Virus record (IMG/VR): IMGVR_UViG_3300037400_003286
Origin: a virus
Taxonomy: Duplodnaviria; Caudoviricetes
Strand: one strand, 5' to 3'
Length of the DNA: 64,000 bases
The position numbers and the translations under genes were made by a program. The notes under the pieces are model-generated. The model had not been told where the DNA came from and did no database searches. It saw only the letters and a list, made by a program, of their open reading frames with translations. Of this stretch, positions 1 to 64,000 are shown piece after piece (the first letter of the stretch is position 1; the number at the start of each line of letters is the position of its first letter).

Positions 1-54
1 TTCAAGTTCAAGTTCATGCGCACATCTTGTGCAAATAGCACCTTCTGTAATCAT
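1..54 (-). CDS. Partial hypothetical protein (MITEGAICTRCAHELELE..., runs off window edge)
   Basis: ATG overlaps the TAA of the upstream polymerase gene (TAATG coupling); CxxC motif. Confidence 0.5.
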   Translation of the reverse strand, partial: MITEGAICTRCAHELELE

Positions 55-1562
55 TACTGTAAATTGTTTTTAAGTTTCTTTTCTCTTTCTTTTAATATAT
101 CGATCAGATGATATTTCTCTTTTTGAGCTTTAACCATCATCTTTTTATATTCCTTACGTTTAGCGAAGTAATCACTAAGTATCTTAGGAATGAAACCTTC
201 AAATTCGTTAGTGTAAACACATCCGTTTGTACACTTGATTTCATTCTCCTTCGGTATATGGTTCTTATCCTTGAAAAGTAACGTATCTGGTGATATGTTG
301 AACTGTCTCATTGTTGTAGGATAAAGAGAAGCATAGTCCAAGCAATATACGTTTCTGTATATTCCAGGAATAGGTGAAAACACGAAAGCACCTTCATATT
401 CCTTCTTTTCCTTATCTTTCTTTACAACAGGGAATACTCTGTTCTCTCTGTAAAGATATTCCGCCTGTACGATTTCGATACTCTTTGTAGAACTGTATGT
501 TGATAGCACTGGAACATTCATAAGGGAAGCCAAACCGAACATAACAGAACTTGTCTTCAGTTTCTTATCGATCTCTCTAATAAGGACACTATCGATAGCA
601 TTATAGAAAACGTATTCCTTTTTCTGCTTTTCCCACATTTCCTTGAATCCAAGCTGGTGTACAACCTTTTTAACACCAAGAACCTTATCTGCAACCCAGT
701 CAAGTTTATTACTAACCTTAGGAGAAATAGATCGATCATGTTTCTTGTATAACTCCATATAGTCATACATACACTTATGCATCGGTAGCTTAATGTTGTC
801 GGCTGCAACATCCTGTGGCTTATATGTGAACCACGTCTTCGTTGGAGATAAACTTGTTATATCAAGACCTAACTTTGGAACACGGTTATAAAGATAAGGC
901 CAGTCATATCCGAACCAGTTCCATCCTGTTACACACTCAAGTTTATCTATAAAATTAAAGAAAAGATCATTCAGTAACGAAAATTCAGATGCATGATACC
1001 TGTACACAAACTTATAATCAGTATCAAATTGCTTACAATGCTTCTTTATTTCGTCTTGAATCCATTTAATTTCATCCTGTGATAGATTAGCCAGACCTAA
1101 CACGTAAACGGTATCCTCGACAACTATAGACACTGTATTGACAGGTCTCTTTGCGTCTTTAGCCTCTGGAAATCCTTCATCATCAACGTCAACCTCAATA
1201 TCCATGAATGCTGTTTTCGGAATATACATCTGACGCATTTCCTTCAACTGCTCATTTTCTGGGAACCATCTCTCAAGATCCATTATAATTTCATGGACAC
1301 GCTGCTCCGTAAATTTATCTGTAATAGGCTTTTTTACAACTGGCTTTCCGTCCCATGACTTATATAAAGTATCTGGTGTATCATCCTTTGTTGCGTATTT
1401 CCATTGATACATCAATTCATTTGGAATCATCCAAAAGAATGGTTTAACGGTTTGATTCTTATCAACATACGATATATACAGGAATTTCTGTGCTCTACCA
1501 TATTGATCAAGCACTGGTACACCATTCCTTGTATAATCGTGTATTTCCGTGTTAACTATCAT
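54..1562 (-). CDS. polB: Family B DNA polymerase, N-terminal subunit (3'-5' exonuclease plus palm motif A; gp43A-like)
   Basis: ExoI DIEV, ExoII GWNWFGYDWPYL, ExoIII YNAIDS and motif A DYASLYP; ends in the first fingers helix (KRKEYKKMM) without motifs B and C. Confidence 0.93.
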   Translation of the reverse strand: MIVNTEIHDYTRNGVPVLDQYGRAQKFLYISYVDKNQTVKPFFWMIPNELMYQWKYATKDDTPDTLYKSWDGKPVVKKPITDKFTEQRVHEIIMDLERWFPENEQLKEMRQMYIPKTAFMDIEVDVDDEGFPEAKDAKRPVNTVSIVVEDTVYVLGLANLSQDEIKWIQDEIKKHCKQFDTDYKFVYRYHASEFSLLNDLFFNFIDKLECVTGWNWFGYDWPYLYNRVPKLGLDITSLSPTKTWFTYKPQDVAADNIKLPMHKCMYDYMELYKKHDRSISPKVSNKLDWVADKVLGVKKVVHQLGFKEMWEKQKKEYVFYNAIDSVLIREIDKKLKTSSVMFGLASLMNVPVLSTYSSTKSIEIVQAEYLYRENRVFPVVKKDKEKKEYEGAFVFSPIPGIYRNVYCLDYASLYPTTMRQFNISPDTLLFKDKNHIPKENEIKCTNGCVYTNEFEGFIPKILSDYFAKRKEYKKMMVKAQKEKYHLIDILKEREKKLKNNLQ

Positions 1563-1591
1563 TGTCTCTTTTCTGTTTTAATATATATTTT

Positions 1592-1600
1592 AGATAAATA
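1592..1600 (+). promoter_or_regulatory. Late promoter AGATAAATA
   Basis: Recurrent 9-mer upstream of structural genes; resembles the T4 late promoter TATAAATA. Confidence 0.7.
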
Positions 1601-1617
1601 TGAGTGAATATTCCTTG

Positions 1618-1634
1618 TTGCAAATATACAACTT
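1618..1634 (-). promoter_or_regulatory. Early, host-sigma promoter AAGTTGTATATTTGCAA (Bacteroidota -7 TAnnTTTG)
   Basis: One of 7 identical 17-mers, all upstream of minus-strand genes. Confidence 0.85.
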
Positions 1635-1667
1635 TATTTTGAAAGCAGAAAACAAATTAAGCAATAA

Positions 1668-2768
1668 ATGGCAAAAGACAGCAGTGCTAAAATAAATGGA
1701 AGTACAAACGAAACGTCAGATGATTCTCTAAGATTATTCTCTGCGTATGATGCTGTATGCCATGCTGAGGAACAACTTGATAGCATAGAAACTGAGGTAG
1801 AAAACGCTATACCAAAGAAAATAGATCTTTGTACCATACAAGATGTATTAGCTATCCTTGATAAAGTCCAGGGTGCTATGATGGATGTTCAGAATGTAAT
1901 GACTTCTGCTGTCACAAATGTTCTTTCTGGTGCTATGCAGGATGCTACAAACCTCGCCAATGAAGGTGTAGATGCAGCTAAGAATGCTGCAACAGATGCT
2001 GTCAACAAGAAAAAGAAAAAAGCAGAGGATTCATCATCAGCACAGCTTGCTGTTGATGCAAAATACACAAAATATCTTGCAACACAAATAATACTTAAAA
2101 AATTCCAGATTATAAAATACAGAATAGAACTTATAAAAACTGGAATACAGATAACAGTAGCAAAACTCACAAAAGGAGTCCTGACTGGAATATTAGGAGG
2201 AAAAGGATCTGCTGGAGATCCAATCAACATGACTATGGCAACAACTATGGCAACTGCTGGTGCAACAGTAAGCACAATAATGTCAGTCATTGATGCTATC
2301 GTTACGGCTATAAACAGCATAACAATTATGAATGTAAACGGTGCTGGTATGGCATTTTTCCCAACACCAAAGAGTATTATGAAAGTAGATATAAACATAG
2401 CAAATTCGAAGCAATCTACAACAAATAATATTCCAGAAGCGATCGATCAAATGATCACAGAAGCCGAAAACAAAGTAAGGGAATCAAACGGGGCCATAAA
2501 AAAATCAAAAGTGCTTGCTATGGGTGCAGCTGGTGCTGCTTCTGCACCGTCTGGTAAATTTGATCCTGGTTCATTTGGTAGTCTTCCAAAATTCGATCCA
2601 TCAATAATAAGAACAGCCGTTATGATGCTTTTCCAGATGCTTATGGATGCAGATGCTGTACCAAGATATGAAAAGCTTTCTGTTGCAAACATAAGATTCC
2701 TTGTTTTCCTTGTTACTGGATTCGAGCCTGCTGGAAAAAATACATTCGGAATACCAGGATTTCCATAA
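1668..2768 (+). CDS. Hypothetical late (probably virion) protein, helical and Ala-rich
   Basis: 366-aa ORF after a late promoter and followed by a terminator. Confidence 0.7.
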   Translation: MAKDSSAKINGSTNETSDDSLRLFSAYDAVCHAEEQLDSIETEVENAIPKKIDLCTIQDVLAILDKVQGAMMDVQNVMTSAVTNVLSGAMQDATNLANEGVDAAKNAATDAVNKKKKKAEDSSSAQLAVDAKYTKYLATQIILKKFQIIKYRIELIKTGIQITVAKLTKGVLTGILGGKGSAGDPINMTMATTMATAGATVSTIMSVIDAIVTAINSITIMNVNGAGMAFFPTPKSIMKVDINIANSKQSTTNNIPEAIDQMITEAENKVRESNGAIKKSKVLAMGAAGAASAPSGKFDPGSFGSLPKFDPSIIRTAVMMLFQMLMDADAVPRYEKLSVANIRFLVFLVTGFEPAGKNTFGIPGFP

Positions 2769-2800
2769 AATAAAAGCTACCTTAATTGGTAGCTTTATTT
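2768..2800. terminator. Bidirectional intrinsic terminator
   Basis: AAAGCTACC-ttaatt-GGTAGCTTT with A/T tails between convergent genes. Confidence 0.75.
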
Positions 2801-3651
2801 ATAAGTGCATAGTATAAATTATATGTGTATGAATTTGTGTTGATCTTTTCATATGAAGAGTCATCCTTAAGCCATATAATCCTTCTTCCTATAACCTTGA
2901 ATCCGATAGGTTCAAGAGCTAATTGATACAAACTTAACTGTAACTGATATACATTGAAGCTGCAATTAAGAAGTTCATTAAAAGGATAAAGCATTCGTTC
3001 ACCTCTGAAGTTTTTATACAGATCCTTGTTGGTTTTATAATCGAAGATTACGAATCCGCTTTTATCTGATGTTTTATTATCTAATTCAGCATCATAATAA
3101 AACAGAAGATCAAACGTTCCAGAATATCCTAAATCTTCTCTGCAAACCTGATTCTCTGAAGCTATAGGAACAAAACATTGTGGTAAATCATTCCAGAATT
3201 TAACAACAGCATCTTCCTTTTCATTTATACTGTTGAATTCATCACCATTCAACCTGTCTTTGAAGTTCGGAAGGATCTTGTCATCCTGGTATGTCATAAA
3301 ATAGAAACAACTTTCACCGAATTCATGTACATTTGTTCCGTTATCACATGCAGTATACTTTATAACCGTCCATTGTTCAAGTATCTGTTGCTGTGTCATC
3401 TGATAGTATTTTGAAGTAGGATCGTTGTAATACTTCTCATACATCTCTTGAGATTTTGCAGCAGCATCAAATTTTGGTGTAAACAGATGTGTTACATTGC
3501 TTACACTCTCAAGTTGTTTTCCATTGTAATAATATCTATGACCTTCATTAACAAAAACGAGACCCTGATAGCTTCTCTTTATTAGGTCTCGCATTTGTTG
3601 GTATTTGTCAAGATTACTTATGTTTTTCCACTTTCCTCTTTTTAGTATCAT
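2782..3651 (-). CDS. PD-(D/E)XK exonuclease (Cas4/RecB-like phage nuclease)
   Basis: GTNVH, GTFDLL, IFDYKT and YQLQLSLY motifs. Confidence 0.8.
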   Translation of the reverse strand: MILKRGKWKNISNLDKYQQMRDLIKRSYQGLVFVNEGHRYYYNGKQLESVSNVTHLFTPKFDAAAKSQEMYEKYYNDPTSKYYQMTQQQILEQWTVIKYTACDNGTNVHEFGESCFYFMTYQDDKILPNFKDRLNGDEFNSINEKEDAVVKFWNDLPQCFVPIASENQVCREDLGYSGTFDLLFYYDAELDNKTSDKSGFVIFDYKTNKDLYKNFRGERMLYPFNELLNCSFNVYQLQLSLYQLALEPIGFKVIGRRIIWLKDDSSYEKINTNSYTYNLYYALINKATN

Positions 3652-3808
3652 TATTGTCAGTATTAAATTCCTTAACCTTTACGCAATATTGTTCTGGTGC
3701 TTTTATAAATCCCCCAGCAACCAATTCCACCTGTTTAGGATTCTTGTTCGGCTTCAGCTTCTTCTTGCAGAATATTTTCTTCAGCCAGCTTTTTATTCTC
3801 TTTATCAT
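3614..3808 (-). CDS. Small basic hypothetical protein
   Basis: 64-aa ORF filling the gap in the operon; overlaps both neighbours. Confidence 0.4.
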   Translation of the reverse strand: MIKRIKSWLKKIFCKKKLKPNKNPKQVELVAGGFIKAPEQYCVKVKEFNTDNNDTKKRKVEKHK

Positions 3809-4313
3809 TTATGAGATTGTTTATTTTTGGTATTATTCTTGGAACACATTCTATCAATTTTGTCTTTCTGAGAGAAGGAAAGAACACAACCTCATCAAAC
3901 AAAGAATAATAATCGTTCACTTTTGGTATATCGAAATCATCAAGAATAACATAACTCTCTATAACTGAATTAGTGATTACATTTATAGAATTCTTTATAG
4001 CAACAATGGTATCGCAATTCAAATTACTATTAATGTAAATCATACCGATATAACGCTTTGATTTTGCTCCAGAAACAATAAGCCTTTCAAGTTCCGTATT
4101 AATCAAATACTTATGTGTTGGCTTTTCTGGGTTCAATCCAGATTCTTTCAGTATATCATCAACATCTATTATATAAAATGAACTGAGATTGCTAAAAAGA
4201 TTCTTCAGCTTTCGTAGTGGTTCTATTGTTGCGTAAAATTTCATTCTTAAATTACCGTGAAGATTTTTGGGTTTCTCTACACGGTTATTTATTTTCATTT
4301 TTAAGAGAATCAA
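3735..4313 (-). CDS. Hypothetical protein (start may be the downstream MKFYATIE)
   Basis: ORF in a co-directional operon. Confidence 0.65.
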   Translation of the reverse strand: MILLKMKINNRVEKPKNLHGNLRMKFYATIEPLRKLKNLFSNLSSFYIIDVDDILKESGLNPEKPTHKYLINTELERLIVSGAKSKRYIGMIYINSNLNCDTIVAIKNSINVITNSVIESYVILDDFDIPKVNDYYSLFDEVVFFPSLRKTKLIECVPRIIPKINNLINDKENKKLAEENILQEEAEAEQES

Positions 4314-5089
4314 TTTTCCTCAACCGACATAGAGTTTGAATATGCTGAAGATAATGCTTTTTTCAATTCAGCGATAATCATCTTTGTATCAATATCACTT
4401 ACTATACAATCTATAAACTTATTGAATCCGTCCTCAAATTCTGATGATGCTATATTGGCAATATACTTAGATGGTAACTTCATATTCAGTGAAAGTTCCA
4501 CAGGAGTGTCATGCTTTTTACACGAATCAACAAGAATCTTTACTGGATCAAAAGAAATCTGTTTGTTCTCAACTGGTTTCGGTTGTTCAACAACTTCTTG
4601 TTTCTCAACTTTTGTCTCAACTGCTTTTGGCTGTTCAACAACTGGATCCTTTTTCGGTTCCTCTGTCTTTATACGATATTCATCAATAGAAGGAAGATCG
4701 ATTATCCTTTGTTCTTTTCTTGGAGGAACAAGCCTATCTTTTCCAATATCCGAATTCTCGATATTGGTTGTATCGCCGTGAGCCTGAAGAATATCATGAA
4801 GTGAAGGTATATCTATATCTTCACCTTTCATAGATTCATCTATATATTTCTTCGGTTGTATCTGTTCTAATGTCCAAGGATTAGACGGTGATTCGATTTC
4901 AACCATGAACTTATTCTTCAGATCTGCCGTAGAATTAGTCATCTTTGAAATAAATCTCAGATTACAAGACTCGCCATCATCAAAATTATAAAAAGTTTCA
5001 CCTTCAAATTCCTCTATACTCTCAAGAAGAACAATGTCACCTTTCATTTCTCCGTCGATCCACTGGAAATATCTTTTTTGTTTTCTCAT
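4310..5089 (-). CDS. Hypothetical protein with a Pro/Glu/Lys-rich linker
   Basis: 259-aa ORF in operon. Confidence 0.7.
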   Translation of the reverse strand: MRKQKRYFQWIDGEMKGDIVLLESIEEFEGETFYNFDDGESCNLRFISKMTNSTADLKNKFMVEIESPSNPWTLEQIQPKKYIDESMKGEDIDIPSLHDILQAHGDTTNIENSDIGKDRLVPPRKEQRIIDLPSIDEYRIKTEEPKKDPVVEQPKAVETKVEKQEVVEQPKPVENKQISFDPVKILVDSCKKHDTPVELSLNMKLPSKYIANIASSEFEDGFNKFIDCIVSDIDTKMIIAELKKALSSAYSNSMSVEEN

Positions 5090-5116
5090 TTTAATTCTAT
5101 GTTCTTAACTTTAACG

Positions 5117-5476
5117 TCAGTTATCTTTATCTGGTATAATGAGTTTTCCGTACTGTCTTTCGTATTCATATTTCCATTCACATTCTCTGTATTGTTCGTC
5201 TTTGAACCAGTTAAGATAGTCAACCCTAAAATTCTCCAGAGCCTCTTGAAAATGTGCTTTATAGTTTCCATGCGAAATATGATTTAGTCTTTGCTCAATA
5301 ATAGTGAAACAATGTTCAGTACCTTTTATTCTCCATACAACAGAGGCCATTGTGTCATATTGATGCGCCTGGGCAACAATATATTCTATTGTTATAGGGT
5401 CTCTCCATCCTTTTGGTGATACTTCTACAGTATGTAATTCACCATTAGCTAAACCGAAATCAAAAGAAAATGGCAT
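5117..5476 (-). CDS. Hypothetical protein
   Basis: 119-aa ORF in operon. Confidence 0.65.
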   Translation of the reverse strand: MPFSFDFGLANGELHTVEVSPKGWRDPITIEYIVAQAHQYDTMASVVWRIKGTEHCFTIIEQRLNHISHGNYKAHFQEALENFRVDYLNWFKDEQYRECEWKYEYERQYGKLIIPDKDN

Positions 5477-5505
5477 ATATAATCATGTTTTAAAGGAAGC
5501 TGATC

Positions 5506-5976
5506 TTACTCAGCTTCCTCTTTTGAACTCTTTGGAGTATATTCGATAACATCCATGATTTTTGTTTCCTTTGCTTCAACGCTGGTATAATCAATCATGG
5601 TTCCACCCATCATTTCATCTACACCCTTGATTGCACCATTAAGCGTGCTAGCTTGAACAAGGCATACAAAATTGGAACGTTTTTCTTTCTCTGTCTTTTC
5701 ATCTATAGTGATGAACTGAAGCTTTGCCTTATAGAAGCGATCTGCCATTTCATCATCAGAAAACCAGATCTCCTTATATTTTGCTTTCTTGATGTCCTTT
5801 ACTTCATATTCTCCACTAATATAAGCAGCCATTTCCTCGATAATACGAGCCTCCGCCTCTGTGAAAGAAAGAGCTTCTACTGTATATAATTCGGTAATTT
5901 TCTTCTGAAGGCCATCCTCCATTACCTTTTCATACTGAACTTTACATTCAAACCATTCAGATGTCTTTGATCTCAT
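5506..5976 (-). CDS. DUF4494 family protein (Bacteroidota-type)
   Basis: WFECKVQYEK...ALSFTEAEARIIEEM...ETKIMDV matches the family as I recall it. Confidence 0.85.
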   Translation of the reverse strand: MRSKTSEWFECKVQYEKVMEDGLQKKITELYTVEALSFTEAEARIIEEMAAYISGEYEVKDIKKAKYKEIWFSDDEMADRFYKAKLQFITIDEKTEKEKRSNFVCLVQASTLNGAIKGVDEMMGGTMIDYTSVEAKETKIMDVIEYTPKSSKEEAE

Positions 5977-5988
5977 AAAAACAATTTA

Positions 5989-6279
5989 TTAAATTATTAA
6001 ACCTGACTTATTTTCTTGATTAGCTGATGAATCCTTCGATTCACCTAAAATTCGTGCAGCATTTCCCTTGTCCATATATTCTTGTGGAATTTTTCCACAT
6101 TTTGTACAAACATAAACTGGAATATCTACAATCTCATCTCTACCTGTCATTGTAACAATCTTTGATACTTTCTTCAAGATTGCTGCTGGTGCGAATGTTT
6201 TACATCCGCACTCACATACAATATTAGGAGAGTCAATCACTGCACCATAATTAATGGTTGGATTTCCTATATTTTCCAT
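5989..6279 (-). CDS. Small zinc-ribbon protein
   Basis: CECG...CTKCG. Confidence 0.7.
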   Translation of the reverse strand: MENIGNPTINYGAVIDSPNIVCECGCKTFAPAAILKKVSKIVTMTGRDEIVDIPVYVCTKCGKIPQEYMDKGNAARILGESKDSSANQENKSGLII

Positions 6280-7325
6280 TATTCCTCGTTTTCTTTTTCT
6301 GATGGAATATTCTTTGGCATCTGATCACCGATCACGATACGATATTTTCCATCGTCTGTCCAATCGATACGATGAACATATGCCATGAACATATCACCAA
6401 CAATAAACTCACCTCTATCGAAGCTACTCTCCATATCTGGCGACATTGTGCTTCTGTGCATTAGACTTGCAAACGGATATTCACCATGTGCGTCACGGAT
6501 TGCGCAGAACAAACCGTTCTTAGACTGACCAGTAACACGAACATTAACTCTAAGTCCAGGAGTCAACTCATGCTCAACACGAGAAGGAAGAGTAAGCTCA
6601 AGGTACTTCTTATGCGAAACAACAAAGTTACTTGTCTGCTTCGAGAAGTTAACAACACATACATTCACAGTCTTACCAACAAGAGACTCGAAGTCTGTAA
6701 TCGGACCACTTGCTGCAAGTGAACCAGGAAGGAAGCACTTAACTCCATTAATATCAACAGTGTAACCACCGTTATTAACAGAAAGAATATGAGCAGCATA
6801 TCCGTATTTAGGAGTTCCCTCTTTCAGTTGCTCCATAAAGTCATGCTCGATATTTGCACGAACACCCTCCCAGATAGACACACGATTCTCTACAACCTTA
6901 GCAGTTCTTGCACGTTGCAGGATAATCTCCTTAGCCTCTGGATCCTTCAATGCAGACATGAATTGCTTAACACTACTGCAACCGATTGAATCGATAAACT
7001 GATGTTCCTTATTCATGTCAACCACAGCCGACATACCACCAAATGTGTCAAGAATAACCTCATGATCAGAAACCTGAGTAAGAGACTTAACATTGTAAAT
7101 AGAACCAGTAATCTGATCCTTTGGTGTGTAAACCTGGCCATTGAAATGAGCTTCCATCATATCATAAAGCTCCTGAGCATATGGCTCGTGACAATATACT
7201 ACATCACCATGTTTTGTTTTAACGTTACGATTTGGAATTAAATTTTTACCATTGTAACCATTTTCGTACAACGACCAATCGAAATCAGGATCTGGCTGTA
7301 CATTAGAATACTTTGTATTTACCAT
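6279..7325 (-). CDS. rpsA: Ribosomal protein bS1 homologue, truncated (about 3 S1 domains)
   Basis: N-terminal DFDWSLYENG resembles Bacteroidota RpsA; S1-domain motifs GGYTVDINGVKCFLPGS and NFVVSHK. Confidence 0.75.
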   Translation of the reverse strand: MVNTKYSNVQPDPDFDWSLYENGYNGKNLIPNRNVKTKHGDVVYCHEPYAQELYDMMEAHFNGQVYTPKDQITGSIYNVKSLTQVSDHEVILDTFGGMSAVVDMNKEHQFIDSIGCSSVKQFMSALKDPEAKEIILQRARTAKVVENRVSIWEGVRANIEHDFMEQLKEGTPKYGYAAHILSVNNGGYTVDINGVKCFLPGSLAASGPITDFESLVGKTVNVCVVNFSKQTSNFVVSHKKYLELTLPSRVEHELTPGLRVNVRVTGQSKNGLFCAIRDAHGEYPFASLMHRSTMSPDMESSFDRGEFIVGDMFMAYVHRIDWTDDGKYRIVIGDQMPKNIPSEKENEE

Positions 7326-7351
7326 TCTAAATTATTTTAAATAAAACAACA

Positions 7352-8230
7352 TTACTCATTCATTGCTGCTATAACGATCTTTGTCGTTGAATTAACAGCG
7401 TCAAATAAAACTCTATCTACACTACCATCAATCGTGTTTTTTCCGATAATGATTTTGAAATTCTCATCAGACTTATCAAGCATCTTCAGGAAACGATCTC
7501 TTGTTACAGGAATATTGATTGGATACAATGGTTCCGCATCAAGTTCACCAATCTTATAGATAAAATTGGATTTCTTGTCAGATCCAATTCCACGATCCTT
7601 AACGTAAAGGGTTTTATCCTCGTTATAGAACACAAGGGCATCTTTTCTAACATCGATCTTAACAATGTCAGATGTCTTAATAATCGAATTGATTGCAGAT
7701 GAACTGATCTCAATAGATACGGAATCTGTTGCGTTGAATACAACACTCTTAAATGTATCATCAGACAGATATGTCAACTCTGATACACGGAATCCATCCA
7801 TTCTCATTTTAAGAATATCAGAACTAAAAGCGATGGATGTAGTGATAAAATCAATTGATTTATCCTTCTGGTTCTGAAGCATTTCATAGTCAATTTCAAT
7901 GTTGAAATTTGACTCTCCTTTCTCATTTACATCAGATCCGAGGCGTTCTACGATTTGGATGAACTTTTTAAGTTGGATCAATATACCAACCTTAATTCTG
8001 TTATCACCTCTTTCGCTTTCGCCATCATCAGAAACAATTGAAACGTGAGCTTCATCAAATGTTATGGATGAAAATCTGATTGAGGATTTATCCTCTGTAA
8101 ATGTCTTTGCTACGAATGCACGTAGATTTGTGTCGATTTCAAGTAAAAGAGATTCTCTGATTCTCAGATAGCTCTTTAGATAATTGATAAACGGATCGGC
8201 ACTTCCATTTAAATTTAGTTTTAACGTCAT
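7352..8230 (-). CDS. Probable DNA polymerase sliding clamp (gp45-like)
   Basis: Size, two-fold alpha/beta pattern, N-terminus loosely like gp45, early plus middle promoters; similarity is weak. Confidence 0.45.
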   Translation of the reverse strand: MTLKLNLNGSADPFINYLKSYLRIRESLLLEIDTNLRAFVAKTFTEDKSSIRFSSITFDEAHVSIVSDDGESERGDNRIKVGILIQLKKFIQIVERLGSDVNEKGESNFNIEIDYEMLQNQKDKSIDFITTSIAFSSDILKMRMDGFRVSELTYLSDDTFKSVVFNATDSVSIEISSSAINSIIKTSDIVKIDVRKDALVFYNEDKTLYVKDRGIGSDKKSNFIYKIGELDAEPLYPINIPVTRDRFLKMLDKSDENFKIIIGKNTIDGSVDRVLFDAVNSTTKIVIAAMNE

Positions 8231-8267
8231 TTAAAAAATATTAAAAAGTGAAACATACTGTTACCTG

Positions 8268-8284
8268 TTGCAAATATACAACTT
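8268..8284 (-). promoter_or_regulatory. Early Bacteroidota-type promoter (TTTG-N19-TATATTTG)
   Basis: 17-mer copy with a -33 TTTG 19 nt upstream. Confidence 0.85.
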
Positions 8285-8343
8285 ATTTTCCAAACAACAA
8301 AATGTTTTTCAATAATTGTTTTTGCCAGACTTTTAAGCCTTCT

Positions 8344-8380
8344 TATATTATTATACGCATGTTTTTCAAAAACGATTAAA
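8344..8380 (-). promoter_or_regulatory. Middle-type promoter TTTAAT-N19-TATAATAATATA
   Basis: One of 4 copies with an identical 14-mer and identical spacing. Confidence 0.75.
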
Positions 8381-8390
8381 TATAACAAAA

Positions 8391-8420
8391 AATTAAGCTG
8401 GAAAAATATCCAGCTTAATT
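8391..8420 (-). terminator. Intrinsic terminator after the baseplate wedge gene
   Basis: AATTAAGCTGGA...TCCAGCTTAATT inverted repeat. Confidence 0.7.
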
Positions 8421-10277
8421 TATATTTGTTTTTCCTCTTAATGTTATGTTTATAGGACCGACCAGAGCATTAATGTCATCCTCATAATAGACATCGTTTG
8501 CTGATGTAAATCCTCCTCTGAACAAAGGCTGGATGTCATTTATGTCAAGCATGTTTCCAAGTCTGTCCGTAACGCTTCTCTTTAATACTATATCACCGTA
8601 TTGATCAATTCCATAATTACCCTTACCGAAGTAATTCTGGTTGTTTTTATCAGCGTCAAAAAAAACAGATACAGAGTCAACACCGTCAACACCCTCAACT
8701 ATTCTTATAATATCGGATACTGGCATTCTGTCTCTTCTTACATTTGAAATAAGATAATCAGAAACAGCGGATACAATTGAACTCTTAACAGAATTGAAAT
8801 CATAATTACTCCACATCTGTATGAATATGTTCATTGCAAATTTAACATAGACTGGATCTATAATCTGGTTATCAACAGTTATAATCTTTTGACCAGAATT
8901 GTCAATAAGACTTATGATATTTGATTTCTCATCTTCTGTCAACTTGAATCTATCTTCAGAACACGTAAAATAATTCTCTCCAGAACTCAATCTCTTTGTT
9001 ATGTCTGGTATAAGATACAGATAGATAACATTATCATCAAGCTTAGACTCATCATACTTTATTCTAAGAGCATCAAGCTCAACCTTCATCTGATTCAACT
9101 GATTAAGAATATCCTGTGCATCTTTTGATGAAACACCAGTAAGAGCAACCTGATCAGAATAAAGCTGCTTTGTAGTATTGTATTCTGCTTTCTTTGTTGT
9201 ATATTGTTCCTCTATTTTTATATCCTCCTTTGTGTTGAATCCAGAGAACACATCAACAATAGAGAATAGATTTAACTTGGACAAGAATGTTTTGTAATTG
9301 TCAACATTTGCAAAAACAAAGTTCCTGGAAGCATGAGGTGCTAACTGACGAGTCATCTCTATACTTTCACCGTTTGATCCGAATAGAATATCAGAAGAAG
9401 ATGACAATGTGTATATGCTGTTAAGATCAACATAATCATCGTTTATATCATATCCACCATCGGCGAAAGCCCAATAGTTCTCATCGCCAACGTGTTCAAC
9501 ATTACCATTATCTCCACCACACACAATATATTCGCAAAGAATTGTTGATCCTAATACTGGTATTTTTCCATTATTACCAGTACCGAAGAAAACATCTATT
9601 CCTCCGTTCATACTTGTTCTTACAATACAAGCCTCTTGCTCATATCCCATATCAAGTATAGACTTAACTGTTTCCCATCTCTTTCCGTTAACATAAACGT
9701 TAAGGAAGAAATCATCTATAATAGAATCAGTCTTATTGGCAAAGTTAAATGACTGCAATGCTTCTCCAGTACCAGTACCCTGCTGGTATTTAAGTTCACC
9801 CTGGATAATAGGTATCTCAACCTTAGAATCATAAGCACCAACAGTTATCTGCATTGTATTCTGAGGTAAAATAGCAAGATATGTAAGACCGTTTGATCCG
9901 TTTGTAATCTTTGTATAATTCTTTATGTATATCGTCTGTCCTTCATATTCAGATGACATGTTGTACGTCATATACAATGAACCCCTTGCTGCAACACCGA
10001 GAGAAGGTGAATGACCAGTCAATTCAGCCAAGCCTCTGATCGATCTTGCCTGATACGCCGTTTTGATGTTCATCTCAGTTATTGAATTCTCGACATAGAA
10101 TAGTATCATTCTTCCGAGATTTACAGTAACATTAACGATCTGAGCAAACGGTGAGGCTGATGTGAACTCCCTATCATTTGCAGCATAAACAGTTTTAAGG
10201 TAATTGACAACATCTTCATACATCTGTGTCAATCCTATTCTGTTCGTCTTGAATATTTTAAAATCTAACTTTGCCAT
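8415..10277 (-). CDS. Baseplate wedge subunit (T4 gp6-like)
   Basis: EMNIKTAYQARSIRGLAELTGH, VFFGTGNNGKIP, GSNGESIE and SDIIRIVEGVDGV motifs typical of gp6/baseplate J. Confidence 0.8.
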   Translation of the reverse strand: MAKLDFKIFKTNRIGLTQMYEDVVNYLKTVYAANDREFTSASPFAQIVNVTVNLGRMILFYVENSITEMNIKTAYQARSIRGLAELTGHSPSLGVAARGSLYMTYNMSSEYEGQTIYIKNYTKITNGSNGLTYLAILPQNTMQITVGAYDSKVEIPIIQGELKYQQGTGTGEALQSFNFANKTDSIIDDFFLNVYVNGKRWETVKSILDMGYEQEACIVRTSMNGGIDVFFGTGNNGKIPVLGSTILCEYIVCGGDNGNVEHVGDENYWAFADGGYDINDDYVDLNSIYTLSSSSDILFGSNGESIEMTRQLAPHASRNFVFANVDNYKTFLSKLNLFSIVDVFSGFNTKEDIKIEEQYTTKKAEYNTTKQLYSDQVALTGVSSKDAQDILNQLNQMKVELDALRIKYDESKLDDNVIYLYLIPDITKRLSSGENYFTCSEDRFKLTEDEKSNIISLIDNSGQKIITVDNQIIDPVYVKFAMNIFIQMWSNYDFNSVKSSIVSAVSDYLISNVRRDRMPVSDIIRIVEGVDGVDSVSVFFDADKNNQNYFGKGNYGIDQYGDIVLKRSVTDRLGNMLDINDIQPLFRGGFTSANDVYYEDDINALVGPINITLRGKTNIN

Positions 10278-10291
10278 TTATTGTGTATTTA

Positions 10292-13200
10292 TTAAGCTAT
10301 TTTAAAAGATGTTGGTATCTTAACTTCCATTATACCGCTATCACATGCGCTATTATCTGGAGTGAGTGTAAGCGTACTATTTTTTATTGCATTAACTATT
10401 GCTTCAGCAAGAGCGACAGGATCAAACGCTGTTGTTTGATTATTAACCTGCTGATTAACAGTAGTGTTATTAGGTGTTCCAGGAGTTTGTGGTGTGTACT
10501 TTTGTTGTGGTGTTGGTGTATATTCAGGAGCCTTATATGTTTGAGCATTCTTAATAAGGTTATTAAGAGACTCAATTGCATTCTTACCACCATTAACATC
10601 CTCAACTACAGCCTTTATTCTCTTCTCGAATTCATCAAGTGCTTTATTTCTCTTATCCTCATCCTTAATAAGAATAGTATCAAGATCCTTGAATGCCGTT
10701 TTGAGGTTTTCAACACTCTTTGAGAATGCGTCAACATTTGGCTTACTCTTAGGCATCTTCTTATCAACAACATCGGTCATAAATTTTACAATCGATTTGC
10801 TGTTAGTAAGAATTCTTTCACCTGTAAGATTTGACATGCTTCCAGCAATCTTCAGAACAGATTGTATAACAGCAACCTTTGTGCTCATGGTTTCAACATC
10901 AATTGCTGAAATTGAAGTTATAAGCTGTGAATTTGCATAAACAATAGCATCTGAATTTGATCTTATTAAATCAGCCTTTATCTTTTCACTTGACATTTCT
11001 ACAGCAGACTTAACCATATCATTGATAGGCTTTAGCAACTTATCAAGAGATGTACTCTGGAAGAAATTAATATCTTTCCAGCTATCTGCATCTTTATATA
11101 CAGCGGTTACGAAAGAAGTGATAAGATCAGCAATAACATTACCTGTTCTCTTTACATCAACCTCTGGTCCAGTTTGTATATTACCATCCTTATCAACGTA
11201 AATCTTTCTCAGTGTTCCGTTTGATCCTGGCATTAATCCAGAAACCATATCAACAAACTTACAGATAGGTTCGATGATAACACCAAGAATACCAGCAACT
11301 TCTCTTACAGAATCTGCTCTCTTGTTTGTTTGACCAAACAATCCCTCAAAGAATGTTCTATCACCATAAATCAGTTCAGCCCAATTCTCAGTAACTTCTT
11401 TCTTATAAAGTTCTGAAACGAATGATGTAATAGCACCAGCTATGACAACAGCCACATTTTTGATGTTTACTGGATAACCTATCTTAACTTCACCCTTTTC
11501 ATCTATACTAACGGTGCAAAGAGTATCTGGATCATCACCAGTTGTAAATCCTGTCAACATCTCAACGAATTTAGAGATAGGTTCAGTTATTGTAGAAAGA
11601 ACTTCAAATATCTCTTTAGCATTATACATATTTCGTACTTCCTCGAAACTGTATTGACTGTTTTCAACAAAAGCCTTAACAGTCTGTGCTATAACTGTTG
11701 CGAGATTCTTTATATCAACTGGTTCACCATAACGCACTTCACCAGTTTCCTTGTCTATTGAAAGTATCTGTCGTAATCTTCCAGAATCATCAACTATGCC
11801 TACAATCTGAGCGATCTTAGATATTGATTCAGCCACAGTCAATATGCTTCCAACAAGTTCAGCCAGAAGTGCATATTTAGCCATCATTTTAAGCATTGTG
11901 AATATACCAATGTCTACACTGAAATTATCGGAATTGATATTCTTCAAAATAGCTGGAATACCTACAGTTAGCGTATCTTTAATCTTTTCTGCTCCACCAG
12001 CTTCCTCGATTGCTTTTGATAAATTAACAATCTGATGTACAACACCAATCACAAGAAGAGAGAATCCAGCAACAGCAAGCATTCCTGGAGTACCAAGAGC
12101 AATAGGTATTATAAGTAATGCCATTGCACCAGCAAGCAAACCAAATGTACCAAGCATAGCAGACATTCCGAGAACATCCATCTCAAGCTCTTTCCAGTTA
12201 GTACCAGACTCTGTTATGGCGTTATGTAAATTAACAACAAGATGAGCTATTCCTATAGCACCAACCATCAACAGTTCAACAGGAACAAGAGCGATCGATC
12301 CAAGTAATACTGGCGCAAATATAAGTCCAAATGCAGCAGCCAATAATCCAAATGTACCAACTATTCCAGCAAGACCGAGAACATCAAGCTCAAGATCCAT
12401 CCATCCGATTCCAGCTTCTTCTTTTACATTGTGTAATCCGATAAGAAGATGTGTTACACCTATAGCACCAGCTATAAGCAATTCAACAGGAACAAGCGCA
12501 ACAACACCTAAAAGTATTTCTGGTGCAATGAAACTTGCAGCAGCAGCCAACAGGCCAAATGCTGTTATGATACCCATTACACCAAGTACATCAAGATAAA
12601 GATCACCCCATGTTATATCATTCTGTGTCTTTACATAATCTAATGCTACAACCAATCCTGCTACAGCTATAGCACCAGCAGCCAACAATTCAATCATAGC
12701 TACTGCTGGTATACCGACCGAAATATACTGTTGTAGTTGTCCAGCAACAGCAGCCAAAGCACCAAATGCAACGATTATAGACATAGATAGTCCGATAGCT
12801 GCAAGTATATCAAGTTCGTGTCCTGTTGTATAATCTGCCAATTGTTTTGCAACAAAGACAACAGCCATAGCACCAAGAGCAAGACCCTCAAGAATAGCCA
12901 ACGAAATCATAGCTTGCTGTGACGATTTCAATACCTGAGATGCGGCCCATCCGATACCTATCAATAATCCCATTACTGCAACAACAGAACCAAGACCTAT
13001 TAGTATAGACTTATAATTTTCAGCAGCATAATCGCCCAGGAATTTAGCAGCAACTATAAGGATCATCGATACAAATGTCAATGCAAATATTGCGGCATAT
13101 GATTGGATCACTTCTCTCGACATAGCAGCCTTACCAGCAAGACCTACAAGCCAAAATACGGCTGTCAACAATATCATTGTAGCACCAACAATTGCAATAC

Positions 13201-14077
13201 CTTTCATCAAAGGTTCCCAACCACCAAGAGCTTCAATAGCCATTCCAAGACCAAAACAAGCAGCAACAAGTATAACAGATGCAAGCATCATTGTCATGAT
13301 GTCTTTCATCGCAGAAAATGCGCCAACGCCTTTGATAACTTTACCAGCAAGTCCTGTTAACAGTATAACAGCAGTTGTTGTCAAAAGAACAGCACCCAAT
13401 ACCATCAACCCACCAAGAATAATATCTCTTGTTGGTCCAATCATAAGTATCAATCCGAGTCCCATACAAAGTCCAACAAACAAAGTGGCCTTCACGACAA
13501 CTTTCATAAGAGGATCGATCGCCTTTGTTACGTCATTAAGCTTCTTTATCCTATCAGTAACGTTAGACATTTTTGAGACAGTTGTTAATATAGCATCTAT
13601 TGCTTTTATTACGCCATTTGCCAATTTTAATCCTAACGTTGCTATTGGAGCCTTTACAACAAGTCCAGCAGCACCGTTAAGTGACTTAGCCAATATATCA
13701 AGTGATTCAACAAGTATCTTCGCATTGTTTGCAGCATCCTTGTTATTCTTAGCACATTCAGAAAGCTTATTAACACTTTTAATAACCTGATCAAGAACCT
13801 TAGTAAAACTCTTTATCTTAGATCCAGACAATTTAGAAATACTAAGAATGCTTGGTGAAAGTGTATTAAGCATACTTACAACTTCACCTATGCTAGCTTT
13901 TGATATACTTGGTTTTGCAATATCGGCAGCAGGATTTACATCAGCATTAGTAGTAACATTACCGCGTGACAATTTAGCAGTAGCCGCTTCTCCAGATCCG
14001 TTTTGCGGAGCCATAGATTTAGCTATCTCCTTTACGGTCATATTAATACTTGATAATATGTCGATAGTATTTTGCAC
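10292..14077 (-). CDS. Tape-measure-like protein with hydrophobic repeats
   Basis: 1261 aa, Ala/Gly/Leu-rich helical repeats, located between the tube and baseplate genes. Confidence 0.65.
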   Translation of the reverse strand: MQNTIDILSSINMTVKEIAKSMAPQNGSGEAATAKLSRGNVTTNADVNPAADIAKPSISKASIGEVVSMLNTLSPSILSISKLSGSKIKSFTKVLDQVIKSVNKLSECAKNNKDAANNAKILVESLDILAKSLNGAAGLVVKAPIATLGLKLANGVIKAIDAILTTVSKMSNVTDRIKKLNDVTKAIDPLMKVVVKATLFVGLCMGLGLILMIGPTRDIILGGLMVLGAVLLTTTAVILLTGLAGKVIKGVGAFSAMKDIMTMMLASVILVAACFGLGMAIEALGGWEPLMKGIAIVGATMILLTAVFWLVGLAGKAAMSREVIQSYAAIFALTFVSMILIVAAKFLGDYAAENYKSILIGLGSVVAVMGLLIGIGWAASQVLKSSQQAMISLAILEGLALGAMAVVFVAKQLADYTTGHELDILAAIGLSMSIIVAFGALAAVAGQLQQYISVGIPAVAMIELLAAGAIAVAGLVVALDYVKTQNDITWGDLYLDVLGVMGIITAFGLLAAAASFIAPEILLGVVALVPVELLIAGAIGVTHLLIGLHNVKEEAGIGWMDLELDVLGLAGIVGTFGLLAAAFGLIFAPVLLGSIALVPVELLMVGAIGIAHLVVNLHNAITESGTNWKELEMDVLGMSAMLGTFGLLAGAMALLIIPIALGTPGMLAVAGFSLLVIGVVHQIVNLSKAIEEAGGAEKIKDTLTVGIPAILKNINSDNFSVDIGIFTMLKMMAKYALLAELVGSILTVAESISKIAQIVGIVDDSGRLRQILSIDKETGEVRYGEPVDIKNLATVIAQTVKAFVENSQYSFEEVRNMYNAKEIFEVLSTITEPISKFVEMLTGFTTGDDPDTLCTVSIDEKGEVKIGYPVNIKNVAVVIAGAITSFVSELYKKEVTENWAELIYGDRTFFEGLFGQTNKRADSVREVAGILGVIIEPICKFVDMVSGLMPGSNGTLRKIYVDKDGNIQTGPEVDVKRTGNVIADLITSFVTAVYKDADSWKDINFFQSTSLDKLLKPINDMVKSAVEMSSEKIKADLIRSNSDAIVYANSQLITSISAIDVETMSTKVAVIQSVLKIAGSMSNLTGERILTNSKSIVKFMTDVVDKKMPKSKPNVDAFSKSVENLKTAFKDLDTILIKDEDKRNKALDEFEKRIKAVVEDVNGGKNAIESLNNLIKNAQTYKAPEYTPTPQQKYTPQTPGTPNNTTVNQQVNNQTTAFDPVALAEAIVNAIKNSTLTLTPDNSACDSGIMEVKIPTSFKIA
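11998..12616 (-). repeat. Three tandem 69-aa repeats within the tape-measure-like protein
   Basis: W-x-[DE]-L-x-[LM]-DVLG...FGLLA...[EA]-[ES]-[AS]-G units. Confidence 0.8.
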
Positions 14078-14099
14078 TAGTTTGATCTAAACATTTTAC

Positions 14100-14108
14100 T
14101 ATTTATCT
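14100..14108 (-). promoter_or_regulatory. Late promoter AGATAAATA
   Basis: Recurrent motif upstream of the tape-measure-like gene. Confidence 0.7.
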
Positions 14109-14170
14109 GAAAAATCCTAATATGGCGATTTTTAATCTCCGTGAGATTAAATTTTATACAACGTCTAAAT

Positions 14171-14207
14171 AAAAAACAAAAATGGACCACGATTCGTGAT
14201 CCATTTT
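14171..14207 (-). terminator. Intrinsic terminator after the tail tube gene
   Basis: AAAATGGA-CCACGATTCGTGA-TCCATTTT hairpin with a U-tract on the minus strand. Confidence 0.7.
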
Positions 14208-14249
14208 CATCAAATTAAAATATAATTGTAACTAGTTAAAGTCAGTCTA

Positions 14250-14882
14250 TTACAACATTACTTCATCCCAGTAATCACAACGTAATGTGTATCCAGTAAC
14301 CTTATAAAGTGTATTCTTCTGTGAATAATCAAGCTGTGGAACAGGAAGATTAGTAATTGGGAATACATTATAAAGAGTCCACTGCCAGAAAGGTTGGTTA
14401 GCCTTATCGTGCATTGTTACTGTTACAGTTGGAGCAACATAGTTTACCTTCAATCCTTGTCTACCAGTAAGAGGATCCCAGATAAGATCGTTCCATCTTC
14501 TAAGAATCTTTAAGGTATACATGTCTGGTGAACCAGCAGCAGAACCTCTGACGTTGATCTCAAAGTCGAGCTTCACATCAATGTAAGTCTGGTCAGTACC
14601 AGAGTTAGCGAAGCTTCGATCAGCGAATTTATAGTGCTGAAGTGTTGCACCAGGAACCTTGTTTGTATCCAATCCATCAACCTTCTGAACACCTTCAAGT
14701 AACAGGTTCTTATCATCGTCTGAAACACCGCCTGTGCCTGTCAAGCCCTTTGGAAGCTGGAATTCAACAGTAAACAAGTTAAGATAAACAGGCTCGTACA
14801 TCTCCATAGAGACGCGAGATGTCTTAAAGTGAGGAAGACCCATCAGTCCGACGGAAGTCAATCCAGTGCCATCATTTGCCAT
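14250..14882 (-). CDS. Tail tube protein (gp19-like)
   Basis: Follows the sheath gene; LRRWNDLIWDPLTG, WTLYNVFP and LRCDYW motifs. Confidence 0.85.
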   Translation of the reverse strand: MANDGTGLTSVGLMGLPHFKTSRVSMEMYEPVYLNLFTVEFQLPKGLTGTGGVSDDDKNLLLEGVQKVDGLDTNKVPGATLQHYKFADRSFANSGTDQTYIDVKLDFEINVRGSAAGSPDMYTLKILRRWNDLIWDPLTGRQGLKVNYVAPTVTVTMHDKANQPFWQWTLYNVFPITNLPVPQLDYSQKNTLYKVTGYTLRCDYWDEVML

Positions 14883-14908
14883 ATCTATTAATCTTATTTT
14901 CTTTTATT

Positions 14909-17413
14909 TTAAGCGGTCGTTGAACGGTTGAGTGTGATAGGAACAACGATCTTTTCCATATTTTGTGAAATCCAAACACCGATATCAACGATACAGAACT
15001 TATTGTCGATAACTTCCTTGTCGTTGTTGAGATCGTCGCACTCAATCTCATACTTAACAAGAGCACCAGAGTCTTTCATAGCACTCAGTATTGGATTGAT
15101 ACGAGTAATAATCTCCGCACGGGTTGTAGGTATATTGTATGTGAACACATATTCATCAAGTACAGCCTTACAGCTAATCTGAATTGTGTTGAGAAGTTCT
15201 CTTACATGCAAGAAACTCAAGTCAGAGTTAACAAGCTGGTGTGCTGTTCTGTCACCATAGATAAGGATGTTACCGTTTCTATTGATGATAGGATTGATAC
15301 CGAATGGTTCAAGATAACCTCTGTCTGTATCATCGAAATCATACTCAAGACCAACAATCTGGACATTGTTAATAATACCGTTCATGTTAGCAACAGTCTT
15401 ATAAGGATCACCGCCTGTAAACTTATTCATGAATGTATTAGATACATCTGCTGCTGGAGGAACGAGGATTGTTCTCTGTCCGTCTGCATACTTGAAGAAT
15501 GGAGCGAAGATACCAACATGGTCTGCGCCATTTTCAAAATCAGGAAGAGTAAATGACTTAGTGTCAACAGGATAAACAAGATCCTGATTACCACCCTGAG
15601 GAATGTATGCTACATCAAATGTAGGACGTGGATCGCCCATTGACTTATCCCAGTTATCACCGAAGAATGGAGCATCAGACTGAGCAAACTGAGTCATAGA
15701 AGGCGCATTGATAAGTGCTGTACAGTGCTTCTTGTCGAGAGCAAGGTTAGCAAGATGTACCTTACCAGCGCAATTCTCACCAAGACCATAAGCCATTGTA
15801 TCTACAAGATAACGGAAATCGATAGAGTCATTGTTAAGAAGTCCTCTGCGGATACCCTTATCGTTCAACATAGCATAGATCTTTTCAACACCAGCTTCAG
15901 GATCGATATTACCTTCCTTATCATATCCAGGCATATGTCTGTTGCAAATCTTCAATCCACTAAGAGCAAACAGAGTCAAAGTAGAATACATGCTCTTGTA
16001 TGACTTGTGGATCTCAACATTCATCTGTGCGCTGTCACCAAGAACAACATCAACAGCAGTGAAACGATAAATGATTTCACTTGTCTCATCATTCAGGTTA
16101 GTACGTGTACCACGTTTCTTGATGATACGTGTCATCAATCCGTTCTGAGCACGAACATAGTCGCCGATATTAACATTCAATCCATCAACCTCGCTCAATG
16201 TGAACTGTGTAGAAGAATCGATATTCTCATCATCAACAGTTTCATAAACCTTGATATACTCTGTAGGATTATCAATATTGTAAGACATGATAGTGAAAGG
16301 AACAGAAGCATCAGTTGTCAGCTTATGTCCAACCATATCAGGAATGAAGTTTGCAACAGTATCTCCAGTATCTCCAGCATCCTCATTATAAATGCCATCA
16401 CCTACCTCATCATAGAAGAATGTAGAGCCATCAAGAGCAATAAGGTCAAGTGCCTTTTGATTGATACCGAACATAAGTCCAGTCTCGTTGCACTTCTTAT
16501 TAACAAGATAGTCAATAGACCTCATGTTTCCTTGCTTGTCTGTGAAGTTAGGAAGGATACATCCTGTCCAAGAACCAATCACATTAACAGCATCAAGACG
16601 CAAGAACTTAGCAAGCTTATCCTTGAGAAGACCTTCCTCAGAGAAGTATCCAGACCATACAACATCGCTAGCAAACGAAGCGTACTTAGACTTGTCCCAG
16701 TTACCAGCAATTGCGATAACATCAACAAAGTAGTCAGATACGTAATCATTTGGATTGATCCACTTGTAAGGAATATCATCCTGATTTCCGTAATAATCAA
16801 GGAATGTTACGTTATATCCGTTAACTGATTCTGATTTTCTTACAATAACAGAAATGTCTCTTGTTCCGCAGTTAGAAACACCGAACAAAGCGGCTTTCTC
16901 AATGGTATCAACATCAACAGAGGCATCAACACCATTCAACATTTCCTCAGAACCATTTATAAATGAATTTTCTACGAATGCATCATCATCGGCGATCCAG
17001 AAACGAGTTCTGTCATACATATAAGCATAAGGTGCTTTGGTTGTATGTGATTCGATCTTAGGATCAAGAGATAACAGTGTATATCCAACAGTATCCTTAT
17101 TGCTTTCCTTGTCACTGGTATCAACATTGAGCATGTTCATCACGTACACAGGTGATTTCTGCAACATTGTACGGATGTTTCTATTTGTCCAGCATCCCCT
17201 GCGTTCCATCTTTCTGTCGATTGGACCAAACAGCTTATTACACTCGTCTGAGTTAGCAATATAAACAGGACGGTTGAAAGGTCCCTGCATATTAAAACCA
17301 ACTGCCATACGAAGTGCTGTCTGCACATTGGATGACGAAATTATAGAATTATCAATCTCAATGAAATAAACACCAGAAGCAGGATAGTCTGAAAAATTAA
17401 TTTTTTGTGACAT
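14909..17413 (-). CDS. Tail sheath protein (gp18-like)
   Basis: SGVYFIEIDNS, GPFNRPV, GINPI, IYGDRT and LHVRELL; sheath C-terminal domain. Confidence 0.92.
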   Translation of the reverse strand: MSQKINFSDYPASGVYFIEIDNSIISSSNVQTALRMAVGFNMQGPFNRPVYIANSDECNKLFGPIDRKMERRGCWTNRNIRTMLQKSPVYVMNMLNVDTSDKESNKDTVGYTLLSLDPKIESHTTKAPYAYMYDRTRFWIADDDAFVENSFINGSEEMLNGVDASVDVDTIEKAALFGVSNCGTRDISVIVRKSESVNGYNVTFLDYYGNQDDIPYKWINPNDYVSDYFVDVIAIAGNWDKSKYASFASDVVWSGYFSEEGLLKDKLAKFLRLDAVNVIGSWTGCILPNFTDKQGNMRSIDYLVNKKCNETGLMFGINQKALDLIALDGSTFFYDEVGDGIYNEDAGDTGDTVANFIPDMVGHKLTTDASVPFTIMSYNIDNPTEYIKVYETVDDENIDSSTQFTLSEVDGLNVNIGDYVRAQNGLMTRIIKKRGTRTNLNDETSEIIYRFTAVDVVLGDSAQMNVEIHKSYKSMYSTLTLFALSGLKICNRHMPGYDKEGNIDPEAGVEKIYAMLNDKGIRRGLLNNDSIDFRYLVDTMAYGLGENCAGKVHLANLALDKKHCTALINAPSMTQFAQSDAPFFGDNWDKSMGDPRPTFDVAYIPQGGNQDLVYPVDTKSFTLPDFENGADHVGIFAPFFKYADGQRTILVPPAADVSNTFMNKFTGGDPYKTVANMNGIINNVQIVGLEYDFDDTDRGYLEPFGINPIINRNGNILIYGDRTAHQLVNSDLSFLHVRELLNTIQISCKAVLDEYVFTYNIPTTRAEIITRINPILSAMKDSGALVKYEIECDDLNNDKEVIDNKFCIVDIGVWISQNMEKIVVPITLNRSTTA

Positions 17414-17459
17414 AACTTTTCTAGTTTTATATTTTACTTTAGTTTGAAATTCTTTTCTT

Positions 17460-17468
17460 TATTTATCT
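17460..17468 (-). promoter_or_regulatory. Late promoter AGATAAATA
   Basis: Upstream of the sheath gene. Confidence 0.75.
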
Positions 17469-17525
17469 TTAACAGTTTGCCAGTTTTTTATAAAAAGACG
17501 AAAGATATATTTATTCAAGATCATT

Positions 17526-17554
17526 AAAAAAGGCGATCCTCAACAGAATCGCCT
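17526..17554 (-). terminator. Intrinsic terminator
   Basis: AGGCGAT...ATCGCCT hairpin with a U-tract on the minus strand. Confidence 0.65.
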
Positions 17555-17584
17555 ACATTATTTATTATATTAGTGTACTCTTTA

Positions 17585-18523
17585 TTATTCTTCATCTTCT
17601 GCTCCGAAAATGTCACCGAGGTTATCGAAGTCAAAATCCTCATCACCCTCGCCTTCAGCATTTTCTTCGTCATTTTCTTTATCTTCTGAATCTTCCGACT
17701 CTTCATCGTCACCGACAATTTCTCCACCGATTTCCTCTTCAAGATCTATGCCCTTCTTTGCAAGATAGTCTTTCAATTCCATTACGGCATTTACGTCAAT
17801 ACGAATATCTATATTTTCTGCGTCTTCGTCTGCATCCAGGATTTCAATATCATCTTCTGAAATTCCAGCATCAATAAGCTCATCTTTACACTTATCTTCG
17901 TCACCCTTCTTAACAGAAATAATAACAGCTTTCATTTCTTCATCCTGATCTTCTTCGTCCTTATTCTCTTCGTCCTTGGTGTCATTCTCTGAATCATCTT
18001 CTTTTTCTCCAGCTTCTTTTGCTTCAGAATCTTCATCAGAACCTTCTTCACCATTATCTTTATCTTCGTCCTCATCTTCGGTTACACCCTCTGATTCAAA
18101 CATCTTACGAAGTCTTGCAAATCTTTCAGCTACAGATTCGTTTGTATCTTCTTTCTTATCTTCATTAACACTATCAGAAGTGTCGTTGTTCTCAGTATTG
18201 GACTCACTTGTTCCACATTCAGAAACATTATCATCCTGTGAACTGTTTACGGTAAATACCCATTTACCAACACCATCAACTGTGAACACAACAGTATTGC
18301 CATTCTCATCATAAGCGACATCATCCTCATCGATGTTATCACTATTGGCAACGTTTGTCATAATATTATATGCATCTTCAATAGCATCCTCAAGTGTGCT
18401 ATATGTATCTTCGAAATCTTTTGAATCGGTCAATTTACCGTTAGCATCAAATTCATCAAGAGACAAACTGAACACAGAAACAGACTCGTAGATTTTCTTT
18501 GTCTTATAATTATATCTTTTCAT
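17585..18523 (-). CDS. Highly acidic late protein (prohead core/scaffold-like)
   Basis: Asp/Glu-rich; the late promoter at 18554-18562 abuts the ATG at 18553, so the ATG at 18523 is preferred. Confidence 0.6.
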   Translation of the reverse strand: MKRYNYKTKKIYESVSVFSLSLDEFDANGKLTDSKDFEDTYSTLEDAIEDAYNIMTNVANSDNIDEDDVAYDENGNTVVFTVDGVGKWVFTVNSSQDDNVSECGTSESNTENNDTSDSVNEDKKEDTNESVAERFARLRKMFESEGVTEDEDEDKDNGEEGSDEDSEAKEAGEKEDDSENDTKDEENKDEEDQDEEMKAVIISVKKGDEDKCKDELIDAGISEDDIEILDADEDAENIDIRIDVNAVMELKDYLAKKGIDLEEEIGGEIVGDDEESEDSEDKENDEENAEGEGDEDFDFDNLGDIFGAEDEE

Positions 18524-18553
18524 CTTGTTATAAAATGAATTTACTATTTTCAT

Positions 18554-18562
18554 TATTTATCT
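18554..18562 (-). promoter_or_regulatory. Late promoter AGATAAATA
   Basis: Recurrent motif. Confidence 0.7.
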
Positions 18563-18582
18563 TTATGAAAACCACGCCATTT

Positions 18583-18639
18583 TTATTTTTTCTTCGGTGG
18601 ACAGTTTCCACATCTCTTTTTACATACAATTGGCTTCAT
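18583..18639 (-). CDS. Putative 18-aa micropeptide MKPIVCKKRCGNCPPKKK
   Basis: Fills an intergenic gap just downstream of a GATAAATA late motif at 18662-18669. Confidence 0.45.
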   Translation of the reverse strand: MKPIVCKKRCGNCPPKKK

Positions 18640-18667
18640 TATCAAAAAGATTTGTTTGATCTATTTA

Positions 18668-19534
18668 TCAAAGAAAAAATGCAGAGTAACGTTTAAGATA
18701 TTCAAGATATGCCTTTTTATATTCCTCTCCGTTCCTTCTTATTGGTTTATATTGATCTGTCAGAACTGTACCTTTATCGTTAATATAGAAAACCTTCTGG
18801 CAATCCAAGCAGAAGCAATTATCAAACCTCAAAGGTCTGCCAACATTTTGCATCGTGTGACCAAACACCTGGATACAATTTGCAACATTTACATCATTGC
18901 TCATTAATATATCAGTAACATCAGCCCATATAAAACTTGGATGATTACACCAACCACCTCGTGATGTTCCAACCTCTCCTATAATATTTAATATACTTCT
19001 ATCATAAGATAACGCTTTAATATCAGTGTTCTTTATTGTTTTATATGTAAATGCTTTTCTTTCAACATCTTCATCATGATTATCTGGATCACATACACCA
19101 AAAATGTCAGAATGATAAGAGAACCACTGAAAACAAAATCCAGCATGACTGAATATAAAATTATTATTTCCTATTCTTTCACACTTGATATAATCAAACA
19201 AATCAAGATTATTGATAAACAGACCACAGATTTCATCTTTATTGTAATAATCCATTCTGCAACCTCTTCTAGATCCATCGATATAATGGAAATCATGATT
19301 ACCTATAAGAAGAGTTATTCTTTCTGGATATTTTTTCTTTAGCTTTATTATTCTCTTAAATCTTTTTAATGCTGATTCTGGTGTTATTTTTTCTCTAGGG
19401 TAAGGATCAATATAATCACCAAGAAATATTATCTTGGTATCTTCAGAGTTTTCAAGAAAAAGATTAACATCATGCTCATAGAAATCTCTTCCATGAACAT
19501 CTGGTACTATAACATATTTTATATCGTTTGTCAT
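18668..19534 (-). CDS. Calcineurin-like metallophosphoesterase
   Basis: DVHG, GDYID, GNHD, HAG and GHT motifs. Confidence 0.9.
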   Translation of the reverse strand: MTNDIKYVIVPDVHGRDFYEHDVNLFLENSEDTKIIFLGDYIDPYPREKITPESALKRFKRIIKLKKKYPERITLLIGNHDFHYIDGSRRGCRMDYYNKDEICGLFINNLDLFDYIKCERIGNNNFIFSHAGFCFQWFSYHSDIFGVCDPDNHDEDVERKAFTYKTIKNTDIKALSYDRSILNIIGEVGTSRGGWCNHPSFIWADVTDILMSNDVNVANCIQVFGHTMQNVGRPLRFDNCFCLDCQKVFYINDKGTVLTDQYKPIRRNGEEYKKAYLEYLKRYSAFFL

Positions 19535-20010
19535 TAAAATAGTGCCTTTGTTTTTGGCTCTTTATTTTCTTTTGCTTCTTCTGGATAAGGAAATTCCTCG
19601 ATCCTTATATGATGTTTATAATTAAGAATATCTCTCAAGATGTGTCTGTGACAAAAATCAGACGGCTTTTCATAGCATAGAAAAACAATCGCCTGATATT
19701 TATCAGAAAATTCTTCATCCATTGTTTGATACCATTGATCTACATCCTTGTATTGATATGAACAGTTTTTAAAAAATTCATCAAACTGTTCTTCATATCT
19801 TCTTCTATATTCTGATGGATCTATATTTCCAGATTTAATATCGTTAAGCAATTCTTTTGTTGGCGCAAGAAAATTACCTCTTACAAAAAGAAAATTATCT
19901 GGTGCATTATCTTTTAACCACTCTGGACAATACTGAGAAATTCCCACCATCAAATAGTTGGCAGGAATATTCTTCATATTTGCATAATATGATGTATATA
20001 ACTTAATCAT
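19534..20010 (-). CDS. DUF488-like protein
   Basis: LYTSYYA, LAPTKELL and LCYEKPSDFCHRH motifs. Confidence 0.75.
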   Translation of the reverse strand: MIKLYTSYYANMKNIPANYLMVGISQYCPEWLKDNAPDNFLFVRGNFLAPTKELLNDIKSGNIDPSEYRRRYEEQFDEFFKNCSYQYKDVDQWYQTMDEEFSDKYQAIVFLCYEKPSDFCHRHILRDILNYKHHIRIEEFPYPEEAKENKEPKTKALF

Positions 20011-20185
20011 GTATGTCTATTAAAAATTCATCAAGTTTCCCATTCCAGAAACCCTGTTCTTCACAATAATTCTTGAACTCCTGTAATGCATCTTCTGCAC
20101 CAGCTTTATATACAACTCGATCGATCAATGTCGATTCATCATTTCCTGGAAACTTATTCTCAACTAATTCATTAATTGTTTTCAT
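20003..20185 (-). CDS. Small hypothetical protein
   Basis: 60-aa ORF, tightly packed in operon. Confidence 0.55.
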   Translation of the reverse strand: MKTINELVENKFPGNDESTLIDRVVYKAGAEDALQEFKNYCEEQGFWNGKLDEFLIDIHD

Positions 20186-20187
20186 AT

Positions 20188-21552
20188 TTAAAATAAACTT
20201 GGTGTATATGTAAGTGTCGGAGGAATTTCAAAATATCCCATAGCAACAACTATACGATTCAACGGACTTAATAACATCTTCTCAAACTGAATATCAATAT
20301 CGATTGCTGGCGCAAATTCAATTGGGAAAGAATCAGGAACAAAGCCGAACACTGTATCTTCACCAGTATAATAGAATCTTACCTTTTCTCCAGACTTTAA
20401 TAGTGAATACTTACTCTTGTATTTCTTTCCCTTGTTGAACAGCATATTGTTATAAACTGCTGCCGCCCTAACATGGATAGGAATAGGAAGCTTATCGTTT
20501 GTCAGATATTCATTACCGTTCTCATCAACCTTTGTCTTAAACTGGAAATATTCAATTTCTGGTGTCTTGTCGTTCTTGACAAAATTCTCATAGTTTGATA
20601 TTCCTTTTGTAATGGAAATATCATTAGGATTCTGCATTACGAAACGTTTCTTGATTTCCTTCAGCTTTGATACTATCTCACTAAGTGTTGGTTTTCTTCC
20701 AGTATTCAGAATACCCATTACATAATTGACGAAAGTCTTCATTTCCTCACGACAATAGTCTGTAGTCGTTCCCTTGACAACATCGAAACCAGTATATGTA
20801 ATATGTTCAAGAGGTTCAAATCTTGCACCAGAATCGATCCATTCAACATCACACATATAATTCTTCTTTGCAAGCATGATGATTGTACGGGAAATCTTCT
20901 CAAGTTCAAACTTCTCGAAGTTGTTCTTACAGTGATTTCTTTCAGCATAATTATCGAACTTGTCATCCATATATGATTCAAGAATCTCCTCATAGAAAGC
21001 AAGGTCAAATTCAAGCTGTTGATCCTCTGGAATATAACAAGCATCAATCAAAGGCTGAAGTGTAATATATGCAGAATTATGAACAAGTATGTCATTTGCA
21101 AAGAACGTATGGGTGTCATCACCCATTTCAATGTCATACACATATTCATTATCATACTCACCTGTACATAAGCATGATACGACTTTATCGGATCCTTCAA
21201 CAATATCACCATACATTACTTCCAATGATAATACATAATCATCTGGATGTATCTCGCAAGGTTTAACTTTATATAGTTTATTGTCTCTCAAAACCATCAT
21301 AGAATGATCATTGGTAACTGTAACAGAATGACCGAATCTCGTTGTTATAGTCCACTTTGGTTTTGATACCTTATGGCGAATTATACGCTTTACGTCACCA
21401 TAGTATAATTGAGAAATGTTTGTAAGGGTCGATCCTTTGAAATTCAATACCTTATCATCAGTATAAACAGATTCATGTCCAGCAAGTGTGGACTCTCCTT
21501 TATTAGATGAACGTATCTTTCTTATTGATACTATTTTTTCAAATTGACTCAT
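20188..21552 (-). CDS. polB: Split-intein C fragment fused to the PolB C-terminal extein (palm/thumb)
   Basis: TNDH block B, VYDIE...FFANDILVHN then SAY; followed by FELE, AKKNY, GFDVVK and PIHVRAA of gp43-like polymerases. Confidence 0.92.
   Translation of the reverse strand: MSQFEKIVSIRKIRSSNKGESTLAGHESVYTDDKVLNFKGSTLTNISQLYYGDVKRIIRHKVSKPKWTITTRFGHSVTVTNDHSMMVLRDNKLYKVKPCEIHPDDYVLSLEVMYGDIVEGSDKVVSCLCTGEYDNEYVYDIEMGDDTHTFFANDILVHNSAYITLQPLIDACYIPEDQQLEFDLAFYEEILESYMDDKFDNYAERNHCKNNFEKFELEKISRTIIMLAKKNYMCDVEWIDSGARFEPLEHITYTGFDVVKGTTTDYCREEMKTFVNYVMGILNTGRKPTLSEIVSKLKEIKKRFVMQNPNDISITKGISNYENFVKNDKTPEIEYFQFKTKVDENGNEYLTNDKLPIPIHVRAAAVYNNMLFNKGKKYKSKYSLLKSGEKVRFYYTGEDTVFGFVPDSFPIEFAPAIDIDIQFEKMLLSPLNRIVVAMGYFEIPPTLTYTPSLF
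21076..21552 (-). mobile_element. IntC of split intein 2 (159 aa; blocks B, F and G; Ser+1)
   Basis: RHKV, TxxH and terminal HN followed by S. Confidence 0.9.
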
Positions 21553-22723
21553 TATTTATATATTTTTTAATCTCAGATAAAATACTATTTCTAACCTTTC
21601 TCTTATTATGTTTATAGTCATCCTCCCAAACAGTTATAATTTTGACACCTATAGTGTCTTTTATATCATTTTCTCTCTGTTTTTCAGATTCCCATATATC
21701 TCCAACGATTCTACCGTTTTGTTCATATAACCCATCAAAAATATCAGTTTCTTTATATACTCCTGGTTTTGGATGAAATTTTATACCATTAAACTCTATA
21801 CATATATTTAAAGTCTTATCATAAAAATCTAAATAATATAAATGATTATTTTTTGTATAAACCTCATATTCATAATTATATTCAGCAAAATATATATCAT
21901 GATCTTTAAATATATCATCTGTTATCAAAGACTTAAACAATTCTTGAGAAATAATAGAATACGATTTGTTTATATATCTGGCATTATTGAAATTATTCCA
22001 TTTATTTAATCCTTCTTCTTCACCATATGTAGTTATAAAATATTCTCTTGTATTACTATAAGCCTCTTTCTCTCTATATTTGTTCCATTTTTCAAGACCT
22101 TCCTTCTCACCATATCTTTTTATAAAATTATCAAGAGTACACGATCTACTTTTATTATAATTATCAAATTCCTCTTCAGTCATTCCATATTTTTCATGCT
22201 TATATTCATATGTGTTTGTTATTCTCTGCTTTTCCAGATAAATATCCCATCTTTTTTGCCCTTCTTCTTCACCATATTTTTTAATAAATGATTCCAAAGA
22301 ACGTATACACAATTCATTATTTTTTTGATTTATTTCTTCCTCTGGAATATCAAATGCATATTGTGCATATATTGTTGGTCTATTAAAAACCCTAGATTTA
22401 TTTTTTATATCAATCCATTCTTTAAAATGTTTTGACATGCATTTTTCACAAACACATAATTTATAAACCTTTCCATTTATCTCTTTTGTTGATATTGGTG
22501 ATGTACCCATATAAACTTTTGGATAATCTTGATACGCTCCTCTAAACCCAACATTCTCATAATACAGTTCACCGCCACAATATTTACACATATTCCTATT
22601 TTCATATATAGGATTATCTTTTAACAAATCTGCAAATTTTTCATATGATTTATTATTATTAAAATCTTCACATCTTTGTTTATTATAATAATTAACTTTT
22701 TTCCCTGATAATACGTCTGGCAT
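21539..22723 (-). CDS. Free-standing homing endonuclease (Zn finger, YGEEEG repeats, Vsr/DUF559-like PD-(D/E)XK domain)
   Basis: CKYC...CVCEKC; KKYGEEEG-type repeats; YLDFY...CIEFNGIKFH...TVWEDD; AT-rich; lies between the split-intein halves. Confidence 0.8.
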   Translation of the reverse strand: MPDVLSGKKVNYYNKQRCEDFNNNKSYEKFADLLKDNPIYENRNMCKYCGGELYYENVGFRGAYQDYPKVYMGTSPISTKEINGKVYKLCVCEKCMSKHFKEWIDIKNKSRVFNRPTIYAQYAFDIPEEEINQKNNELCIRSLESFIKKYGEEEGQKRWDIYLEKQRITNTYEYKHEKYGMTEEEFDNYNKSRSCTLDNFIKRYGEKEGLEKWNKYREKEAYSNTREYFITTYGEEEGLNKWNNFNNARYINKSYSIISQELFKSLITDDIFKDHDIYFAEYNYEYEVYTKNNHLYYLDFYDKTLNICIEFNGIKFHPKPGVYKETDIFDGLYEQNGRIVGDIWESEKQRENDIKDTIGVKIITVWEDDYKHNKRKVRNSILSEIKKYINNESI

Positions 22724-22794
22724 AATAAATTATAAATAGTTTTATTTATTATATTTATTTACAATTTTATGGTGGCTCCTGCATATTTTTGTAA

Positions 22795-23910
22795 TTAAGT
22801 AAAAATTTCATCGTTATATAATATATCATCAGGATATACATAGATGATTTTATCCGATCTTTTTACTTTAACTTTATCGTTCTTATTATATCGTATAATT
22901 TTTCCAGATTCTGTTTTTATTTCAAAAACATCTTTTTCAGAATTTTCTTCATAAAAATCTTCTATAGTAATACCATCAACATGTTTCTTTGTACGAATAA
23001 TAGTATCTTTTGAAACAGAGTCTGTATTATGAACAAGAATACCGTTTGCAAAGAAATTATGATAATTATCTGTATCAGAATCCACTTCAATATCGTAAAC
23101 ATACGCAACATTTCTATTTGATACACACTCTACAGAAAATCCAGAAACACAAATAAGATCATTTTCACCTTTCAAAAATAAAAATGTATCTTTATCTATA
23201 TCATCAGGTTTAACTTCCTTAAAATTAGTATCATAATATTTTAATAAAGAATGATCTTCTGTACAAACAACATAAGTATCATCATTAAACACTTTATATA
23301 ATCTTTTGTTTACTTTGTGTCGCATAACATACTTTATTGGCTTCTTGTCAATCTTTCCAGTAATTAAATCGACACAATATATGCTTCTGTTAGATTTTAC
23401 ACGTTCTTTACCAAACTGATCGATCTCTATATCTGTTCCTTCATTGAAAAGATCTGCAATCATCATAAAAGAATCATCCGAAAGTGTTATCAAACTATCA
23501 CCAACAACGGAATCACCATATACCTGAACGGTGTCTAATTTGATCGTATTATTTTTAGCACACTCAAGGAATTGATCATATTTGAATGCATCACCGAATA
23601 TGTTTCTCAATCTATCAGCGATACGTTTATGACCCTCATAGTCCTGGTTCCAATGATTGTTTATATAATCATTGATTTCAATAACCGAAAACTTAATCAG
23701 ATCCTGTCCCTGAAGAGTAATAGACTCTGCAATGTCTGAATCAGCAAGGTTAAAGAATGCCGTACCGAACACACCATATACACTATTAATAAACGTCTTT
23801 GCGGACAACTGCATAGTGTTATAGTATTCCTCTTCGTTCTCAAGATGATCGATCCTCGATTTAAGCTCTTCAATCGAACAAGTTTCTGGATTAAAATTCT
23901 GTTCTTCCAT
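22795..23910 (-). CDS. polB: PolB middle piece (fingers motif B to YGD), cis mini-intein 1, TD, and IntN of split intein 2
   Basis: QLSAKTFINSVYG, ESITLQGQ, YGD|SVVGDS...VHN|TD|SVSKDT. Confidence 0.92.
   Translation of the reverse strand: MEEQNFNPETCSIEELKSRIDHLENEEEYYNTMQLSAKTFINSVYGVFGTAFFNLADSDIAESITLQGQDLIKFSVIEINDYINNHWNQDYEGHKRIADRLRNIFGDAFKYDQFLECAKNNTIKLDTVQVYGDSVVGDSLITLSDDSFMMIADLFNEGTDIEIDQFGKERVKSNRSIYCVDLITGKIDKKPIKYVMRHKVNKRLYKVFNDDTYVVCTEDHSLLKYYDTNFKEVKPDDIDKDTFLFLKGENDLICVSGFSVECVSNRNVAYVYDIEVDSDTDNYHNFFANGILVHNTDSVSKDTIIRTKKHVDGITIEDFYEENSEKDVFEIKTESGKIIRYNKNDKVKVKRSDKIIYVYPDDILYNDEIFT
22798..23019 (-). mobile_element. IntN of split intein 2 (74 aa, Ser1)
   Basis: Block A SVSKDTIIRT directly after the extein TD; no TxxH. 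Confidence 0.85.
23026..23511 (-). mobile_element. Mini-intein 1 (162 aa, Ser1/Thr+1, no endonuclease)
   Basis: SVVGDSLI, RHKV, TEDH, VYDIEV and FFANGILVHN followed by T. Confidence 0.92.
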
Positions 23911-23935
23911 TTTATATGTTTATATTATACCTCTT

Positions 23936-23952
23936 TTGCAAATATACAACTT
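23936..23952 (-). promoter_or_regulatory. Early Bacteroidota-type promoter
   Basis: 17-mer copy upstream of the second polymerase locus. Confidence 0.85.
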
Positions 23953-23992
23953 TTTATTTAACAATGAAAAAGTTTTGGCGAAAAACCAAAAC

Positions 23993-24940
23993 TTAATCAA
24001 ATTTACTTTTTTGTTTCATCACTCCATCGTAGATTCCGTTTTTCTTCATTTCGTCTACTATCATCTGTGATAGTTCTGCGATCTGAGGATGAGGCTTTCC
24101 AGTCTTTCCGAACAATCTCAAGTCAAGGAAAAATCTCCAATCTGATTCATATCCAGTTATACATAACTCTGTTTTCAGGCAAAGAGGAAATACAGCCCTT
24201 GCTTGCTGTGGAGTAAGCGGATTATCCTTGAAACCAGTCTTGAAACGAGCATCTGGTTTTCTTTCATCCCATTTACCACGCAATGCGAAATATACATCCT
24301 CTGTATCTTTCATCAATTGCATGAATGCTTCCTGCTGCTGTAATGTTGCATTTGGGAACCAGTCTGGCATAATATACGCAATATCTGTTCCGTATTTCTC
24401 ATTTGAATAATCAACAAATCTTGTACTCTCCTGAGCAAACGAAAAAGCACGATGTCTTACAGCCTCGTTTGCAATAGCCCTGTCTGTAATCAATCTAAAC
24501 GTATAACGCTTCTCGTGCATATCTGTCGGTTCACACCAGAATTTCAAGTCATCAAGTCTGTTGTTCTCTACAAGCACACGAAGATTTGTAGTCACATATA
24601 CACAATCTTTATCATACTTACATTTTGAATACTTGTTTGTCGAATAAAAATCAAGTTCACACTCATACTCAACCAATTCAATATTGTTCTCGTATTCAAA
24701 ATTCCTATAACACTTGAGATAAACAGCACAGCTTTCAAGCATAGCTGTATGATGAGATTTGATCATTCTTTCCACAAAAGCTTTGGCTCCTTCAAATGTT
24801 CCATCACACTTAGCCTCGCTTTTATAACATGTCCTGGCTGTCTTTTCAATTAATTTATAAACACCCTCAACCCCAGGATCCTGTTTAAGATATTCAGCTT
24901 TCTGTTCTAATAAAATCATAAAACTAACTTTATTTTTCAA
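23993..24940 (-). CDS. thyX: FAD-dependent thymidylate synthase
   Basis: ARTCYKS, RHRAFSFAQESTR ThyX motif, ARAVFP and HPQI. Confidence 0.92.
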   Translation of the reverse strand: MKNKVSFMILLEQKAEYLKQDPGVEGVYKLIEKTARTCYKSEAKCDGTFEGAKAFVERMIKSHHTAMLESCAVYLKCYRNFEYENNIELVEYECELDFYSTNKYSKCKYDKDCVYVTTNLRVLVENNRLDDLKFWCEPTDMHEKRYTFRLITDRAIANEAVRHRAFSFAQESTRFVDYSNEKYGTDIAYIMPDWFPNATLQQQEAFMQLMKDTEDVYFALRGKWDERKPDARFKTGFKDNPLTPQQARAVFPLCLKTELCITGYESDWRFFLDLRLFGKTGKPHPQIAELSQMIVDEMKKNGIYDGVMKQKSKFD

Positions 24941-25187
24941 ATTTAATAAGATCGATCACATTTGAAACCTTTACATCTTGATTTTCATCAACAAGCTGCT
25001 TCAGGTACTTCTTAATGTCCCATACAGCCTCAGCATAACCGTTATTAAGTCCAGTTATTACACCGTCAGTGTAGGCTTGCTTACCAGGGCAGTCTTTGTA
25101 TGCTTCTACCCATCCGTTATTCTCTTGAATATCAAATTGATTTTTTACACTTTCCTTCTGATGTGAATCGATAATAAATTTATTCAT
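24930..25187 (-). CDS. Hypothetical protein
   Basis: 85-aa ORF in operon. Confidence 0.6.
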   Translation of the reverse strand: MNKFIIDSHQKESVKNQFDIQENNGWVEAYKDCPGKQAYTDGVITGLNNGYAEAVWDIKKYLKQLVDENQDVKVSNVIDLIKFEK

Positions 25188-25199
25188 GTATGTAATTAT

Positions 25200-26093
25200 T
25201 TAATTGTGAATTAAGACTTCTTCTACGTTACCTCTCTTAGATCCTACAGAGTTTATAATTCTCTTTGCGCTGATCGTATCTATGATATATCCATCGTATA
25301 GAACATCAAAGTAATCTCCGCATTTTGAATTGCTTAACAGAAACTTACCGCCATTATGAACAATTCTATCACAGAACTTTTTCAGGTTAACCTGTTCCTG
25401 ATCATCAAAAGAATCTTTTGTATATGACGTAAACGATGCTGTTTGACTAACAGGTTTGTATGGAGGATCGAAATAATATATTATATCAGATTTCTCCATC
25501 TTAGCAATATCAAGTATAACATCAGTCCTTCTATAGTCACCAGTCATAAACGTAACCTTGCTCCCTAATGCAATATGACATTTATCAAGTTCGTCTTCAT
25601 TAAAGATATAGATGTGTTCCTTCTGTCCCCAGGGAACATTAAATTCACCCTTCTGGTTTACTCTATACAAGCCATTGAACCCACACTTATTAAGGAAAAT
25701 AAATGCAGCAGCACCCCACGCATCAGACATAGGAAGTTCACCTTTTATCCAGTGATTATACTGATACCTGTAAAGAATGTACTTTTCCTTCTTCATAGGA
25801 TCATTATTATATGCTGTCTGGATCTGATATAGATGTTCTTTGAACTCAAGATATTTCTGATCATCAGCGATAACTTTATATACGTTCATAAGCTGTTCGT
25901 TTGCATCATTGATGACAGCATACTTCATATTTGAACACGTTTCAAGTAGGTGGAACAATACAGATCCACCACCAACGAATGGTTCAACGTATATAAATTC
26001 TTTTGAATTCTGTCGAAGATCTCCAATCTTCTCGTCTATGATATTAATTAACTGCGATTTACCGCCAGCCCACTTTACAAAAGGCTTCGCCAT
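25200..26093 (-). CDS. dam: DNA adenine methyltransferase (Dam family)
   Basis: KWAGGK, EPFVGGGSV, FNGLYRVN and DPPY motifs. Confidence 0.93.
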   Translation of the reverse strand: MAKPFVKWAGGKSQLINIIDEKIGDLRQNSKEFIYVEPFVGGGSVLFHLLETCSNMKYAVINDANEQLMNVYKVIADDQKYLEFKEHLYQIQTAYNNDPMKKEKYILYRYQYNHWIKGELPMSDAWGAAAFIFLNKCGFNGLYRVNQKGEFNVPWGQKEHIYIFNEDELDKCHIALGSKVTFMTGDYRRTDVILDIAKMEKSDIIYYFDPPYKPVSQTASFTSYTKDSFDDQEQVNLKKFCDRIVHNGGKFLLSNSKCGDYFDVLYDGYIIDTISAKRIINSVGSKRGNVEEVLIHN

Positions 26094-26125
26094 GTGTTTC
26101 TTTTCTGTTTCATTTTAATTATATC

Positions 26126-26162
26126 TATATTATTATACGTGTTTTTAACGTAAATGATTAAA
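26126..26162 (-). promoter_or_regulatory. Middle-type promoter TTTAAT-N19-TATAATAATATA
   Basis: Conserved 14-mer and spacing. Confidence 0.75.
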
Positions 26163-26172
26163 TATATTCTTA

Positions 26173-26189
26173 TTGCAAATATACAACTT
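26173..26189 (-). promoter_or_regulatory. Early Bacteroidota-type promoter
   Basis: 17-mer copy. Confidence 0.85.
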
Positions 26190-26229
26190 TTTACTGGATA
26201 TTGAAAGGATATTTGATATTTTATTTAAA

Positions 26230-26312
26230 TTACATCCGATCGGATATAAAATAAACCCGAAAGGGTATAATTACATTAGATCGAATGTAAAATATACCTG
26301 TTCGGGTATAAA
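26230..26312. repeat. Four tandem imperfect 20-21 bp palindromes (consensus about TTATACCCGATCGGGTATAA)
   Basis: ttacatccgatcggatataaa / ataaacccgaaagggtataa / ttacattagatcgaatgtaaa / atatacctgttcgggtataaa. Confidence 0.8.
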
Positions 26313-26314
26313 AT

Positions 26315-26349
26315 AAAAACCTCCTTACCAAACGGAAAGGAGGAAAAAA
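26315..26349 (-). terminator. Intrinsic terminator
   Basis: CCTCCTT...AAGGAGG hairpin; U-tract follows on the minus strand. Confidence 0.75.
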
Positions 26350-26439
26350 TATACATTATTAATCTATGAAAAAGTATTATCAGCGTCATCACGACGCAGT
26401 ACCATGAAAAACACATATGCAACGTTTCACAACGTGGCT
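26315..26439 (-). ncRNA. Candidate structured small RNA or 3' UTR (two GUGA-loop hairpins, each followed by UUUUUCAU)
   Basis: ACGUU-GUGA-AACGU and GCGUC-GUGAU-GACGC hairpins, a repeated 8-mer and a terminator. Confidence 0.4.
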
Positions 26440-27195
26440 CTATTCTAAACTATTTATTTCAATTGTAAGTGGCTCATATGCAATTCTGTAATTCTCATCT
26501 TTCATGCTTACATTAGCAACCTGTATTCCGTTGTAATTTTCAAGATGATGGTTTCCAGAATGAATATGACCAACAAACCAATATCTTATAAACTTATTCT
26601 GAATTGCTTCTGTAAGTTCTATTGATCCATACTCAGGCTGATTAGGAAGCTGCAAAGAAACACCAGTATCGTTTACGAATTTTCCTGGACTGTGAGTCAA
26701 AAGAATATCAACCTTGTCTGGTATCTCTGCAAAAGACTCTTTCAATCCTTCTGAACTTTTATAGAATGCCCAATTACTTAAAACTGGTATGTGTGGTGTT
26801 CCGTAAAATGTGATTCCTTCATATTCATATGATGTATCCTGAAGGTATACAATCTTTCCTGGAAAATCAAGATTGTCTTCAACCATGTCAGTGAAATCCT
26901 CATATTGCAATTTATGATTGGACCAACGTGGTGTTCCAACCTTTTCCATATAATCATTGAACATTTTCTGGAAAACAAAATCGTGATTTCCAGCGATAAT
27001 AATCACCTTCTCACAATCAAGTTTCTCACACCAATTAACGAAACGCCCAGCCAGCCAAGCTACACTCTTAGTATAATTTCTCTGAATCTCAAGCGGAACA
27101 ATATCGCCACAGATACAAAGGACATCACAAGGATCTATAATTGGAAGATCCCCGTGAATATCCGATATTGCTGTTATTTTAAGTTTCTTAATCAC
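26440..27195 (-). CDS. Metallophosphoesterase
   Basis: SDIHG, CGD, GNHD, THSP and GHIH motifs. Confidence 0.9.
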   Translation of the reverse strand: MIKKLKITAISDIHGDLPIIDPCDVLCICGDIVPLEIQRNYTKSVAWLAGRFVNWCEKLDCEKVIIIAGNHDFVFQKMFNDYMEKVGTPRWSNHKLQYEDFTDMVEDNLDFPGKIVYLQDTSYEYEGITFYGTPHIPVLSNWAFYKSSEGLKESFAEIPDKVDILLTHSPGKFVNDTGVSLQLPNQPEYGSIELTEAIQNKFIRYWFVGHIHSGNHHLENYNGIQVANVSMKDENYRIAYEPLTIEINSLE

Positions 27196-28342
27196 AATAA
27201 ATCTGTCTTGTTAAAAGTTGACCACCAATCATAGTGTCATAGCAAATATATTGCTGTTGAGGCTTCTCATACTCGAATCCGTTTGTCAAAGCAAATGAAT
27301 TGTATGAAATGATCGATCCGTTTACAACAGCATTAGGAGTATTCACACTTGAATGGAAATGTCCTATGAAAATCATATCCTGATGGAACACCTTCTGATA
27401 CTTCAGGCAAAGTCTATTCAATGCTGGATATATACCGCAAATAGTTCCTGTACCACCAGATTTAATCTGGAATCCATGAGCAAAAATAAACACCTTATCG
27501 TCAACGGTATTTACAATCGCAAGCTCACTCTCAGGAATGTAGAACTCAATAGGAAGATCAGTCAACTCACACTGCTTCTTGATGTTCTGGTACATCATCC
27601 ACTCATAGCTCATCTTATAACCGTTATTGTGCTGGATCTTCTTTGATGTTCTTGAATGATTACCAACGATACCTATGAAGCGAATCTTCTTCAACTTTGG
27701 AAGTTCTGGATTCTCACACAGATATTTAAGTCCACTGTAAATGAGTGATTGTGCCTTTAATGTAGCCTCAAGAGGAGAAAGCTGGTTAGTCTGCTCAAGT
27801 TCCTGATGAATATATCCAGAGATAGTATCACCAAGTGAAGCGAAGATAAGTTCATTTACATCATCCTGTGCAAGACATGCAGCCAAATTACGGAAATAAT
27901 TCTCTATACGTCTTTCTGCAATTTCAAGATTATACTCGTTAAGGAAGTTGACAGACTCTGGAGTAACAGTTTCCTCGATATGAGCATCACTGAATAAAGC
28001 TACAGCATATCTGTGTCCTTTCTTAGTCGAAAACGGTTTGAACTTATAAATCTGGAAAGGCTGAGACTCAACCTCCTTAGCTTTCAGGAACTCCTGATAT
28101 TCTTTATCATCCTCGTGATTTTTCTCGACAACAACCACTTTCGTGTTATCATCTTCCTCAGCCTTTGCTCCTATACAGCTATAAACAACACCTTTATGTT
28201 CAAAATATCCTTTTTCGTTTATATCTCTTCTGATTCTTTTTCTATCAACATGGATAGACTTTGCCATTTTACGTATACTCTCAAAAGAACTGCCATCATT
28301 TCCGACAATCTTATTAGGTACACTCGTCTTTACGTTTTCCAT
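27188..28342 (-). CDS. Metallophosphoesterase-fold protein with an N-terminal HTH-like region
   Basis: SDAH, GD, GNH, HG and GHFH motifs; N-terminal FESIRKMAKSIHV. Confidence 0.8.
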   Translation of the reverse strand: MENVKTSVPNKIVGNDGSSFESIRKMAKSIHVDRKRIRRDINEKGYFEHKGVVYSCIGAKAEEDDNTKVVVVEKNHEDDKEYQEFLKAKEVESQPFQIYKFKPFSTKKGHRYAVALFSDAHIEETVTPESVNFLNEYNLEIAERRIENYFRNLAACLAQDDVNELIFASLGDTISGYIHQELEQTNQLSPLEATLKAQSLIYSGLKYLCENPELPKLKKIRFIGIVGNHSRTSKKIQHNNGYKMSYEWMMYQNIKKQCELTDLPIEFYIPESELAIVNTVDDKVFIFAHGFQIKSGGTGTICGIYPALNRLCLKYQKVFHQDMIFIGHFHSSVNTPNAVVNGSIISYNSFALTNGFEYEKPQQQYICYDTMIGGQLLTRQIYCD

Positions 28343-28369
28343 TAATTCTATTCTGTTTCTTTTGTCTAC

Positions 28370-28780
28370 TTATTTATTATTCTTCTTTGACTGCGAACCA
28401 TATACCTTCTTGAACATATCATCTGCATTTTTCTTATACAGGTGTTCATCAAAATCATAATCGGTTGCTAGTCCATATTGAAGATTAAACCATTCAAATT
28501 CTCTATACAGTGTATCTTTCTTCCAGTATCTTTGTGGAGCATAATCCTTCCAGTGCTCATAAAAATATTGTCTGAAAGCATTGAATTCATCAAAATTATG
28601 AAATTTGTACTTTGAAAACCATTTATCCTGGTATTCAACATTAGGATCGATCTCATCCTTATTCTTTGGCTCCTTCGGAAGATTAAGAATATATTCAAAA
28701 TTAATCCCGTAAGGTTTTAGCTCAAAATCAATAACATCCCTGATGAATTGATCAGCTGTAATTTTCTTTATATATGCCAT
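28370..28780 (-). CDS. Hypothetical aromatic-rich protein
   Basis: 136-aa ORF in operon. Confidence 0.65.
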   Translation of the reverse strand: MAYIKKITADQFIRDVIDFELKPYGINFEYILNLPKEPKNKDEIDPNVEYQDKWFSKYKFHNFDEFNAFRQYFYEHWKDYAPQRYWKKDTLYREFEWFNLQYGLATDYDFDEHLYKKNADDMFKKVYGSQSKKNNK

Positions 28781-28782
28781 GA

Positions 28783-29919
28783 TTATTTGTTATGTGTAAT
28801 TCCGTTAATTCTAACCCACTGTGATTCCTTATAATCATCAAGCGTGAAGCTGTTAGTATATGACATTGCGGACCTGAGATAAGATTCCTCATTATCAACC
28901 CACTGCTTCAATGTATATTCTACTTTCTGTGTCTTGATTAATCCTTCAGATGTCTTCAGATTTTGATTGCTTTGTGTCTCAATCTGAGCATATTTAGTAG
29001 ACATTCCGTAGAACATCTTGTTAATTTCAAGCAATCCAAGCTTGACAAGTCTCATCGCATCATAATATTGTATAGGACGTATTGGCTTACCTACTCTGAA
29101 AAGATCGACAATATAGTTTCTTATCTTGAAACGTCCGATGTTAAACCAGGATTTACCATATGTCGTGATACCAGAACTTTCAATACACTTATTGAACAAT
29201 CCACCAATCATAACATAATCAGCGTATATCAGTGCTTTCTGAATATCTCTGAATCCCTTAATTCCGCCATCAGCTATAACCTTGCACTTTCCATCACATT
29301 CTTTTCTTATCTCGTTTATTTCCATAAGAAGCGAGAACGGAGGATAATATACACCTGTGTTACTGGCTGTAAGACATGCACTTCCTGTTCCGATTGATAC
29401 ACGGACATAATCGCATCCTACATCATTATATACTCTATATGCTTTTGGGTTTGCTATATTACCAGACATAACGAGAACCTTATTCCCGAACTTCTTCTTA
29501 ATGTCTTGAATAAGGTTCAGCAATTTTCTCATATGGCCGTTTGCAAGATCAATGCACACTCTCAATTGATCTCCATCCTCAATATATTCTGGATCATTTA
29601 TCTGATCGTCGTTGAGAATGTATTTCTCTGCCTCAGCAAGAGAAAATGCAACAAAAGGCTTATGTTGTGATTCAGTTCCACATGTGTACCACAATATATT
29701 AAGTCTTTCTTCTAATCGTATTGTTCTTGGGATTACAACATTAATTCTGTTGTCTAAAAAGTTTCTCCAATTCGTATCATCAATAACGGATCCCATAGGT
29801 GACGCAAAAATAGGAAGCATTCCATCGATATATGGATTGCATTCCTTTCTTGATTCTATGTCAGTAAGAGTTTCTGGTACGATACTAATATCATCGTAGT
29901 GTAGTTTTACATCAGTCAT
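28783..29919 (-). CDS. guaC: GMP reductase / IMP dehydrogenase family protein
   Basis: YDDISIVP, ASPM, IDLANGH, GNIA, IGTGSACLT (catalytic Cys), IADGGI, FYGMS and SEG; no CBS domains. Confidence 0.8.
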   Translation of the reverse strand: MTDVKLHYDDISIVPETLTDIESRKECNPYIDGMLPIFASPMGSVIDDTNWRNFLDNRINVVIPRTIRLEERLNILWYTCGTESQHKPFVAFSLAEAEKYILNDDQINDPEYIEDGDQLRVCIDLANGHMRKLLNLIQDIKKKFGNKVLVMSGNIANPKAYRVYNDVGCDYVRVSIGTGSACLTASNTGVYYPPFSLLMEINEIRKECDGKCKVIADGGIKGFRDIQKALIYADYVMIGGLFNKCIESSGITTYGKSWFNIGRFKIRNYIVDLFRVGKPIRPIQYYDAMRLVKLGLLEINKMFYGMSTKYAQIETQSNQNLKTSEGLIKTQKVEYTLKQWVDNEESYLRSAMSYTNSFTLDDYKESQWVRINGITHNK

Positions 29920-29937
29920 TAATATATTTGTTAATTG

Positions 29938-30192
29938 TTAATAGCGTCGATCATAGTCATATTCCTTATACTGATCGGCAAGTTTTTGCAATTCATGTGC
30001 AAAAGCATTGTTCTGAGTATATATACCATGTGCCTTTGCATATTCCTCTACAACGTCACGGATAGATTTTCCACCACCATTTCCATTACGACCAATCTTC
30101 TGATCGATCAAATCTCTAAGAGGATGACTCTTTGAAGCTTCACTGATTCCATATCCGATTGCTCCACTTACAACATTACTTAAAAGTCCCAT
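29938..30192 (-). CDS. Small early hypothetical protein
   Basis: First ORF after an early promoter. Confidence 0.65.
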   Translation of the reverse strand: MGLLSNVVSGAIGYGISEASKSHPLRDLIDQKIGRNGNGGGKSIRDVVEEYAKAHGIYTQNNAFAHELQKLADQYKEYDYDRRY

Positions 30193-30229
30193 TTTATTTC
30201 TTTTTTAATGTTAAACTTATATCTTTCTG

Positions 30230-30246
30230 TTGCAAATATACAACTT
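30230..30246 (-). promoter_or_regulatory. Early Bacteroidota-type promoter
   Basis: 17-mer copy. Confidence 0.85.
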
Positions 30247-30251
30247 ATTTT

Positions 30252-30473
30252 TCATTTTGAAAAATGTTTTTTGATCTTTTTATGAATGATAAATCCAAGG
30301 ATAATAAAAAGTATATGGAGCCAGAAAAGTGATATAGCAAATATAAGGATGTAAACGGTTAAGGATTTGTCTATAACATTTTTGCTTGTTGATCCTACAA
30401 GGATCAATAATATGCTCAATATGCAAATAGCTGTTAAAATGTACAGTATCAGATCGTGTTTTTTATTAATCAT
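30252..30473 (-). CDS. Small two-TM membrane protein
   Basis: Two hydrophobic stretches and a basic C-terminal tail. Confidence 0.55.
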   Translation of the reverse strand: MINKKHDLILYILTAICILSILLILVGSTSKNVIDKSLTVYILIFAISLFWLHILFIILGFIIHKKIKKHFSK

Positions 30474-30474
30474 A

Positions 30475-31881
30475 TCAAAAAGTATTATAATTTTTTAATA
30501 TTAGACTAGTCTTTGAAAAACACCTTGAAAACTCCGTATGCGTTTCATCCAGAGAAAGTCTATATCTGGTTTTAGACTTTTTTAGAGCATAATATATATC
30601 CTTCAGACCAGTACCATCTTCTATATTAAATTCTTCCAACGACTTAATATAGAAAATTTTGTATGCACCTAAATCTGGGAATATTATATTACGTTTTATT
30701 TCTTTTATTTTTTCTATATGCTGTAAATTGAATTCATATCCACGTCTTCCTATTTCAATAGAAGCAAGAATCATATCAGGAAGATTTAAAGAACGAAATA
30801 AGAAATTACCTACAAATGAACTGAAATCTGGTTGTACTTTAATAAATTTAATATCAAATATATTACAACGTTTCTGTAAATTTAATTCAAGTTTATTCCT
30901 ACACCAGTTATTATTAACTAACCTATTGTATCGTTTACCTCGTTCAGCATCCTTTGATTTTATATTTAAATCCTCTATGCAGAAAGACTCACATTGATAA
31001 TAAAGACATATATCGATTAATTTTTTAGAAATCTGATATGTTTCGTATGTACGTTTATTATTCAGATATATCTTTTTTGGATCTTCTGAATCTGTATGAT
31101 TTTTTATTAATTTTTCAGATATTTTATTAATCTGTTCAATAGAAAATACACCAGACTTAATTATATTAAACTCATTCTCAGATCTCCAATCAACTATAGA
31201 CCAACCAATATAATTTGGATTCATATCTATAGACATAATACGATTTTCAACAAACCTGTCACGTTTATATTGTTCTATTTTTGATTCATCAAAACTTATA
31301 TAGATATATTCTCTATCCAATGAATAAGTTAATGATACTTCTTTCTTATTCTGCAAATCATATAATCGTGATAAAACCTTTTCACGTTTACCATAAACAC
31401 CTTTAAGCTCAAGTATATAATGATTATGTCTATCGTTTTTGAACTCTATCGAATGCAGATCCTGATTTATCTGAAATTTTCTGTTTCCTTTCTGATTTGA
31501 TTCACCAAGAGAACATAAATTTGATAATCTATGTGAAAGATATTCATCTTTTGATATTAAACCTTTACATCTTCTTATATAATTCTTTCTACCCCCAAAT
31601 ATAATACGTCTTTCTGAATTATCTGATTTTTTAAGTCTATTTACTAAATCAGATGCTTGTTGTTCAGCACAGGATACCATGTGACTATCCATCAACTCAA
31701 CATTATTAAGTTGTGTTTTCATAGCATCCTTTATTTGTTTGGCAGACCAACCATCAATTACACGATTATATCCATAATGAAGAAGTGAACTGTATTGTTT
31801 CATACATTTCAAAATAAAAGCATTTGCTTCTTCATTTACTGAATATTTAAATTTATATGTAATCAATGATTGTGTATTCAT
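30475..31881 (-). mobile_element. tnpB: Solitary IS200/IS605-type TnpB-related RuvC nuclease
   Basis: TYKFKY N-terminus; RuvC-I SIDMNP, RuvC-II IEDL, RuvC-III PDMILASIEIGRRG; AT-rich; no tnpA nearby. Confidence 0.8.
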
Positions 31882-31892
31882 ATTTCTTTATA

Positions 31893-31901
31893 TATTTATC
31901 T
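31893..31901 (-). promoter_or_regulatory. Late promoter directly upstream of tnpB
   Basis: AGATAAATA 11 nt before the ATG. Confidence 0.6.
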
Positions 31902-31983
31902 AAATATATTTTGTCGATTTATTCATTCTTTTTAATATTATAAAAATATAACATATTTCATAAATATTAATGTTATTATAAAC

Positions 31984-32020
31984 TATATTATTATACGTCA
32001 AAACTCTGTAAATAATTAAT
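31984..32020 (-). promoter_or_regulatory. Middle-type promoter (ATTAAT-N19-TATAATAATATA)
   Basis: Conserved 14-mer and spacing. Confidence 0.7.
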
Positions 32021-32023
32021 TAT

Positions 32024-32032
32024 AGATAAATA
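32024..32032 (+). promoter_or_regulatory. Late promoter AGATAAATA
   Basis: Upstream of a plus-strand structural operon. Confidence 0.75.
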
Positions 32033-32058
32033 GTTCAAAGGATTTAATTCACATATTA

Positions 32059-32310
32059 ATGTATTATCCAAATAAAAGAAGTGGTCGCTGGTATTGTACA
32101 CGTCATCAGGACATGTATACTGACTTAGGTTTCAAATACACTGGTCATATCTATGATCATACCATAAGTCCAGTGATTATGAGAAACAAGAGAAATAAAG
32201 AGATACTATCACATATTGAACCTTTGATTGTATATATAATCGAAGCTGTAAAGCAAATCAAACTTCAATATATGTTCTCTTTAGACAAAAACGATACAAG
32301 AGTTAACTAA
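32059..32310 (+). CDS. Small late hypothetical protein
   Basis: Follows a late promoter; TAATG-coupled to the next gene. Confidence 0.7.
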   Translation: MYYPNKRSGRWYCTRHQDMYTDLGFKYTGHIYDHTISPVIMRNKRNKEILSHIEPLIVYIIEAVKQIKLQYMFSLDKNDTRVN

Positions 32311-35300
32311 TGGGTGTTTTCAATTATAGCAGATTTCATTATTTCGACAAAGACGGTCATGAATTGATTCTTTCACACAAACCTGGTGTAAGAATCAACA
32401 TCATTAATGACAATATCCCAGAATTCTATGCAGAATACGCTCTTGTAAAGAGTACACCAGACGTTGTTGATCCTGCAACAAACTCATCGTTGCATCAAAT
32501 AAAGGCTGGTATGCGTTTTGATGTTGAGGAGGGAACAACATTCAGAGTGAAAACATCTATACTTGATTCAAGTACGGATGATACATACATAGGTGATGCT
32601 TTCCTTAGAAAAGGAACATATGAACTGAAATATTACACTTCAACATTCGGAAGGGAAAACTATCCTTATCCTCTGTACAACGAGTCGAATGATGATTTAA
32701 GAAGACTTACACTTGACAAAAACAATCTTGCTATTGATTCAAGCGTTAATTTCTTCCCTTCATATACATTCGAAGCAAGAATGGAGTTTGAGAAAGTCTC
32801 AACTGGATTGGTTGAGACTCAGACTATATATGTGTTGATTGATGATGAATATGCTGTTGATAAAAACGGCATAGGACAATTTGTTCCAGTTTCTGAATAT
32901 GCTGCACACTATGATGAATTTGTTGCTGCATGTGAGGTTTATGACAGCAGTATAGATAATTTGAATGATCAAATAGAAAACATAGACTCAAGTATATCAG
33001 AAGTTAAAGGAATATTGTCTGATGATCTTGCTGAAATATCAAGATTAACAAAAGAACAAAACACACTGAAAGAGGAAGCCCGTTATGTTACGAGAGAACT
33101 TAACAAGCATTTCGAATCATATGGTGTCGTAGATCCTCAACTGTGTGCAAGAAAGAGAGATCTTGATGAGCAAATAGCAGCATTAGATGCAAGCATAGAA
33201 GCTGTATATGATTCCGATCCTTATCACTTCGGACTTCTTGATGACTACACCAATCTTAAAGAAGCCAAAGAGAAGGAAATAAACGATCTGTTAAAAGAAG
33301 CTGAAGATCTGTACAACAAGAGAGATTACTTCAAAGGTGTAAAGGATTATATCGACAGATTTGATCTTCTATTCTTCATTGATTGCAGAGAGCAGAAAGA
33401 TTTCAGAATATTCGATGTAAGATATGATGAAATGAAATGGACAGACAGAAAGTTTCTTAATTTCAAGCAAGAAAGAGAGGACGGATGCAATAATAATGGT
33501 TTCTCTGTCAATGTCGGTTTCTCTGGAGAAAATGACGGTGTATATGAACAGGGACTTTATATCTGCCTGGTTGATAAAGCAAATACCGAAAACAGCGAAC
33601 TCGGTGAAGCATATCCTATAGGTGAAATAAAAATGGCTGCTGAAACAGAGGGTGAAGATGAAAGATACAGATCATTCTTTGATAATTTCGGTATACCTGA
33701 TCCTAAATACTACAATGATATTTTCATAGAGAGTGATATAAACAACGATTCTCCAGACTATATAAGCATCAATAAGAACTCTAAGAAGATGTTCCTTGCT
33801 TATAACGACATCTTCCCTTATATCGGCAGCTATAAGGCACTTCTTAACGCTATAAGAACACTTGGATATGAAGATGAGATATTCTTCAAGGAATGGTATA
33901 AAGAAATAGGAAACTCTGCTCTTGAGGATAGTGGATACACTACATATGAAATATCATTCAAGGATAATACAAACAGAAACCTTATATCGAATCTTGATAT
34001 TTCTGAAAGAATTCATCTGAGAAAGATGAACTGGGTTTCTATGGTTTACAAGATAAACGAAGAGCTTGATAAACCAGAGGATAAATTCGGATTTCCAACA
34101 GCGATAACAAATTATAAGAACTTTAACACAGACAGGCTCGCAAAGATATTAAGCCTTAAGAACTGGCTTGAGAAGTATGCAATGGGCGTAAACTGCCACA
34201 TTACAGATGTTGGTGGTGAAGGACTTGTATTTGAAAGATACAACCTAAATAAGTACGGAACATATCAGAAAGTATATGAGTATGATAACGAGAAAGCTAT
34301 TTCAGCAGTAATAAAAGATGATGCTGTCGCTTTAGTTAATGGTACTGCATCAATTGATGTTGATATACACACGACAGACAAAGATGTTATGATTGAGGAA
34401 CTTGGTGATATCAAATTCCTGGATCTTTGTGATGGTTATTTTGATAGTTCTTCAATATACCACGATTTCGATCGAAACGTGATTGATTCTCTTGATTACA
34501 GATACTTTGGTAAGTGTTTTGATTTACATGACAATATAAACACATTCGAGATAAGAACAAGAGGTAAGCATAATAGCTTCAGATTTAATAGATCTCTTGA
34601 TTATGAATCACCAAATTTACTTATTGATAATGATAAGATATTCTTTGATTACGCTCAATGCTTCAACAAATTTAAAAACTCTGTTTTTAAAAATCCTCCT
34701 GTAATTCAGATTGAGAATGGTATAATAAAAAGATATAAGCCAAGTAAAGAAAATTCTGGACAATATGATTATTACTCAAACATATATCCATATATTGAAG
34801 ATGATGTAACGTATTATAGAATAGAAGTTCTTAAAAATACATATGGTTCAGTAGAAACATATGATATTCTTAATGTTCCAACATTTATACCACCTATAAC
34901 TTATTCTTCGGATCCTGGTGAAAACGTAAATGATTATGTTCAGTTAGATCCTCTATCTTACGTATCAAAAATATCTGATGAGACAAGAATAAAAAGATAT
35001 AGAAATCACAAATACAGTACAGATAGTAGATATTTTGAAAGAAATGGAAATACATACGGATTGCGTTATTGCACAGATAACGCAAACGGTATACCTTGTT
35101 TCAAAATTCTTGGATATGAAGAGAAGAGTATGTTGTTATCATCAGACCATATAAGATATCCATTTACAAAAGAACAATCTGGATCAGAAGACAATGAAGG
35201 ATATGAATATATGCTTGAAATTATCAACGGCAGAATGATTTTCAATGATGTTGATAATAATAGTATTGTTACTCTTAATTTTGTATATGATGATAAAGAA

Positions 35301-37178
35301 AAACATCAAAGTATTTTCGTCAATACATTTAAGGAGTCAGATATGTCTTCATTATATCGTTATAAAACAGCAGCTTATAACACAACCGACAGATTCCTTC
35401 CTGGAGGTCAATATCAATATTTCATAGATGGTTATAATGATGATGTAGATTCATATGTTACATATGATGGTTCAAAAAGTGTAATTGTTAATAATGTTGG
35501 AGAATATACTGTCGATGCTATACTGTATGATGAATTTAATAATATATTCGCAAAACGTTCAAGTAAAACTATAAATATTCTCCCATCATTTGCTGATGCT
35601 AGTATATTCTCTGGCAATATTTCATCTGGAGAACCATATAATAAAAGAGGAATCACTGCTGGTATAAGTACACTTTCTGGGTTATTGAGCATATTCAATA
35701 ATTCAACAAATGGCGTAAGTGAATGTATATTTGAATATGTACCAAAACTTCAAATATCAACTATAAATAAAAGCACTCTAGAACTGACATACTATGGTAA
35801 TCAAACATTGTTTGATGGAAAAAACGATATAGGAACCAATTTAGTTAGAAACGAAGAAACATATTCAAAAGCCATATTCTCATCTATGGCTGACAGATAT
35901 GATATTGTAGCAGACGTATCAGATGAATATGAACATTCATCTTTATCTGACATTTTCATGTTAGTAAAAACCTCTGGATATAATGCGCATCTTGGCGTTT
36001 ATGATTGGTCATCAGTTTATTACATGCTTATACAATATGGTCAAAGATGGCTGACTGATATTGGTTATGACCTTGATTTGTTGTTTAACAAAAACGAAAA
36101 TGATCCAAACGGATCGTTTGCTGATGTAACATTATACGTTTATGATGAACTTTGTGAATATCCTGTGGCTTCAATACCAGGTATAATGCTTCCTGGTGTA
36201 GCATACGAAAAAGCAAATGATTATGATACATATTTCTTTATGCCTGTAAACGGATCAAAAACAACTGCTGCTACATTATCATCTACGCTTAAAGGATATT
36301 GTTCTAATAGTGGAGGTAAAACAGATTTCAAACGATTCACATATTATATTATACCACAATGGTCTATACCTTGCACAATAAACAAAATATCTCAATTAAG
36401 CAACAATATAGATATAGATCTTTCACATCAAATATTCAGTACAACATCATACAAACGAACAGACATAGAATCTGGAAAAATGATGTCTATATTCTATAAT
36501 ACAAGACACAATAATAACTACTATGGTAAGGGTTCTTACATGATAAAACGTGTAAAGAATAACAACTATACTGGTTACATTTTGTATGCTTATCTTGGAA
36601 ACAAGAAACAAACTATAGAAAATGATCAATCTGGTTTTGACGGAAGTACATGGTTTGGTCCAGCAAGCCTTGACTACATGACATATATGTGTGATCTTAA
36701 TAAAGATTATAGTGATAACCAGATAGATTATGCAGTGCTTGTTAATAATTCTGATTACAGATATTGTGAATATTTTGTTGATAGAGATTATTCTATTTCG
36801 CTTAGAAACTTTGATCCAAACGATGCTATAGAAATTTGGGAATATGATTCAGACAAATATAAAACAACAGGTAATATAATTGCAAAATATATACATAATG
36901 TACCAATCACTACAACAAGTCCATACATAGAACTTGTTCCTCATATTCCTGGTTATATCAATACTATGCAAAAGATAAGGAGCGAGAATGTTACTGTAAG
37001 ATGGAAAATATACAAACGTGTTGGTGAAGTTTCAAAGAACCTCATCATGGAAAGTTTCAACAAAGCTTTGTTCATAAAGCTTAAAGAAAAAGGAATATAT
37101 GATATTGAAATGACTGTATGGGATCAGCATGGTAACAGATTTGATAAGAAGATGGATGGATATATAACATATAAATAA
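32310..37178 (+). CDS. Large virion structural protein (baseplate-associated; coiled-coil insert; Ig/PKD-like segments)
   Basis: 1622 aa late gene; FPYIGSYKALLNAI wedge-like motif; GEYTVDAIL and GIYDIEMTVWD Ig-like strands. Confidence 0.65.
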   Translation: MGVFNYSRFHYFDKDGHELILSHKPGVRINIINDNIPEFYAEYALVKSTPDVVDPATNSSLHQIKAGMRFDVEEGTTFRVKTSILDSSTDDTYIGDAFLRKGTYELKYYTSTFGRENYPYPLYNESNDDLRRLTLDKNNLAIDSSVNFFPSYTFEARMEFEKVSTGLVETQTIYVLIDDEYAVDKNGIGQFVPVSEYAAHYDEFVAACEVYDSSIDNLNDQIENIDSSISEVKGILSDDLAEISRLTKEQNTLKEEARYVTRELNKHFESYGVVDPQLCARKRDLDEQIAALDASIEAVYDSDPYHFGLLDDYTNLKEAKEKEINDLLKEAEDLYNKRDYFKGVKDYIDRFDLLFFIDCREQKDFRIFDVRYDEMKWTDRKFLNFKQEREDGCNNNGFSVNVGFSGENDGVYEQGLYICLVDKANTENSELGEAYPIGEIKMAAETEGEDERYRSFFDNFGIPDPKYYNDIFIESDINNDSPDYISINKNSKKMFLAYNDIFPYIGSYKALLNAIRTLGYEDEIFFKEWYKEIGNSALEDSGYTTYEISFKDNTNRNLISNLDISERIHLRKMNWVSMVYKINEELDKPEDKFGFPTAITNYKNFNTDRLAKILSLKNWLEKYAMGVNCHITDVGGEGLVFERYNLNKYGTYQKVYEYDNEKAISAVIKDDAVALVNGTASIDVDIHTTDKDVMIEELGDIKFLDLCDGYFDSSSIYHDFDRNVIDSLDYRYFGKCFDLHDNINTFEIRTRGKHNSFRFNRSLDYESPNLLIDNDKIFFDYAQCFNKFKNSVFKNPPVIQIENGIIKRYKPSKENSGQYDYYSNIYPYIEDDVTYYRIEVLKNTYGSVETYDILNVPTFIPPITYSSDPGENVNDYVQLDPLSYVSKISDETRIKRYRNHKYSTDSRYFERNGNTYGLRYCTDNANGIPCFKILGYEEKSMLLSSDHIRYPFTKEQSGSEDNEGYEYMLEIINGRMIFNDVDNNSIVTLNFVYDDKEKHQSIFVNTFKESDMSSLYRYKTAAYNTTDRFLPGGQYQYFIDGYNDDVDSYVTYDGSKSVIVNNVGEYTVDAILYDEFNNIFAKRSSKTINILPSFADASIFSGNISSGEPYNKRGITAGISTLSGLLSIFNNSTNGVSECIFEYVPKLQISTINKSTLELTYYGNQTLFDGKNDIGTNLVRNEETYSKAIFSSMADRYDIVADVSDEYEHSSLSDIFMLVKTSGYNAHLGVYDWSSVYYMLIQYGQRWLTDIGYDLDLLFNKNENDPNGSFADVTLYVYDELCEYPVASIPGIMLPGVAYEKANDYDTYFFMPVNGSKTTAATLSSTLKGYCSNSGGKTDFKRFTYYIIPQWSIPCTINKISQLSNNIDIDLSHQIFSTTSYKRTDIESGKMMSIFYNTRHNNNYYGKGSYMIKRVKNNNYTGYILYAYLGNKKQTIENDQSGFDGSTWFGPASLDYMTYMCDLNKDYSDNQIDYAVLVNNSDYRYCEYFVDRDYSISLRNFDPNDAIEIWEYDSDKYKTTGNIIAKYIHNVPITTTSPYIELVPHIPGYINTMQKIRSENVTVRWKIYKRVGEVSKNLIMESFNKALFIKLKEKGIYDIEMTVWDQHGNRFDKKMDGYITYK

Positions 37179-37215
37179 AAAAGAGGTGAATTAAATTTCA
37201 CCTCTTTTTTGTTTT
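37177..37215. terminator. Bidirectional terminator
   Basis: AAAAAGAGGTGAA...TTCACCTCTTTTT between convergent genes. Confidence 0.85.
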
Positions 37216-37891
37216 ACTCTGATTTTGTTTTATCATCAGTCTTTTCTTCTACTGGCTGTTCTGGATCTCTTGGATCTGTTTCTGTATCCTCAAGAACATG
37301 CAAGTAGTAACCTTGCTCGAACATAGCCCACTTTTCCTTTAACTCGTCGCAAGCAGCAGCCTCTTTCTTATACCAATCAACCAACTCATGAAGAGTCTCG
37401 TAGATTGGAAGATACTCATCCCATATTTCAGCCATATGTCTTGCTGAATCAATACCGATTCCTCCGTAGTTCTCGAACAAAAGGAATGCGTACTGAACAG
37501 GTGCATACTCAAGAATGAGATCAACAGGGTTCTTTTCATCAAAACCTTCAATAAAATCATTCATCAAAGCAGAGAAATTAAGAACGCCTACGAACATTCT
37601 CTGACTCCACAAAGAATTATCATTGAAATCCTTCATGAACTTTGCAACACGAAGAGCATTATTCTTGTCAGCAACAAGATAATCCTTCTTTTCCTGCAAA
37701 GCCTTTGTTCTTTCCTCGAACTCCTTCTTTACATTTTCAATATCCTCACTTGTTGGAACCTTATCTGGATCTATCCAGTATTTACCCATATTCTGAACAT
37801 TGAATTCAGCAATGGCTTTTCTACGTTCCTCTTCAAGTCTAGCTGCCTGTGAAGCAGCATCATTCACATTCTTTTCAGTTTTCTTACTCAT
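37214..37891 (-). CDS. Hypothetical protein
   Basis: 225-aa ORF. Confidence 0.7.
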   Translation of the reverse strand: MSKKTEKNVNDAASQAARLEEERRKAIAEFNVQNMGKYWIDPDKVPTSEDIENVKKEFEERTKALQEKKDYLVADKNNALRVAKFMKDFNDNSLWSQRMFVGVLNFSALMNDFIEGFDEKNPVDLILEYAPVQYAFLLFENYGGIGIDSARHMAEIWDEYLPIYETLHELVDWYKKEAAACDELKEKWAMFEQGYYLHVLEDTETDPRDPEQPVEEKTDDKTKSE

Positions 37892-37923
37892 TTATAGCTA
37901 TAAAATTATTTTTAAGAAAAGGT

Positions 37924-38049
37924 CTATACCTTTATTATTTCTCTCCATTCTGGATAATGACATTCACAACTGAAATAATAGTCTTTCTTACCGTCATATC
38001 CGTCTGGTATTCCTTTTACACCAGTTATTATTTTTCCAGTGTATAACAT
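37924..38049 (-). CDS. Small hypothetical protein (MLYTGKII..., 41 aa)
   Basis: Non-overlapping ATG within ORF 37924..38142. Confidence 0.4.
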   Translation of the reverse strand: MLYTGKIITGVKGIPDGYDGKKDYYFSCECHYPEWREIIKV

Positions 38050-38117
38050 AGTATTTCTTCCTGTTAACTTTTGATAAGGAAATTTCTGATACTTTGTATA
38101 TACATTTCTATACTTGT

Positions 38118-38573
38118 CTATACGAAACGACATAATGCCCAAATACCAACACCTATAATTCCAGCAAGCGCAAGGAATGTATAAAGAAGTTTTGTCAACG
38201 TCAAACTATATCCAGTAAACACAAACAATACACCATAAGATAAAGATGGGTTATCATTTTCATCGACGAAATTGTTTACCTGTGGCACAAGATAGTCACT
38301 CCATCCCAAATCCTGTCCAAGATACTGAATAACTGGCTTCAATTTTGTCATAACCATTCTGTCAAAATTGTAGTCAGCGTTTCTCAGATCTGTATCTGTG
38401 CAGTTAATCTGGACATATAAAATATTACCCAACCAATTTCTCTTAATACCTAGACTGTTCATTCCAGACTTCGGCTCACTAAGTTCCCTGCTAATATCTT
38501 TCTTGAACCTAAAAAAGTTCTTAAAGTCCATAAAAGCCTGGACAAGTTTATTATCATAAATATCGAATGCCAT
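38118..38573 (-). CDS. Hypothetical protein with a C-terminal membrane anchor
   Basis: Hydrophobic C-terminus. Confidence 0.65.
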   Translation of the reverse strand: MAFDIYDNKLVQAFMDFKNFFRFKKDISRELSEPKSGMNSLGIKRNWLGNILYVQINCTDTDLRNADYNFDRMVMTKLKPVIQYLGQDLGWSDYLVPQVNNFVDENDNPSLSYGVLFVFTGYSLTLTKLLYTFLALAGIIGVGIWALCRFV

Positions 38574-38577
38574 TTTC

Positions 38578-39339
38578 TTAGCTGTTTCTCATTTCTTCAA
38601 ATATGTTATATAACTCATTGTGTTTGTCCATTACTTCATTCGCAAGTTCAGAACAACCTTTTCGAATCCAGTTTTTGACACTTGCAGAAGAAACCTTATT
38701 TTCTTCAGCAATTGTATCAACCTTCTTCTGATTTATATATCTCTCTTTCATAACGATCCTCAAATGATCAGGAAGATAATCCATACATTCTATGGATGCG
38801 TCGTATATATCAGATAACACCTTTGATTTTGTATATGTCTTGAACTCTCCACCGTTAAACGACATATTTTCGATCTCCTCGTCAGAGAACATATCATCAA
38901 ACAAGCATCCTTCATCAGATGATACTATTCTTTCATGAACATCTGAAAGATCTATATTTACTGTGTTTATCTTACTCTTATACCCACCAGACCTGAAATA
39001 TGTCACAGCATCATTATGTGCAATCCTATACATCCATGTTGAAAACTTACCAGCATCATCCTTGAAACTGTCTATTCTGAAATAAACATGTTCCATCGTT
39101 ATACTCAGTATGTTTTCAGTATCTTCCTTGCTTCCTGTCATACCGTAGATATAAGTCCTAAGCCCCCATGAACATCTTTTCATAAGAGCATTGAAATTTT
39201 TCTCACTATGGTCATCAATGAATCTCTGAGCTAGAAGCTGAATATCCTTGTTTTCTTCCTGAATCTTCTTCTTTTTCTCAGCAGGATCTACAACATGACC
39301 AGGATTAAATATACTATTTTTGGACATAGGCTCGCTCAT
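38578..39339 (-). CDS. Phage RNA polymerase sigma-70/ECF-like sigma factor
   Basis: Region 2 KFSTWMYRIAHN; region 4 LPDHLR...IAEENKVSSASVKNWIRKG. Confidence 0.85.
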   Translation of the reverse strand: MSEPMSKNSIFNPGHVVDPAEKKKKIQEENKDIQLLAQRFIDDHSEKNFNALMKRCSWGLRTYIYGMTGSKEDTENILSITMEHVYFRIDSFKDDAGKFSTWMYRIAHNDAVTYFRSGGYKSKINTVNIDLSDVHERIVSSDEGCLFDDMFSDEEIENMSFNGGEFKTYTKSKVLSDIYDASIECMDYLPDHLRIVMKERYINQKKVDTIAEENKVSSASVKNWIRKGCSELANEVMDKHNELYNIFEEMRNS

Positions 39340-39341
39340 AA

Positions 39342-39656
39342 TTACTTCTTTTGTGGTTCAATAGGTACAAAATATTTAAGGAAATTCTCCTTGTTGTTGA
39401 TTACACCCATCAACTGTACAACAACACGATAAGGAAGATATGACAAATCCCTTATAAGCTCATTAATTTGTGCAATAGGCATGATTCTGTTTTCAGCCTG
39501 ATCGATCTTATCAAAGAACTTCTGTGCATCCACATAAGCTACATCAGCCAATACTTTCTTAAGATCATTTACAAACAAATCGGATAACTTATAGTGTTGT
39601 CCATAATTCATTACCTGAGGTTCAGGCATTTCTGAAGATTTTGCAATATTATTCAT
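39342..39656 (-). CDS. Hypothetical protein
   Basis: 104-aa ORF in operon. Confidence 0.65.
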   Translation of the reverse strand: MNNIAKSSEMPEPQVMNYGQHYKLSDLFVNDLKKVLADVAYVDAQKFFDKIDQAENRIMPIAQINELIRDLSYLPYRVVVQLMGVINNKENFLKYFVPIEPQKK

Positions 39657-39666
39657 TTCTGTAAAT

Positions 39667-41451
39667 TTAATTATTTGGTACTATAGATGTTGGTGGTATC
39701 ACCTGTATTCTTCGTATGAAATCATCAGAGAACATTTTATATGAATTCTGCATCAAATAAGAATAGCATCCATCGAATATAAATGTTACACACCAATCGT
39801 GTTCGTTTCTTATTCCTCTACCTACTCCCTGTAGAATCGATATTGCTGTTGTATTGCTATACCATTCTGGGTTTATATTTTTCTTAGCTTTTACGAATTT
39901 GTCAGCCAGGCTAGGGTATGGAACCTTCATTATAATCTGGAACCTACAAAGATCATCATCGAATGACAAACCTTCTATAAGACTTGGGCCGACAAGAACC
40001 TTATCGTTACAATATTTGAAATATTCTATAGCCTCTGTCTTACCCTTTGTATCATCATATAATATCAACCTCTGTCTTACAGCAGGACCTACATAATCAA
40101 TCAGTTGCTTTGCGAACTGATAGCTTCCAGTTTGTATTATACCTCTCTTACCAGCGTACATATTTATCGTTGCTTCTATCAACTCTGCAACTTTAGGAAG
40201 GTTCTGTTCCTTCTCCTTATATGATAGTCTGTAATCTGGAATATAGAATATAGGCGAATTTGTAAAATCGAATGTCGAAGGTATATCTATAGAATGATAA
40301 TTACTGAACGAACATTCTTTTGCAAACGCATCAGCTTCACCTATTGTGGCAGACATATACATCTTGTTTTTACAATGAGCATGAAAATGCTTATTCATAA
40401 GATAAGACTCATTGATACAGTTAAATGTTATATTGTCTGGTGTAGAATCATCATAATTCTTTACAAGATTCTGTATTCCTACACTTTTTATAATCTCAAC
40501 ATAATCAGAGAATGAACTTATATGATTTTCAAGAAATTCACAATTGTATACGAGGTTTTTATCTTCTTTTGATAATGGTTCATTCTGATCCGTTTTCAAA
40601 GAAATATCTCTTTTGATTGTATCTATACCATCGTTCAACACTTTCATCTTTGAATTATATTCTTCAAGATAATCAAGTATAGAAGCATTGTCAGATGTTG
40701 CTACAATTTTCCTTCTGATAAGTTCAATTTCATCAACTATAGTGTCATTATCAAGACCAGACTCAACGATATTCTTCATTTTTCCTATATCGTCTGGTTT
40801 CATTGCTGGAGAAAAATGATTCTGAACTATACCGACAAGCTTGTGTGCCTCATCACATATAGTAAAATCTCTTTCATTAAAAGGTGCTTGCTCTCTTAAA
40901 AGAGCCTTTACAAGATTTTGCTGAATTAACCAGAACGAATATGTACAAACAAGAAGATCAGCACGCATGGCTTTTTCTCTTTCCTGAATATATGGGCATT
41001 CACATGCACATTCAGGAAACTTCTTCATTATATCACCATACGACTTACATCCTTTTAGCTTACATGCACCAGAACTGAAATTAAAGCCATTAACAAGGCA
41101 CTGGTAATTTTGCTGTCCTTTAATAACACTCCAATTCGGGAAATATTTTTCAACATCTCTCGAATACTGATCAATAAGGTTTAGATCCGATGCCAATATA
41201 TAACCAGTCATATCATAGAATCTGGTTAATACTCCAGCTATGGTTAAAGCTGTGATACTCTTACCAGATCCAGTAGGAGCAGAAATAATAACATTATCTG
41301 TTCCGTTCAACCAATTATCAACAGTTGTGGCTACGGCTTCTTTCTGATTTGGTCTGAATCTGAATGTCGGACCGAAAGACTCCATAGCAACAATATCAAT
41401 CTGCTCATTGATCTTATCTATTCCTGGTGATTTAATATTATTCTTATCCAT
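39667..41451 (-). CDS. DinG/XPD-family SF2 DNA helicase
   Basis: APTGSGKS, DEAH, SAT, KVPYP and QGVGRGIR motifs; Cys cluster; start moved to 41451 because the longer ORF start overlaps the promoter. Confidence 0.88.
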   Translation of the reverse strand: MDKNNIKSPGIDKINEQIDIVAMESFGPTFRFRPNQKEAVATTVDNWLNGTDNVIISAPTGSGKSITALTIAGVLTRFYDMTGYILASDLNLIDQYSRDVEKYFPNWSVIKGQQNYQCLVNGFNFSSGACKLKGCKSYGDIMKKFPECACECPYIQEREKAMRADLLVCTYSFWLIQQNLVKALLREQAPFNERDFTICDEAHKLVGIVQNHFSPAMKPDDIGKMKNIVESGLDNDTIVDEIELIRRKIVATSDNASILDYLEEYNSKMKVLNDGIDTIKRDISLKTDQNEPLSKEDKNLVYNCEFLENHISSFSDYVEIIKSVGIQNLVKNYDDSTPDNITFNCINESYLMNKHFHAHCKNKMYMSATIGEADAFAKECSFSNYHSIDIPSTFDFTNSPIFYIPDYRLSYKEKEQNLPKVAELIEATINMYAGKRGIIQTGSYQFAKQLIDYVGPAVRQRLILYDDTKGKTEAIEYFKYCNDKVLVGPSLIEGLSFDDDLCRFQIIMKVPYPSLADKFVKAKKNINPEWYSNTTAISILQGVGRGIRNEHDWCVTFIFDGCYSYLMQNSYKMFSDDFIRRIQVIPPTSIVPNN

Positions 41452-41454
41452 CTG

Positions 41455-41471
41455 TTGCAAATATACAACTT
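41455..41471 (-). promoter_or_regulatory. Early Bacteroidota-type promoter, probably yielding a leaderless mRNA
   Basis: TATATTTG-CAACAG-ATG. Confidence 0.8.
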
Positions 41472-41488
41472 TTTCTTGAAACAAGAAA

Positions 41489-41520
41489 GGATCGATCCTA
41501 TTTTATTTTGGATCGATCCA
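41489..41520 (-). terminator. Hairpin formed by two GGATCGATCC palindromes (terminator after ligA)
   Basis: GGATCGATCC-N11-GGATCGATCC followed by a U-rich tract on the minus strand. Confidence 0.65.
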
Positions 41521-41543
41521 ATCTAAAAACAACAAATATACAA

Positions 41544-44881
<3,338 letters not shown>

Positions 44882-44930
44882 CTTTTATTTTTGTTTTTTT
44901 ACGTGAGTTATTTATTGATATTTTTGTCTG

Positions 44931-44947
44931 TTGCAAATATACAACTT
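44931..44947 (-). promoter_or_regulatory. Early Bacteroidota-type promoter
   Basis: 17-mer copy. Confidence 0.85.
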
Positions 44948-45003
44948 ATTTTCCAAACATAAAAGCTTATTTTGAATAAATAAAGAAAATTGTGACTTAA
45001 AAT

Positions 45004-45228
45004 ATGGCAAACAATGATATGAAATTGGTTGATGTCAATTGCGGAAGAATGATTCCTCAAGGAAACCTCAATCCTAACCAAGCTGGAAGCTATGCAAGTA
45101 TGCGTGCTGAATTAGACAAGAAACAAAACTCAAGTAAATGTTTCCAGTCGTCTACACCTAGCGGATTCAAGCCAGGATATACAACAAAAGGTTTGAATGA
45201 CGTATGCTGGGGATGCGCAACTTTCTAA
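45004..45228 (+). CDS. Small Cys-containing hypothetical protein, probably late
   Basis: Isolated plus-strand ORF after a late-like AATAAATA; ends in CWGCATF. Confidence 0.6.
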   Translation: MANNDMKLVDVNCGRMIPQGNLNPNQAGSYASMRAELDKKQNSSKCFQSSTPSGFKPGYTTKGLNDVCWGCATF

Positions 45229-45330
45229 TATAGTCTAAAAAATATATTATTTCAATACATTTAATCAAAACAAGAAATTCAATAATATCAAAATATCCAG
45301 GACTTCTAAACGATTACATTTGTTTGGACT

Positions 45331-45366
45331 AAAAAATAAAGGTTGGATTAATTTCCAACCTTTTAT
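45331..45366. terminator. Bidirectional terminator after the portal gene
   Basis: AAAGGTTGGA...TCCAACCTTT. Confidence 0.75.
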
Positions 45367-45367
45367 A

Positions 45368-47161
45368 TTATACTGCTGCTTCTGGTGCAGGTTCTGGTTC
45401 AGTTGATATTTCCGCTTCTGGTGCAGGTTCTTCTCCGCCAGCTTCAAATCCTCCACTAGCTTCTTCTCCACCGAAACCTCCAGATTCTCCACCTCCAAAT
45501 CCGAATTCGGATCCTCCACCAAATCCTGTTTGTTGGCCAGCACCACCCTGATTTACAGCATTCTGAGCTTCCTCGTCTTCCTGTTTCTTCATCTTGTCAA
45601 TAAGCTTCCATTCATCATCATTGATGTCGAGATACTTCTGACACAGATATTTCATTGGGAATACTGGCTTACCGTCTGCTCCATTCAATCCAGATAATGT
45701 CTGAATAATCTGAGAAGAAATCTGAAGAACAGCATTTTCCTTTGCAAGCTTGAATATATTTTCCTCTACGAAATCAAGACCAAGAGAATTTTTAATGACA
45801 TCATTTCCAGCAAACTCTGGATTATGAAGTGAGAACTGTAACCATGTTGGTTTTATTACAATCTCCTGGTAAATATCTCTAATCTGATTGATGAAAAGCG
45901 AGAAACGATATTCCTCTCTTGTCATGTTATTATTATCAGGTATTGCTGACATTTCGTTTCCGTCGAAGATCATATTGAAACGATCTTTTGGAAGTTTTGA
46001 CTCAATCATGAATCTCTGCCAGAACCATTTCAACTGTTCTGTTGAATTCATATCGTGTCCCTCAATACCAATCTCACTTATTTCTGTTGTTGTTCCTTCC
46101 TTTGAAGGAAACACCATAGTCTTAGCGAAACTGAACTTAGGTTGTCCATTTACGGTGATTTCACCAGACATATTATCAACAACGATGTCTTCCTTATAAT
46201 AAGCTTCAAGTTGTCTTAATCTTGTCTTAGCCACCTGATCGGACTCTGTTCCGATAGGAACAACAATCTTGATTCTCTTCTGTGCGTTCTGTATGTTCCA
46301 TATGATACGACTGTTCTCTAGTGTTCTAAGCATATTGAAAGAACGTATAAGTCTTTCACAATATGAGAAGTGAGACACGAAGTTTGTCTTAGCCCATGAA
46401 ATATAAATCACGTTTGTATCAAGAAGCTCACGTTCATTCTGCTTATCACCCTTGTTTATGATCCATACTTTATACTCTTGTCCTTTAGAGTTAATTCTTA
46501 TCTCTGGCTGAAGAGTGATTGGATCAAGTTCCTTGAAACCTATAATATCAGAGGCAATGTTCTTATTTGATTTCTTATCAGAGTAGATAATCTCAAATGC
46601 AAGGAATCCATCAACAAGGAATTTCTTCACATAATGCCAAGCATCATTTGATTCGTTGAAATGGAACATGTGATAAATTCTTCTATATGCAGCATTTATC
46701 TCATCAACAATCTTCTTTCCTGACTCTGGCTTGAGTATAGTTCTCAACTGCTTTGTGTTTGGATATGCAAAATAGTGCATCTCATCATTGACAATCACTT
46801 CGTCAGCAATTGTATCCAAAACATAGTCAATCTCACCCTGCAAAGCAAACTTACGAAGAAAATCCCTTCTCATCTGATAAGTTTGATCGTAGAATGCTAT
46901 AAATTTATTGTTACCAGCAAGATTCTCATATTGTCTCGTAAACAAATCATCACCAGCAAACATTGAACGGTTGACGTTTCCTAATCCTGTATCGTTAGCG
47001 GCATCGAAATCATCATTAGTTCTGATTTGCTTGATAAGAGAACTGTTCCATTTTATACCAAGAGCACTAAGGTTGAGAAGGTTTCTCTCAAACGCTCTGT
47101 TTGCTCCCTGGTTTGCCTGTGCAATACTCGAACCAAGAGATTTTAATATATATCGAGGCAT
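45368..47161 (-). CDS. Portal protein (T4 gp20-like)
   Basis: EIDYVLDTIADEVIV, KFLVDG, LIRSFNMLRTLE and TREEYRFSLFI; Gly/Glu-rich tail. Confidence 0.85.
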   Translation of the reverse strand: MPRYILKSLGSSIAQANQGANRAFERNLLNLSALGIKWNSSLIKQIRTNDDFDAANDTGLGNVNRSMFAGDDLFTRQYENLAGNNKFIAFYDQTYQMRRDFLRKFALQGEIDYVLDTIADEVIVNDEMHYFAYPNTKQLRTILKPESGKKIVDEINAAYRRIYHMFHFNESNDAWHYVKKFLVDGFLAFEIIYSDKKSNKNIASDIIGFKELDPITLQPEIRINSKGQEYKVWIINKGDKQNERELLDTNVIYISWAKTNFVSHFSYCERLIRSFNMLRTLENSRIIWNIQNAQKRIKIVVPIGTESDQVAKTRLRQLEAYYKEDIVVDNMSGEITVNGQPKFSFAKTMVFPSKEGTTTEISEIGIEGHDMNSTEQLKWFWQRFMIESKLPKDRFNMIFDGNEMSAIPDNNNMTREEYRFSLFINQIRDIYQEIVIKPTWLQFSLHNPEFAGNDVIKNSLGLDFVEENIFKLAKENAVLQISSQIIQTLSGLNGADGKPVFPMKYLCQKYLDINDDEWKLIDKMKKQEDEEAQNAVNQGGAGQQTGFGGGSEFGFGGGESGGFGGEEASGGFEAGGEEPAPEAEISTEPEPAPEAAV

Positions 47162-47182
47162 TTATATCGTCTTTATTTTAAC

Positions 47183-47191
47183 TATTTATCT
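47183..47191 (-). promoter_or_regulatory. Late promoter AGATAAATA
   Basis: Upstream of the portal gene. Confidence 0.75.
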
Positions 47192-47192
47192 G

Positions 47193-47852
47193 TTAAGCGT
47201 CGCTACCCATAATTACATCGCGCTGAATATTTGCAAGATTTGCACCCCTAACGGAGTCTTTGAATGAGATATATGGTATGTATCCCCATTCATCGTATTC
47301 TATAAGTCTAACGTTAACAATATTACTTCTATTATATGTCCTGACACACTTTGAAAGATCAACTCCAGTCTTAGCTTTCATAAACGATAGAAATGCAGAA
47401 ACACCATTTTCAGATATAAGAAGCGATCCTAATTGTGTATTTGCTCTTACGTCTTTGATATTTGTTGTTTCCATTTCATCATAGAACTTCTGCTGACTCT
47501 CAGTAATAAGATCCATTACCCTGGCCCTTATATCATTAGGTATGAAGTTGAAATTTATTCCAGTAATAAACTTATCATTAACACCTGTACAAAATATAAG
47601 TGGACAAACATCATAAAAGTCATTATGCCCTATTGTCTCTGGTTTGTCGCTCTTAGCATACATAATAAGATAGAACATGGAAGGTACGAACTGATTCTTC
47701 AGCATATCCTCCATGTTATGTGCAGTCAATGTTCTTTGTTTATCGTTTCCTCTTAGATTTTTAGCAAGAAGATCGGTAACAAGAAAGTCAAATGCTTCTT
47801 TCTCCATTTGACCTTTATTTGACTTCATGTATGTTTCAAGATACTTACTCAT
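47193..47852 (-). CDS. DNA end protector-like protein (T4 gp2-like)
   Basis: FYDVCPLIF, GINFNFIP and CVRTY; adjacent to a gp4-like gene. Confidence 0.6.
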   Translation of the reverse strand: MSKYLETYMKSNKGQMEKEAFDFLVTDLLAKNLRGNDKQRTLTAHNMEDMLKNQFVPSMFYLIMYAKSDKPETIGHNDFYDVCPLIFCTGVNDKFITGINFNFIPNDIRARVMDLITESQQKFYDEMETTNIKDVRANTQLGSLLISENGVSAFLSFMKAKTGVDLSKCVRTYNRSNIVNVRLIEYDEWGYIPYISFKDSVRGANLANIQRDVIMGSDA

Positions 47853-48424
47853 TAGATTATACCCATCTTTTCAAGAGTGTCCTCAGTATAAACCTTGAAG
47901 TTAAATCCTTTTTCTTCACACCATTTTATAGCAGCCTCCCATTTTGCCTTATTCTGCAAATAAGTCTTAACTGCATTAACGTATGCTTTCTGTTCCTTTA
48001 GTTTTGATCCGTAAAGTGAAGAAACTGGTCTTTCCGTCTGATACTTAGGCTTTATTTCTATAATTAACTTAAGTTCCTCACCTTCGTCATTCTTCAGATT
48101 AACATAAAAATCTGGATAATAATTAGCAACTGGCCAATTCATAGGATCCTGTGGATTTGCACCGAATTTCTTGCAAGCATCAAAATCAACACCAGCAGGA
48201 TTCCTGTATTGTACACACATAGGTTCACCACCCCATTCTACAACACAAGGATTTCTATCACACCATTGTGCAAATGCAAGCTCCCATCCAGATCTATATA
48301 TGATTTCACCGCCTATAACCTTCTCTGGATGCTGTGGAACATAGACACCCTGATGAGGCTTACCAGAATCATTTTCCATGACTGGCTTAGGTGGATGATT
48401 TTTCTTATATGTCTGTGTGTTCAT
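47852..48424 (-). CDS. Head completion nuclease (T4 gp4 / TnsA-like)
   Basis: IIYRSGWE, YYPDF, IEIKP, NKAKWEAA and FKVYTE motifs. Confidence 0.88.
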   Translation of the reverse strand: MNTQTYKKNHPPKPVMENDSGKPHQGVYVPQHPEKVIGGEIIYRSGWELAFAQWCDRNPCVVEWGGEPMCVQYRNPAGVDFDACKKFGANPQDPMNWPVANYYPDFYVNLKNDEGEELKLIIEIKPKYQTERPVSSLYGSKLKEQKAYVNAVKTYLQNKAKWEAAIKWCEEKGFNFKVYTEDTLEKMGII

Positions 48425-48888
48425 TATGTCTTTCCTATCTTTATTTCCTCAATCCTGATACGATTATTGATAGCAAATATAATACCATCAATTGTCTTGA
48501 TAGTATTATCAAGATACCCAAGATGTGACTCCATGATATCTATGAGATATTTATCATCTGAAAGCTGAGATTCAATCTGTTCTCTTATCGCCGATTCTGT
48601 TGAAAACATAAATGTTGTAGCACCTTGTGCTGTCTTCATAAGACGAATCTCTTTATACAGTCTTGCTGAGTTTTCTTTGTACTTTTTTGAATATTTAGCA
48701 ATAGTGGCCGCAAGAGAATGATAATTCTCTACGGCCTCCTGTCTTTTGGTATAAACAACACCCTGAAGATTGACAACCGTATCAATAGATTTAAGGCTAT
48801 TGTTCATATCCTCTATCCATTTGATCCAATAATCACGTCTTTCTGTAAATTTGTTTTCTATAGCTTCAAATTTATTCTCCATCATCAA
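48424..48888 (-). CDS. Probable UvsY-like recombination mediator
   Basis: Helical 154-aa ORF right after uvsX; C-terminal FAINNRI. Confidence 0.55.
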   Translation of the reverse strand: MMMENKFEAIENKFTERRDYWIKWIEDMNNSLKSIDTVVNLQGVVYTKRQEAVENYHSLAATIAKYSKKYKENSARLYKEIRLMKTAQGATTFMFSTESAIREQIESQLSDDKYLIDIMESHLGYLDNTIKTIDGIIFAINNRIRIEEIKIGKT

Positions 48889-50098
48889 CGTTTAAAAGTT
48901 CCTCAATATCATCATTACCAGTATTTGATGGTAATTCAAAACTTGGTCTGATTATAGTTTCATCCAGGTTTTTTAAAACTTCTTCTGTGAGAACTTTCGA
49001 TGAGAATAATTCTACAGCAGGTAACTCACAACCAAGATGTTTTACAACTATGTTCTTTGATGTTTCTTTGGGATAAGCGTAACAAAGTTTTCCTTCAGAA
49101 TCCTTCATCTCACAACAAAGATTCTTTTCAAGGTCAGAAAGTTTATTATATTCTTTCTCTGTAATGAGTTTTCCTCTCATTATACCAGAATTATCCCAAG
49201 TTATATAAGATTCAAGACCAACATAAGGATTTGGTGCTTTAAAGAATGGTATCTGGAATCTAACTTTCTGTGGAATGGTGAATCTTGACTTCTCTGGCTT
49301 TGCTGTTACAACGACACCTGTTTTTACAAAATCACCAACTTTATTTTCAGCGATCTTATCTGATTGTTTATCTTCAAGTTTAGCTGTTGATAATAACAAT
49401 GTAACAGATGCATTAAAATTAATACCAGAACCTCCAGATACTACTGTTTTTGCAAACAGATCCTGTGTTCTATAAATATGGGCATTAACAATAAACGGTG
49501 CTTGAATTTTTCCGAGTGCTGTAGCATTTGTTCTAAAAAGGGCCTTAACAGCTTGAGCACGAGTCATATCCCTTTTATCGTTACCATCAATTGTATCATT
49601 AAGCTCTTTATCTGATGTTAAGTTTCCAAGAGAATCAAGAACAAATATTACCTTTGGTCTTTCTTCTTCTGGCATATCAAGAATTGATTTACAAGTACGA
49701 GCTATAAATGTTGATACTTCCGATACAGTGGTTACTTGTTTAATGATGAAATTATTTGGATCCGCTCCAAGCTTAGAAACCTGGTCCAGATCTATAGCAG
49801 ATTCAGAATCCAAATATATCGGTGTATATCCTTTCTTTTGAGCATTTCTACATACACTTATAGCAAGGAACGTTTTTCCAGTTCCAGGATCTCCAGCCAA
49901 AACAGTACATCTTCCAGCAGGAACACCCTTTAAAAGTGAACCAGATATGCAAGCATTAAGAATATAGCTACCAGTATCAATATAGTCACTGATAACTGCT
50001 GTCTTACTTTTACCAAGAATCTCTGCCGATTCATCAAAACTTTTTACGATATCGAAAATCGATCCACCAGCAGATTTAGTTGTCGTTTTCTTTGCCAT
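48872..50098 (-). CDS. uvsX: RecA-like recombinase (UvsX)
   Basis: IDTGSYILN, GDPGTGKT, DSE, LDSLGNL, DMTRA and SGGSG motifs. Confidence 0.92.
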   Translation of the reverse strand: MAKKTTTKSAGGSIFDIVKSFDESAEILGKSKTAVISDYIDTGSYILNACISGSLLKGVPAGRCTVLAGDPGTGKTFLAISVCRNAQKKGYTPIYLDSESAIDLDQVSKLGADPNNFIIKQVTTVSEVSTFIARTCKSILDMPEEERPKVIFVLDSLGNLTSDKELNDTIDGNDKRDMTRAQAVKALFRTNATALGKIQAPFIVNAHIYRTQDLFAKTVVSGGSGINFNASVTLLLSTAKLEDKQSDKIAENKVGDFVKTGVVVTAKPEKSRFTIPQKVRFQIPFFKAPNPYVGLESYITWDNSGIMRGKLITEKEYNKLSDLEKNLCCEMKDSEGKLCYAYPKETSKNIVVKHLGCELPAVELFSSKVLTEEVLKNLDETIIRPSFELPSNTGNDDIEELLNVDDGE

Positions 50099-50121
50099 TT
50101 TTCTATAATTGTTTATTTAAT

Positions 50122-50436
50122 TTATTTCTTATCTTTTCTCTCCTTGATTTCTATAAAGTTATCTTTTAAGAAACATCTGAAATCATCGCACTTCAAATCG
50201 TAGTAATAAAAACAGTCCTTACTTAGATTCTTCTTTCTCTCATCATCCTTATCTGTTTCTGGCAGGAGTTCATCCTTCAGCGTACCTTTTGCCTTTCTGA
50301 CACTTCCATCCTTCTTCTTGTAGCTAAATTCAACAACACCAGCCTTTAGTAGTTTCTTAAGTCTTGAGAGGTCTTTGGCTCTCTTTTCACGAATCTGTTG
50401 TTTCTCAGATTTCTTTTCATCAAGTCGAATAATCAT
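50122..50436 (-). CDS. WYL_2/DUF2693 SH3-like protein
   Basis: FSYKKKDGSVRKAKGTL...YYYDL...FRCF; start placed just after the middle promoter. Confidence 0.75.
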   Translation of the reverse strand: MIIRLDEKKSEKQQIREKRAKDLSRLKKLLKAGVVEFSYKKKDGSVRKAKGTLKDELLPETDKDDERKKNLSKDCFYYYDLKCDDFRCFLKDNFIEIKERKDKK

Positions 50437-50442
50437 ACGCTT

Positions 50443-50479
50443 TATATTATTATACGTTAAATGAGCGAAATTGATTAAA
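50443..50479 (-). promoter_or_regulatory. Middle-type promoter TTTAAT-N19-TATAATAATATA
   Basis: Conserved 14-mer and spacing. Confidence 0.75.
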
Positions 50480-50545
50480 CTTCGTTCAAAGTATTTATCC
50501 GTTTTTAAGGTCATTTCATAAAATACACAGCTTTGGTTTATTTTC

Positions 50546-50554
50546 AGATAAATA
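50546..50554 (+). promoter_or_regulatory. Late promoter AGATAAATA(GTGAAAAAGA)
   Basis: Extended identity with the copy at 53203. Confidence 0.75.
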
Positions 50555-50579
50555 GTGAAAAAGATAAAAACGATAGACA

Positions 50580-51173
50580 ATGACAGAATCAGAAGTTAGA
50601 TCAAAATGCACAAAGTTCTCGATAAAGAATTTCGTTGCCGATCTTCCAAGAATGCTGAATGAAGCTTTCAGTACAATATGTGACTGTATTTTCAGCTTCT
50701 ATAATGCAGACAACGGTGACATCCATCTTAAAAACATAGCAAAGCTTGAAGCCAGCTATATTGATGCAACCACAGTTGTTGCACAGAACCTGAGATTCAA
50801 AGGTTCTGACGGAACGATGTACAATTACAATGATATTGGAAGTATCCTTGAAAAAATAGAAAAGAAGATTAGCTCTATCAGCAATATATCCAAGTCACAA
50901 ATTGATTCACTTGATGTATATCCATTCCAACCCTGGCCTTTGTATGCTGATTTCTATATGATTAGACCTACAAGTCCAGAGCCAGGATGTAAAGTTCTTT
51001 CTGAATTCGGACTTACAATATGGGATGAAGATCCAGAAACACACGAATATGACTGGTTTGATACTCCAGTTGAGGACGGAGTGACATATCTTTGTGGATA
51101 CGATCTTCACATATACAAGAGAGATAAGGAAACAAGTCGTTGGATTGATCTTGGTAGTTACAAAAATAATTAA
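50580..51173 (+). CDS. Hypothetical late/virion protein
   Basis: First gene of a late operon. Confidence 0.65.
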   Translation: MTESEVRSKCTKFSIKNFVADLPRMLNEAFSTICDCIFSFYNADNGDIHLKNIAKLEASYIDATTVVAQNLRFKGSDGTMYNYNDIGSILEKIEKKISSISNISKSQIDSLDVYPFQPWPLYADFYMIRPTSPEPGCKVLSEFGLTIWDEDPETHEYDWFDTPVEDGVTYLCGYDLHIYKRDKETSRWIDLGSYKNN

Positions 51174-51184
51174 TTAATTTTAAG

Positions 51185-53113
51185 ATGTCAAAGAAGCTTA
51201 GAACACCGATTATCATGCCAAGAATGCAAGGTGGAACATTCTACACCTTCGGTTCTGCTATGGAAGATATTGGTCTAAATATAAATGAAAATCACAACAG
51301 CGTAGAAATATCACACTATGTGTTGCTTGATATACCAAAATTCTCAAATGGTGTTGCACCAGAAGGTGTTTATCTCAACCTTGAAAGTGAGCAGAATTAT
51401 GACAGCGAAGAATATACTGTAGACTCAAGCACACAGGGTGATTTTATATTTGCCGATCAATTCCAGAATTACTGTCTTAACTTTGAAACTGTTCTTAGAA
51501 ACCAGGACAGTTATAATTATGCATCTAATAAAACAGTATCTGAAAGAGTATTCTGGAAATGGCTATTCAGCAATCTGAGAAACGAAGATCAAAGATTCAT
51601 AAAAGATGGTGATTACTATTATGAGAAAAAAGACAAGGCTATAGCCAAGGCTTTCGGTGCTATATCTGCTGGTTCACAAAGAACAGATGATAGCGGATTA
51701 TACAATGAAACGTTTGTTCAAATTCCATCATCTTATGGTCAAATGAGAGTATTGTTCAAAAGTACAATAGATGAAAACTACATCGAAAAGACTTATAACG
51801 GAACAAACATCGATCATATGATTGAAAATATCAATGAAAGTGAACTCACGGATGCTGCTGGAAAATCAGATATTATAACTTTCAGAATGACAGATGATAG
51901 TTTTTCATATCCTGGTGACGGAACAACAATCACAGAAAGAAGCACTGGAACCATACTTATGGTAATATCAACAGACAAACCAGAATATAAAATAACATGT
52001 AAGTTCCTCGATGAAATAGTAACTCTTCCAGAAAACGGTGATCTTACAATTGATGGAGAAGATCATTCATATGCTGGTTATAGTTACGGAAAAGTTATAA
52101 AGGCTACAGGTATTTCTCCTATAGCAAAATCAGATAATGATAGCCAAAAAAGTCCATCATATATCATATCATCTGGTAACATATATGATAAATTTGAGGT
52201 TGAATTCGATATAACAAAACTTAGAGAATATTACAACAATTCAAGCCTTACTTATGATGATATAGGTATGGGTAAAACAAATAGATCTGATGTTGATCTT
52301 GAAATGTATGATGATTTCAGATTCAACGCTATACTTGTTTATTATTCAATATATGATTCAAACAAGACAAAGAGACTGGCAACAAATGCTTACGGTGTAT
52401 ATATACTTGATGGTGCTATAGAATCATCTGATATAAGTAAAGTATTCTATTTCCCATCAATTATCAAAGCAAAATCAGGAACAAATAAAAACGGTACATC
52501 TTATTCGTTTAGAATAAATGTCAAACCATCTACAGCTTATAGTGGTGATATTGTTGTTAATGATAATTCAACCGCAGGATATAGCATGTCAGAGGATTTC
52601 AACGATGTGTTGAGAAATCTTACAGCAGCTATAACAACCCTTAAGGAAAATGCAAAAGTTCTTTATAGTGTTTCAAAAAACAACAATGAGATGAAGACTC
52701 TTGTCGAAAACACAATGGAAAAGATTAACGATATTGAAACAGATATAAAAAATATAAAGAACGGTAATTTTCCATATACTGCTGATGCAATATTCAAAGA
52801 AGAAGAATCTGTTGGAAATGCCTTAAGTGCGTCAATAGCAAGAAATGTATTAAACGCAATAAATGTAACATGTAATACATCGACTGGAGATATAGGCATG
52901 GAATTAAATACAACTGGACTTTCTGGTACAGCATTGGTTATAGCAAAAGCACTTAGAAAAAACATCCAGGATAACAATCATTTGAATATTATTAATATGA
53001 TCGCTTTGCTTGTCGCAAGAACATCTGGCGTATCAGCAACAATGTCAAAAAAAGTTGAATATATAGCTAATGCATTTGATAAAAGAGATCCGACAATCAT
53101 AAGAATGGACTAA
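51185..53113 (+). CDS. Hypothetical virion structural protein
   Basis: 642 aa; late operon; C-terminal coiled coil. Confidence 0.65.
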   Translation: MSKKLRTPIIMPRMQGGTFYTFGSAMEDIGLNINENHNSVEISHYVLLDIPKFSNGVAPEGVYLNLESEQNYDSEEYTVDSSTQGDFIFADQFQNYCLNFETVLRNQDSYNYASNKTVSERVFWKWLFSNLRNEDQRFIKDGDYYYEKKDKAIAKAFGAISAGSQRTDDSGLYNETFVQIPSSYGQMRVLFKSTIDENYIEKTYNGTNIDHMIENINESELTDAAGKSDIITFRMTDDSFSYPGDGTTITERSTGTILMVISTDKPEYKITCKFLDEIVTLPENGDLTIDGEDHSYAGYSYGKVIKATGISPIAKSDNDSQKSPSYIISSGNIYDKFEVEFDITKLREYYNNSSLTYDDIGMGKTNRSDVDLEMYDDFRFNAILVYYSIYDSNKTKRLATNAYGVYILDGAIESSDISKVFYFPSIIKAKSGTNKNGTSYSFRINVKPSTAYSGDIVVNDNSTAGYSMSEDFNDVLRNLTAAITTLKENAKVLYSVSKNNNEMKTLVENTMEKINDIETDIKNIKNGNFPYTADAIFKEEESVGNALSASIARNVLNAINVTCNTSTGDIGMELNTTGLSGTALVIAKALRKNIQDNNHLNIINMIALLVARTSGVSATMSKKVEYIANAFDKRDPTIIRMD

Positions 53114-53127
53114 ATATATTTTATATA

Positions 53128-53170
53128 AAAATAATGATCGAATTTCATTTAAGAAGTTCGATCATTTTTT
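53128..53170 (+). terminator. Intrinsic terminator
   Basis: AATGATCGAA...TTCGATCATT followed by a T-tract. Confidence 0.7.
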
Positions 53171-53202
53171 ATTATCCAAAATTGCGCAATAATGTTCTTG
53201 TT

Positions 53203-53211
53203 AGATAAATA
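53203..53211 (+). promoter_or_regulatory. Late promoter AGATAAATA
   Basis: Recurrent motif. Confidence 0.75.
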
Positions 53212-53241
53212 GTGAAAAAGACGAAAACATCTACATATAAG

Positions 53242-55569
53242 ATGGCTAATACAAATAGTTATTCAGAAAACATGGCTCAATTAACAAAGGCAGCAAGCGA
53301 TATGCTTGATGTTGCGAAAGCCATGAACGAAACAATTGTCGGTAACGATTCAGAAGTTGTCGTTTCAGAGGACGTTGTTCTTCCTTCATATCAAAATATT
53401 GTAAACCGTGTTGAAAGAGCAGAAAGAACAATTTCGAGATTTACAGCAGGAAAGGGCGTAATTGAGACAGACGATGGAACATATAGAAAAATAAATGTTC
53501 AAGCAATATCAAGACCAGCAAACACTATCGAAAATCTCGGTGGTATAACTCAGTTTGATATTGATCCAAACTGGTTCTTTGAATCACTTCAATACCCAAG
53601 ATGTATAGCTAAAATTGATCTTGCTGGAAAAATAGAAGAAGATTCCGACAGGGTTTATATATCAAGACTTATCATTGATGTTAATCAAAGCAGATTAACA
53701 GACAGCATAAAAAATGATATTCTTAACTCAACTCTCTCATATGGAGAGATGATTAAATACCTGGAAGAAAATTATATAGAATATAAGGAAGATAAAGATG
53801 AAAACAAATTACCATTAACATATGAAAAATTTAATGGTGATTTCCAGGTGACTGGTATCAACCTTATCAAAAATTCAGACACTGGATTAAACTACACTTG
53901 GTATTATCTTTCAACTATAAACTATGCAACCGTTGACGATAATGGAGCAAGCGATGAAGCTGGGCACGTACTTCAGGTTGGAGATTATCTTAGATTTAAG
54001 AATTCTTTGTTCAAGGTCAAGGAAATAAATCAATCTGAAATGAGAGTAAGACTTGAATATAATGTCGGATATGACAATATAGGTCTTTATGATACTCTTG
54101 AATTCTATAACGATCCTTTCAAAGAAAAAATTGTAAGCGTAGGTATAGGTATAGATGAGCTTGACATTATTTACATCAAAGGTGTAAACGAGAAATTCAA
54201 TCTTCTTTCAAGAGAATGGTCCAATCCTATAACATTTGAGTCTAATTCACTTATATACGCTAAAGATAGCGAGGTTAATATGCGTGAATATTACACAAAA
54301 AATGTTGCCGATTTCGGTAGAATGTGGATCGCTCAAGTAAAGGAAGGTAGAATGCCAGCATACGGTGGTAAGACACCTTCGGCTCCTATTCTTAACGAAG
54401 AAGATTTGAGAGTTGTTCAGATTAATACACAACTTAATGCTACTCTTGACAGCGAAAGATATATTTCTATTACATCTGAGATAGCATCTGTTAAATCCAA
54501 TATCACAGCAACACGTAACACAATTGCATCAAATAAGAATAAACTTATTACTGAATACGATTCGAACAGACGAGATATTATCACAAATTCTATCAACTCT
54601 GACACTGATAAACTGAATAATCTTACAACACAGTTTAGCTCTCTTGTTGATGAATTGAACACTCTGTTGAATGACGCTGGAACAATTAACTATACACCTA
54701 AGTATCATGTAAGAGGATTCTTTGCTATTCCAGATCCACAATATACAATCGATGAATCAAAAATAGGTAAGCAGAGTATTATCGGATTCGAGACAATGTA
54801 CAGATATTTACATGTCGATGAAACTGGTGCAAAATTGAATACGTTTAATTATACAGATTCATCAAATGATACAGTTGAAAGCGGTGTATTTACAGACTGG
54901 TCTATAGAATCTTCGCCTATACTTGACAAACAATATAATGAAGAAACAGACACATTTGAATGGAAGTCTGAAACATTAGACGGTACGCATGTGACAATCA
55001 ACCAGGTTGATATTCCTATAAGATCTGGAGAAAAGGTTGAGTTAAAGGTAAGATCCGTTTCAGAAGCAGGATATCCGTATGCACCATTGAAATCAGATTG
55101 GAGTAACTCTGTTATCATTTCTTTCCCTGATAATTTAAGCACAAACGATTCAGTTACAACAATTCTTGACAATGTGAAGAGTGATCTTATTGCTGTTACT
55201 TTACAGGAAACATTGTCTGCTGCTGGTTTGTATACTCATATTTCTGATAGTAATTCAAAATACAAGCACAGTGCTGATAATATTGAATATACGGAAACAG
55301 ATACAGACGATGCTGGTAACGCAAACGTTATCACAATGTCACTTGCTGATAAGTTGAGATCTATTTCTGGTACAGCAGATCAGACATCGCCTGCTATCGA
55401 ATTCAACTTACAGAAGGATTCTTCTACTTACGGCGGTAAACTTGTCATTAAAGCTCCTAACCTTAGTAGAGCAGATAGACGACTTGTTGATGGTGATATG
55501 CGTAACTATCTCAACGAGACAATCTATCCATTCTTCACAAGAACATTGAATACATTTAGAAATGATTAA
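53242..55569 (+). CDS. Hypothetical virion structural protein (coiled coil plus FN3-like C-terminal segment)
   Basis: ATG at 53242 preferred over the GTG abutting the promoter; VRSVSEAGYP...SDWS is FN3-like. Confidence 0.65.
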   Translation: MANTNSYSENMAQLTKAASDMLDVAKAMNETIVGNDSEVVVSEDVVLPSYQNIVNRVERAERTISRFTAGKGVIETDDGTYRKINVQAISRPANTIENLGGITQFDIDPNWFFESLQYPRCIAKIDLAGKIEEDSDRVYISRLIIDVNQSRLTDSIKNDILNSTLSYGEMIKYLEENYIEYKEDKDENKLPLTYEKFNGDFQVTGINLIKNSDTGLNYTWYYLSTINYATVDDNGASDEAGHVLQVGDYLRFKNSLFKVKEINQSEMRVRLEYNVGYDNIGLYDTLEFYNDPFKEKIVSVGIGIDELDIIYIKGVNEKFNLLSREWSNPITFESNSLIYAKDSEVNMREYYTKNVADFGRMWIAQVKEGRMPAYGGKTPSAPILNEEDLRVVQINTQLNATLDSERYISITSEIASVKSNITATRNTIASNKNKLITEYDSNRRDIITNSINSDTDKLNNLTTQFSSLVDELNTLLNDAGTINYTPKYHVRGFFAIPDPQYTIDESKIGKQSIIGFETMYRYLHVDETGAKLNTFNYTDSSNDTVESGVFTDWSIESSPILDKQYNEETDTFEWKSETLDGTHVTINQVDIPIRSGEKVELKVRSVSEAGYPYAPLKSDWSNSVIISFPDNLSTNDSVTTILDNVKSDLIAVTLQETLSAAGLYTHISDSNSKYKHSADNIEYTETDTDDAGNANVITMSLADKLRSISGTADQTSPAIEFNLQKDSSTYGGKLVIKAPNLSRADRRLVDGDMRNYLNETIYPFFTRTLNTFRND

Positions 55570-55599
55570 TAGATCATAATATAAAAAAACAGGAAGAAA

Positions 55600-58500
55600 A
55601 TGGCTACTTATACAAGCACAAGAAAAACTTTAATTATACCTGGATCATCAAGTAAAACATTTCATTACAATGATGGTGAAGGTGATATATACATAAATTC
55701 ATCAATATTAAGAAGAAATCAAGGTGAAAACTCAATTGAAGTTGAACCTATTAATGATAATTTTGTTATATATTTTGATTCATCCGTTAATGTGAATATG
55801 ACATCAACAGATGGAGATATATTCACATATGAACCATCCGACACTGGTAATTCTGATGATGCTAAAAAGATGAGATATAAAAGACTTGATATGATGATCG
55901 ATGACGATACATCATATGCAGTTCTTCGTGTTAATCCTAAACTTACAGGTAATGTTAAGGTTGTTGTAGATTCAGATTCTAATTTATATCTTGATACTTT
56001 CAAGGTTTCTCTTGGTTTGTCACAAAATAAGTACAGACATATAGCTATAAATCCATCAGAATATTATGGACGCACGCTTATGGCTAAGATGAAACATATG
56101 CCTGTAGATGACTTCTATAAGATTGAGGATACATGCTATGATTTATTCGCAACAGCAAATGATTTTGATGAGCAATACTATGACACATACAATTATGGTG
56201 TTAGAACAAATACAGATAAAATGTACAAGGAGAACTACTCTCTTCTTGCCCCTCTTTGCGTCAGAAAAGTTCTACCAGATTTCTTCCTTGTTTTTAAAAT
56301 AAATGATTATGAATCTCTATTCTCAGGAGATCCAAACGATCCAATAAAAATTGAAGATAGAACAAAATTCATAAATCTTGATAAATGTGAACTTATAAAA
56401 TCATTTGATTTTAGAGAAGGTTCAAATCTTGGAACATATGTAAGAACCATACTTGAAAACAACAAGTCTTCTGTAGGTGACGTTTATACAGGTTATGATT
56501 ATGATCATTTCAATATTTTCAACGGAATTTCTGTTGATAGTGGAGTAGTTGCAAACATATATGAGGAAACAACATCAGAAAGAACTATCAATAATCAGGT
56601 TTCGATGAATGACTGGTATACACTTGGATTCCAGAGAAATCACATTGTTAGTAAGGATATTATTAATTTTGAATTTATGTTCGATGATACAAGTAATCAA
56701 TTATTTTCACTTCCAACATATTTCGGATTATATGTTAGACTTAACGGTGAGGATGAAACATTTACTTGTATAGATACAGATTCACAAGGTTCGATTTTTG
56801 ATAGCACAATGCATGGAGAAAATTTTGATCCGCAAAACTATCCAACTGTAATATACGGAATATCTACACCAGATTCATTTGTCAGATTACACAATAATGT
56901 TAAAAGGGATGCTGAGGTTTCAAAACATAAATTGGAAATTTATAAAAGCATCATAACAGTTGATACTTTTGATATAAGTGATTTAATTGATGGAAATTGG
57001 TGCTACGTTTCAAATGTTCTTAACGATGTTCTAGACCCAGGAGAGCATTATAGATTGATAATACCAGAGAAAAATACGATTTACGAAGTAATAGCATCTA
57101 ACTATTTTGATAACAACGAATTAACCGATATATCTTATCAGGAAGAAAAAATATCAGAAACTTCGTGGTATATATACAGAATAGCTATATTAAATGTAGA
57201 ATACAGATCAAACATAGACGAAAAAGATAAGCCAGAAATTATAAAAAATCAATTAAGTCTTATAACAAAGGCTTTTGAAAGATTCAACGATGATGATCTT
57301 AAAGTATATAACGACGGCGAATCTTCTTTCTCTGTATTATATAACGACGAGGATGTTATGTTTGAAAAAGTGTCATCAATATGTGGATTTAATAAAACAA
57401 ACGATGACATAATAAAGGATCCAGTTAATGAATTCTTTGATGAATCATCTTATCTTTTCGGTTGTGATAATATACCAAAAATGATTATTGATCCAAACAT
57501 GAACAACTTCGAATCATCAGATTTAAGAGGATTATATCCAATAGGTTTCGAAAGTTTGGGTACAAGAGTTTGTTATTGTGTATTACTTAAAAAAATAGTT
57601 TATAATACAAATTCTAACCCTATAGTTCTTGTTAGTGAAGATATACAAAAGACACTATCAACATATAAAACAGTTCTTTATAAGACATATCTAAACGAAA
57701 ATAAAATCTTCAATAAAAATGTAAATGTAAATTACTTTAAGATTGAAGGTAATAATATGGTTATTGGCCATACTGACAATGTATATGATATCGTTGGATT
57801 CGGAACAAATAAATCATATATGGTTCAATTTGACAAAACACCACAAATAAAATCAAACGGTAAAATGCAATTCTACCAGAATTATCCTATGAATTCTGGT
57901 ATATGTTCTATATTCCCAATTAAAGACTATAATTTTGATGTTCTTGATCAAAATAGTGTATTCTTTGTTCAAAACGAAAATGATCCAACAGAAAGTATAA
58001 GAATAAATGGAGATAAAAGTGAATACAGTTCAGCAGAAAATAATATTTATGGTAAATCTATCATAGAAAGCTCCAAATCTGAAGAATTTATAGCCGATTA
58101 TTGTGACAAATTCAAAACATATAACGTTGACTCAAGTTCATTAGGATATATGACGCTTGATTCTGAGAACGATCTTGGATTGTTCTTGTCAAATATGCAG
58201 AAAAACGGTCACAATAAATTTGACGTTTCTCTAATATCGCCATATTGCTGCAAGTGGAAATTGCTTGGAACAGATATGACTGGTAACAGAATGCGTGTAA
58301 TGTATTATTTCAACAACATAGAAAGAGAAATAATAACATACGATGCAAGCACATGGGTTGATGGATATATTAGTGTTTGGAATCCTGGTGAAATTCAGCC
58401 ATCATCATATTTTAAATCGACACAACTTATCGATATTTCACAATATAAAGATATATATGTGAATCCTAATATGAAGAGTTATATAGACTCTGTAGGATAT

Positions 58501-61500
58501 TATTATGGTGCTGGAACAACACCAAGAGTAGAATGGTTTAATCAAACATTACCAACTACAGGAGAATGGCAACCTTCATTTGAAAATTTCAATGAAGAGT
58601 TTTTACAAGAATGTGTATATATAAGAGTGGCTATAAATCTATACATGGCTGCTGGTCGTTTTGATGATATTTATATTTCATTATCTAAAAAAATATATAA
58701 TATACCATTTTTACCAAAAGATATAAATTCTTACTGGATAGCAAAAAATGATGACGACCATATTGGATATGTGTCTTCAGACATAACAGATTCATCAGCA
58801 GCCAAATACATATCAGACGAATACGATGAAGATGAAACTGGACATTTTAACAATTATATCTGTACAGGAGAAGGATCTATAGATGATTTATTATATAGAA
58901 CAAACAATTATGATAATAAATTCTCAAAAATTTACAAATATGGTGACAACTCTATAGAATTTGTTTCTTGTGGTGTCAAAATAAGAATAAAATCAACCGA
59001 CAAATCTATAATAAATTTATCAAGATATGTCGGATACTCTGTTATTGCTATAGCAATGAGTGGTAATAACGCAAACCAGCCAGGAACATATGAATTATTT
59101 ATAGATGAAACAAAAGAACAGATAGCATTTGTAATATATAATGGTATTTATAGTGAGCATAACAAAATAAATTATATTAAAAATAATCCTGGAACATACA
59201 GAATAAAGCACTCTGGGAAATTAACAAACATTATTCACGATAGTGGATATAATGTTCTTGTTGAAGATGATGGATTTTTATCAGATTGTAGCACTGGATT
59301 AGAAAATTCTAAAATCTTTATTGTTTCTAAACCGACAGATGATGTACAGGAGAGCACAAACAAAAAGCAAATAATATTAACTGGTGATTTTGTTGAAATA
59401 AGAGATAAACAAATATTATTATCAAATACAACATGTGCGATCCTTGGTGAAATAACACCAGTATCGGATCAGGAAAAAATAAAAGAATTGATAAATTCAA
59501 ACAACAACGTTGATGCTTATATAATAACAAGTAAGACATCATCTGTTGCTACACATTCACTTTCTGTTAATAATTTAAAACAACTTACAACATCATATGC
59601 AATTACCATAAAAACAAAAAACGGAACAAAAAAACATAATGACATAGCAAGTATATTGAGCATTGATATTGTTGATCCATTTGAAATCAAACGAGAAAAT
59701 TCAAATTATGAGATTATAACAAAAGGATATGTTCATCCTTCATATGCTGTTCCTGTAATGAAAGATATATTAAAATTCAATTATAAGGAAGAAAGTGAAA
59801 TATCTGATGAATTTGAAACATGGTTTGATGGTTGTAACATTATGATTTCCGATGTCAATACAATAAACCAAACATGGATGAAAAAGGTTATTGATATTGA
59901 TAACACAATGAAACAAGAAAGTAGCGAAACACATACAGAAATTATTATACCATTCATAAGATATATAATAGAGCATAAACCGTATGATGATGAACAATAT
60001 ATAAGAGAAATAAAAGTAAATTCAACATATAAAGAAAAAAATATCAGTGATGCTAGTTCATTCATTTTTACAGTAGAAACATTTACTCCAGATCATTCAA
60101 CAGCAGTAGATGAAATAACACACGAATATGAAATAGAAAGACAGCAATTATTGGTTCATCCTATTAATTCGGACTGGAAGGGATATTCTTTCCATCAATG
60201 GAGATCAGATCGTCACACACTTAAATATGATACAGATCCAAATAAAAACAACTTCAAAGAAGTTAATTTAACATTTGACAACACAACAAGAACATATAAT
60301 GGATCTATGATATTAGATAATATTGGAGCAAGTGGAGATGAAATTTTAAGTGTAAATGAAAAAATGAGTTATATGACAAATATCCTTGTTGGAACTATAG
60401 ATGCATCATCAGCAACAAGCGTTATAACAAATTTGGAATATAATGATATATTATATGGTAACACAAAGGATAGTTCAACATATAACAAAAAATTTTACTT
60501 TGATGGAACGATACCAAACGAAAACACAGGTAAAACATTATTATCATTAAGAACTGACGACGCAATAGATTCTGGTACTGACATTCAATCATTTTATTTT
60601 TCAACAGAAAAAAATGATAGTTCAGCAAATTGTATAAAATTTGATAAGAATTACATCGCTAATTTTTATAGAAAGGGTGATCCACAAGCAGTATCAAACC
60701 TTATTTATTTTAAGATTAAAAATGTAAAAAGCAAAACAATACAAAAGTATAAAAGTGCTTCTATACAGATAAGATGTAATGATCCTAATGCTACATTATA
60801 CGTAACACCTGGACTACTTGAAGGTGTTGGTGATTCCTCAACAGAACCAGATATTAATTATACTGTTATAGAAAAACCAGATACATCACAAAAGGTTGAA
60901 ACTGTAATATCAACATATATTAATCAGTCAAGTTCTGTTACGTTATTAAGATCACATGATCCGCTAATAGGATATTGGTATACAAACATATGCCGTCTAT
61001 TTAGCAAATATGATACATATGAATCATATTATGGAGCCTTCTCTGGATTTGAGAAAAATAACTATATCGCTTCAAGGGGTATCAATTTAAAAACAAAAGA
61101 CACAGATGGAAACATTATACACGGATTTATAATATCTACATGGAATGACAGTGTGATTGATCCAGACAAGAGAACAATATCATTAAATGTAACATCTTCT
61201 ATAATAAACTTTATAAACGATGGTACAAAGACAGGATACAGCGAATCATGGAACAAAAATCAGCCATATATAACAGATATGTATGATCCTTATAAAACAA
61301 AGTATATCGAAAACACCATACTTAAATTAATAGACATAAATAATAACACAAAGTTTATACTATATGTTGATAAGAGTGTCAATGATTTGATTTTCAATAC
61401 AGACAAAGAACAAATTGACACAACGAAGTTTGAAGAGGTAAAGAACCTTAAAAATACTCTTGTGTTCTCGGAAAACAGATATTACATGAATATTGAGAAT

Positions 61501-61545
61501 CTTGAACCTCACAGCTATTACGCTGAAATGATAATTAATTTTTAA
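55600..61545 (+). CDS. Giant virion structural protein (1981 aa)
   Basis: Late operon; beta-rich and Asn/Asp/Ser-rich. Confidence 0.7.
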   Translation: MATYTSTRKTLIIPGSSSKTFHYNDGEGDIYINSSILRRNQGENSIEVEPINDNFVIYFDSSVNVNMTSTDGDIFTYEPSDTGNSDDAKKMRYKRLDMMIDDDTSYAVLRVNPKLTGNVKVVVDSDSNLYLDTFKVSLGLSQNKYRHIAINPSEYYGRTLMAKMKHMPVDDFYKIEDTCYDLFATANDFDEQYYDTYNYGVRTNTDKMYKENYSLLAPLCVRKVLPDFFLVFKINDYESLFSGDPNDPIKIEDRTKFINLDKCELIKSFDFREGSNLGTYVRTILENNKSSVGDVYTGYDYDHFNIFNGISVDSGVVANIYEETTSERTINNQVSMNDWYTLGFQRNHIVSKDIINFEFMFDDTSNQLFSLPTYFGLYVRLNGEDETFTCIDTDSQGSIFDSTMHGENFDPQNYPTVIYGISTPDSFVRLHNNVKRDAEVSKHKLEIYKSIITVDTFDISDLIDGNWCYVSNVLNDVLDPGEHYRLIIPEKNTIYEVIASNYFDNNELTDISYQEEKISETSWYIYRIAILNVEYRSNIDEKDKPEIIKNQLSLITKAFERFNDDDLKVYNDGESSFSVLYNDEDVMFEKVSSICGFNKTNDDIIKDPVNEFFDESSYLFGCDNIPKMIIDPNMNNFESSDLRGLYPIGFESLGTRVCYCVLLKKIVYNTNSNPIVLVSEDIQKTLSTYKTVLYKTYLNENKIFNKNVNVNYFKIEGNNMVIGHTDNVYDIVGFGTNKSYMVQFDKTPQIKSNGKMQFYQNYPMNSGICSIFPIKDYNFDVLDQNSVFFVQNENDPTESIRINGDKSEYSSAENNIYGKSIIESSKSEEFIADYCDKFKTYNVDSSSLGYMTLDSENDLGLFLSNMQKNGHNKFDVSLISPYCCKWKLLGTDMTGNRMRVMYYFNNIEREIITYDASTWVDGYISVWNPGEIQPSSYFKSTQLIDISQYKDIYVNPNMKSYIDSVGYYYGAGTTPRVEWFNQTLPTTGEWQPSFENFNEEFLQECVYIRVAINLYMAAGRFDDIYISLSKKIYNIPFLPKDINSYWIAKNDDDHIGYVSSDITDSSAAKYISDEYDEDETGHFNNYICTGEGSIDDLLYRTNNYDNKFSKIYKYGDNSIEFVSCGVKIRIKSTDKSIINLSRYVGYSVIAIAMSGNNANQPGTYELFIDETKEQIAFVIYNGIYSEHNKINYIKNNPGTYRIKHSGKLTNIIHDSGYNVLVEDDGFLSDCSTGLENSKIFIVSKPTDDVQESTNKKQIILTGDFVEIRDKQILLSNTTCAILGEITPVSDQEKIKELINSNNNVDAYIITSKTSSVATHSLSVNNLKQLTTSYAITIKTKNGTKKHNDIASILSIDIVDPFEIKRENSNYEIITKGYVHPSYAVPVMKDILKFNYKEESEISDEFETWFDGCNIMISDVNTINQTWMKKVIDIDNTMKQESSETHTEIIIPFIRYIIEHKPYDDEQYIREIKVNSTYKEKNISDASSFIFTVETFTPDHSTAVDEITHEYEIERQQLLVHPINSDWKGYSFHQWRSDRHTLKYDTDPNKNNFKEVNLTFDNTTRTYNGSMILDNIGASGDEILSVNEKMSYMTNILVGTIDASSATSVITNLEYNDILYGNTKDSSTYNKKFYFDGTIPNENTGKTLLSLRTDDAIDSGTDIQSFYFSTEKNDSSANCIKFDKNYIANFYRKGDPQAVSNLIYFKIKNVKSKTIQKYKSASIQIRCNDPNATLYVTPGLLEGVGDSSTEPDINYTVIEKPDTSQKVETVISTYINQSSSVTLLRSHDPLIGYWYTNICRLFSKYDTYESYYGAFSGFEKNNYIASRGINLKTKDTDGNIIHGFIISTWNDSVIDPDKRTISLNVTSSIINFINDGTKTGYSESWNKNQPYITDMYDPYKTKYIENTILKLIDINNNTKFILYVDKSVNDLIFNTDKEQIDTTKFEEVKNLKNTLVFSENRYYMNIENLEPHSYYAEMIINF

Positions 61546-61547
61546 AG

Positions 61548-63071
61548 ATGAAAGAATCATTCAAATTTGAATATAAAGCAACGAACATGTTTCACGATAT
61601 ACAGCCAGCAGGTCTGTCTGTATATGGTGAACGTGGTTTAGCTGGAAGGGATGGCACAAGCGGTTCGACACTTTACTTTGTTAATTATGTTGACATAACA
61701 GACACAATTAAAACAAATCTGTTAAGAAACATACAGAACTCATATACACTTGATGGTAGTGGCCAAGCATTAAGAGAATATCAGAATAATGATCTTATCA
61801 TATGTAAAGTCGGTCAAAGTATATACAATAACGTTTATAAGATAACAAGAAGCCAAAAAACCAACATTTATAATATAGAAAAGGTTGGTCAATTGATCGT
61901 CAGAACAAATGTTAAGAATATATTTGACACAATAAACAGCGTAAAATTAAATCGAGGAGAATATAAGGAAACAACTTGTCATATTCCTGTAAATCGTTCA
62001 TATGAAATAAATGACGGAACATATTTAGCATATAGAGACGGATATAATGTATATTCAACATCAACGTCAACAACAGCATACAGTGATGCTTTAAGATCAT
62101 TATTTGGATTTTCATTACACCCAACAATTACGATTACTGATAAAACAAATGCTGAAAATTACAATTTTTATCTTAAGATTTATATTAAAAATACAAAATC
62201 AATCTTAGGTAGAAATTTCATATCTATACGTGATGGATATACAAACGCAAATACAGCATCATCTGTTATCAGAAAAGAACCTGTAACAGTTGAAAATAAC
62301 ATTGATATTATTTCGTTTGATAAAGTTATAGAGATTCCAGTTACAAAATATTATCGTGGAGCACAAGGTGATGAAATAATAGATACAAATTACAATGAAG
62401 TTTTCTTGTCTGATATGGGATGTGACAAACTTCATCCGTCTTTAAATAATTATTCATCATCATTCTTCGATCCTTATAGAAATCGTGGATACATGACAGC
62501 AGCAAAAGATTCTAATCTTTATCCATTTCATGCTTTTAGCTTCTCATATTCACAGGAATTTAACAAATATATAATTAATGGACAAACACTTATAAAACCA
62601 AATCGTAACAAGGATATTCTTGAAAGTATATTAAACAAACATACCAACACTTACGTGTATAGTTCTGATGTTATACAATATTCAAAAGATCCAGTCGTAT
62701 CTGATACATATTGCCGTGTTAATTTCAGAAGCGGTGAAAGTGCATATTTCTCTGGAATGTTATCAAACACAGGTTTTCCATCAGAGGATTTTGAAACTGG
62801 AAATCCGTATACAAAGATGTTAGGATCTTTATCAACAAACAGCTTTGATCAGTATGTTGCTGCACAGCGTTCATTAAATCCAAAAGTTAATGAAGTACAA
62901 GATAGTAATGATACATATGCAGCAAAAAGAAGAAAATACGTTATGGATTATGTTTGTTCAGAAATGAATAAATTCATATTAAATGAAGATAACGTTTTTG
63001 AACTGATATGTATAGATAAAAAATCTGGACGAACTAGATCTAAAATATACACATTAAATCAATTACAATAA
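61548..63071 (+). CDS. Hypothetical virion (fibre-associated) protein with a short GxxGxxG N-terminal segment
   Basis: GERGLAGRDGTSG. Confidence 0.6.
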   Translation: MKESFKFEYKATNMFHDIQPAGLSVYGERGLAGRDGTSGSTLYFVNYVDITDTIKTNLLRNIQNSYTLDGSGQALREYQNNDLIICKVGQSIYNNVYKITRSQKTNIYNIEKVGQLIVRTNVKNIFDTINSVKLNRGEYKETTCHIPVNRSYEINDGTYLAYRDGYNVYSTSTSTTAYSDALRSLFGFSLHPTITITDKTNAENYNFYLKIYIKNTKSILGRNFISIRDGYTNANTASSVIRKEPVTVENNIDIISFDKVIEIPVTKYYRGAQGDEIIDTNYNEVFLSDMGCDKLHPSLNNYSSSFFDPYRNRGYMTAAKDSNLYPFHAFSFSYSQEFNKYIINGQTLIKPNRNKDILESILNKHTNTYVYSSDVIQYSKDPVVSDTYCRVNFRSGESAYFSGMLSNTGFPSEDFETGNPYTKMLGSLSTNSFDQYVAAQRSLNPKVNEVQDSNDTYAAKRRKYVMDYVCSEMNKFILNEDNVFELICIDKKSGRTRSKIYTLNQLQ

Positions 63072-63075
63072 TCAG

Positions 63076-63936
63076 ATGGCAGACGATTTACACATATTCA
63101 GAAATGGTATAAGTGGATATGCACCACAGGGTAGCACTGGATCATCAGGTTCAGACGGATATTCTGTACACTATTCATCTTTTGATTCATCTGAACAAAG
63201 TATAGATGATATGTTGTTGTTGATAAGCCAGAAAAAGGTACTTTCAACAAACCCAAATTACGGTGTAGGAATAAAAATAAATTATAAATTGGGTGATGCT
63301 ATTATTACTATAGATTCAACTATGTTTATAATTGAAGGAGATAGTATAGAAGACTGTCACCTGACAAATATAGGATTACTCAAAATAATATCAAATACAT
63401 CTGGTGAGGGAACAGATATATTTGGTGATGCTGAATTGGTATATAATTTCACAAATAATCATACAGCAACAAACGATTATAATTATATAAACAGAGGCGC
63501 TTCTCCATTATATCACCACAGAGATACAAATGATGATACATGCAATGGAAATTACATACAAATAAGCGACACTTCTCTGTTATATAGTAAGCTTGCTAAC
63601 AATGATGAAAATAATCCTATAATTGATGGACATTTCTGTACACTTGTACTCAATTTTGCTTCTGGATTAAGACTTGAAAAAATATTAACAACTTCTAACT
63701 GTAATGATCCTATATTCATAGATAACAGATATCTATATCCATTCGGTAATTCTGACGATAATACAAAATGGAGTATAGGATCTTCAATAACAACATACAG
63801 TGATGAAAAATCAGAAACAATTTCAAACGGATTAAGAAATAACATAAAAACAGAAAATTCAATGTGTATGTGTTCTGGATACATCACATATCATATAGCT
63901 AACAGCGAATATAGAAAACAGATAATAATACGTTAA
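63076..63936 (+). CDS. Hypothetical virion protein with an N-terminus resembling the previous gene
   Basis: PQGSTGSSGSDG. Confidence 0.6.
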   Translation: MADDLHIFRNGISGYAPQGSTGSSGSDGYSVHYSSFDSSEQSIDDMLLLISQKKVLSTNPNYGVGIKINYKLGDAIITIDSTMFIIEGDSIEDCHLTNIGLLKIISNTSGEGTDIFGDAELVYNFTNNHTATNDYNYINRGASPLYHHRDTNDDTCNGNYIQISDTSLLYSKLANNDENNPIIDGHFCTLVLNFASGLRLEKILTTSNCNDPIFIDNRYLYPFGNSDDNTKWSIGSSITTYSDEKSETISNGLRNNIKTENSMCMCSGYITYHIANSEYRKQIIIR

Positions 63937-63940
63937 CAGC

Positions 63941-64000
63941 ATGGCTCCTAGAAAAATACTTAAAAGCGGATCTACATCAACATTTATACCTGGAGGTACT
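63941..64000 (+). CDS. Partial ORF (MAPRKILKSGSTSTFIPGGT...)
   Basis: ATG 4 nt after the previous stop; open to the window end. Confidence 0.55.
   Translation, partial: MAPRKILKSGSTSTFIPGGT

Follow-up and report, generated by a model that had tools for sequence, protein, structure and literature searches.

How could a single DNA polymerase be made from three reading frames, two of them interrupted by intein sequence, at two distant loci? We asked this of a 64,000-nt stretch of phage DNA (hereafter the window), for which an initial annotation had described such an enzyme at loci about 20 kb apart. This arrangement is confirmed: a family B polymerase (PolB) is encoded in reading frames 54..1562 (subunit A), 22795..23910 (B-N) and 20188..21552 (B-C), all on the minus strand, with 18.6 kb between the loci. 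Our main reading, to which we assign a probability of roughly 0.8, is that these three primary products would give one polymerase: cis- and trans-splicing would produce a 430-aa subunit B, which would pair non-covalently with subunit A to form a gp43-like enzyme of 932 aa. The anatomy of the loci, the tiling of the pieces on gp43, the homology of every piece, the conservation of catalytic residues, purifying selection and the intermediate states found in relatives are direct results of the analysis; splicing, complex formation, co-transcription and promoter timing are what we infer.

The three reading frames tile a complete gp43-type polymerase

Once the inteins are set aside, the polymerase consists of the following pieces:

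54..1562, minus strand: PolB subunit A (gp43A-like, 502 aa), with the N-terminal and exonuclease domains, palm motif A and the first finger helix
23512..23910, minus strand: N-extein of subunit B, 133 aa, with the second finger helix, motif B KTFINSVYG and the palm as far as YGD
23020..23025, minus strand: middle extein TD, two residues between intein 1 and intein 2
20191..21075, minus strand: C-extein of subunit B, 295 aa, in which Ser+1 completes YGDTDS, with the rest of the palm (KKNY) and the thumb

The domain content first proposed for each frame was borne out by Pfam matches and by mapping onto RB69 gp43. Subunit A matches DNA_pol_B_exo1 (PF03104) and DNA_pol_B (PF00136) positions 18-150, the B-N frame matches DNA_pol_B 144-228 and Intein_splicing, and the B-C frame matches Intein_splicing and DNA_pol_B 261-384. 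Residues 116-492 of subunit A correspond to RB69 gp43 109-501 (phmmer pairs 117-482 with 110-495 at E 5e-34), and alignment places residues 32-84 of the N-extein (B1) at 554-606 and residues 1-169 of the C-extein (B2) at 624-792. When aligned to RB69 gp43, the pieces thus tile in gp43 order with zero overlap, and the finger tip is ~12 residues shorter than in RB69. The motif set of the T4/RB69 gp43 type is complete and in gp43 order (Exo I/II/III, A, B, C, KKxY): subunit A provides Exo I (DIE, 121), Exo II (NWFGYD, 215), Exo III (YNAID, 320) and motif A (DYASLYP, 409), and motif C, YGDTDS, is restored across the inteins as YGD+TD+S.

The sum 133+2+295 = 430 aa given for subunit B is correct, and a normal gp43-sized total of 932 aa finds support in the sequence itself, in its relatives and in the selection analysis. 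In particular, natural intein-free homologues of 430 aa match the predicted spliced B end to end (B1+TD at 1-135, B2 at 136-430), and the exteins have dN/dS of 0.02-0.09, a value which, like all dN/dS values below, is rough because dS was saturated in several comparisons. The assembled product is a predicted family B polymerase, of which DNA synthesis and 3'-5' exonuclease activity would be expected as of its type.

Subunits A and B are separated at the finger tip in a whole clade

In the window, subunit A ends 94 aa past motif A and subunit B begins 46 aa before the end of motif B. The same finger-tip split occurs in 11 relatives (A ending 86-94 aa after motif A, B starting 41-53 aa before the end of motif B), and the position of the break is also the same in gp43A of Aeromonas phage Aes508. 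No intein blocks were found at the free end of A or of B. Splits of gp43 into gp43A and gp43B at the fingers, noted initially for some T4-like phages, are indeed seen in Aeromonas phages 44RR, 25, Aes508 and Aes123, again as two polypeptides with no intein at the junction. The pieces in those phages are adjacent, however, within 2-3 kb and in the order A then B, whereas in the whole Lak/PTm1-like clade and in this phage A and B are encoded independently, at distances of 2-220 kb; the lineage studied here further differs in having B first, an extra cis intein, an atypically split second intein and no group I intron (neither this nor any other Rfam family was found in positions 1-26000).

In the 11 relatives the free ends carry opposite net charges, +2 to +7 for the tail of A and -2 to -10 for the head of B, versus +1 and -1 for the equivalent contiguous stretches of RB69. 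This conserved opposite charge, together with a palm shared between the chains, lends indirect support to the prediction of a stable, active A-B complex, in which B would pair with A non-covalently through the palm common to both and through the finger helices, which run antiparallel and the first of which, in A, is basic. A holoenzyme built by one non-covalent coiled-coil association, one cis-splicing and one trans-splicing, as proposed at the outset, is supported by sequence, relatives and selection as far as the three events go; the finger coiled coil alone would be insufficient for the association, since each chain contributes to the palm (A supplies motif A, B supplies motif C).

The distance between A and B is 2 kb in Tenacibaculum phage PTm1, 7 kb in Lak-B, ~220 kb with opposite strands in Lak-A, and 16-22 kb in IMG/VR contigs. 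The unlinked state of the two genes, with either order and a spacing of 2 to 220 kb, is old and clade-wide (Lak phages, PTm1, many IMG/VR jumbo phages). Rather than being peculiar to this genome, the unlinked finger-tip split is common to a large clade of Bacteroidota-type jumbo phages that includes the Lak megaphages. The window appears to be metagenome-derived, and exact look-up did not retrieve its proteins, which would allow the separation of A and B to be an assembly artefact of the contig. This is extremely unlikely, as the order B, sheath, wedge, A recurs in an independent 220-kb contig with 76-80% identity, and A and B are also unlinked in Lak genomes that are complete and circular, as they are in many further contigs. 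Two unlinked genes for a family B polymerase that assembles non-covalently are also described, in the account cited in PMC2677866, for Methanothermobacter thermautotrophicus; this enzyme is archaeal and cellular, and the comparison with it covers the gene arrangement.

Two inteins interrupt motif C of subunit B

The B locus holds two inteins, the second of which is divided between B-N and B-C:

23026..23511, minus strand: intein 1, a contiguous 162-aa mini-intein at the pol-c site YGD|TDS (Pfam PF14890)
22942..23019, minus strand: N-fragment proper of intein 2 (IntN), 26 aa, block A/N1 with Ser1
22798..22941, minus strand: B-N tail, 48 aa, with N3/block-B-like strands without TxxH, probably acquired with the endonuclease cassette
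21514..21552, minus strand: B-C leader, ~13 aa, like the first strand of a canonical IntC
21076..21513, minus strand: C-fragment of intein 2 (IntC), 146 aa, with NX motif RH, block B TNDH, blocks F and G and the terminal HN

Intein 1 is a complete HINT domain with all class 1 residues (Ser1, TEDH, terminal HN, Thr+1) and matches the PolB intein of PDB 9hth over its full length (phmmer, E 2e-16). It sits exactly at YGD|TDS, as do the pol-c allele of archaeal PolB, that of Mimivirus PolB and the split PolB intein of Nanoarchaeum equitans (PMC549080); unlike these, it is a phage mini-intein without an endonuclease domain, with Ser1 and Thr+1 and with a second intein two residues downstream. As the first step of maturation, it would remove itself from B-N in cis. 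With the two inteins just two residues apart, some mutual hindrance might be conceivable.

Intein 2 is atypically split: its short IntN ends before block B, and blocks B, F and G are on IntC, in a separate gene. The 26 aa of IntN are collinear with the start of the contiguous intein of a relative (G001) and with the canonical IntN of another (L212), and the C-fragment is 76% identical to the G001 intein and matches 9hth (E 2e-13) and the PolB16 intein 8cpo (E 5e-6). All splicing residues are present in both inteins. A close parallel is PolB16 OarG from a sheep gut metagenome (PMC10189870; PDB 8cpn/8cpo), which shares the host gene and site (..GDTD|S), Ser1, Ser+1, the class 1 motifs, the NX Arg-His and an atypical split close to the N-terminus that leaves block B to the C-fragment, and which trans-splices with a 15-aa IntN in vitro and in E. 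coli (PMC10189870). The sequence similarity between the two is only moderate (E 5e-6), and the IntN of PolB16 has no tail, whereas here the 26 aa are followed by a 48-aa block-B-like tail and the C-fragment is preceded by the ~13-aa leader. This added tail also distinguishes the IntN from the other known atypically split inteins (AceL-TerL type). From the rough dN/dS of IntN (0.03-0.18) and the activity of PolB16 we infer that intein 2 splices in trans; the dN/dS of the C-fragment is 0.09-0.16. The two fragments would reassemble and join TD to S, restoring YGDTDS in the 430-aa subunit B.

The tail resembles the end of the canonical IntN of PTm1 (local score 61; shuffles mean 26.5, sd 4.5, with 0 of 2000 as good; z ~7.7) and is found in six lineages with its strand pattern kept and TxxH absent in all six. 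Its dN/dS is roughly 0.25-0.47, and its conservation between the window and L210/L211 only 29-31%. The leader, MSQFEKIVSIRKI, is comparable to MTEQFEDIVFCECI of L212 and to the leaders of L215 and L216, a likeness that by itself is not statistically significant. Because the tail resembles the intein's own block B region, it could interfere with folding.

This homology of the tail and its strand pattern, together with a leader like the first strand of a canonical IntC, would fit an intein 2 that works in canonical mode, the N1 strand and the B-N tail forming a short IntN, the last ~45 residues of B-C serving as IntC, and the NX/block B part looped out. We consider this unlikely: the tail lacks TxxH in every lineage and the NX Arg-His, whose His is essential in Ser1 inteins (PMC10189870), is found only in B-C, where NX and block B are 70-79% conserved with dN/dS of about 0.1, against the low conservation of the tail. 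Another proposal would be that intein 2 does not splice and that its halves act only as a dimerisation module for three separate products. There is precedent in the Aeh1 NrdA fragments, which, as far as described in PMC3045599, assemble non-covalently via element-derived interaction domains. Here, such a module seems highly improbable, as the break lies inside the metal-binding catalytic loop YGDTD|S, so that ~230 intein residues would stay in the active site, and Ser1, HN and Ser+1 are all conserved.

We found no further PolB piece in the 64-kb window. As this search covered the window, the B locus might be imagined as a decaying relic whose second intein was killed by the break (its IntN bears a degenerate tail), with replication carried out by another polymerase, phage-encoded elsewhere or host-supplied; Iyer et al. 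(PMC7824862) report that phages of this group additionally have a minimal split Pol III alpha. This is very unlikely given purifying selection on the exteins and both intein fragments, the retention of the atypical layout in the window and five other lineages, all with reading frames and catalytic residues intact, and the activity of the comparably split PolB16 intein at the same site. In addition, complete Lak genomes have exactly one place for A and one for B each, a single PolB set that is likewise fractured; the exclusion of a second polymerase beyond the window comes solely from analogy with these genomes and with G001 (60% complete).

An endonuclease gene lies between the halves of intein 2

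The initial annotation was silent on a gene located between B-N and B-C:

21539..22723, minus strand: free-standing Vsr-like (I-Bth0305I/EDxHD-type) homing endonuclease, 394 aa

It matches phrog_22677, the 'VSR endonuclease' of PTm1 (BLASTP, E 1e-18) and its Lak-B2 counterpart (40% identity), has at least 223 homologues, and gave no Pfam match and no PDB match by sequence. In its predicted model (pLDDT 90.9), residues 248-394 superimpose on 3r3p (Z 9.7, rmsd 2.9, 97/98 residues) and on Vsr 1cw0 (Z 9.7). Across 36 homologues D299, E310 and H317 do not vary, and their 11 + 7 spacing is that of Vsr D51/F62/H69, giving the EDxHD-type arrangement of an Asp, a Glu at Vsr Phe62 and a His at Vsr His69. 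Indirect support for the prediction of a homing nuclease that would cut the endonuclease-free allele site-specifically comes from its rough dN/dS (0.09-0.19) and from a phylogeny that conflicts with that of its flanks. The gene ends 14 nt inside the B-C frame, and B-N, the endonuclease gene and B-C are most likely on one transcript, because no recognisable promoter or terminator lies between them.

The locus has the layout of the fractured genes of Dassa et al. (2009, PMC2677866) and of PolB in PTm1 and Lak-B2: an N-extein with IntN, a same-strand, free-standing Vsr-like endonuclease ORF, of the same family in PTm1 and Lak-B2, and an adjacent ORF with IntC and the C-extein. In our main reading, the break between B-N and B-C was caused by insertion of such a mobile cassette, consisting here of tail, endonuclease gene and leader, which cut intein 2 at YGDTD|S into its 26-aa and 146-aa fragments. 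PTm1, Lak-B2 and L212 differ in being split canonically after block B (IntN ~111-118 aa, IntC ~43 aa), whereas here the cassette lies after residue 26, with relics of a canonical IntN end and IntC start. Every intermediate state of the B gene exists among relatives, including a contiguous intein 2 without intein 1 or endonuclease (G001) and intein 1 with a canonically split intein 2 and the same endonuclease family (L212).

A possible origin, which we put forward tentatively and regard as somewhat less probable than even, is that this cassette is self-contained and was lifted from a canonical fractured intein together with the two interface strands by which IntN and IntC normally zip together. 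Its ectopic landing site would have been a contiguous mini-intein, behind residue 26, which thereby became atypically split; the relic strands, with structure kept and catalytic residues lost, would now clasp the 26-aa IntN onto its partner. If true, this would show concretely how atypically split inteins can evolve, and would be a natural case in which the mobile element that breaks a gene also provides the glue for it.

A three-polypeptide gp43 is already annotated in Aeromonas phage Aes508, where gp43B is broken into B-1 (with the N-intein) and B-2 (with the C-intein) with a VSR-domain ORF between them (GenBank annotation; Dassa 2009, PMC2677866), and where the enzyme likewise needs one non-covalent and one trans-splicing step. 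Every ingredient found here is known from other phages; the combination and the manner in which the second intein is broken are unusual.

Promoters and genes of the two loci

Identical 17-bp promoters had been proposed to co-regulate the loci. An exact AAGTTGTATATTTGCAA is indeed present before both, together with further copies:

1618..1634, minus strand: 17-mer promoter core (TAtaTTTG -7 box), exact, 56 nt upstream of the subunit A start codon
23936..23952, minus strand: 17-mer promoter core, exact, 25 nt upstream of the B-N start codon
8268..8284, minus strand: further exact copy
26173-26189, 30230-30246, 41455-41471 and 44931-44947, minus strand: further exact copies
23970..23994, minus strand: terminator-like hairpin closing the methyltransferase/ThyX unit that lies upstream, directly ahead of the B promoter

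With seven exact copies in 64 kb, versus 0.82 matches expected at up to 3 mismatches, the 17-mer is therefore not specific to the polymerase, and what stands is a shared regulon only. The genes downstream of the copies are all non-structural and belong to DNA-metabolism operons, and TAnnTTTGCAA also precedes A and B of G001. Bacteroidota primary-sigma promoters have a -7 box TAnnTTTG and a -33 TTTG ~19-21 nt upstream. Here TATATTTG is invariant in 7/7 copies, with an invariant TTT ~19 nt upstream. The source would be a large T4-like gut phage of a Bacteroidota host, related to Lak megaphages, the host assignment coming only from relatives. The 17-mer would represent a genome-wide promoter class, putatively early/middle, from one copy of which subunit A would be made, while the B locus, upstream on the same strand, lies behind another.

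The initial annotation also placed the entire tail module between the loci. Sheath, tube and baseplate wedge are there (PHROGs and Pfam); 'entire' was an overstatement:

8415..17413, minus strand: tail genes between the polymerase loci
8415-10277, minus strand: baseplate wedge
10292-14077, minus strand: unannotated 1261-aa ORF among the tail genes
14250-14882, minus strand: tail tube
14909-17413, minus strand: tail sheath

An exonuclease, an S1-domain protein, a phosphoesterase, a DUF488 protein and several proteins without assignment are also encoded between the loci. The same order of tail genes is found between B and A in G001, and the tail genes between A and B are a lineage-specific synteny, not a designed arrangement.

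Three ORFs together encode one complete DNA polymerase

The polymerase is distributed over three ORFs in a region where the minus strand carries nearly all transcription, and a fourth ORF, absent from the initial annotation, lies between two of them:

54..1562, minus strand: PolB subunit A (502 aa), PolB exonuclease domain and polymerase domain positions 1-150 matched
22795..23910, minus strand: B-N (371 aa), PolB positions 144-228 first, with KTFINSVYG, followed by intein
21539..22723, minus strand: 394-aa ORF between B-N and B-C
20188..21552, minus strand: B-C (454 aa), intein part first, PolB positions 261-384 and the thumb at the end

Subunit A aligned with RB69 gp43 (residues 110-495, E 5e-34). 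In local BLAST against gp43 taken from the RB69 record, residues 116-492 of A corresponded to gp43 109-501, residues 32-84 of B1 (the extein part of B-N) to 554-606 and residues 1-169 of B2 (the extein part of B-C) to 624-792; therefore, the three pieces tile the enzyme. There was no overlap, and the gap fell at the finger tip, where there are ~12 residues fewer than in RB69. All catalytic PolB motifs are intact across the three ORFs, and neither a further PolB fragment nor a separate intact partner for either half was seen within the 64-kb window. The count initially proposed for the second subunit (133 + 2 + 295 = 430 aa) was confirmed once S134..N295 (intein 1, 162 aa) and both fragments of intein 2 were removed. 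A database search with B-C as query also returned intein-free homologues that are exactly 430 aa long and in which YGDTDSAYITLQP is uninterrupted; there, B1 plus TD matches residues 1-135 and B2 residues 136-430, without gaps and at 84-93% identity. The predicted spliced B product thereby corresponds to a natural protein.

The finger-tip split across the clade

Of the named relatives, the Prevotella Lak megaphages are closest (36% identity); next come uncultured huge phages, Chryseobacterium phage MA9V and Tenacibaculum phage PTm1, and closer relatives are found in IMG/VR (60-76% identity). In every relative examined, A stops 86-94 aa past motif A, and there is a separate B gene whose start lies 41-53 aa ahead of the motif B end. 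The break at the finger tip is an old condition shared by the clade. The distance between the halves and their order vary, and the complete circular Lak genomes have only one place for A and one for B.

Arrangement of the A and B loci
PTm1: order A, two genes, B
Lak-B: ~7 kb apart
Lak-A: ~220 kb apart, on opposite strands
More distant IMG/VR clade: 16-22 kb apart, A first
G001 (a relative, 76% identical) and the window: ~20 kb apart, B first
G004 (a further relative): >45 kb apart, or absent from the contig

In all cases the free ends created by the split carry opposite net charges, +2 to +7 for the A tail (11 phages) and -2 to -10 for the B head (8 phages), against +1 and -1 for the contiguous equivalents in RB69, which fits a pairing of the two antiparallel finger helices. 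By inference from RB69 structures, the palm would be built from both chains and therefore the A-B interface would be much larger than a coiled coil.

Split gp43 of T4-like Aeromonas phages is a published precedent (Dassa et al., 2009, PMC2677866, citing Petrov and Karam), and gp43A of Aes508 terminates at the equivalent place. For Lak/PTm1-like phages, a literature search found no published description of an unlinked PolB split shared by the whole clade. The result shows that jumbo phages across this clade, from the gut and the environment and with the Lak megaphages among them, routinely have a two-gene enzyme with unlinked halves as their essential polymerase; automatic annotation, and phylogenies built on the polymerase, should allow for this.

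Translated with table 11, PolB-A of Lak-B2 (L209, MK250021.1 509500-524500) stays open for only 331 aa, against 526 aa if TAG codes for Gln. The Lak-B2 B gene is fractured by an intein of canonical layout, with an endonuclease of the family seen in the window, and the GenBank record MK250021.1 carries no annotation.

Two inteins two residues apart

Intein 1 is a contiguous mini-intein within B-N, inserted at YGD|TDS, the classical position shared by the pol-c inteins of archaeal, Mimivirus and Nanoarchaeum PolB. It has Ser1, TEDH, HN and Thr+1, and matches the solved PolB intein 9hth over its full length (E 2e-16). Intein 2 is inserted two residues further on, at YGDTD|S, the site also used by the PTm1 intein and by the experimentally active PolB16 OarG intein (sheep gut metagenome, PMC10189870).

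In G001, intein 2 is a single contiguous mini-intein of 171 aa within a 601-aa B protein. Compared with this allele, B-N holds only the first 26 intein residues, through FYEEN (IntN), and B-C resumes at the next residues (IntC), keeping the NX Arg-His, TNDH, block F and HN|S; therefore, the break is clean and precedes the NX and block B motifs. On its motif order, the split of intein 2 is classed as atypical, likewise that of PolB16, whose IntN has 15 aa. The intein pair is a possible source of new split inteins with Ser/Thr instead of Cys as splice-junction nucleophiles, and tandem inteins two residues apart could be useful for protein ligation.

An endonuclease gene and a proposed mobile cassette at the break

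In PTm1, an annotated VSR endonuclease lies between the PolB intein halves, and the ORF at 21539..22723 is its homologue (E 1e-18); the ORF in the corresponding place in Lak-B2 is also homologous (40% identity). Homologues of the 21539..22723 ORF number at least 223, many of them on contigs of 150-530 kb. Searches gave nothing significant against Pfam, even at E 10, no match against PDB sequences, and no match at E 0.001 or better when the full-length model (pLDDT 90.9) was submitted to Foldseek. Only a second look with VIA-align resolved the Vsr-like domain: the C-terminal domain of the model matches I-Bth0305I (3r3p) and E. coli Vsr, with Z 9.7 each. D299, E310 and H317 are invariant in 36 homologues, with the spacing of Vsr D51, F62 and H69 as compared by Dassa et al. 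(2009, PMC2677866). By the definition of these authors, the B locus, with a Vsr-like endonuclease ORF between intein halves, therefore counts as a "fractured gene".

Relics of a canonical split flank the endonuclease gene. The 48 aa of B-N that follow IntN (the tail) are more than filler: they match the final 45 residues of the canonical PTm1 IntN, the block B region, with a score of 61 (shuffle mean 26.5, sd 4.5; none of 2000 shuffles as good), and are without TxxH. An internal duplication of block B of intein 2 itself was considered as the origin of the tail and rejected, the PTm1 IntN score of 61 exceeding those against the IntC of intein 2 (39) and the G001 intein (28). The first ~13 residues of B-C (the leader) look like the first strand of canonical IntC fragments, a likeness that is visually clear but not significant alone (188/2000 shuffles). 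The 6.9-kb contig L212 combines intein 1 with a canonically split intein 2 and the same endonuclease family, and shows what the cassette donor would have looked like.

The simplest reading of the break is an ectopic move of this cassette: as one unit, the end of an IntN with a stop codon, the endonuclease gene and the start of an IntC would have left a canonical fractured intein and entered an ectopic site of a contiguous one. Segment-wise divergence supports a discrete unit, since over tail, endonuclease and leader the relative L210 groups with L211 (77-87% identity) and the window stands apart (31-72%), whereas over IntN, IntC and exteins the window groups with L211. Furthermore, the C-extein of the window is nearly identical to that of L211, which comes from pig gut (dS 0.08), with dS >1 in the intein and endonuclease region, which suggests recent exchange of intein/endonuclease alleles between phages. 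Compared with L211 and L210, window positions 20191-23910 are strongly mosaic, the tree of tail, endonuclease and leader differing from that of the flanking intein parts.

Introns were considered as a joining mechanism, and no Rfam family, group I introns included, was found in positions 1-26000; nor did the spacer between B-N and the endonuclease gene show a significant RNA fold (z -0.41).

Each element has a precedent in split gp43, in pol-c inteins, in PolB split inteins (Aes123, PolB16, Nanoarchaeum) and in fractured genes with Vsr-like endonucleases. The existing annotation of Aes508 already has gp43A plus two B fragments that bear inteins and flank a VSR-domain ORF. What differs here is that the halves are unlinked throughout a clade, that two inteins lie two residues apart, and that the second is broken atypically with relics of a canonical split at that break.

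Natural alleles and selection

The close relatives returned by the same B-C search provided an allele census, and those sampled hold every stage of intein/endonuclease invasion at one site. With these natural alleles, both the gene-breaking model of Dassa and the question of how atypically split inteins arose can be put to the test.

B alleles among close relatives
430 aa: intein-free
601 aa: single contiguous intein
762-769 aa: two inteins, both contiguous
C-piece of 330-344 aa: canonical split
C-piece of 437-455 aa: atypical split

Five further lineages (L210, L211, L214, L215 and L216) keep the layout of the window with open frames, and their tails (48-62 aa) retain the strand pattern and, again, no TxxH.

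dN/dS by segment (rough figures, several dS values being saturated)
Exteins: 0.02-0.09
IntN: 0.03-0.18
IntC: 0.09-0.16
Endonuclease: 0.09-0.19
Intein 1: about 0.35
Tail: 0.25-0.47
Leader: about 1

These ratios argue for a polymerase, a split intein and an endonuclease that are all working. The tail may be mildly constrained; that it acts as a clasp, the relic strands of tail and leader holding the 26-aa IntN on its partner, is a tentative idea that we consider somewhat improbable.

Just upstream of B-N in L210, a relative of 172 kb, positions 1129-2280 carry genes for a TnpB/Cas12f-like protein and a small resolvase, replacing ThyX.

A probable shared promoter class and the genes around it

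The 17-mer AAGTTGTATATTTGCAA occurs exactly at 1618, 8268, 23936, 26173, 30230, 41455 and 44931, always on the minus strand, and all seven copies share TATATTTG and an invariant TTT ~19 nt upstream, which we take to be the shape of Bacteroidota primary-sigma promoters. Downstream lie PolB-A, an S1-domain/exonuclease operon, PolB-B, a DNA methyltransferase with ThyX, an IMPDH-like gene with an SbcD-like exonuclease, a helicase, and an MFS transporter with an NAD-dependent ligase; no copy precedes any sheath, tube, baseplate or portal gene. The same core is found upstream of A and B in G001. The 17-mer is probably a phage early/middle promoter class read by the host primary sigma factor. The proposed co-regulation of the two polymerase loci by identical promoters holds as to their identity, but the signal is not polymerase-specific: with copies before DNA-metabolism operons only, the loci would therefore belong to one early/middle regulon and are not a private pair. 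A scan of viral_contigs with a 15-mer promoter core matched at least 118 unrelated contigs and was uninformative.

A terminator-like hairpin lies directly before the B promoter, and nothing convincing was found as a signal separating B-N, the endonuclease gene and B-C. The initial placement of the entire tail module between the loci is overstated. Sheath, tube and wedge genes lie there in the window and in G001; they do not in the relative G009, and their position is lineage synteny. Megablast of positions 1-24000 against the phages collection gave no match.

The helicase ORF is listed with a TTG start (39667-41484, minus strand), but its first codons contain the promoter copy at 41455-41471, and its true start is probably a downstream ATG. 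Two unusual auxiliary genes for a phage, an MFS transporter (43706-44881, minus strand) and an IMPDH/GMP-reductase-like gene (28783-29919, minus strand), each lie directly behind an early promoter copy. A sigma-70 family factor with regions 2 and 4 (38578-39339, minus strand) is a candidate for a late transcription switch. Very large ORFs are found at 10292-14077 (minus strand, 1261 aa, between baseplate wedge and tail tube, no Pfam/PHROG match) and, on the plus strand, at 32310-37178 (1622 aa) and 55600-61545 (1981 aa). Finally, a 366-aa ORF without family match (1668-2768, plus strand) diverges from the subunit A promoter, and two ORFs on the minus strand (169 and 81 aa) overlap it.

Follow-up and report, generated by a model that had tools for sequence, protein, structure and literature searches.

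In the window, i.e. the whole 64,000-nucleotide stretch of viral DNA analysed here, the C-terminal half of a family-B DNA polymerase (PolB) is encoded by two open reading frames on the minus strand, with two inteins in the catalytic YGDTDS motif that are separated only by the dipeptide Thr-Asp, and a third frame, for a predicted endonuclease, lies between the two parts of the second intein. The locus as a whole is probably best explained as a three-gene polymerase in which intein 1 would be excised in cis and intein 2, fractured by an endonuclease cassette, would be spliced in trans. The source would be a large T4-like phage of the ruminant (cattle) gut; a megablast search of phage records gave no match to the locus.

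The three polymerase genes would be a gene for the N-terminal half, ORF A and ORF C. The N-half gene (54..1562, minus strand, as are all features below) carries the exonuclease domain and motif A (Pfam DNA_pol_B_exo1, E 1.9e-11; DNA_pol_B, E 3.1e-22, profile positions 18-150), and is located about 18.6 kb from the C-half. ORF A (22795..23910) encodes, in this order, the 133-aa N-extein of the C-half (23512..23910), which contains motif B and ends in YGD (23512..23520), intein 1 (23026..23511; 162 aa, SVVGD to LVHN), the middle extein Thr-Asp (23020..23025), the first 28 residues of intein 2 (22936..23019, starting SVSKDTIIRT) and a 46-aa tail (22798..22935). ORF B (21539..22723) is an independent frame of 394 aa that overlaps ORF C by 14 nt. 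ORF C (20188..21552) encodes a 16-aa leader (21505..21552), residues 29-171 of intein 2 (21076..21504, with the terminal HN at 21076..21081) and the 295-aa C-extein (20191..21075), which starts SAYITL. A single phage polymerase profile of 382 positions accommodates both exteins (7-95 and 85-368). The arrangement YGD-intein 1-TD-intein 2-SAY, with a dipeptide as middle extein and a split second intein, had been proposed in a preliminary description; it is established here by minus-strand translation and by alignment with contiguous alleles.

The Pfam Intein_splicing model scores above its cut-off on ORF A and ORF C (PF14890, 37.2 and 44.8 bits for the two inteins; cut-off 35.8). Both inteins begin with Ser1, as first described, and both contain the NX [RK]H, a block B TxxH, the block F Asp, a terminal HN and a Ser/Thr +1 residue (Thr for intein 1, Ser for intein 2). 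The RHKV noted earlier ahead of TxxH (TEDH in intein 1, TNDH in intein 2) is indeed common to both and corresponds to the NX motif published for Ser1 inteins. All 55 tandem clusters conserve Ser1, the NX His, block B TxxH, block F Asp and terminal HN of intein 1, and intein 2 also retains all catalytic positions when aligned with contiguous alleles. By these residues both can be assigned to the class 1, cysteine-independent mini-inteins of the Ser1/NX-motif kind; from their conservation and the selection pattern given below they are presumably active in splicing. Intein 1 has no endonuclease domain. Intein 1 is inserted at YGD/TDS, the documented pol-c site (PMC549080), and intein 2 at DTD/S, the site of the Aes123 PolB1 intein (TD/SVSKD and VHN/SAY at its two ends). 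As the preliminary description had it, each site is used singly by PolB inteins elsewhere, the second in Aeromonas phage Aes516 gp43B1/B2. A weak intein-like tblastn match within a helicase gene (40780-40926, E 0.006) was rejected, as Pfam gave no intein there.

Comparison with contiguous alleles places the break in intein 2 after residue 28 of 171, so that the catalytic core is 28 + 143 residues; what exceeds those alleles is the 46-aa, non-catalytic end of ORF A and the 16-aa start of ORF C. This is an atypical split of the type known from AceL-TerL and PolB16, in which the N-fragment comprises the first strands (~15-30 aa) and the C-fragment carries the NX RH and blocks B, F and G. We considered whether ORF C might hold a complete mini-intein starting at STLAGHE, which was ruled out by the same comparison, as STLAGHE corresponds to intein residues 33-39 in contiguous alleles.

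ORF B gave no sequence match in Pfam or NCBIfam, no direct one in PDB, and nothing below E 0.05 when its whole model (AF2, pLDDT 92.5) was searched with Foldseek. At the domain level, VIA-align superposed residues 253-394 on 3hrl (Z 10.7), 3r3p_A (Z 10.4, 97/97 residues, rmsd 2.6) and 1vsr (Z 9.6); a 45-row profile matched Vsr at E 0.16, weak as sequence evidence alone. D299, E310 and H317 are invariant, and dN/dS in the closest pair is 0.08. ORF B is accordingly assigned to the free-standing Vsr-like homing endonucleases of the I-Bth0305I family, and the locus has the layout of a fractured gene, i.e. intein halves on adjacent ORFs with a free-standing endonuclease gene between them. It departs from that form in its break after residue 28, away from the canonical endonuclease-insertion site at which relatives such as L035 and Lak-C1 are broken. 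An inverted repeat (22759..22794) upstream of the endonuclease gene is conserved in atypical and canonical split loci (5 loci aligned), with a single-sequence fold that is not significant (z -0.45).

The tail of ORF A is a degenerate copy of intein-2 residues ~77-121 in which block B is lost (hhalign probability 96.9%, E 1.4e-10; column-shuffled controls, 20 in all, reached 0.019 at best), and the ORF C leader resembles the start of canonical C-fragments, weakly (hhalign E 5.7e-4 over 13 columns). The cassette would consist of the 46-aa tail, a stop codon, a putative hairpin, the gene of the Vsr-like homing endonuclease and a fresh start followed by the 16-aa leader; it would break intein 2 after residue 28 to give a trans-splicing intein, the tail and leader being left as remnants of a canonical split-intein interface that may still help the two halves to meet. 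Both segments change more quickly than their surroundings (dN/dS 0.3-0.5, with ~0.5 for the tail and 1.6 in one 15-codon comparison) and may be decaying.

It is possible, though somewhat less likely than not, that they form a working docking clasp of the endonuclease cassette, permitting non-canonical breaks without loss of fragment association. In a locus of a distant phage (L005) the endonuclease is of this family too, the tail is homologous (hhalign E 8.3e-8), the leader is similar and the break comes after intein residue ~13; the interface predicted by the complex model described below includes leader residues 2-18 and residues of the tail, and a strand pattern is conserved in the tail across 8 sequences. 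The relaxed constraint speaks against a clasp, as do a tail length that varies from 45 to 63 aa, the weakness of the leader similarities (E 5.7e-4 and 1.5e-3) and the finding that a 15-aa N-fragment alone suffices for splicing of the PolB16 intein (PMC10189870). A bolder proposal, which we offer tentatively, is that tail, endonuclease and leader make up a mobile self-docking cassette that keeps a piece of the canonical interface as its clasp and fractures inteins at new positions (after ~13 or 28) without destroying trans-splicing, and that the endonuclease-less intein 1, ~90 bp away, might spread by co-conversion with it.

A survey of related polB genes, as the preliminary description had called for, found that close relatives hold 0, 1 or 2 inteins, in some cases on C-exteins that are identical. 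P0037, a relative of 430 aa that lacks inteins, runs YGDTDSAYITLQ uninterrupted; a 601-aa allele carries intein 2 only, P0042 and P0044 carry intein 1 only, and alleles of 732-769 aa carry both inteins contiguously. All four occupancy states are present on near-identical exteins. Further relatives have both inteins with a canonical split or with the atypical split seen in the window, and the same three-gene layout recurs in four other samples. We counted 18 alleles with both inteins and 3 with intein 1 only, numbers that are biased by the queries used and give no basis for a claim that intein 1 is enriched in intein-2 alleles. The series records a shift from the canonical to an atypical split site, i.e. 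contiguous, canonically split, two atypically split and possibly endonuclease-less forms. The putative endonuclease-less allele would be in frame, with 21553 joined to 22783 and 1 nt deleted at 22801. A search of longer proteins found no contiguous form with a tail-leader insert. P0046 was considered as an intermediate with a degenerate C-fragment and was rejected, since its likeness to the intein is confined to residues 56-68, which correspond to positions 16-28 (E 0.004).

These alleles bear on the earlier suggestion that each intein forms the flank of the other, so that splicing would be obligatorily ordered and could gate replication. In favour of such an order, the +1 Thr of intein 1 and the Ser1 that opens intein 2 have a single Asp between them, and confidence in the tandem model is lowest at the dipeptide. 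Yet tandem and single-intein alleles give each intein identical immediate flanks (-1 Asp and +1 to +3 TDS for intein 1; -2/-1 TD and +1 Ser for intein 2), and whichever intein left first, the other would keep its native extein. The occurrence of intein-free alleles on identical C-exteins likewise means that no regulatory dependence is evident, and we regard ordered splicing with control of replication as unsupported and unlikely. The companion idea, that either insertion destroys the homing site of the other, does not fit the locus, as neither intein encodes an endonuclease: the only one is the free-standing gene within intein 2, which is inserted in intein-coding DNA and off the extein junction.

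Under the preferred reading, the contiguous intein 1 would be excised in cis, the halves of intein 2 on ORF A and ORF C would be joined in trans, and both reactions together would restore the 430-aa C-half with an intact YGDTDSAY. Trans-splicing of intein 2 is supported by its conserved catalytic residues, by purifying selection (closest-pair dN/dS 0.11 for intein 1, 0.12 for the intein-2 C-fragment and at most 0.06 for the exteins) and by a predicted complex of its N-fragment with ORF C, in which residues 1-28 dock on blocks B, F and G and the NX motif of ORF C. That complex reached an ipSAE of 0.84 against 0.00 for the best control. Among solved complexes 58 of 80 attained this mark, among mismatched pairs 2 of 110; split inteins with solved structures exist, however, and the pass may reflect likeness to them and not binding of this copy. 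Runs agreed in at least 92% of contacts, with partner pLDDT of at least 81. In an AF2 model of the contiguous tandem precursor both intein domains fold (mean pLDDT 83.9, pTM 0.51), with pLDDT below 50 at residues 189-192, which include the dipeptide; the model is uncertain at exactly this point and so does not establish that both inteins can be folded at the same time. It is highly improbable that intein 2 is dead for splicing, with the C-half a non-covalent pair or itself inactive: the N-fragment has no block B of its own, but an intact NX motif and blocks B, F and G are supplied by ORF C, and the intein is under strong purifying selection and widely conserved in an essential gene.

Equally improbable is that ORF B lies inside a self-splicing intron, whose removal from the mRNA would give a contiguous intein 2 and leave tail and leader never translated. 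Cutting out 21505..22935 would bring residues 28 and 29 together precisely as contiguous alleles have them, and group I introns are abundant in related gut jumbo phages (PMC12880540); against this, a search of 20800-23700 for Rfam families gave none at E up to 1, the tail reads as an open frame whose homology holds at the protein level across 8 diverged sequences, and in all loci examined ORF C has an ATG of its own that overlaps the stop of ORF B. That the tandem is an assembly chimera of two alleles, the outcome that would have undone the first description, is hardly credible, for although run X2 also holds a contiguous intein-2-only allele (joint 21504 to 23570), contigs of independent studies bridge every junction (X2 record 13 spans 22803-23601 and X15 record 6 spans 22186-23123), single contigs crossing N-extein, intein 1, TD, intein-2 N-fragment, tail and endonuclease gene, and the HN/TD/S junction is carried by 55 protein clusters.

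Each component of the locus is of a known kind. Full-text searches returned no description of tandem inteins together with an endonuclease-fractured second intein, nor of two filled intein sites with only a dipeptide between them that includes a catalytic aspartate, the tightest tandem found. The tandem arrangement is common in nature and thus a ready test case for the mutual tolerance of adjacent splicing centres, and the locus would pair cis- and trans-splicing cysteine-independent inteins, a rare type wanted for joining proteins in an oxidising environment.

The Aes123/Aes516 PolB1 split intein of T4-like Aeromonas phages (PDB 9HTH) is the best solved match for both window inteins (E 1.1e-16 and 3.1e-14). 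It shares the DTD/S site (in Aes516, YIDTD/SVVGD and VHN/SVYLN), Ser1/Ser+1 and the NX motif, and its polymerase is likewise encoded by several genes (gp43A, gp43B1 and gp43B2); it differs in being divided canonically, into 120 + 39 aa, in the absence of an endonuclease gene between the halves and in the absence of a second intein. The atypically split, cysteine-less PolB16 OarG intein from a sheep gut metagenome (PMC10189870; PDB 8CPN) also has a PolB host in the ruminant gut and resembles intein 2 in Ser1/Ser+1, in its NX motif ([RK]H) and in pairing a short N-fragment with a long C-fragment; its trans-splicing was demonstrated in vitro. The two are only distantly related (E ~1e-5), the N-fragment is 15 aa in PolB16 as against 28 plus the 46-aa tail in the window, and the PolB16 paper describes neither the genomic surroundings nor an endonuclease nor a second intein nearby. 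The fractured genes (Dassa et al. 2009, PMC2677866; I-Bth0305I, PMC3239194) have adjacent split-intein halves and a Vsr-like endonuclease gene between them, similar to the window, and an upstream hairpin to which the inverted repeat of the window may correspond; the canonical form is also present in Tenacibaculum phage PTm1 and Lak-C1; in the window the break is after residue 28 instead of at the canonical endonuclease site and is flanked by duplicated intein remnants, and PolB is absent from the genes listed by Dassa et al. The pol-c inteins of archaeal PolB, Mimivirus and Nanoarchaeum share with intein 1 the exact YGD/TDS site, Ser1 and Thr+1, whereas, among the sequences compared, those nearest to intein 1 are phage inteins from the adjacent DTD/S site. 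Several insertion sites are also crowded into one catalytic motif in MCM (MCM-a/MCM-d, PMC10643990) and in DnaB (PMC4760082), where two residues separate sites a and c and the reported co-occupancy is of sites b and a; in the window-type tandem, by contrast, two sites at that spacing are both filled at once in 55 clusters.

The genes of the whole region lie on the minus strand of the window, and the C-half of the family B polymerase is occupied by three consecutive genes, ORF A, ORF B and ORF C. ORF A (22795..23910, 371 aa) carries a polymerase segment of 133 aa with motif B and YGD at its end, intein 1 (23026..23511, 162 aa, SVVGD to LVHN) and, directly after it, the middle Thr-Asp (23020..23025); a further 74 residues starting with SVSKDTIIRT precede the stop. 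ORF B (21539..22723, 394 aa) is a gene of its own, and ORF C (20188..21552, 454 aa) consists of 159 residues up to LVHN followed by a 295-aa polymerase part that opens with SAYITL. Pfam Intein_splicing and DNA_pol_B each match ORF A as well as ORF C, and the exteins of the two fall on positions 7-95 and 85-368 of a single 382-position phage polymerase profile. Since the polymerase N-half gene (54..1562, exonuclease domain and motif A) is also separate from the C-half, the polymerase is encoded by three genes, as it is in Aeromonas phages (gp43A, gp43B1 and gp43B2). Two Ser1 inteins at YGD/TD/S, only two residues apart, had been proposed in the preliminary description; this tandem is confirmed at the locus and is real in nature, the HN/TD/S junction being present in 55 protein clusters of relatives.

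The window also contains genes for a tail sheath, a T4-type portal, a RecA-like protein, ThyX and a Dam methylase, and its nearest annotated relatives are the Lak megaphages and other huge phages (~34% identity). The stretch was found in sequencing runs of 13 studies, whose uncoded labels read bovine gut or gut metagenome. Upstream of the polymerase C-half, the slot at 23993..24940 is taken by ThyX; the equivalent slot holds ThyA and DHFR in the relative locus L032 (2246-3636) and DHFR in L033 (3151-3648). Elsewhere on the minus strand are a 391-aa major facilitator superfamily transporter (43706..44881, Pfam MFS_1, E 5.5e-20) with replication and portal genes around it, a 348-aa ORF with an S1 RNA-binding domain (6279..7325, E 1.8e-6), and a 468-aa ORF (30475..31881) with no Pfam or PHROG match.

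Alignment with contiguous alleles, which read EDFY.(E/I)NS. before the break and N.G..T.AGHE after it, shows that intein 2 is broken after residue 28 of 171, an atypical, N-proximal split. ORF A ends in a 46-aa tail with homology to intein-2 residues 77-121 (hhalign probability 96.9%, E 1.4e-10; best of 20 column shuffles, E 0.019), and TxxH is gone from this tail. In ORF C, the 16-aa leader is similar to the strand that opens canonical C-fragments, e.g. FEKI.S after the start Met (E 5.7e-4). In a distant huge phage (locus L005, 6177-9392 of a 387-kb IMG/VR contig) the break in the intein follows residue ~13 rather than 28; a homologous tail comes directly behind it (E 8.3e-8), an endonuclease of the ORF B family comes next, and the ORF C counterpart begins with a similar leader followed by intein residues 13-41 (E 1.8e-6). 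This is a second natural atypical split position, and together the two loci place a tail-endonuclease-leader unit at two positions of one intein allele. The two positions favour, on sequence comparison, a cassette that bears remnants of a former canonical home; recombination of split with contiguous alleles, followed by decay, may equally be the source of this pattern.

A chimeric assembly, named in the preliminary description as what would overturn the tandem, is refuted by contigs from independent studies that bridge the junctions and by recurrence of the three-gene layout in different samples (L031, L032, L033/L034 and L040). Record 13 of run X2 covers 22803-23601 (N-extein, intein 1, TD and tail) with one mismatch, and record 6 of run X15 covers 22186-23123, which takes in the end of intein 1 and part of the endonuclease gene. 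In run X2 there is, in addition, a contiguous allele with intein 2 only, joined exactly at 21504, the leader/core boundary. One 310-nt contig of run X3 has 21553 joined to 22783 and base 22801 missing, so that the endonuclease gene is removed and ORF A and ORF C are fused in frame; the fused form is a contiguous intein that contains a tail-leader insert, and this single contig hints at an endonuclease-less allele.

Relatives, i.e. matches to ORF C and ORF A, were classed against P0012, a relative with two inteins, and all occupancy states that the preliminary description had suggested surveying (0, 1 or 2 inteins) were recovered: intein-free (418-437 aa; P0037 reads YGDTDSAYITLQ), intein 2 alone (594-606 aa), intein 1 alone (P0042 and P0044), two contiguous inteins (732-769 aa, 18 clusters), two inteins of which intein 2 is canonically split (N parts 410-444 aa, C parts 321-338 aa), canonically split intein 2 without intein 1 (~254 aa), and the window type (N parts 365-388 aa, C parts 437-454 aa). 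All 55 clusters with the HN/TD/S junction retain, in intein 1, Ser1, the NX histidine, TxxH, the block F Asp and HN. Intein states are scattered over the C-extein tree, and identical C-exteins carry unlike states (P0001, atypically split, and P0002, intein 2 only; P0029, both inteins, and P0052, none; P0044, intein 1 only, and P0058, none), so gain and loss of both inteins and of the cassette occur over short periods. Some relatives (P0070, P0077 and P0328) have an extra insert of ~70-100 aa in the C-extein, at about position 185 of its 295 residues.

No direct family match to ORF B was found by sequence. Its predicted fold is confident (pLDDT 92.5), and residues 253-394 match the catalytic domain of I-Bth0305I (Z 10.4, 97/97 residues), a DUF559-like protein (Z 10.7) and Vsr (Z 9.6); Vsr was also top-ranked for a 45-row ORF B profile (E 0.16). 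The family comprises 2106 representative clusters. The canonically split locus L035 has a colinear homologue (46% identity) between its halves, and upstream of it the inverted repeat that also precedes the endonuclease gene in the window. A homologue is also present in Prevotella phage Lak-C1, where the endonuclease between the polymerase halves belongs to the ORF B family; in that unannotated record (L038:992-4299, read with TAG=Q) the polymerase C-half is fractured at DTD/S with a canonical split. In Tenacibaculum phage PTm1, the annotation places a VSR endonuclease between split genes for the polymerase.

Purifying selection on the inteins and endonuclease is clear in the closest pair (L031 vs L040), with dN/dS of 0.06 for the N-extein, 0.11 for intein 1, 0.23 for intein 2 residues 1-28, 0.12 for its C core and 0.08 for the endonuclease; tail (0.47) and leader (0.33) are weakly constrained. 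When the N-fragment was modelled in complex with residues 1-171 of ORF C, the ipSAE was 0.84 (best control 0.00), a mark met by 58/80 solved complexes and 2/110 mismatched pairs; the runs share at least 92% of contacts, with partner pLDDT of at least 81. In this model intein 2 residues 1-28 touch the NX motif and blocks B, F and G, and leader and tail also lie within the interface. The model supports predicted binding of the N-fragment to ORF C; since split inteins are common among solved structures, the score speaks for likeness and is not proof. A contiguous tandem precursor was also modelled, and both HINT domains fold in it (mean pLDDT 83.9), with the dipeptide and the domain orientation unsure (pTM 0.51). 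Intron families had no match in the region. Ordered splicing that gates replication, as previously proposed, is speculation.

Intein 1 occupies the pol-c site, YGD/TDS (PMC549080), and intein 2 shares its site, DTD/S, with the naturally split Aes123-type intein, which is the best solved match for both (PDB 9HTH); the two inteins are 33% identical over 114 residues. The RHKV motif, noticed earlier in both, proved to be the published NX motif of Ser1 inteins; its description comes from PolB16 OarG, an atypically split sheep-gut intein that has a 15-aa N-fragment and splices in vitro (PMC10189870). DnaB has insertion sites separated by two residues, with joint filling not reported (PMC4760082), and interference between neighbouring inteins was studied in MCM (PMC10643990). 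A full-text literature search turned up neither an account of both sites being filled at once around a dipeptide middle extein nor one of the cassette with its intein-derived flanks. The window locus is a "fractured gene" in the sense of Dassa et al. (PMC2677866), with a break that is non-canonical; the component parts are of known kinds, and the filling of both sites in tandem and the atypical fractured form that carries remnants are new variations on them.

Follow-up and report, generated by a model that had tools for sequence, protein, structure and literature searches.

An endonuclease cassette with putative half-intein flanks nested inside a second intein of a phage family B DNA polymerase gene

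The origin of natural split inteins, above all of the rare atypical ones prized for protein labelling, is the question addressed here. We analyzed a stretch of 64,000 nucleotides from a virus of the class Caudoviricetes (IMG/VR record IMGVR_UViG_3300037400_003286; hereafter the window), in which intein 2 of a polymerase B gene is broken after its first helix and before block B, a position that we call S2. How did an intein come to be broken there, with an endonuclease gene between its halves? The ORF layout is as described in the initial annotation, with genes A, B and C, the nuclease included, all on the minus strand and ORFs A and C in a common reading frame (Table 1). The N-extein ends in the YGD of motif C, which continues as an uninterrupted YGDTDS in an intein-less allele (L044/L045); intein 1 is present in allele L046 and absent from allele L042. 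The polymerase gene is in three pieces in the window, the N-terminal part being a separate gene that tblastn identified from the first 560 residues of L060's polymerase (E 2e-62, with 34% identity across 465 aa).

Table 1. Features of the split polymerase locus, with positions in the window
Feature	Position	Strand	Content or basis
ORF A	22795-23910	-	ends with intein 1, the dipeptide TD and the 74-aa IntN of intein 2
ORF B	21539-22723	-	394-aa protein
ORF C	20188-21552	-	begins with a 159-aa IntC that includes block B (TNDH)
N-extein, middle piece of family B DNA polymerase (ORF A aa 1-133)	23512-23910	-	Pfam DNA_pol_B and PHROG DNA polymerase matches
Intein 1, contiguous 162-aa Ser1 mini-intein, Thr+1	23026-23511	-	Pfam Intein_splicing, 37.2 bits
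TD, two extein codons separating inteins 1 and 2	23020-23025	-	sequence
Intein 2, native N-terminal part, 27 aa: block A (Ser1), strands 1-2, helix 1	22939-23019	-	allele comparison
Tail, 47 aa, followed by stop 22795-22797	22798-22938	-	apparent dead copy of canonical IntN block B and post-B strands
AT-rich spacer, 71 nt, preceding the endonuclease gene	22724-22794	-	composition (GC 0.17)
Free-standing endonuclease gene, 394 aa, putative Vsr-like C-terminal nuclease domain	21539-22723	-	phrog_22677 at 7e-42
Head, start codon and 14 further ORF C codons (15 aa)	21508-21552	-	absent from contiguous alleles
Intein 2, resident remainder, 144 aa: N2 strands, live block B (TNDH), blocks F and G, terminal HN	21076-21507	-	Pfam Intein_splicing, 44.8 bits
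C-extein, polymerase C-terminal part, first residue Ser+1	20188-21075	-	100% identity with P0012
Separate gene for the N-terminal (exonuclease) part of the polymerase	54-1562	-	tblastn match

Comparison with unsplit alleles indicates that the interruption is, almost certainly, a discrete cassette. A codon-level DNA comparison with locus L042 delimits an in-frame insert of 1431 nt at 21508-22938, exactly the coordinates predicted from the window alone, which comprises, in order, a tail of 47 aa, a stop, the gene for a putatively Vsr-like endonuclease of 394 aa, a start and a head of 15 aa. Phage relatives of the same lineage carry a contiguous intein 2 that is 97% identical and lacks tail, nuclease and head, the resident 144-aa part having 97% identity with contiguous P0006/P0008. 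The predicted natural join of the first 27 residues to the downstream ORF can be read directly in contiguous alleles as ...NS-(K/S)NKGE... (P0006-P0012, P0021/22 and L042), and the native 27 residues share 83-90% identity with P0013 and P0021/22, which are contiguous, and with P0125. At the boundary between native part and tail, identity drops from 90% to 30% (window against P0125), and at the boundary between head and resident part it climbs from 33-40% to about 80% (window against P0017/18). The proposed unit of dead IntN tail, stop, endonuclease, start and IntC head is thus missing as a whole from near-identical unsplit alleles, and allele comparison and alignment bear out the split ahead of block B. 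The insert has a GC content of 0.245, against 0.343 in the resident part of intein 2, which resembles the exteins in this respect (binomial p 6e-16); with a GC of 0.22 (p 0.001), the tail is indeed as AT-rich as had been noticed. The first 27 IntN codons (GC 0.247) and intein 1 (GC 0.284) are also AT-rich, so composition by itself leaves the left boundary unfixed. Since these codons equal the cassette in AT-richness, the left edge of the incoming DNA may lie further upstream, which would fit an origin by recombination.

A polymerase gene in three pieces raises the possibility that the gene is dead, intein 2 having been inactivated by the insertion and the phage relying on another polymerase. 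Apart from the fragmentation itself, we found nothing in favor of this explanation, and we regard it as very improbable. Intein 2 has the sequence features of a class 1 HINT intein, with Ser1 in ORF A and TNDH, the terminal HN and Ser+1 in ORF C, and scores 44.8 bits against PF14890 (cut-off 35.8); all of these catalytic residues are intact. The C-extein is 100% identical to that of an unsplit allele, there are no frameshifts, and the same layout is seen in a total of 39 clusters, including clusters with 17, 33 and 44 members.

By itself, the window endonuclease matched no Pfam entry and no PDB entry in a single-sequence search. The profile of its family matches Vsr weakly (E 0.2 over 80 residues), 10 of the 23 family members match PF18741 and two match DUF559, and the homologue in Tenacibaculum phage PTm1 is annotated as a VSR endonuclease. 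The invariant residues of the family alignment are retained in the window endonuclease, and homologues are found between split-intein halves in many phages. In the nuclease tree, the window endonuclease is sister to the canonical-site endonucleases of the related phages L049/L051 (support 100/100), and the tree implies a minimum of three changes from canonical to nested position or back. A hairpin ahead of the nuclease gene, as reported for fractured genes, was not significant in the window (fold z -0.15).

The flanks of the endonuclease gene point to the same source. The tail is an ungapped, full-length homologue of canonical IntN ends, comprising block B and the post-B strands (z 7-11); it is nearest to that of L050 (16/44 identical, z 11), while intein 2's own block B region gives z 4.1. 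It matches the intein HMM at positions 71-114 with 16.7 bits (shuffle maximum 7.5) and falls on block B in a MAFFT alignment, and its catalytic Thr and His are replaced, in line with the initial suggestion of an IntN end without TxxH. The same HMM region was matched by 9/9 tails tested. The head resembles the first strand of canonical IntC weakly (z 2.6-4.2), with 5/11 residues identical to canonical IntC positions 4-15; heads gave no significant match to the HMM profile, and the head motif is kept in 39 clusters. The proposed HINT similarity of the two segments therefore stands well above chance for the tail, whereas the head, though consistent in position, is statistically weak. The heads, at +3 to +5, are basic, and the majority of tails are acidic; the head of the window, which overlaps the 3' end of the endonuclease gene by 14 nt, has a net charge of +3, but charge complementarity is weak here because the window's own tail has a net charge of 0. 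Judging by these similarities, the cassette probably derives from a canonical fractured intein. Its origin may have been two-step, by unequal recombination with a canonical fractured allele followed by decay, rather than a single cut-and-paste event.

The arrangement recurs. Of 111 related protein clusters that could be classified, 39 have the nested module, 34 of them at S1 and five at S2; at S1 it is also present in L014, L072 and L073, and the S1 cases are in other phages. In the Desulfovibrio-type phage locus L004, the tail is longer and the block B His is still present. The further idea that the unit acts as a general splitter gained no support from a phmmer search of 1.84 billion representatives, whose S1-type query was too diverged to recover the window-type tail and therefore limited in sensitivity: of the 8 matches, 7 were in polymerase B contexts and 1 was in an unrelated repeat protein, so that this search located the module in polymerase B inteins only and at one site only. 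Four relatives (L059, L060, L062 and P0132) carry fused, nuclease-less, in-frame inserts, in which tail and head are translated within one long polymerase ORF. L060 has near-identical split counterparts in P0114 and P0126, so the fused contiguous inserts look like nuclease-loss forms, the insert having been kept in frame after loss of the nuclease in at least four lineages. No fused nuclease-less allele of the S2 type was found among longer proteins. Contiguous homologues consequently divide into near-identical alleles without the extra segments, as predicted, and these distant relatives with a homologous tail-head insert, contrary to that prediction.

The same relatives bear on an RNA-level explanation, according to which the 1431-nt insert is a self-splicing intron, of group I or another type, that carries a homing endonuclease gene, and tail and head are read-through into the intron. 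ORFs A and C do share one frame, the insert length is a multiple of three, and group I introns also host Vsr-like endonucleases (PMC2677866, PMC3239194). Nevertheless, tail and head form part of a single translated polymerase ORF in the nuclease-less relatives, the tail is homologous at the protein level to intein block B and appears to be under purifying selection, and ORF C is equipped with an ATG, which overlaps the stop of the endonuclease gene. An Rfam cmscan of 20000-24200 at E up to 10 matched no intron family, although a very divergent core could escape such a scan. We rejected a group I or II intron on the empty scan, and an intron of any kind is scarcely credible, even less so than a dead polymerase gene.

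Whether tail and head do anything for the intein was addressed by structure prediction and by selection analysis. As a structural proxy we used the natural single-chain intein of L060, which is of the S1 type and is not the S2-type pair of the window. AlphaFold predicted it with a pLDDT of 92.4 (95-98 in the insert) as a full HINT fold with an ordered extra subdomain. The HINT body is nearest, among solved structures, to the Aes123 PolB1 intein (PDB 9hth; Z 24.3, 33% identity). The best match of the extra subdomain is the block B/post-B part of solved inteins, weakly (Z <= 4.3); when the insert was modelled alone, 8/9 top matches among 48,161 PDB representatives were inteins aligned at this part, with the head unstructured and a pLDDT of just 77. 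The initial annotation had expected a full HINT fold plus an extra half-HINT; this is what is predicted for the S1 single-chain relative, in that the subdomain is block B/post-B-like, but the match is weak. The tail has dN/dS values of 0.22-0.44 (four pairs; 39-44 codons), and at the level of sequence it is under purifying selection; it diverges faster than its flanks (L014 against L015).

An alternative explanation is that tail and head are inert passengers and that the intein assembles through the 27-aa native IntN alone. They could have been dragged along with the endonuclease from a canonical site, or have arisen by unequal recombination between a canonical fractured and a contiguous allele, and would persist merely since the reading frames need an end and a start. 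Known atypical inteins do function with a 15-27-aa IntN, and the 37-aa IntN of GOS-TerL tolerates shortening to 27 residues (PMC11766414, PMC10189870). The L004 locus looks like an earlier stage of such a process, and the faster evolution of the tail and the zero net charge of the window's tail also fit. However, passengers would be expected to show dN/dS near 1 rather than the values above, and tails have stayed full length, over the same HMM region, in polymerases that are only 22-30% identical. The in-frame insert has also outlived the nuclease in at least four lineages, and in context its fold is confidently predicted. Taken together, we consider inert passengers less likely than not; a docking, or clasp, function of the two segments would be plausible, with the scales about level.

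We propose that a resident contiguous Ser1 mini-intein, in polymerase B motif C of a large gut myovirus, was broken after its first helix by a 1431-nt cassette derived from the central portion of a canonical fractured intein, bringing the last ~47 IntN residues (dead), the first IntC strand and, between them, the gene for the free-standing Vsr-like homing endonuclease. Two genes would have resulted, one ending in the 27-aa native IntN and the dead tail, the other beginning with the head, followed by the N2 strands, the live block B and blocks F and G. The 27-aa part would supply what the long fragment lacks for a HINT fold, as in inteins of the AceL/GOS-TerL type, and trans-splicing would then join the polymerase pieces. 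Tail and head correspond to the segments that capture each other first in canonical split inteins, and may form an extra beta subdomain docking the two fragments. The endonuclease would spread the cassette by cutting cassette-less alleles, that is, by homing of the whole cassette, and in relatives possibly also by re-invasion of fused tail-head inserts. As a whole, with origin, docking flanks and homing taken together, we lean slightly toward this explanation. Short IntN fragments without native capture elements bind weakly (PMC13014065), and a split protein can depend on tails that arose in an endonuclease insertion for its assembly into an active enzyme (PMC3045599). The tail is not strictly needed, since natural and engineered atypical inteins splice with a 15-27-aa, tail-less IntN (PMC10189870, PMC11766414).

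The nested cassette is a variant of two known systems. Fractured genes, in which a free-standing Vsr-like endonuclease lies between split-intein halves (Dassa et al. 2009, PMC2677866), occur among the relatives in Tenacibaculum phage PTm1, Lak megaphages and L049. Like them, the window has split-intein halves in adjacent genes with the endonuclease gene between (ORFs A, B and C), in the order IntN, stop, endonuclease, start, IntC, and it shares their endonuclease family and the insertion site in polymerase motif C. In contrast to their canonical break after block B, with each intein element occurring once, the break here is after helix 1 and before block B, and the nuclease with its canonical flanks sits at S2 within a further intein that is itself complete; there are therefore two copies of block B/post-B and of the first IntC strand, one of them dead. 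The other system is the naturally atypically split inteins, AceL-TerL and GOS-TerL at S2 and VidaL and PolB16 OarG at S1 (PMC11766414, PMC10189870, PMC13014065), which likewise are split close to the N-terminus and have block B on a long IntC, here with blocks B, F and G. PolB16 is also in a polymerase B gene with Ser1/Ser+1, and its construct with the native N-extein SGDTD (PMC10189870) corresponds to the DTD-Ser junction in the window. Whereas their IntN measures 15-37 aa, the IntN ORF here adds 47 intein-derived, putatively structured residues to 27 native ones, and a conserved basic head precedes IntC. We found no literature report of an appended intein-derived tail on any of these four inteins, nor any description of an endonuclease cassette with dead half-intein flanks nested in another intein. 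The cysteine-less Aes123 PolB1 split intein is similar in its polymerase B gene and Ser chemistry, but is canonically split and without duplicated elements.

A further parallel is the NrdA of phage Aeh1, split by the mobE endonuclease, whose insertion-derived tails are required for active enzyme (Crona et al. 2011, PMC3045599). There, as here, an essential enzyme is affected, and endonuclease-borne sequences extend one fragment at its C-terminus and the other at its N-terminus, as tails that lie beside the endonuclease gene and are absent from unsplit alleles. In Aeh1, however, the tails are unique, the enzyme is intein-less and its fragments stay unjoined, the tails serving assembly of the large subunit into the holoenzyme and not fragment pairing; here they are recognizable dead intein parts, and their host is an intein predicted to splice. 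If the flanks raise fragment affinity, this would be the second independent homing endonuclease that brings along the means of mending the protein it interrupts, Aeh1 NrdA being the first case, and would explain how an essential polymerase tolerates a break at an unfavorable site. It would also offer a natural template for better short-fragment cysteine-less split inteins, weak binding being a known practical limit (PMC13014065).

More tentatively, the unit may be a portable split site, moving from the canonical position to S1 or S2 of a naive intein together with capture elements that keep assembly tight. This could be a natural route to atypically split inteins, tail-less forms such as PolB16 being later decay products, and, if true, could be adopted directly as a design for cysteine-less split inteins that combine a short IntN with high affinity. 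The pathway is testable, since a single gene presents the population series of intein-less, contiguous-intein, canonically fractured, nested fractured and nuclease-lost fused-insert alleles.

The family B DNA polymerase gene of the window is broken inside intein 2 by a discrete insert, and its reading as a cassette is well supported. A codon-level comparison with L042, a related locus, sets the insert, 1431 nt long and in frame, at 21508-22938, where it separates the Ser27 codon from the following Ser codon. The initial annotation had proposed these same boundaries and had correctly joined the first 27 residues of IntN to the downstream ORF. The insert comprises a 47-aa tail closing the IntN ORF, a stop, the endonuclease gene, a start and a 15-aa head opening the IntC ORF. 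Identity between the window and the related protein P0125 is 87% in the N-extein and 90% over TD plus the native 27 aa, compared with 30% in the tail; against P0017/18 it is 93% in the C-extein, about 80% in the resident intein and 33-40% in the head. GC content is 0.245 in the insert versus 0.343 in the resident part (p 6e-16), with AT-richness present also in the native 27 codons (GC 0.247) and in intein 1 (GC 0.284).

ORF A runs from the polymerase up to YGD through intein 1, the extein residues TD and the 74-aa IntN of intein 2 to its stop. ORF C, in the same reading frame, opens with the C-fragment of intein 2 (159 aa), which carries blocks B (TNDH), F and G and ends in HN; Ser+1 and the polymerase C-terminus come next, and every relevant gene is on the minus strand. 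The source is a large myovirus with genes for tail sheath, baseplate, portal, UvsX-like recombinase and NAD ligase. Its polymerase occupies three genes, the exonuclease part lying about 22 kb from the pieces at 20188-23910, and the break between the exonuclease part and the middle piece is without an intein. A weak intein-1-like tblastn match inside the helicase ORF (40780-40926, minus strand; 29% across 55 aa, with E 0.006 from a very small database) is probably due to chance.

Genes and intein of the polymerase locus
Feature	Position	Strand	Description
ORF A	22795-23910	minus	371 aa; family B DNA polymerase middle piece
Intein 1	in ORF A, after YGD	minus	contiguous, 162 aa, Ser1
ORF B	21539-22723	minus	394 aa; phrog_22677 member
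ORF C	20188-21552	minus	454 aa; 14-nt overlap with the end of ORF B
Polymerase N-terminal part	54-1562	minus	third gene of the family B polymerase

When residues 1-165 of ORF C were used to search proteins, every state of the intein site turned up within the same phage lineage: no intein, with motif C uninterrupted (L044/45); intein 1 only (L046, L011); contiguous intein 2 only (P0006-P0012, L042/43, L010); both inteins, contiguous (P0013, P0026, L041); intein 1 with a canonically split intein 2 and a homologous nuclease (L049-L051); and the layout of the window, seen in N genes (L040, partial, and P0125) and C genes (P0017, P0018, P0035, P0083). Residues 16-159 of ORF C, the resident part, are 97% identical to P0006 and P0008, and the C-extein of P0012 is identical (100%) to that of the window; tail, nuclease and head are found in none of these contiguous relatives of its lineage. 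Within motif C, two homologous Ser1 inteins are separated by just two residues (intein 1 together with these residues, 23020-23511). All four presence/absence combinations occur among relatives (L044, L046, L042, L041), in a mosaic pattern in which the identities of inteins and exteins do not track each other.

The tail had been likened to the end of a canonical IntN lacking TxxH, and our comparisons bear this out. In an unprompted MAFFT alignment with related inteins, it fell on block B and the strands after it. Against a profile built on 13 contiguous inteins it scored 16.7 bits at positions 71-114 (maximum of 300 shuffles, 7.5), and nine of nine tails from different loci fell on positions 71/76-113. 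Over its full length the tail aligns without gaps to the final ~45 residues of canonical IntN from many phages (z 7-11). L050 is the best of these, with 16/44 identical residues, six of them consecutive; the block B region of the resident intein itself scores lower (z 4.1). Asn and Asp stand in for the catalytic Thr and His, which makes the tail catalytically dead. The proposal that the head resembles the first strand of an IntC held in part: it aligns with canonical IntC positions 4-15 (5/11 identical with L049 and L050, 5/10 with PTm1; z 2.6-4.2), but its match to the 13-intein profile is not significant. The sequence likeness of the head is consistent in position but weak.

A full HINT fold with an extra half-HINT had been expected, and a proxy model agrees with this. 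The proxy, computed from a 39-row alignment, was the natural single chain of L060, a fused form, rather than the two fragments of the window (pLDDT 92.4, pTM 0.89; inserted region 95-98). The Aes123 PolB1 intein (9hth) matches its HINT body (Z 24.3, 165 residues), and about 60 further residues are predicted to form an extra beta subdomain. Folded alone, the L060 insert gave pLDDT 77 with an unstructured head. In a PDB search with this insert (48,161 representatives), eight of the nine top matches were inteins, at Z 4.3 at most, aligning at their own block B/post-B segment, e.g. Npu DnaE IntN residues 53-99.

A nested layout like that of the window recurs around homologous nucleases. The idea that the unit splits other genes in general finds no support. 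A Nitratidesulfovibrio phage (L004) has the nested layout with a longer tail that retains the block B His. At L014/15/57/61, L072 and L073 the insert separates strand 2 from helix 1 (S1), with only 13 native residues ahead of a 43-44-aa tail and a conserved basic head before helix 1. S1 and the window's position after helix 1, S2, are the two known positions of natural atypical split sites (PMC13014065). Among the best 120 related protein clusters, a window-like head opens the C-fragment ORF in 39 of 111 classifiable ones (34 S1, 5 S2). The one-piece polymerases L059, L060, L062 and P0132 lack the nuclease, and in their intein tail and head are joined in frame at S1. Since P0114 and P0126 are split, near-identical twins of L060, the nuclease is evidently gained and lost where tail meets head, in the manner of a homing cycle. 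In P0132, a polymerase fragment of 679 aa, the intein appears to start with Thr, not Ser. Between L014 and L015, the tail (2612-2743) has 92% nucleotide identity versus 100% in its neighbours (block A, head, N-extein), a local hot spot of divergence that suggests exchange of cassette variants.

A clasp function, in which tail and head re-associate the broken halves, is unproven but the best current explanation for these flanks. Tail dN/dS is 0.22, 0.24, 0.37 and 0.44 in four locus pairs, each with few codons. Heads carry a net charge of +3 to +5, and most tails are acidic (-1 to -8), that of the window being neutral. Assembly of active enzyme from Aeh1 NrdA fragments requires insertion-derived tails (PMC3045599), and weak binding of short IntN fragments has been attributed to missing native capture elements (PMC13014065). 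Earlier work describes fractured genes as well as an atypically fractured terminase intein (PMC2677866); PolB16 OarG, with a 15-aa IntN and slow splicing, is described as the only natural atypically split cysteine-less intein known (PMC10189870, PMC13014065). The initial annotation knew of no description of the nested arrangement, and our full-text literature search found none of an intein whose middle is present a second time, as a dead copy enclosing a nuclease gene, although one may still exist.

As a single query, the nuclease of the window matched nothing in Pfam or PDB. A 23-member family profile resembled Vsr weakly (E 0.2), PF18741 matched 10 of the 23 members, and the PTm1 homologue carries a VSR endonuclease annotation; "Vsr-like" is a reasonable but tentative label. 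The family occupies the canonical site, after block B, in many phages (PTm1, Lak megaphages, L016, L028-L039, L049-51 and others). In a maximum-likelihood tree of 30 nucleases, that of the window is sister to canonical-site nucleases of related phages (L049/L051; support 100/100), S1 nucleases form a separate clade adjoining canonical L067/68, and L004 lies in another part of the tree. At least three changes of the nested label are required, implying either repeated canonical-to-N-terminal moves or nuclease exchange via homologous flanks. The present layout could have come from a cut-and-paste of a segment made up of the block B end, the nuclease and the first IntC strand; alternatively, unequal recombination between a canonically fractured and a contiguous allele would be followed by decay of the redundant part, a route on which L004 looks like an intermediate.

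Several related loci show further variation. In canonically fractured L050 (3357-4433) and L051 (2918-3994) the nuclease ORF has only 239 aa, although tblastn similarity extends over residues 12-370; the gene is apparently disrupted, as in a phase of decay within the homing cycle. Klebsiella phage KP13-7 (L002), a jumbo phage, probably holds a fractured gene that has escaped annotation: at 2703-4026 a nuclease homologue annotated as hypothetical precedes an IntC-like segment that shares 58% identity with the window's IntC over residues 122-159 of the latter. Lak megaphages, read with TAG as Gln, have an additional 80-100-aa ORF between the nuclease and IntC genes (L001 4747-4989, L006 3577-3882). 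Downstream of the gene for the polymerase C-terminus, L016 (5861-6346) and L017 (5559-6044) show another nuclease-like match, weaker than the first (29% identity, residues 225-369).
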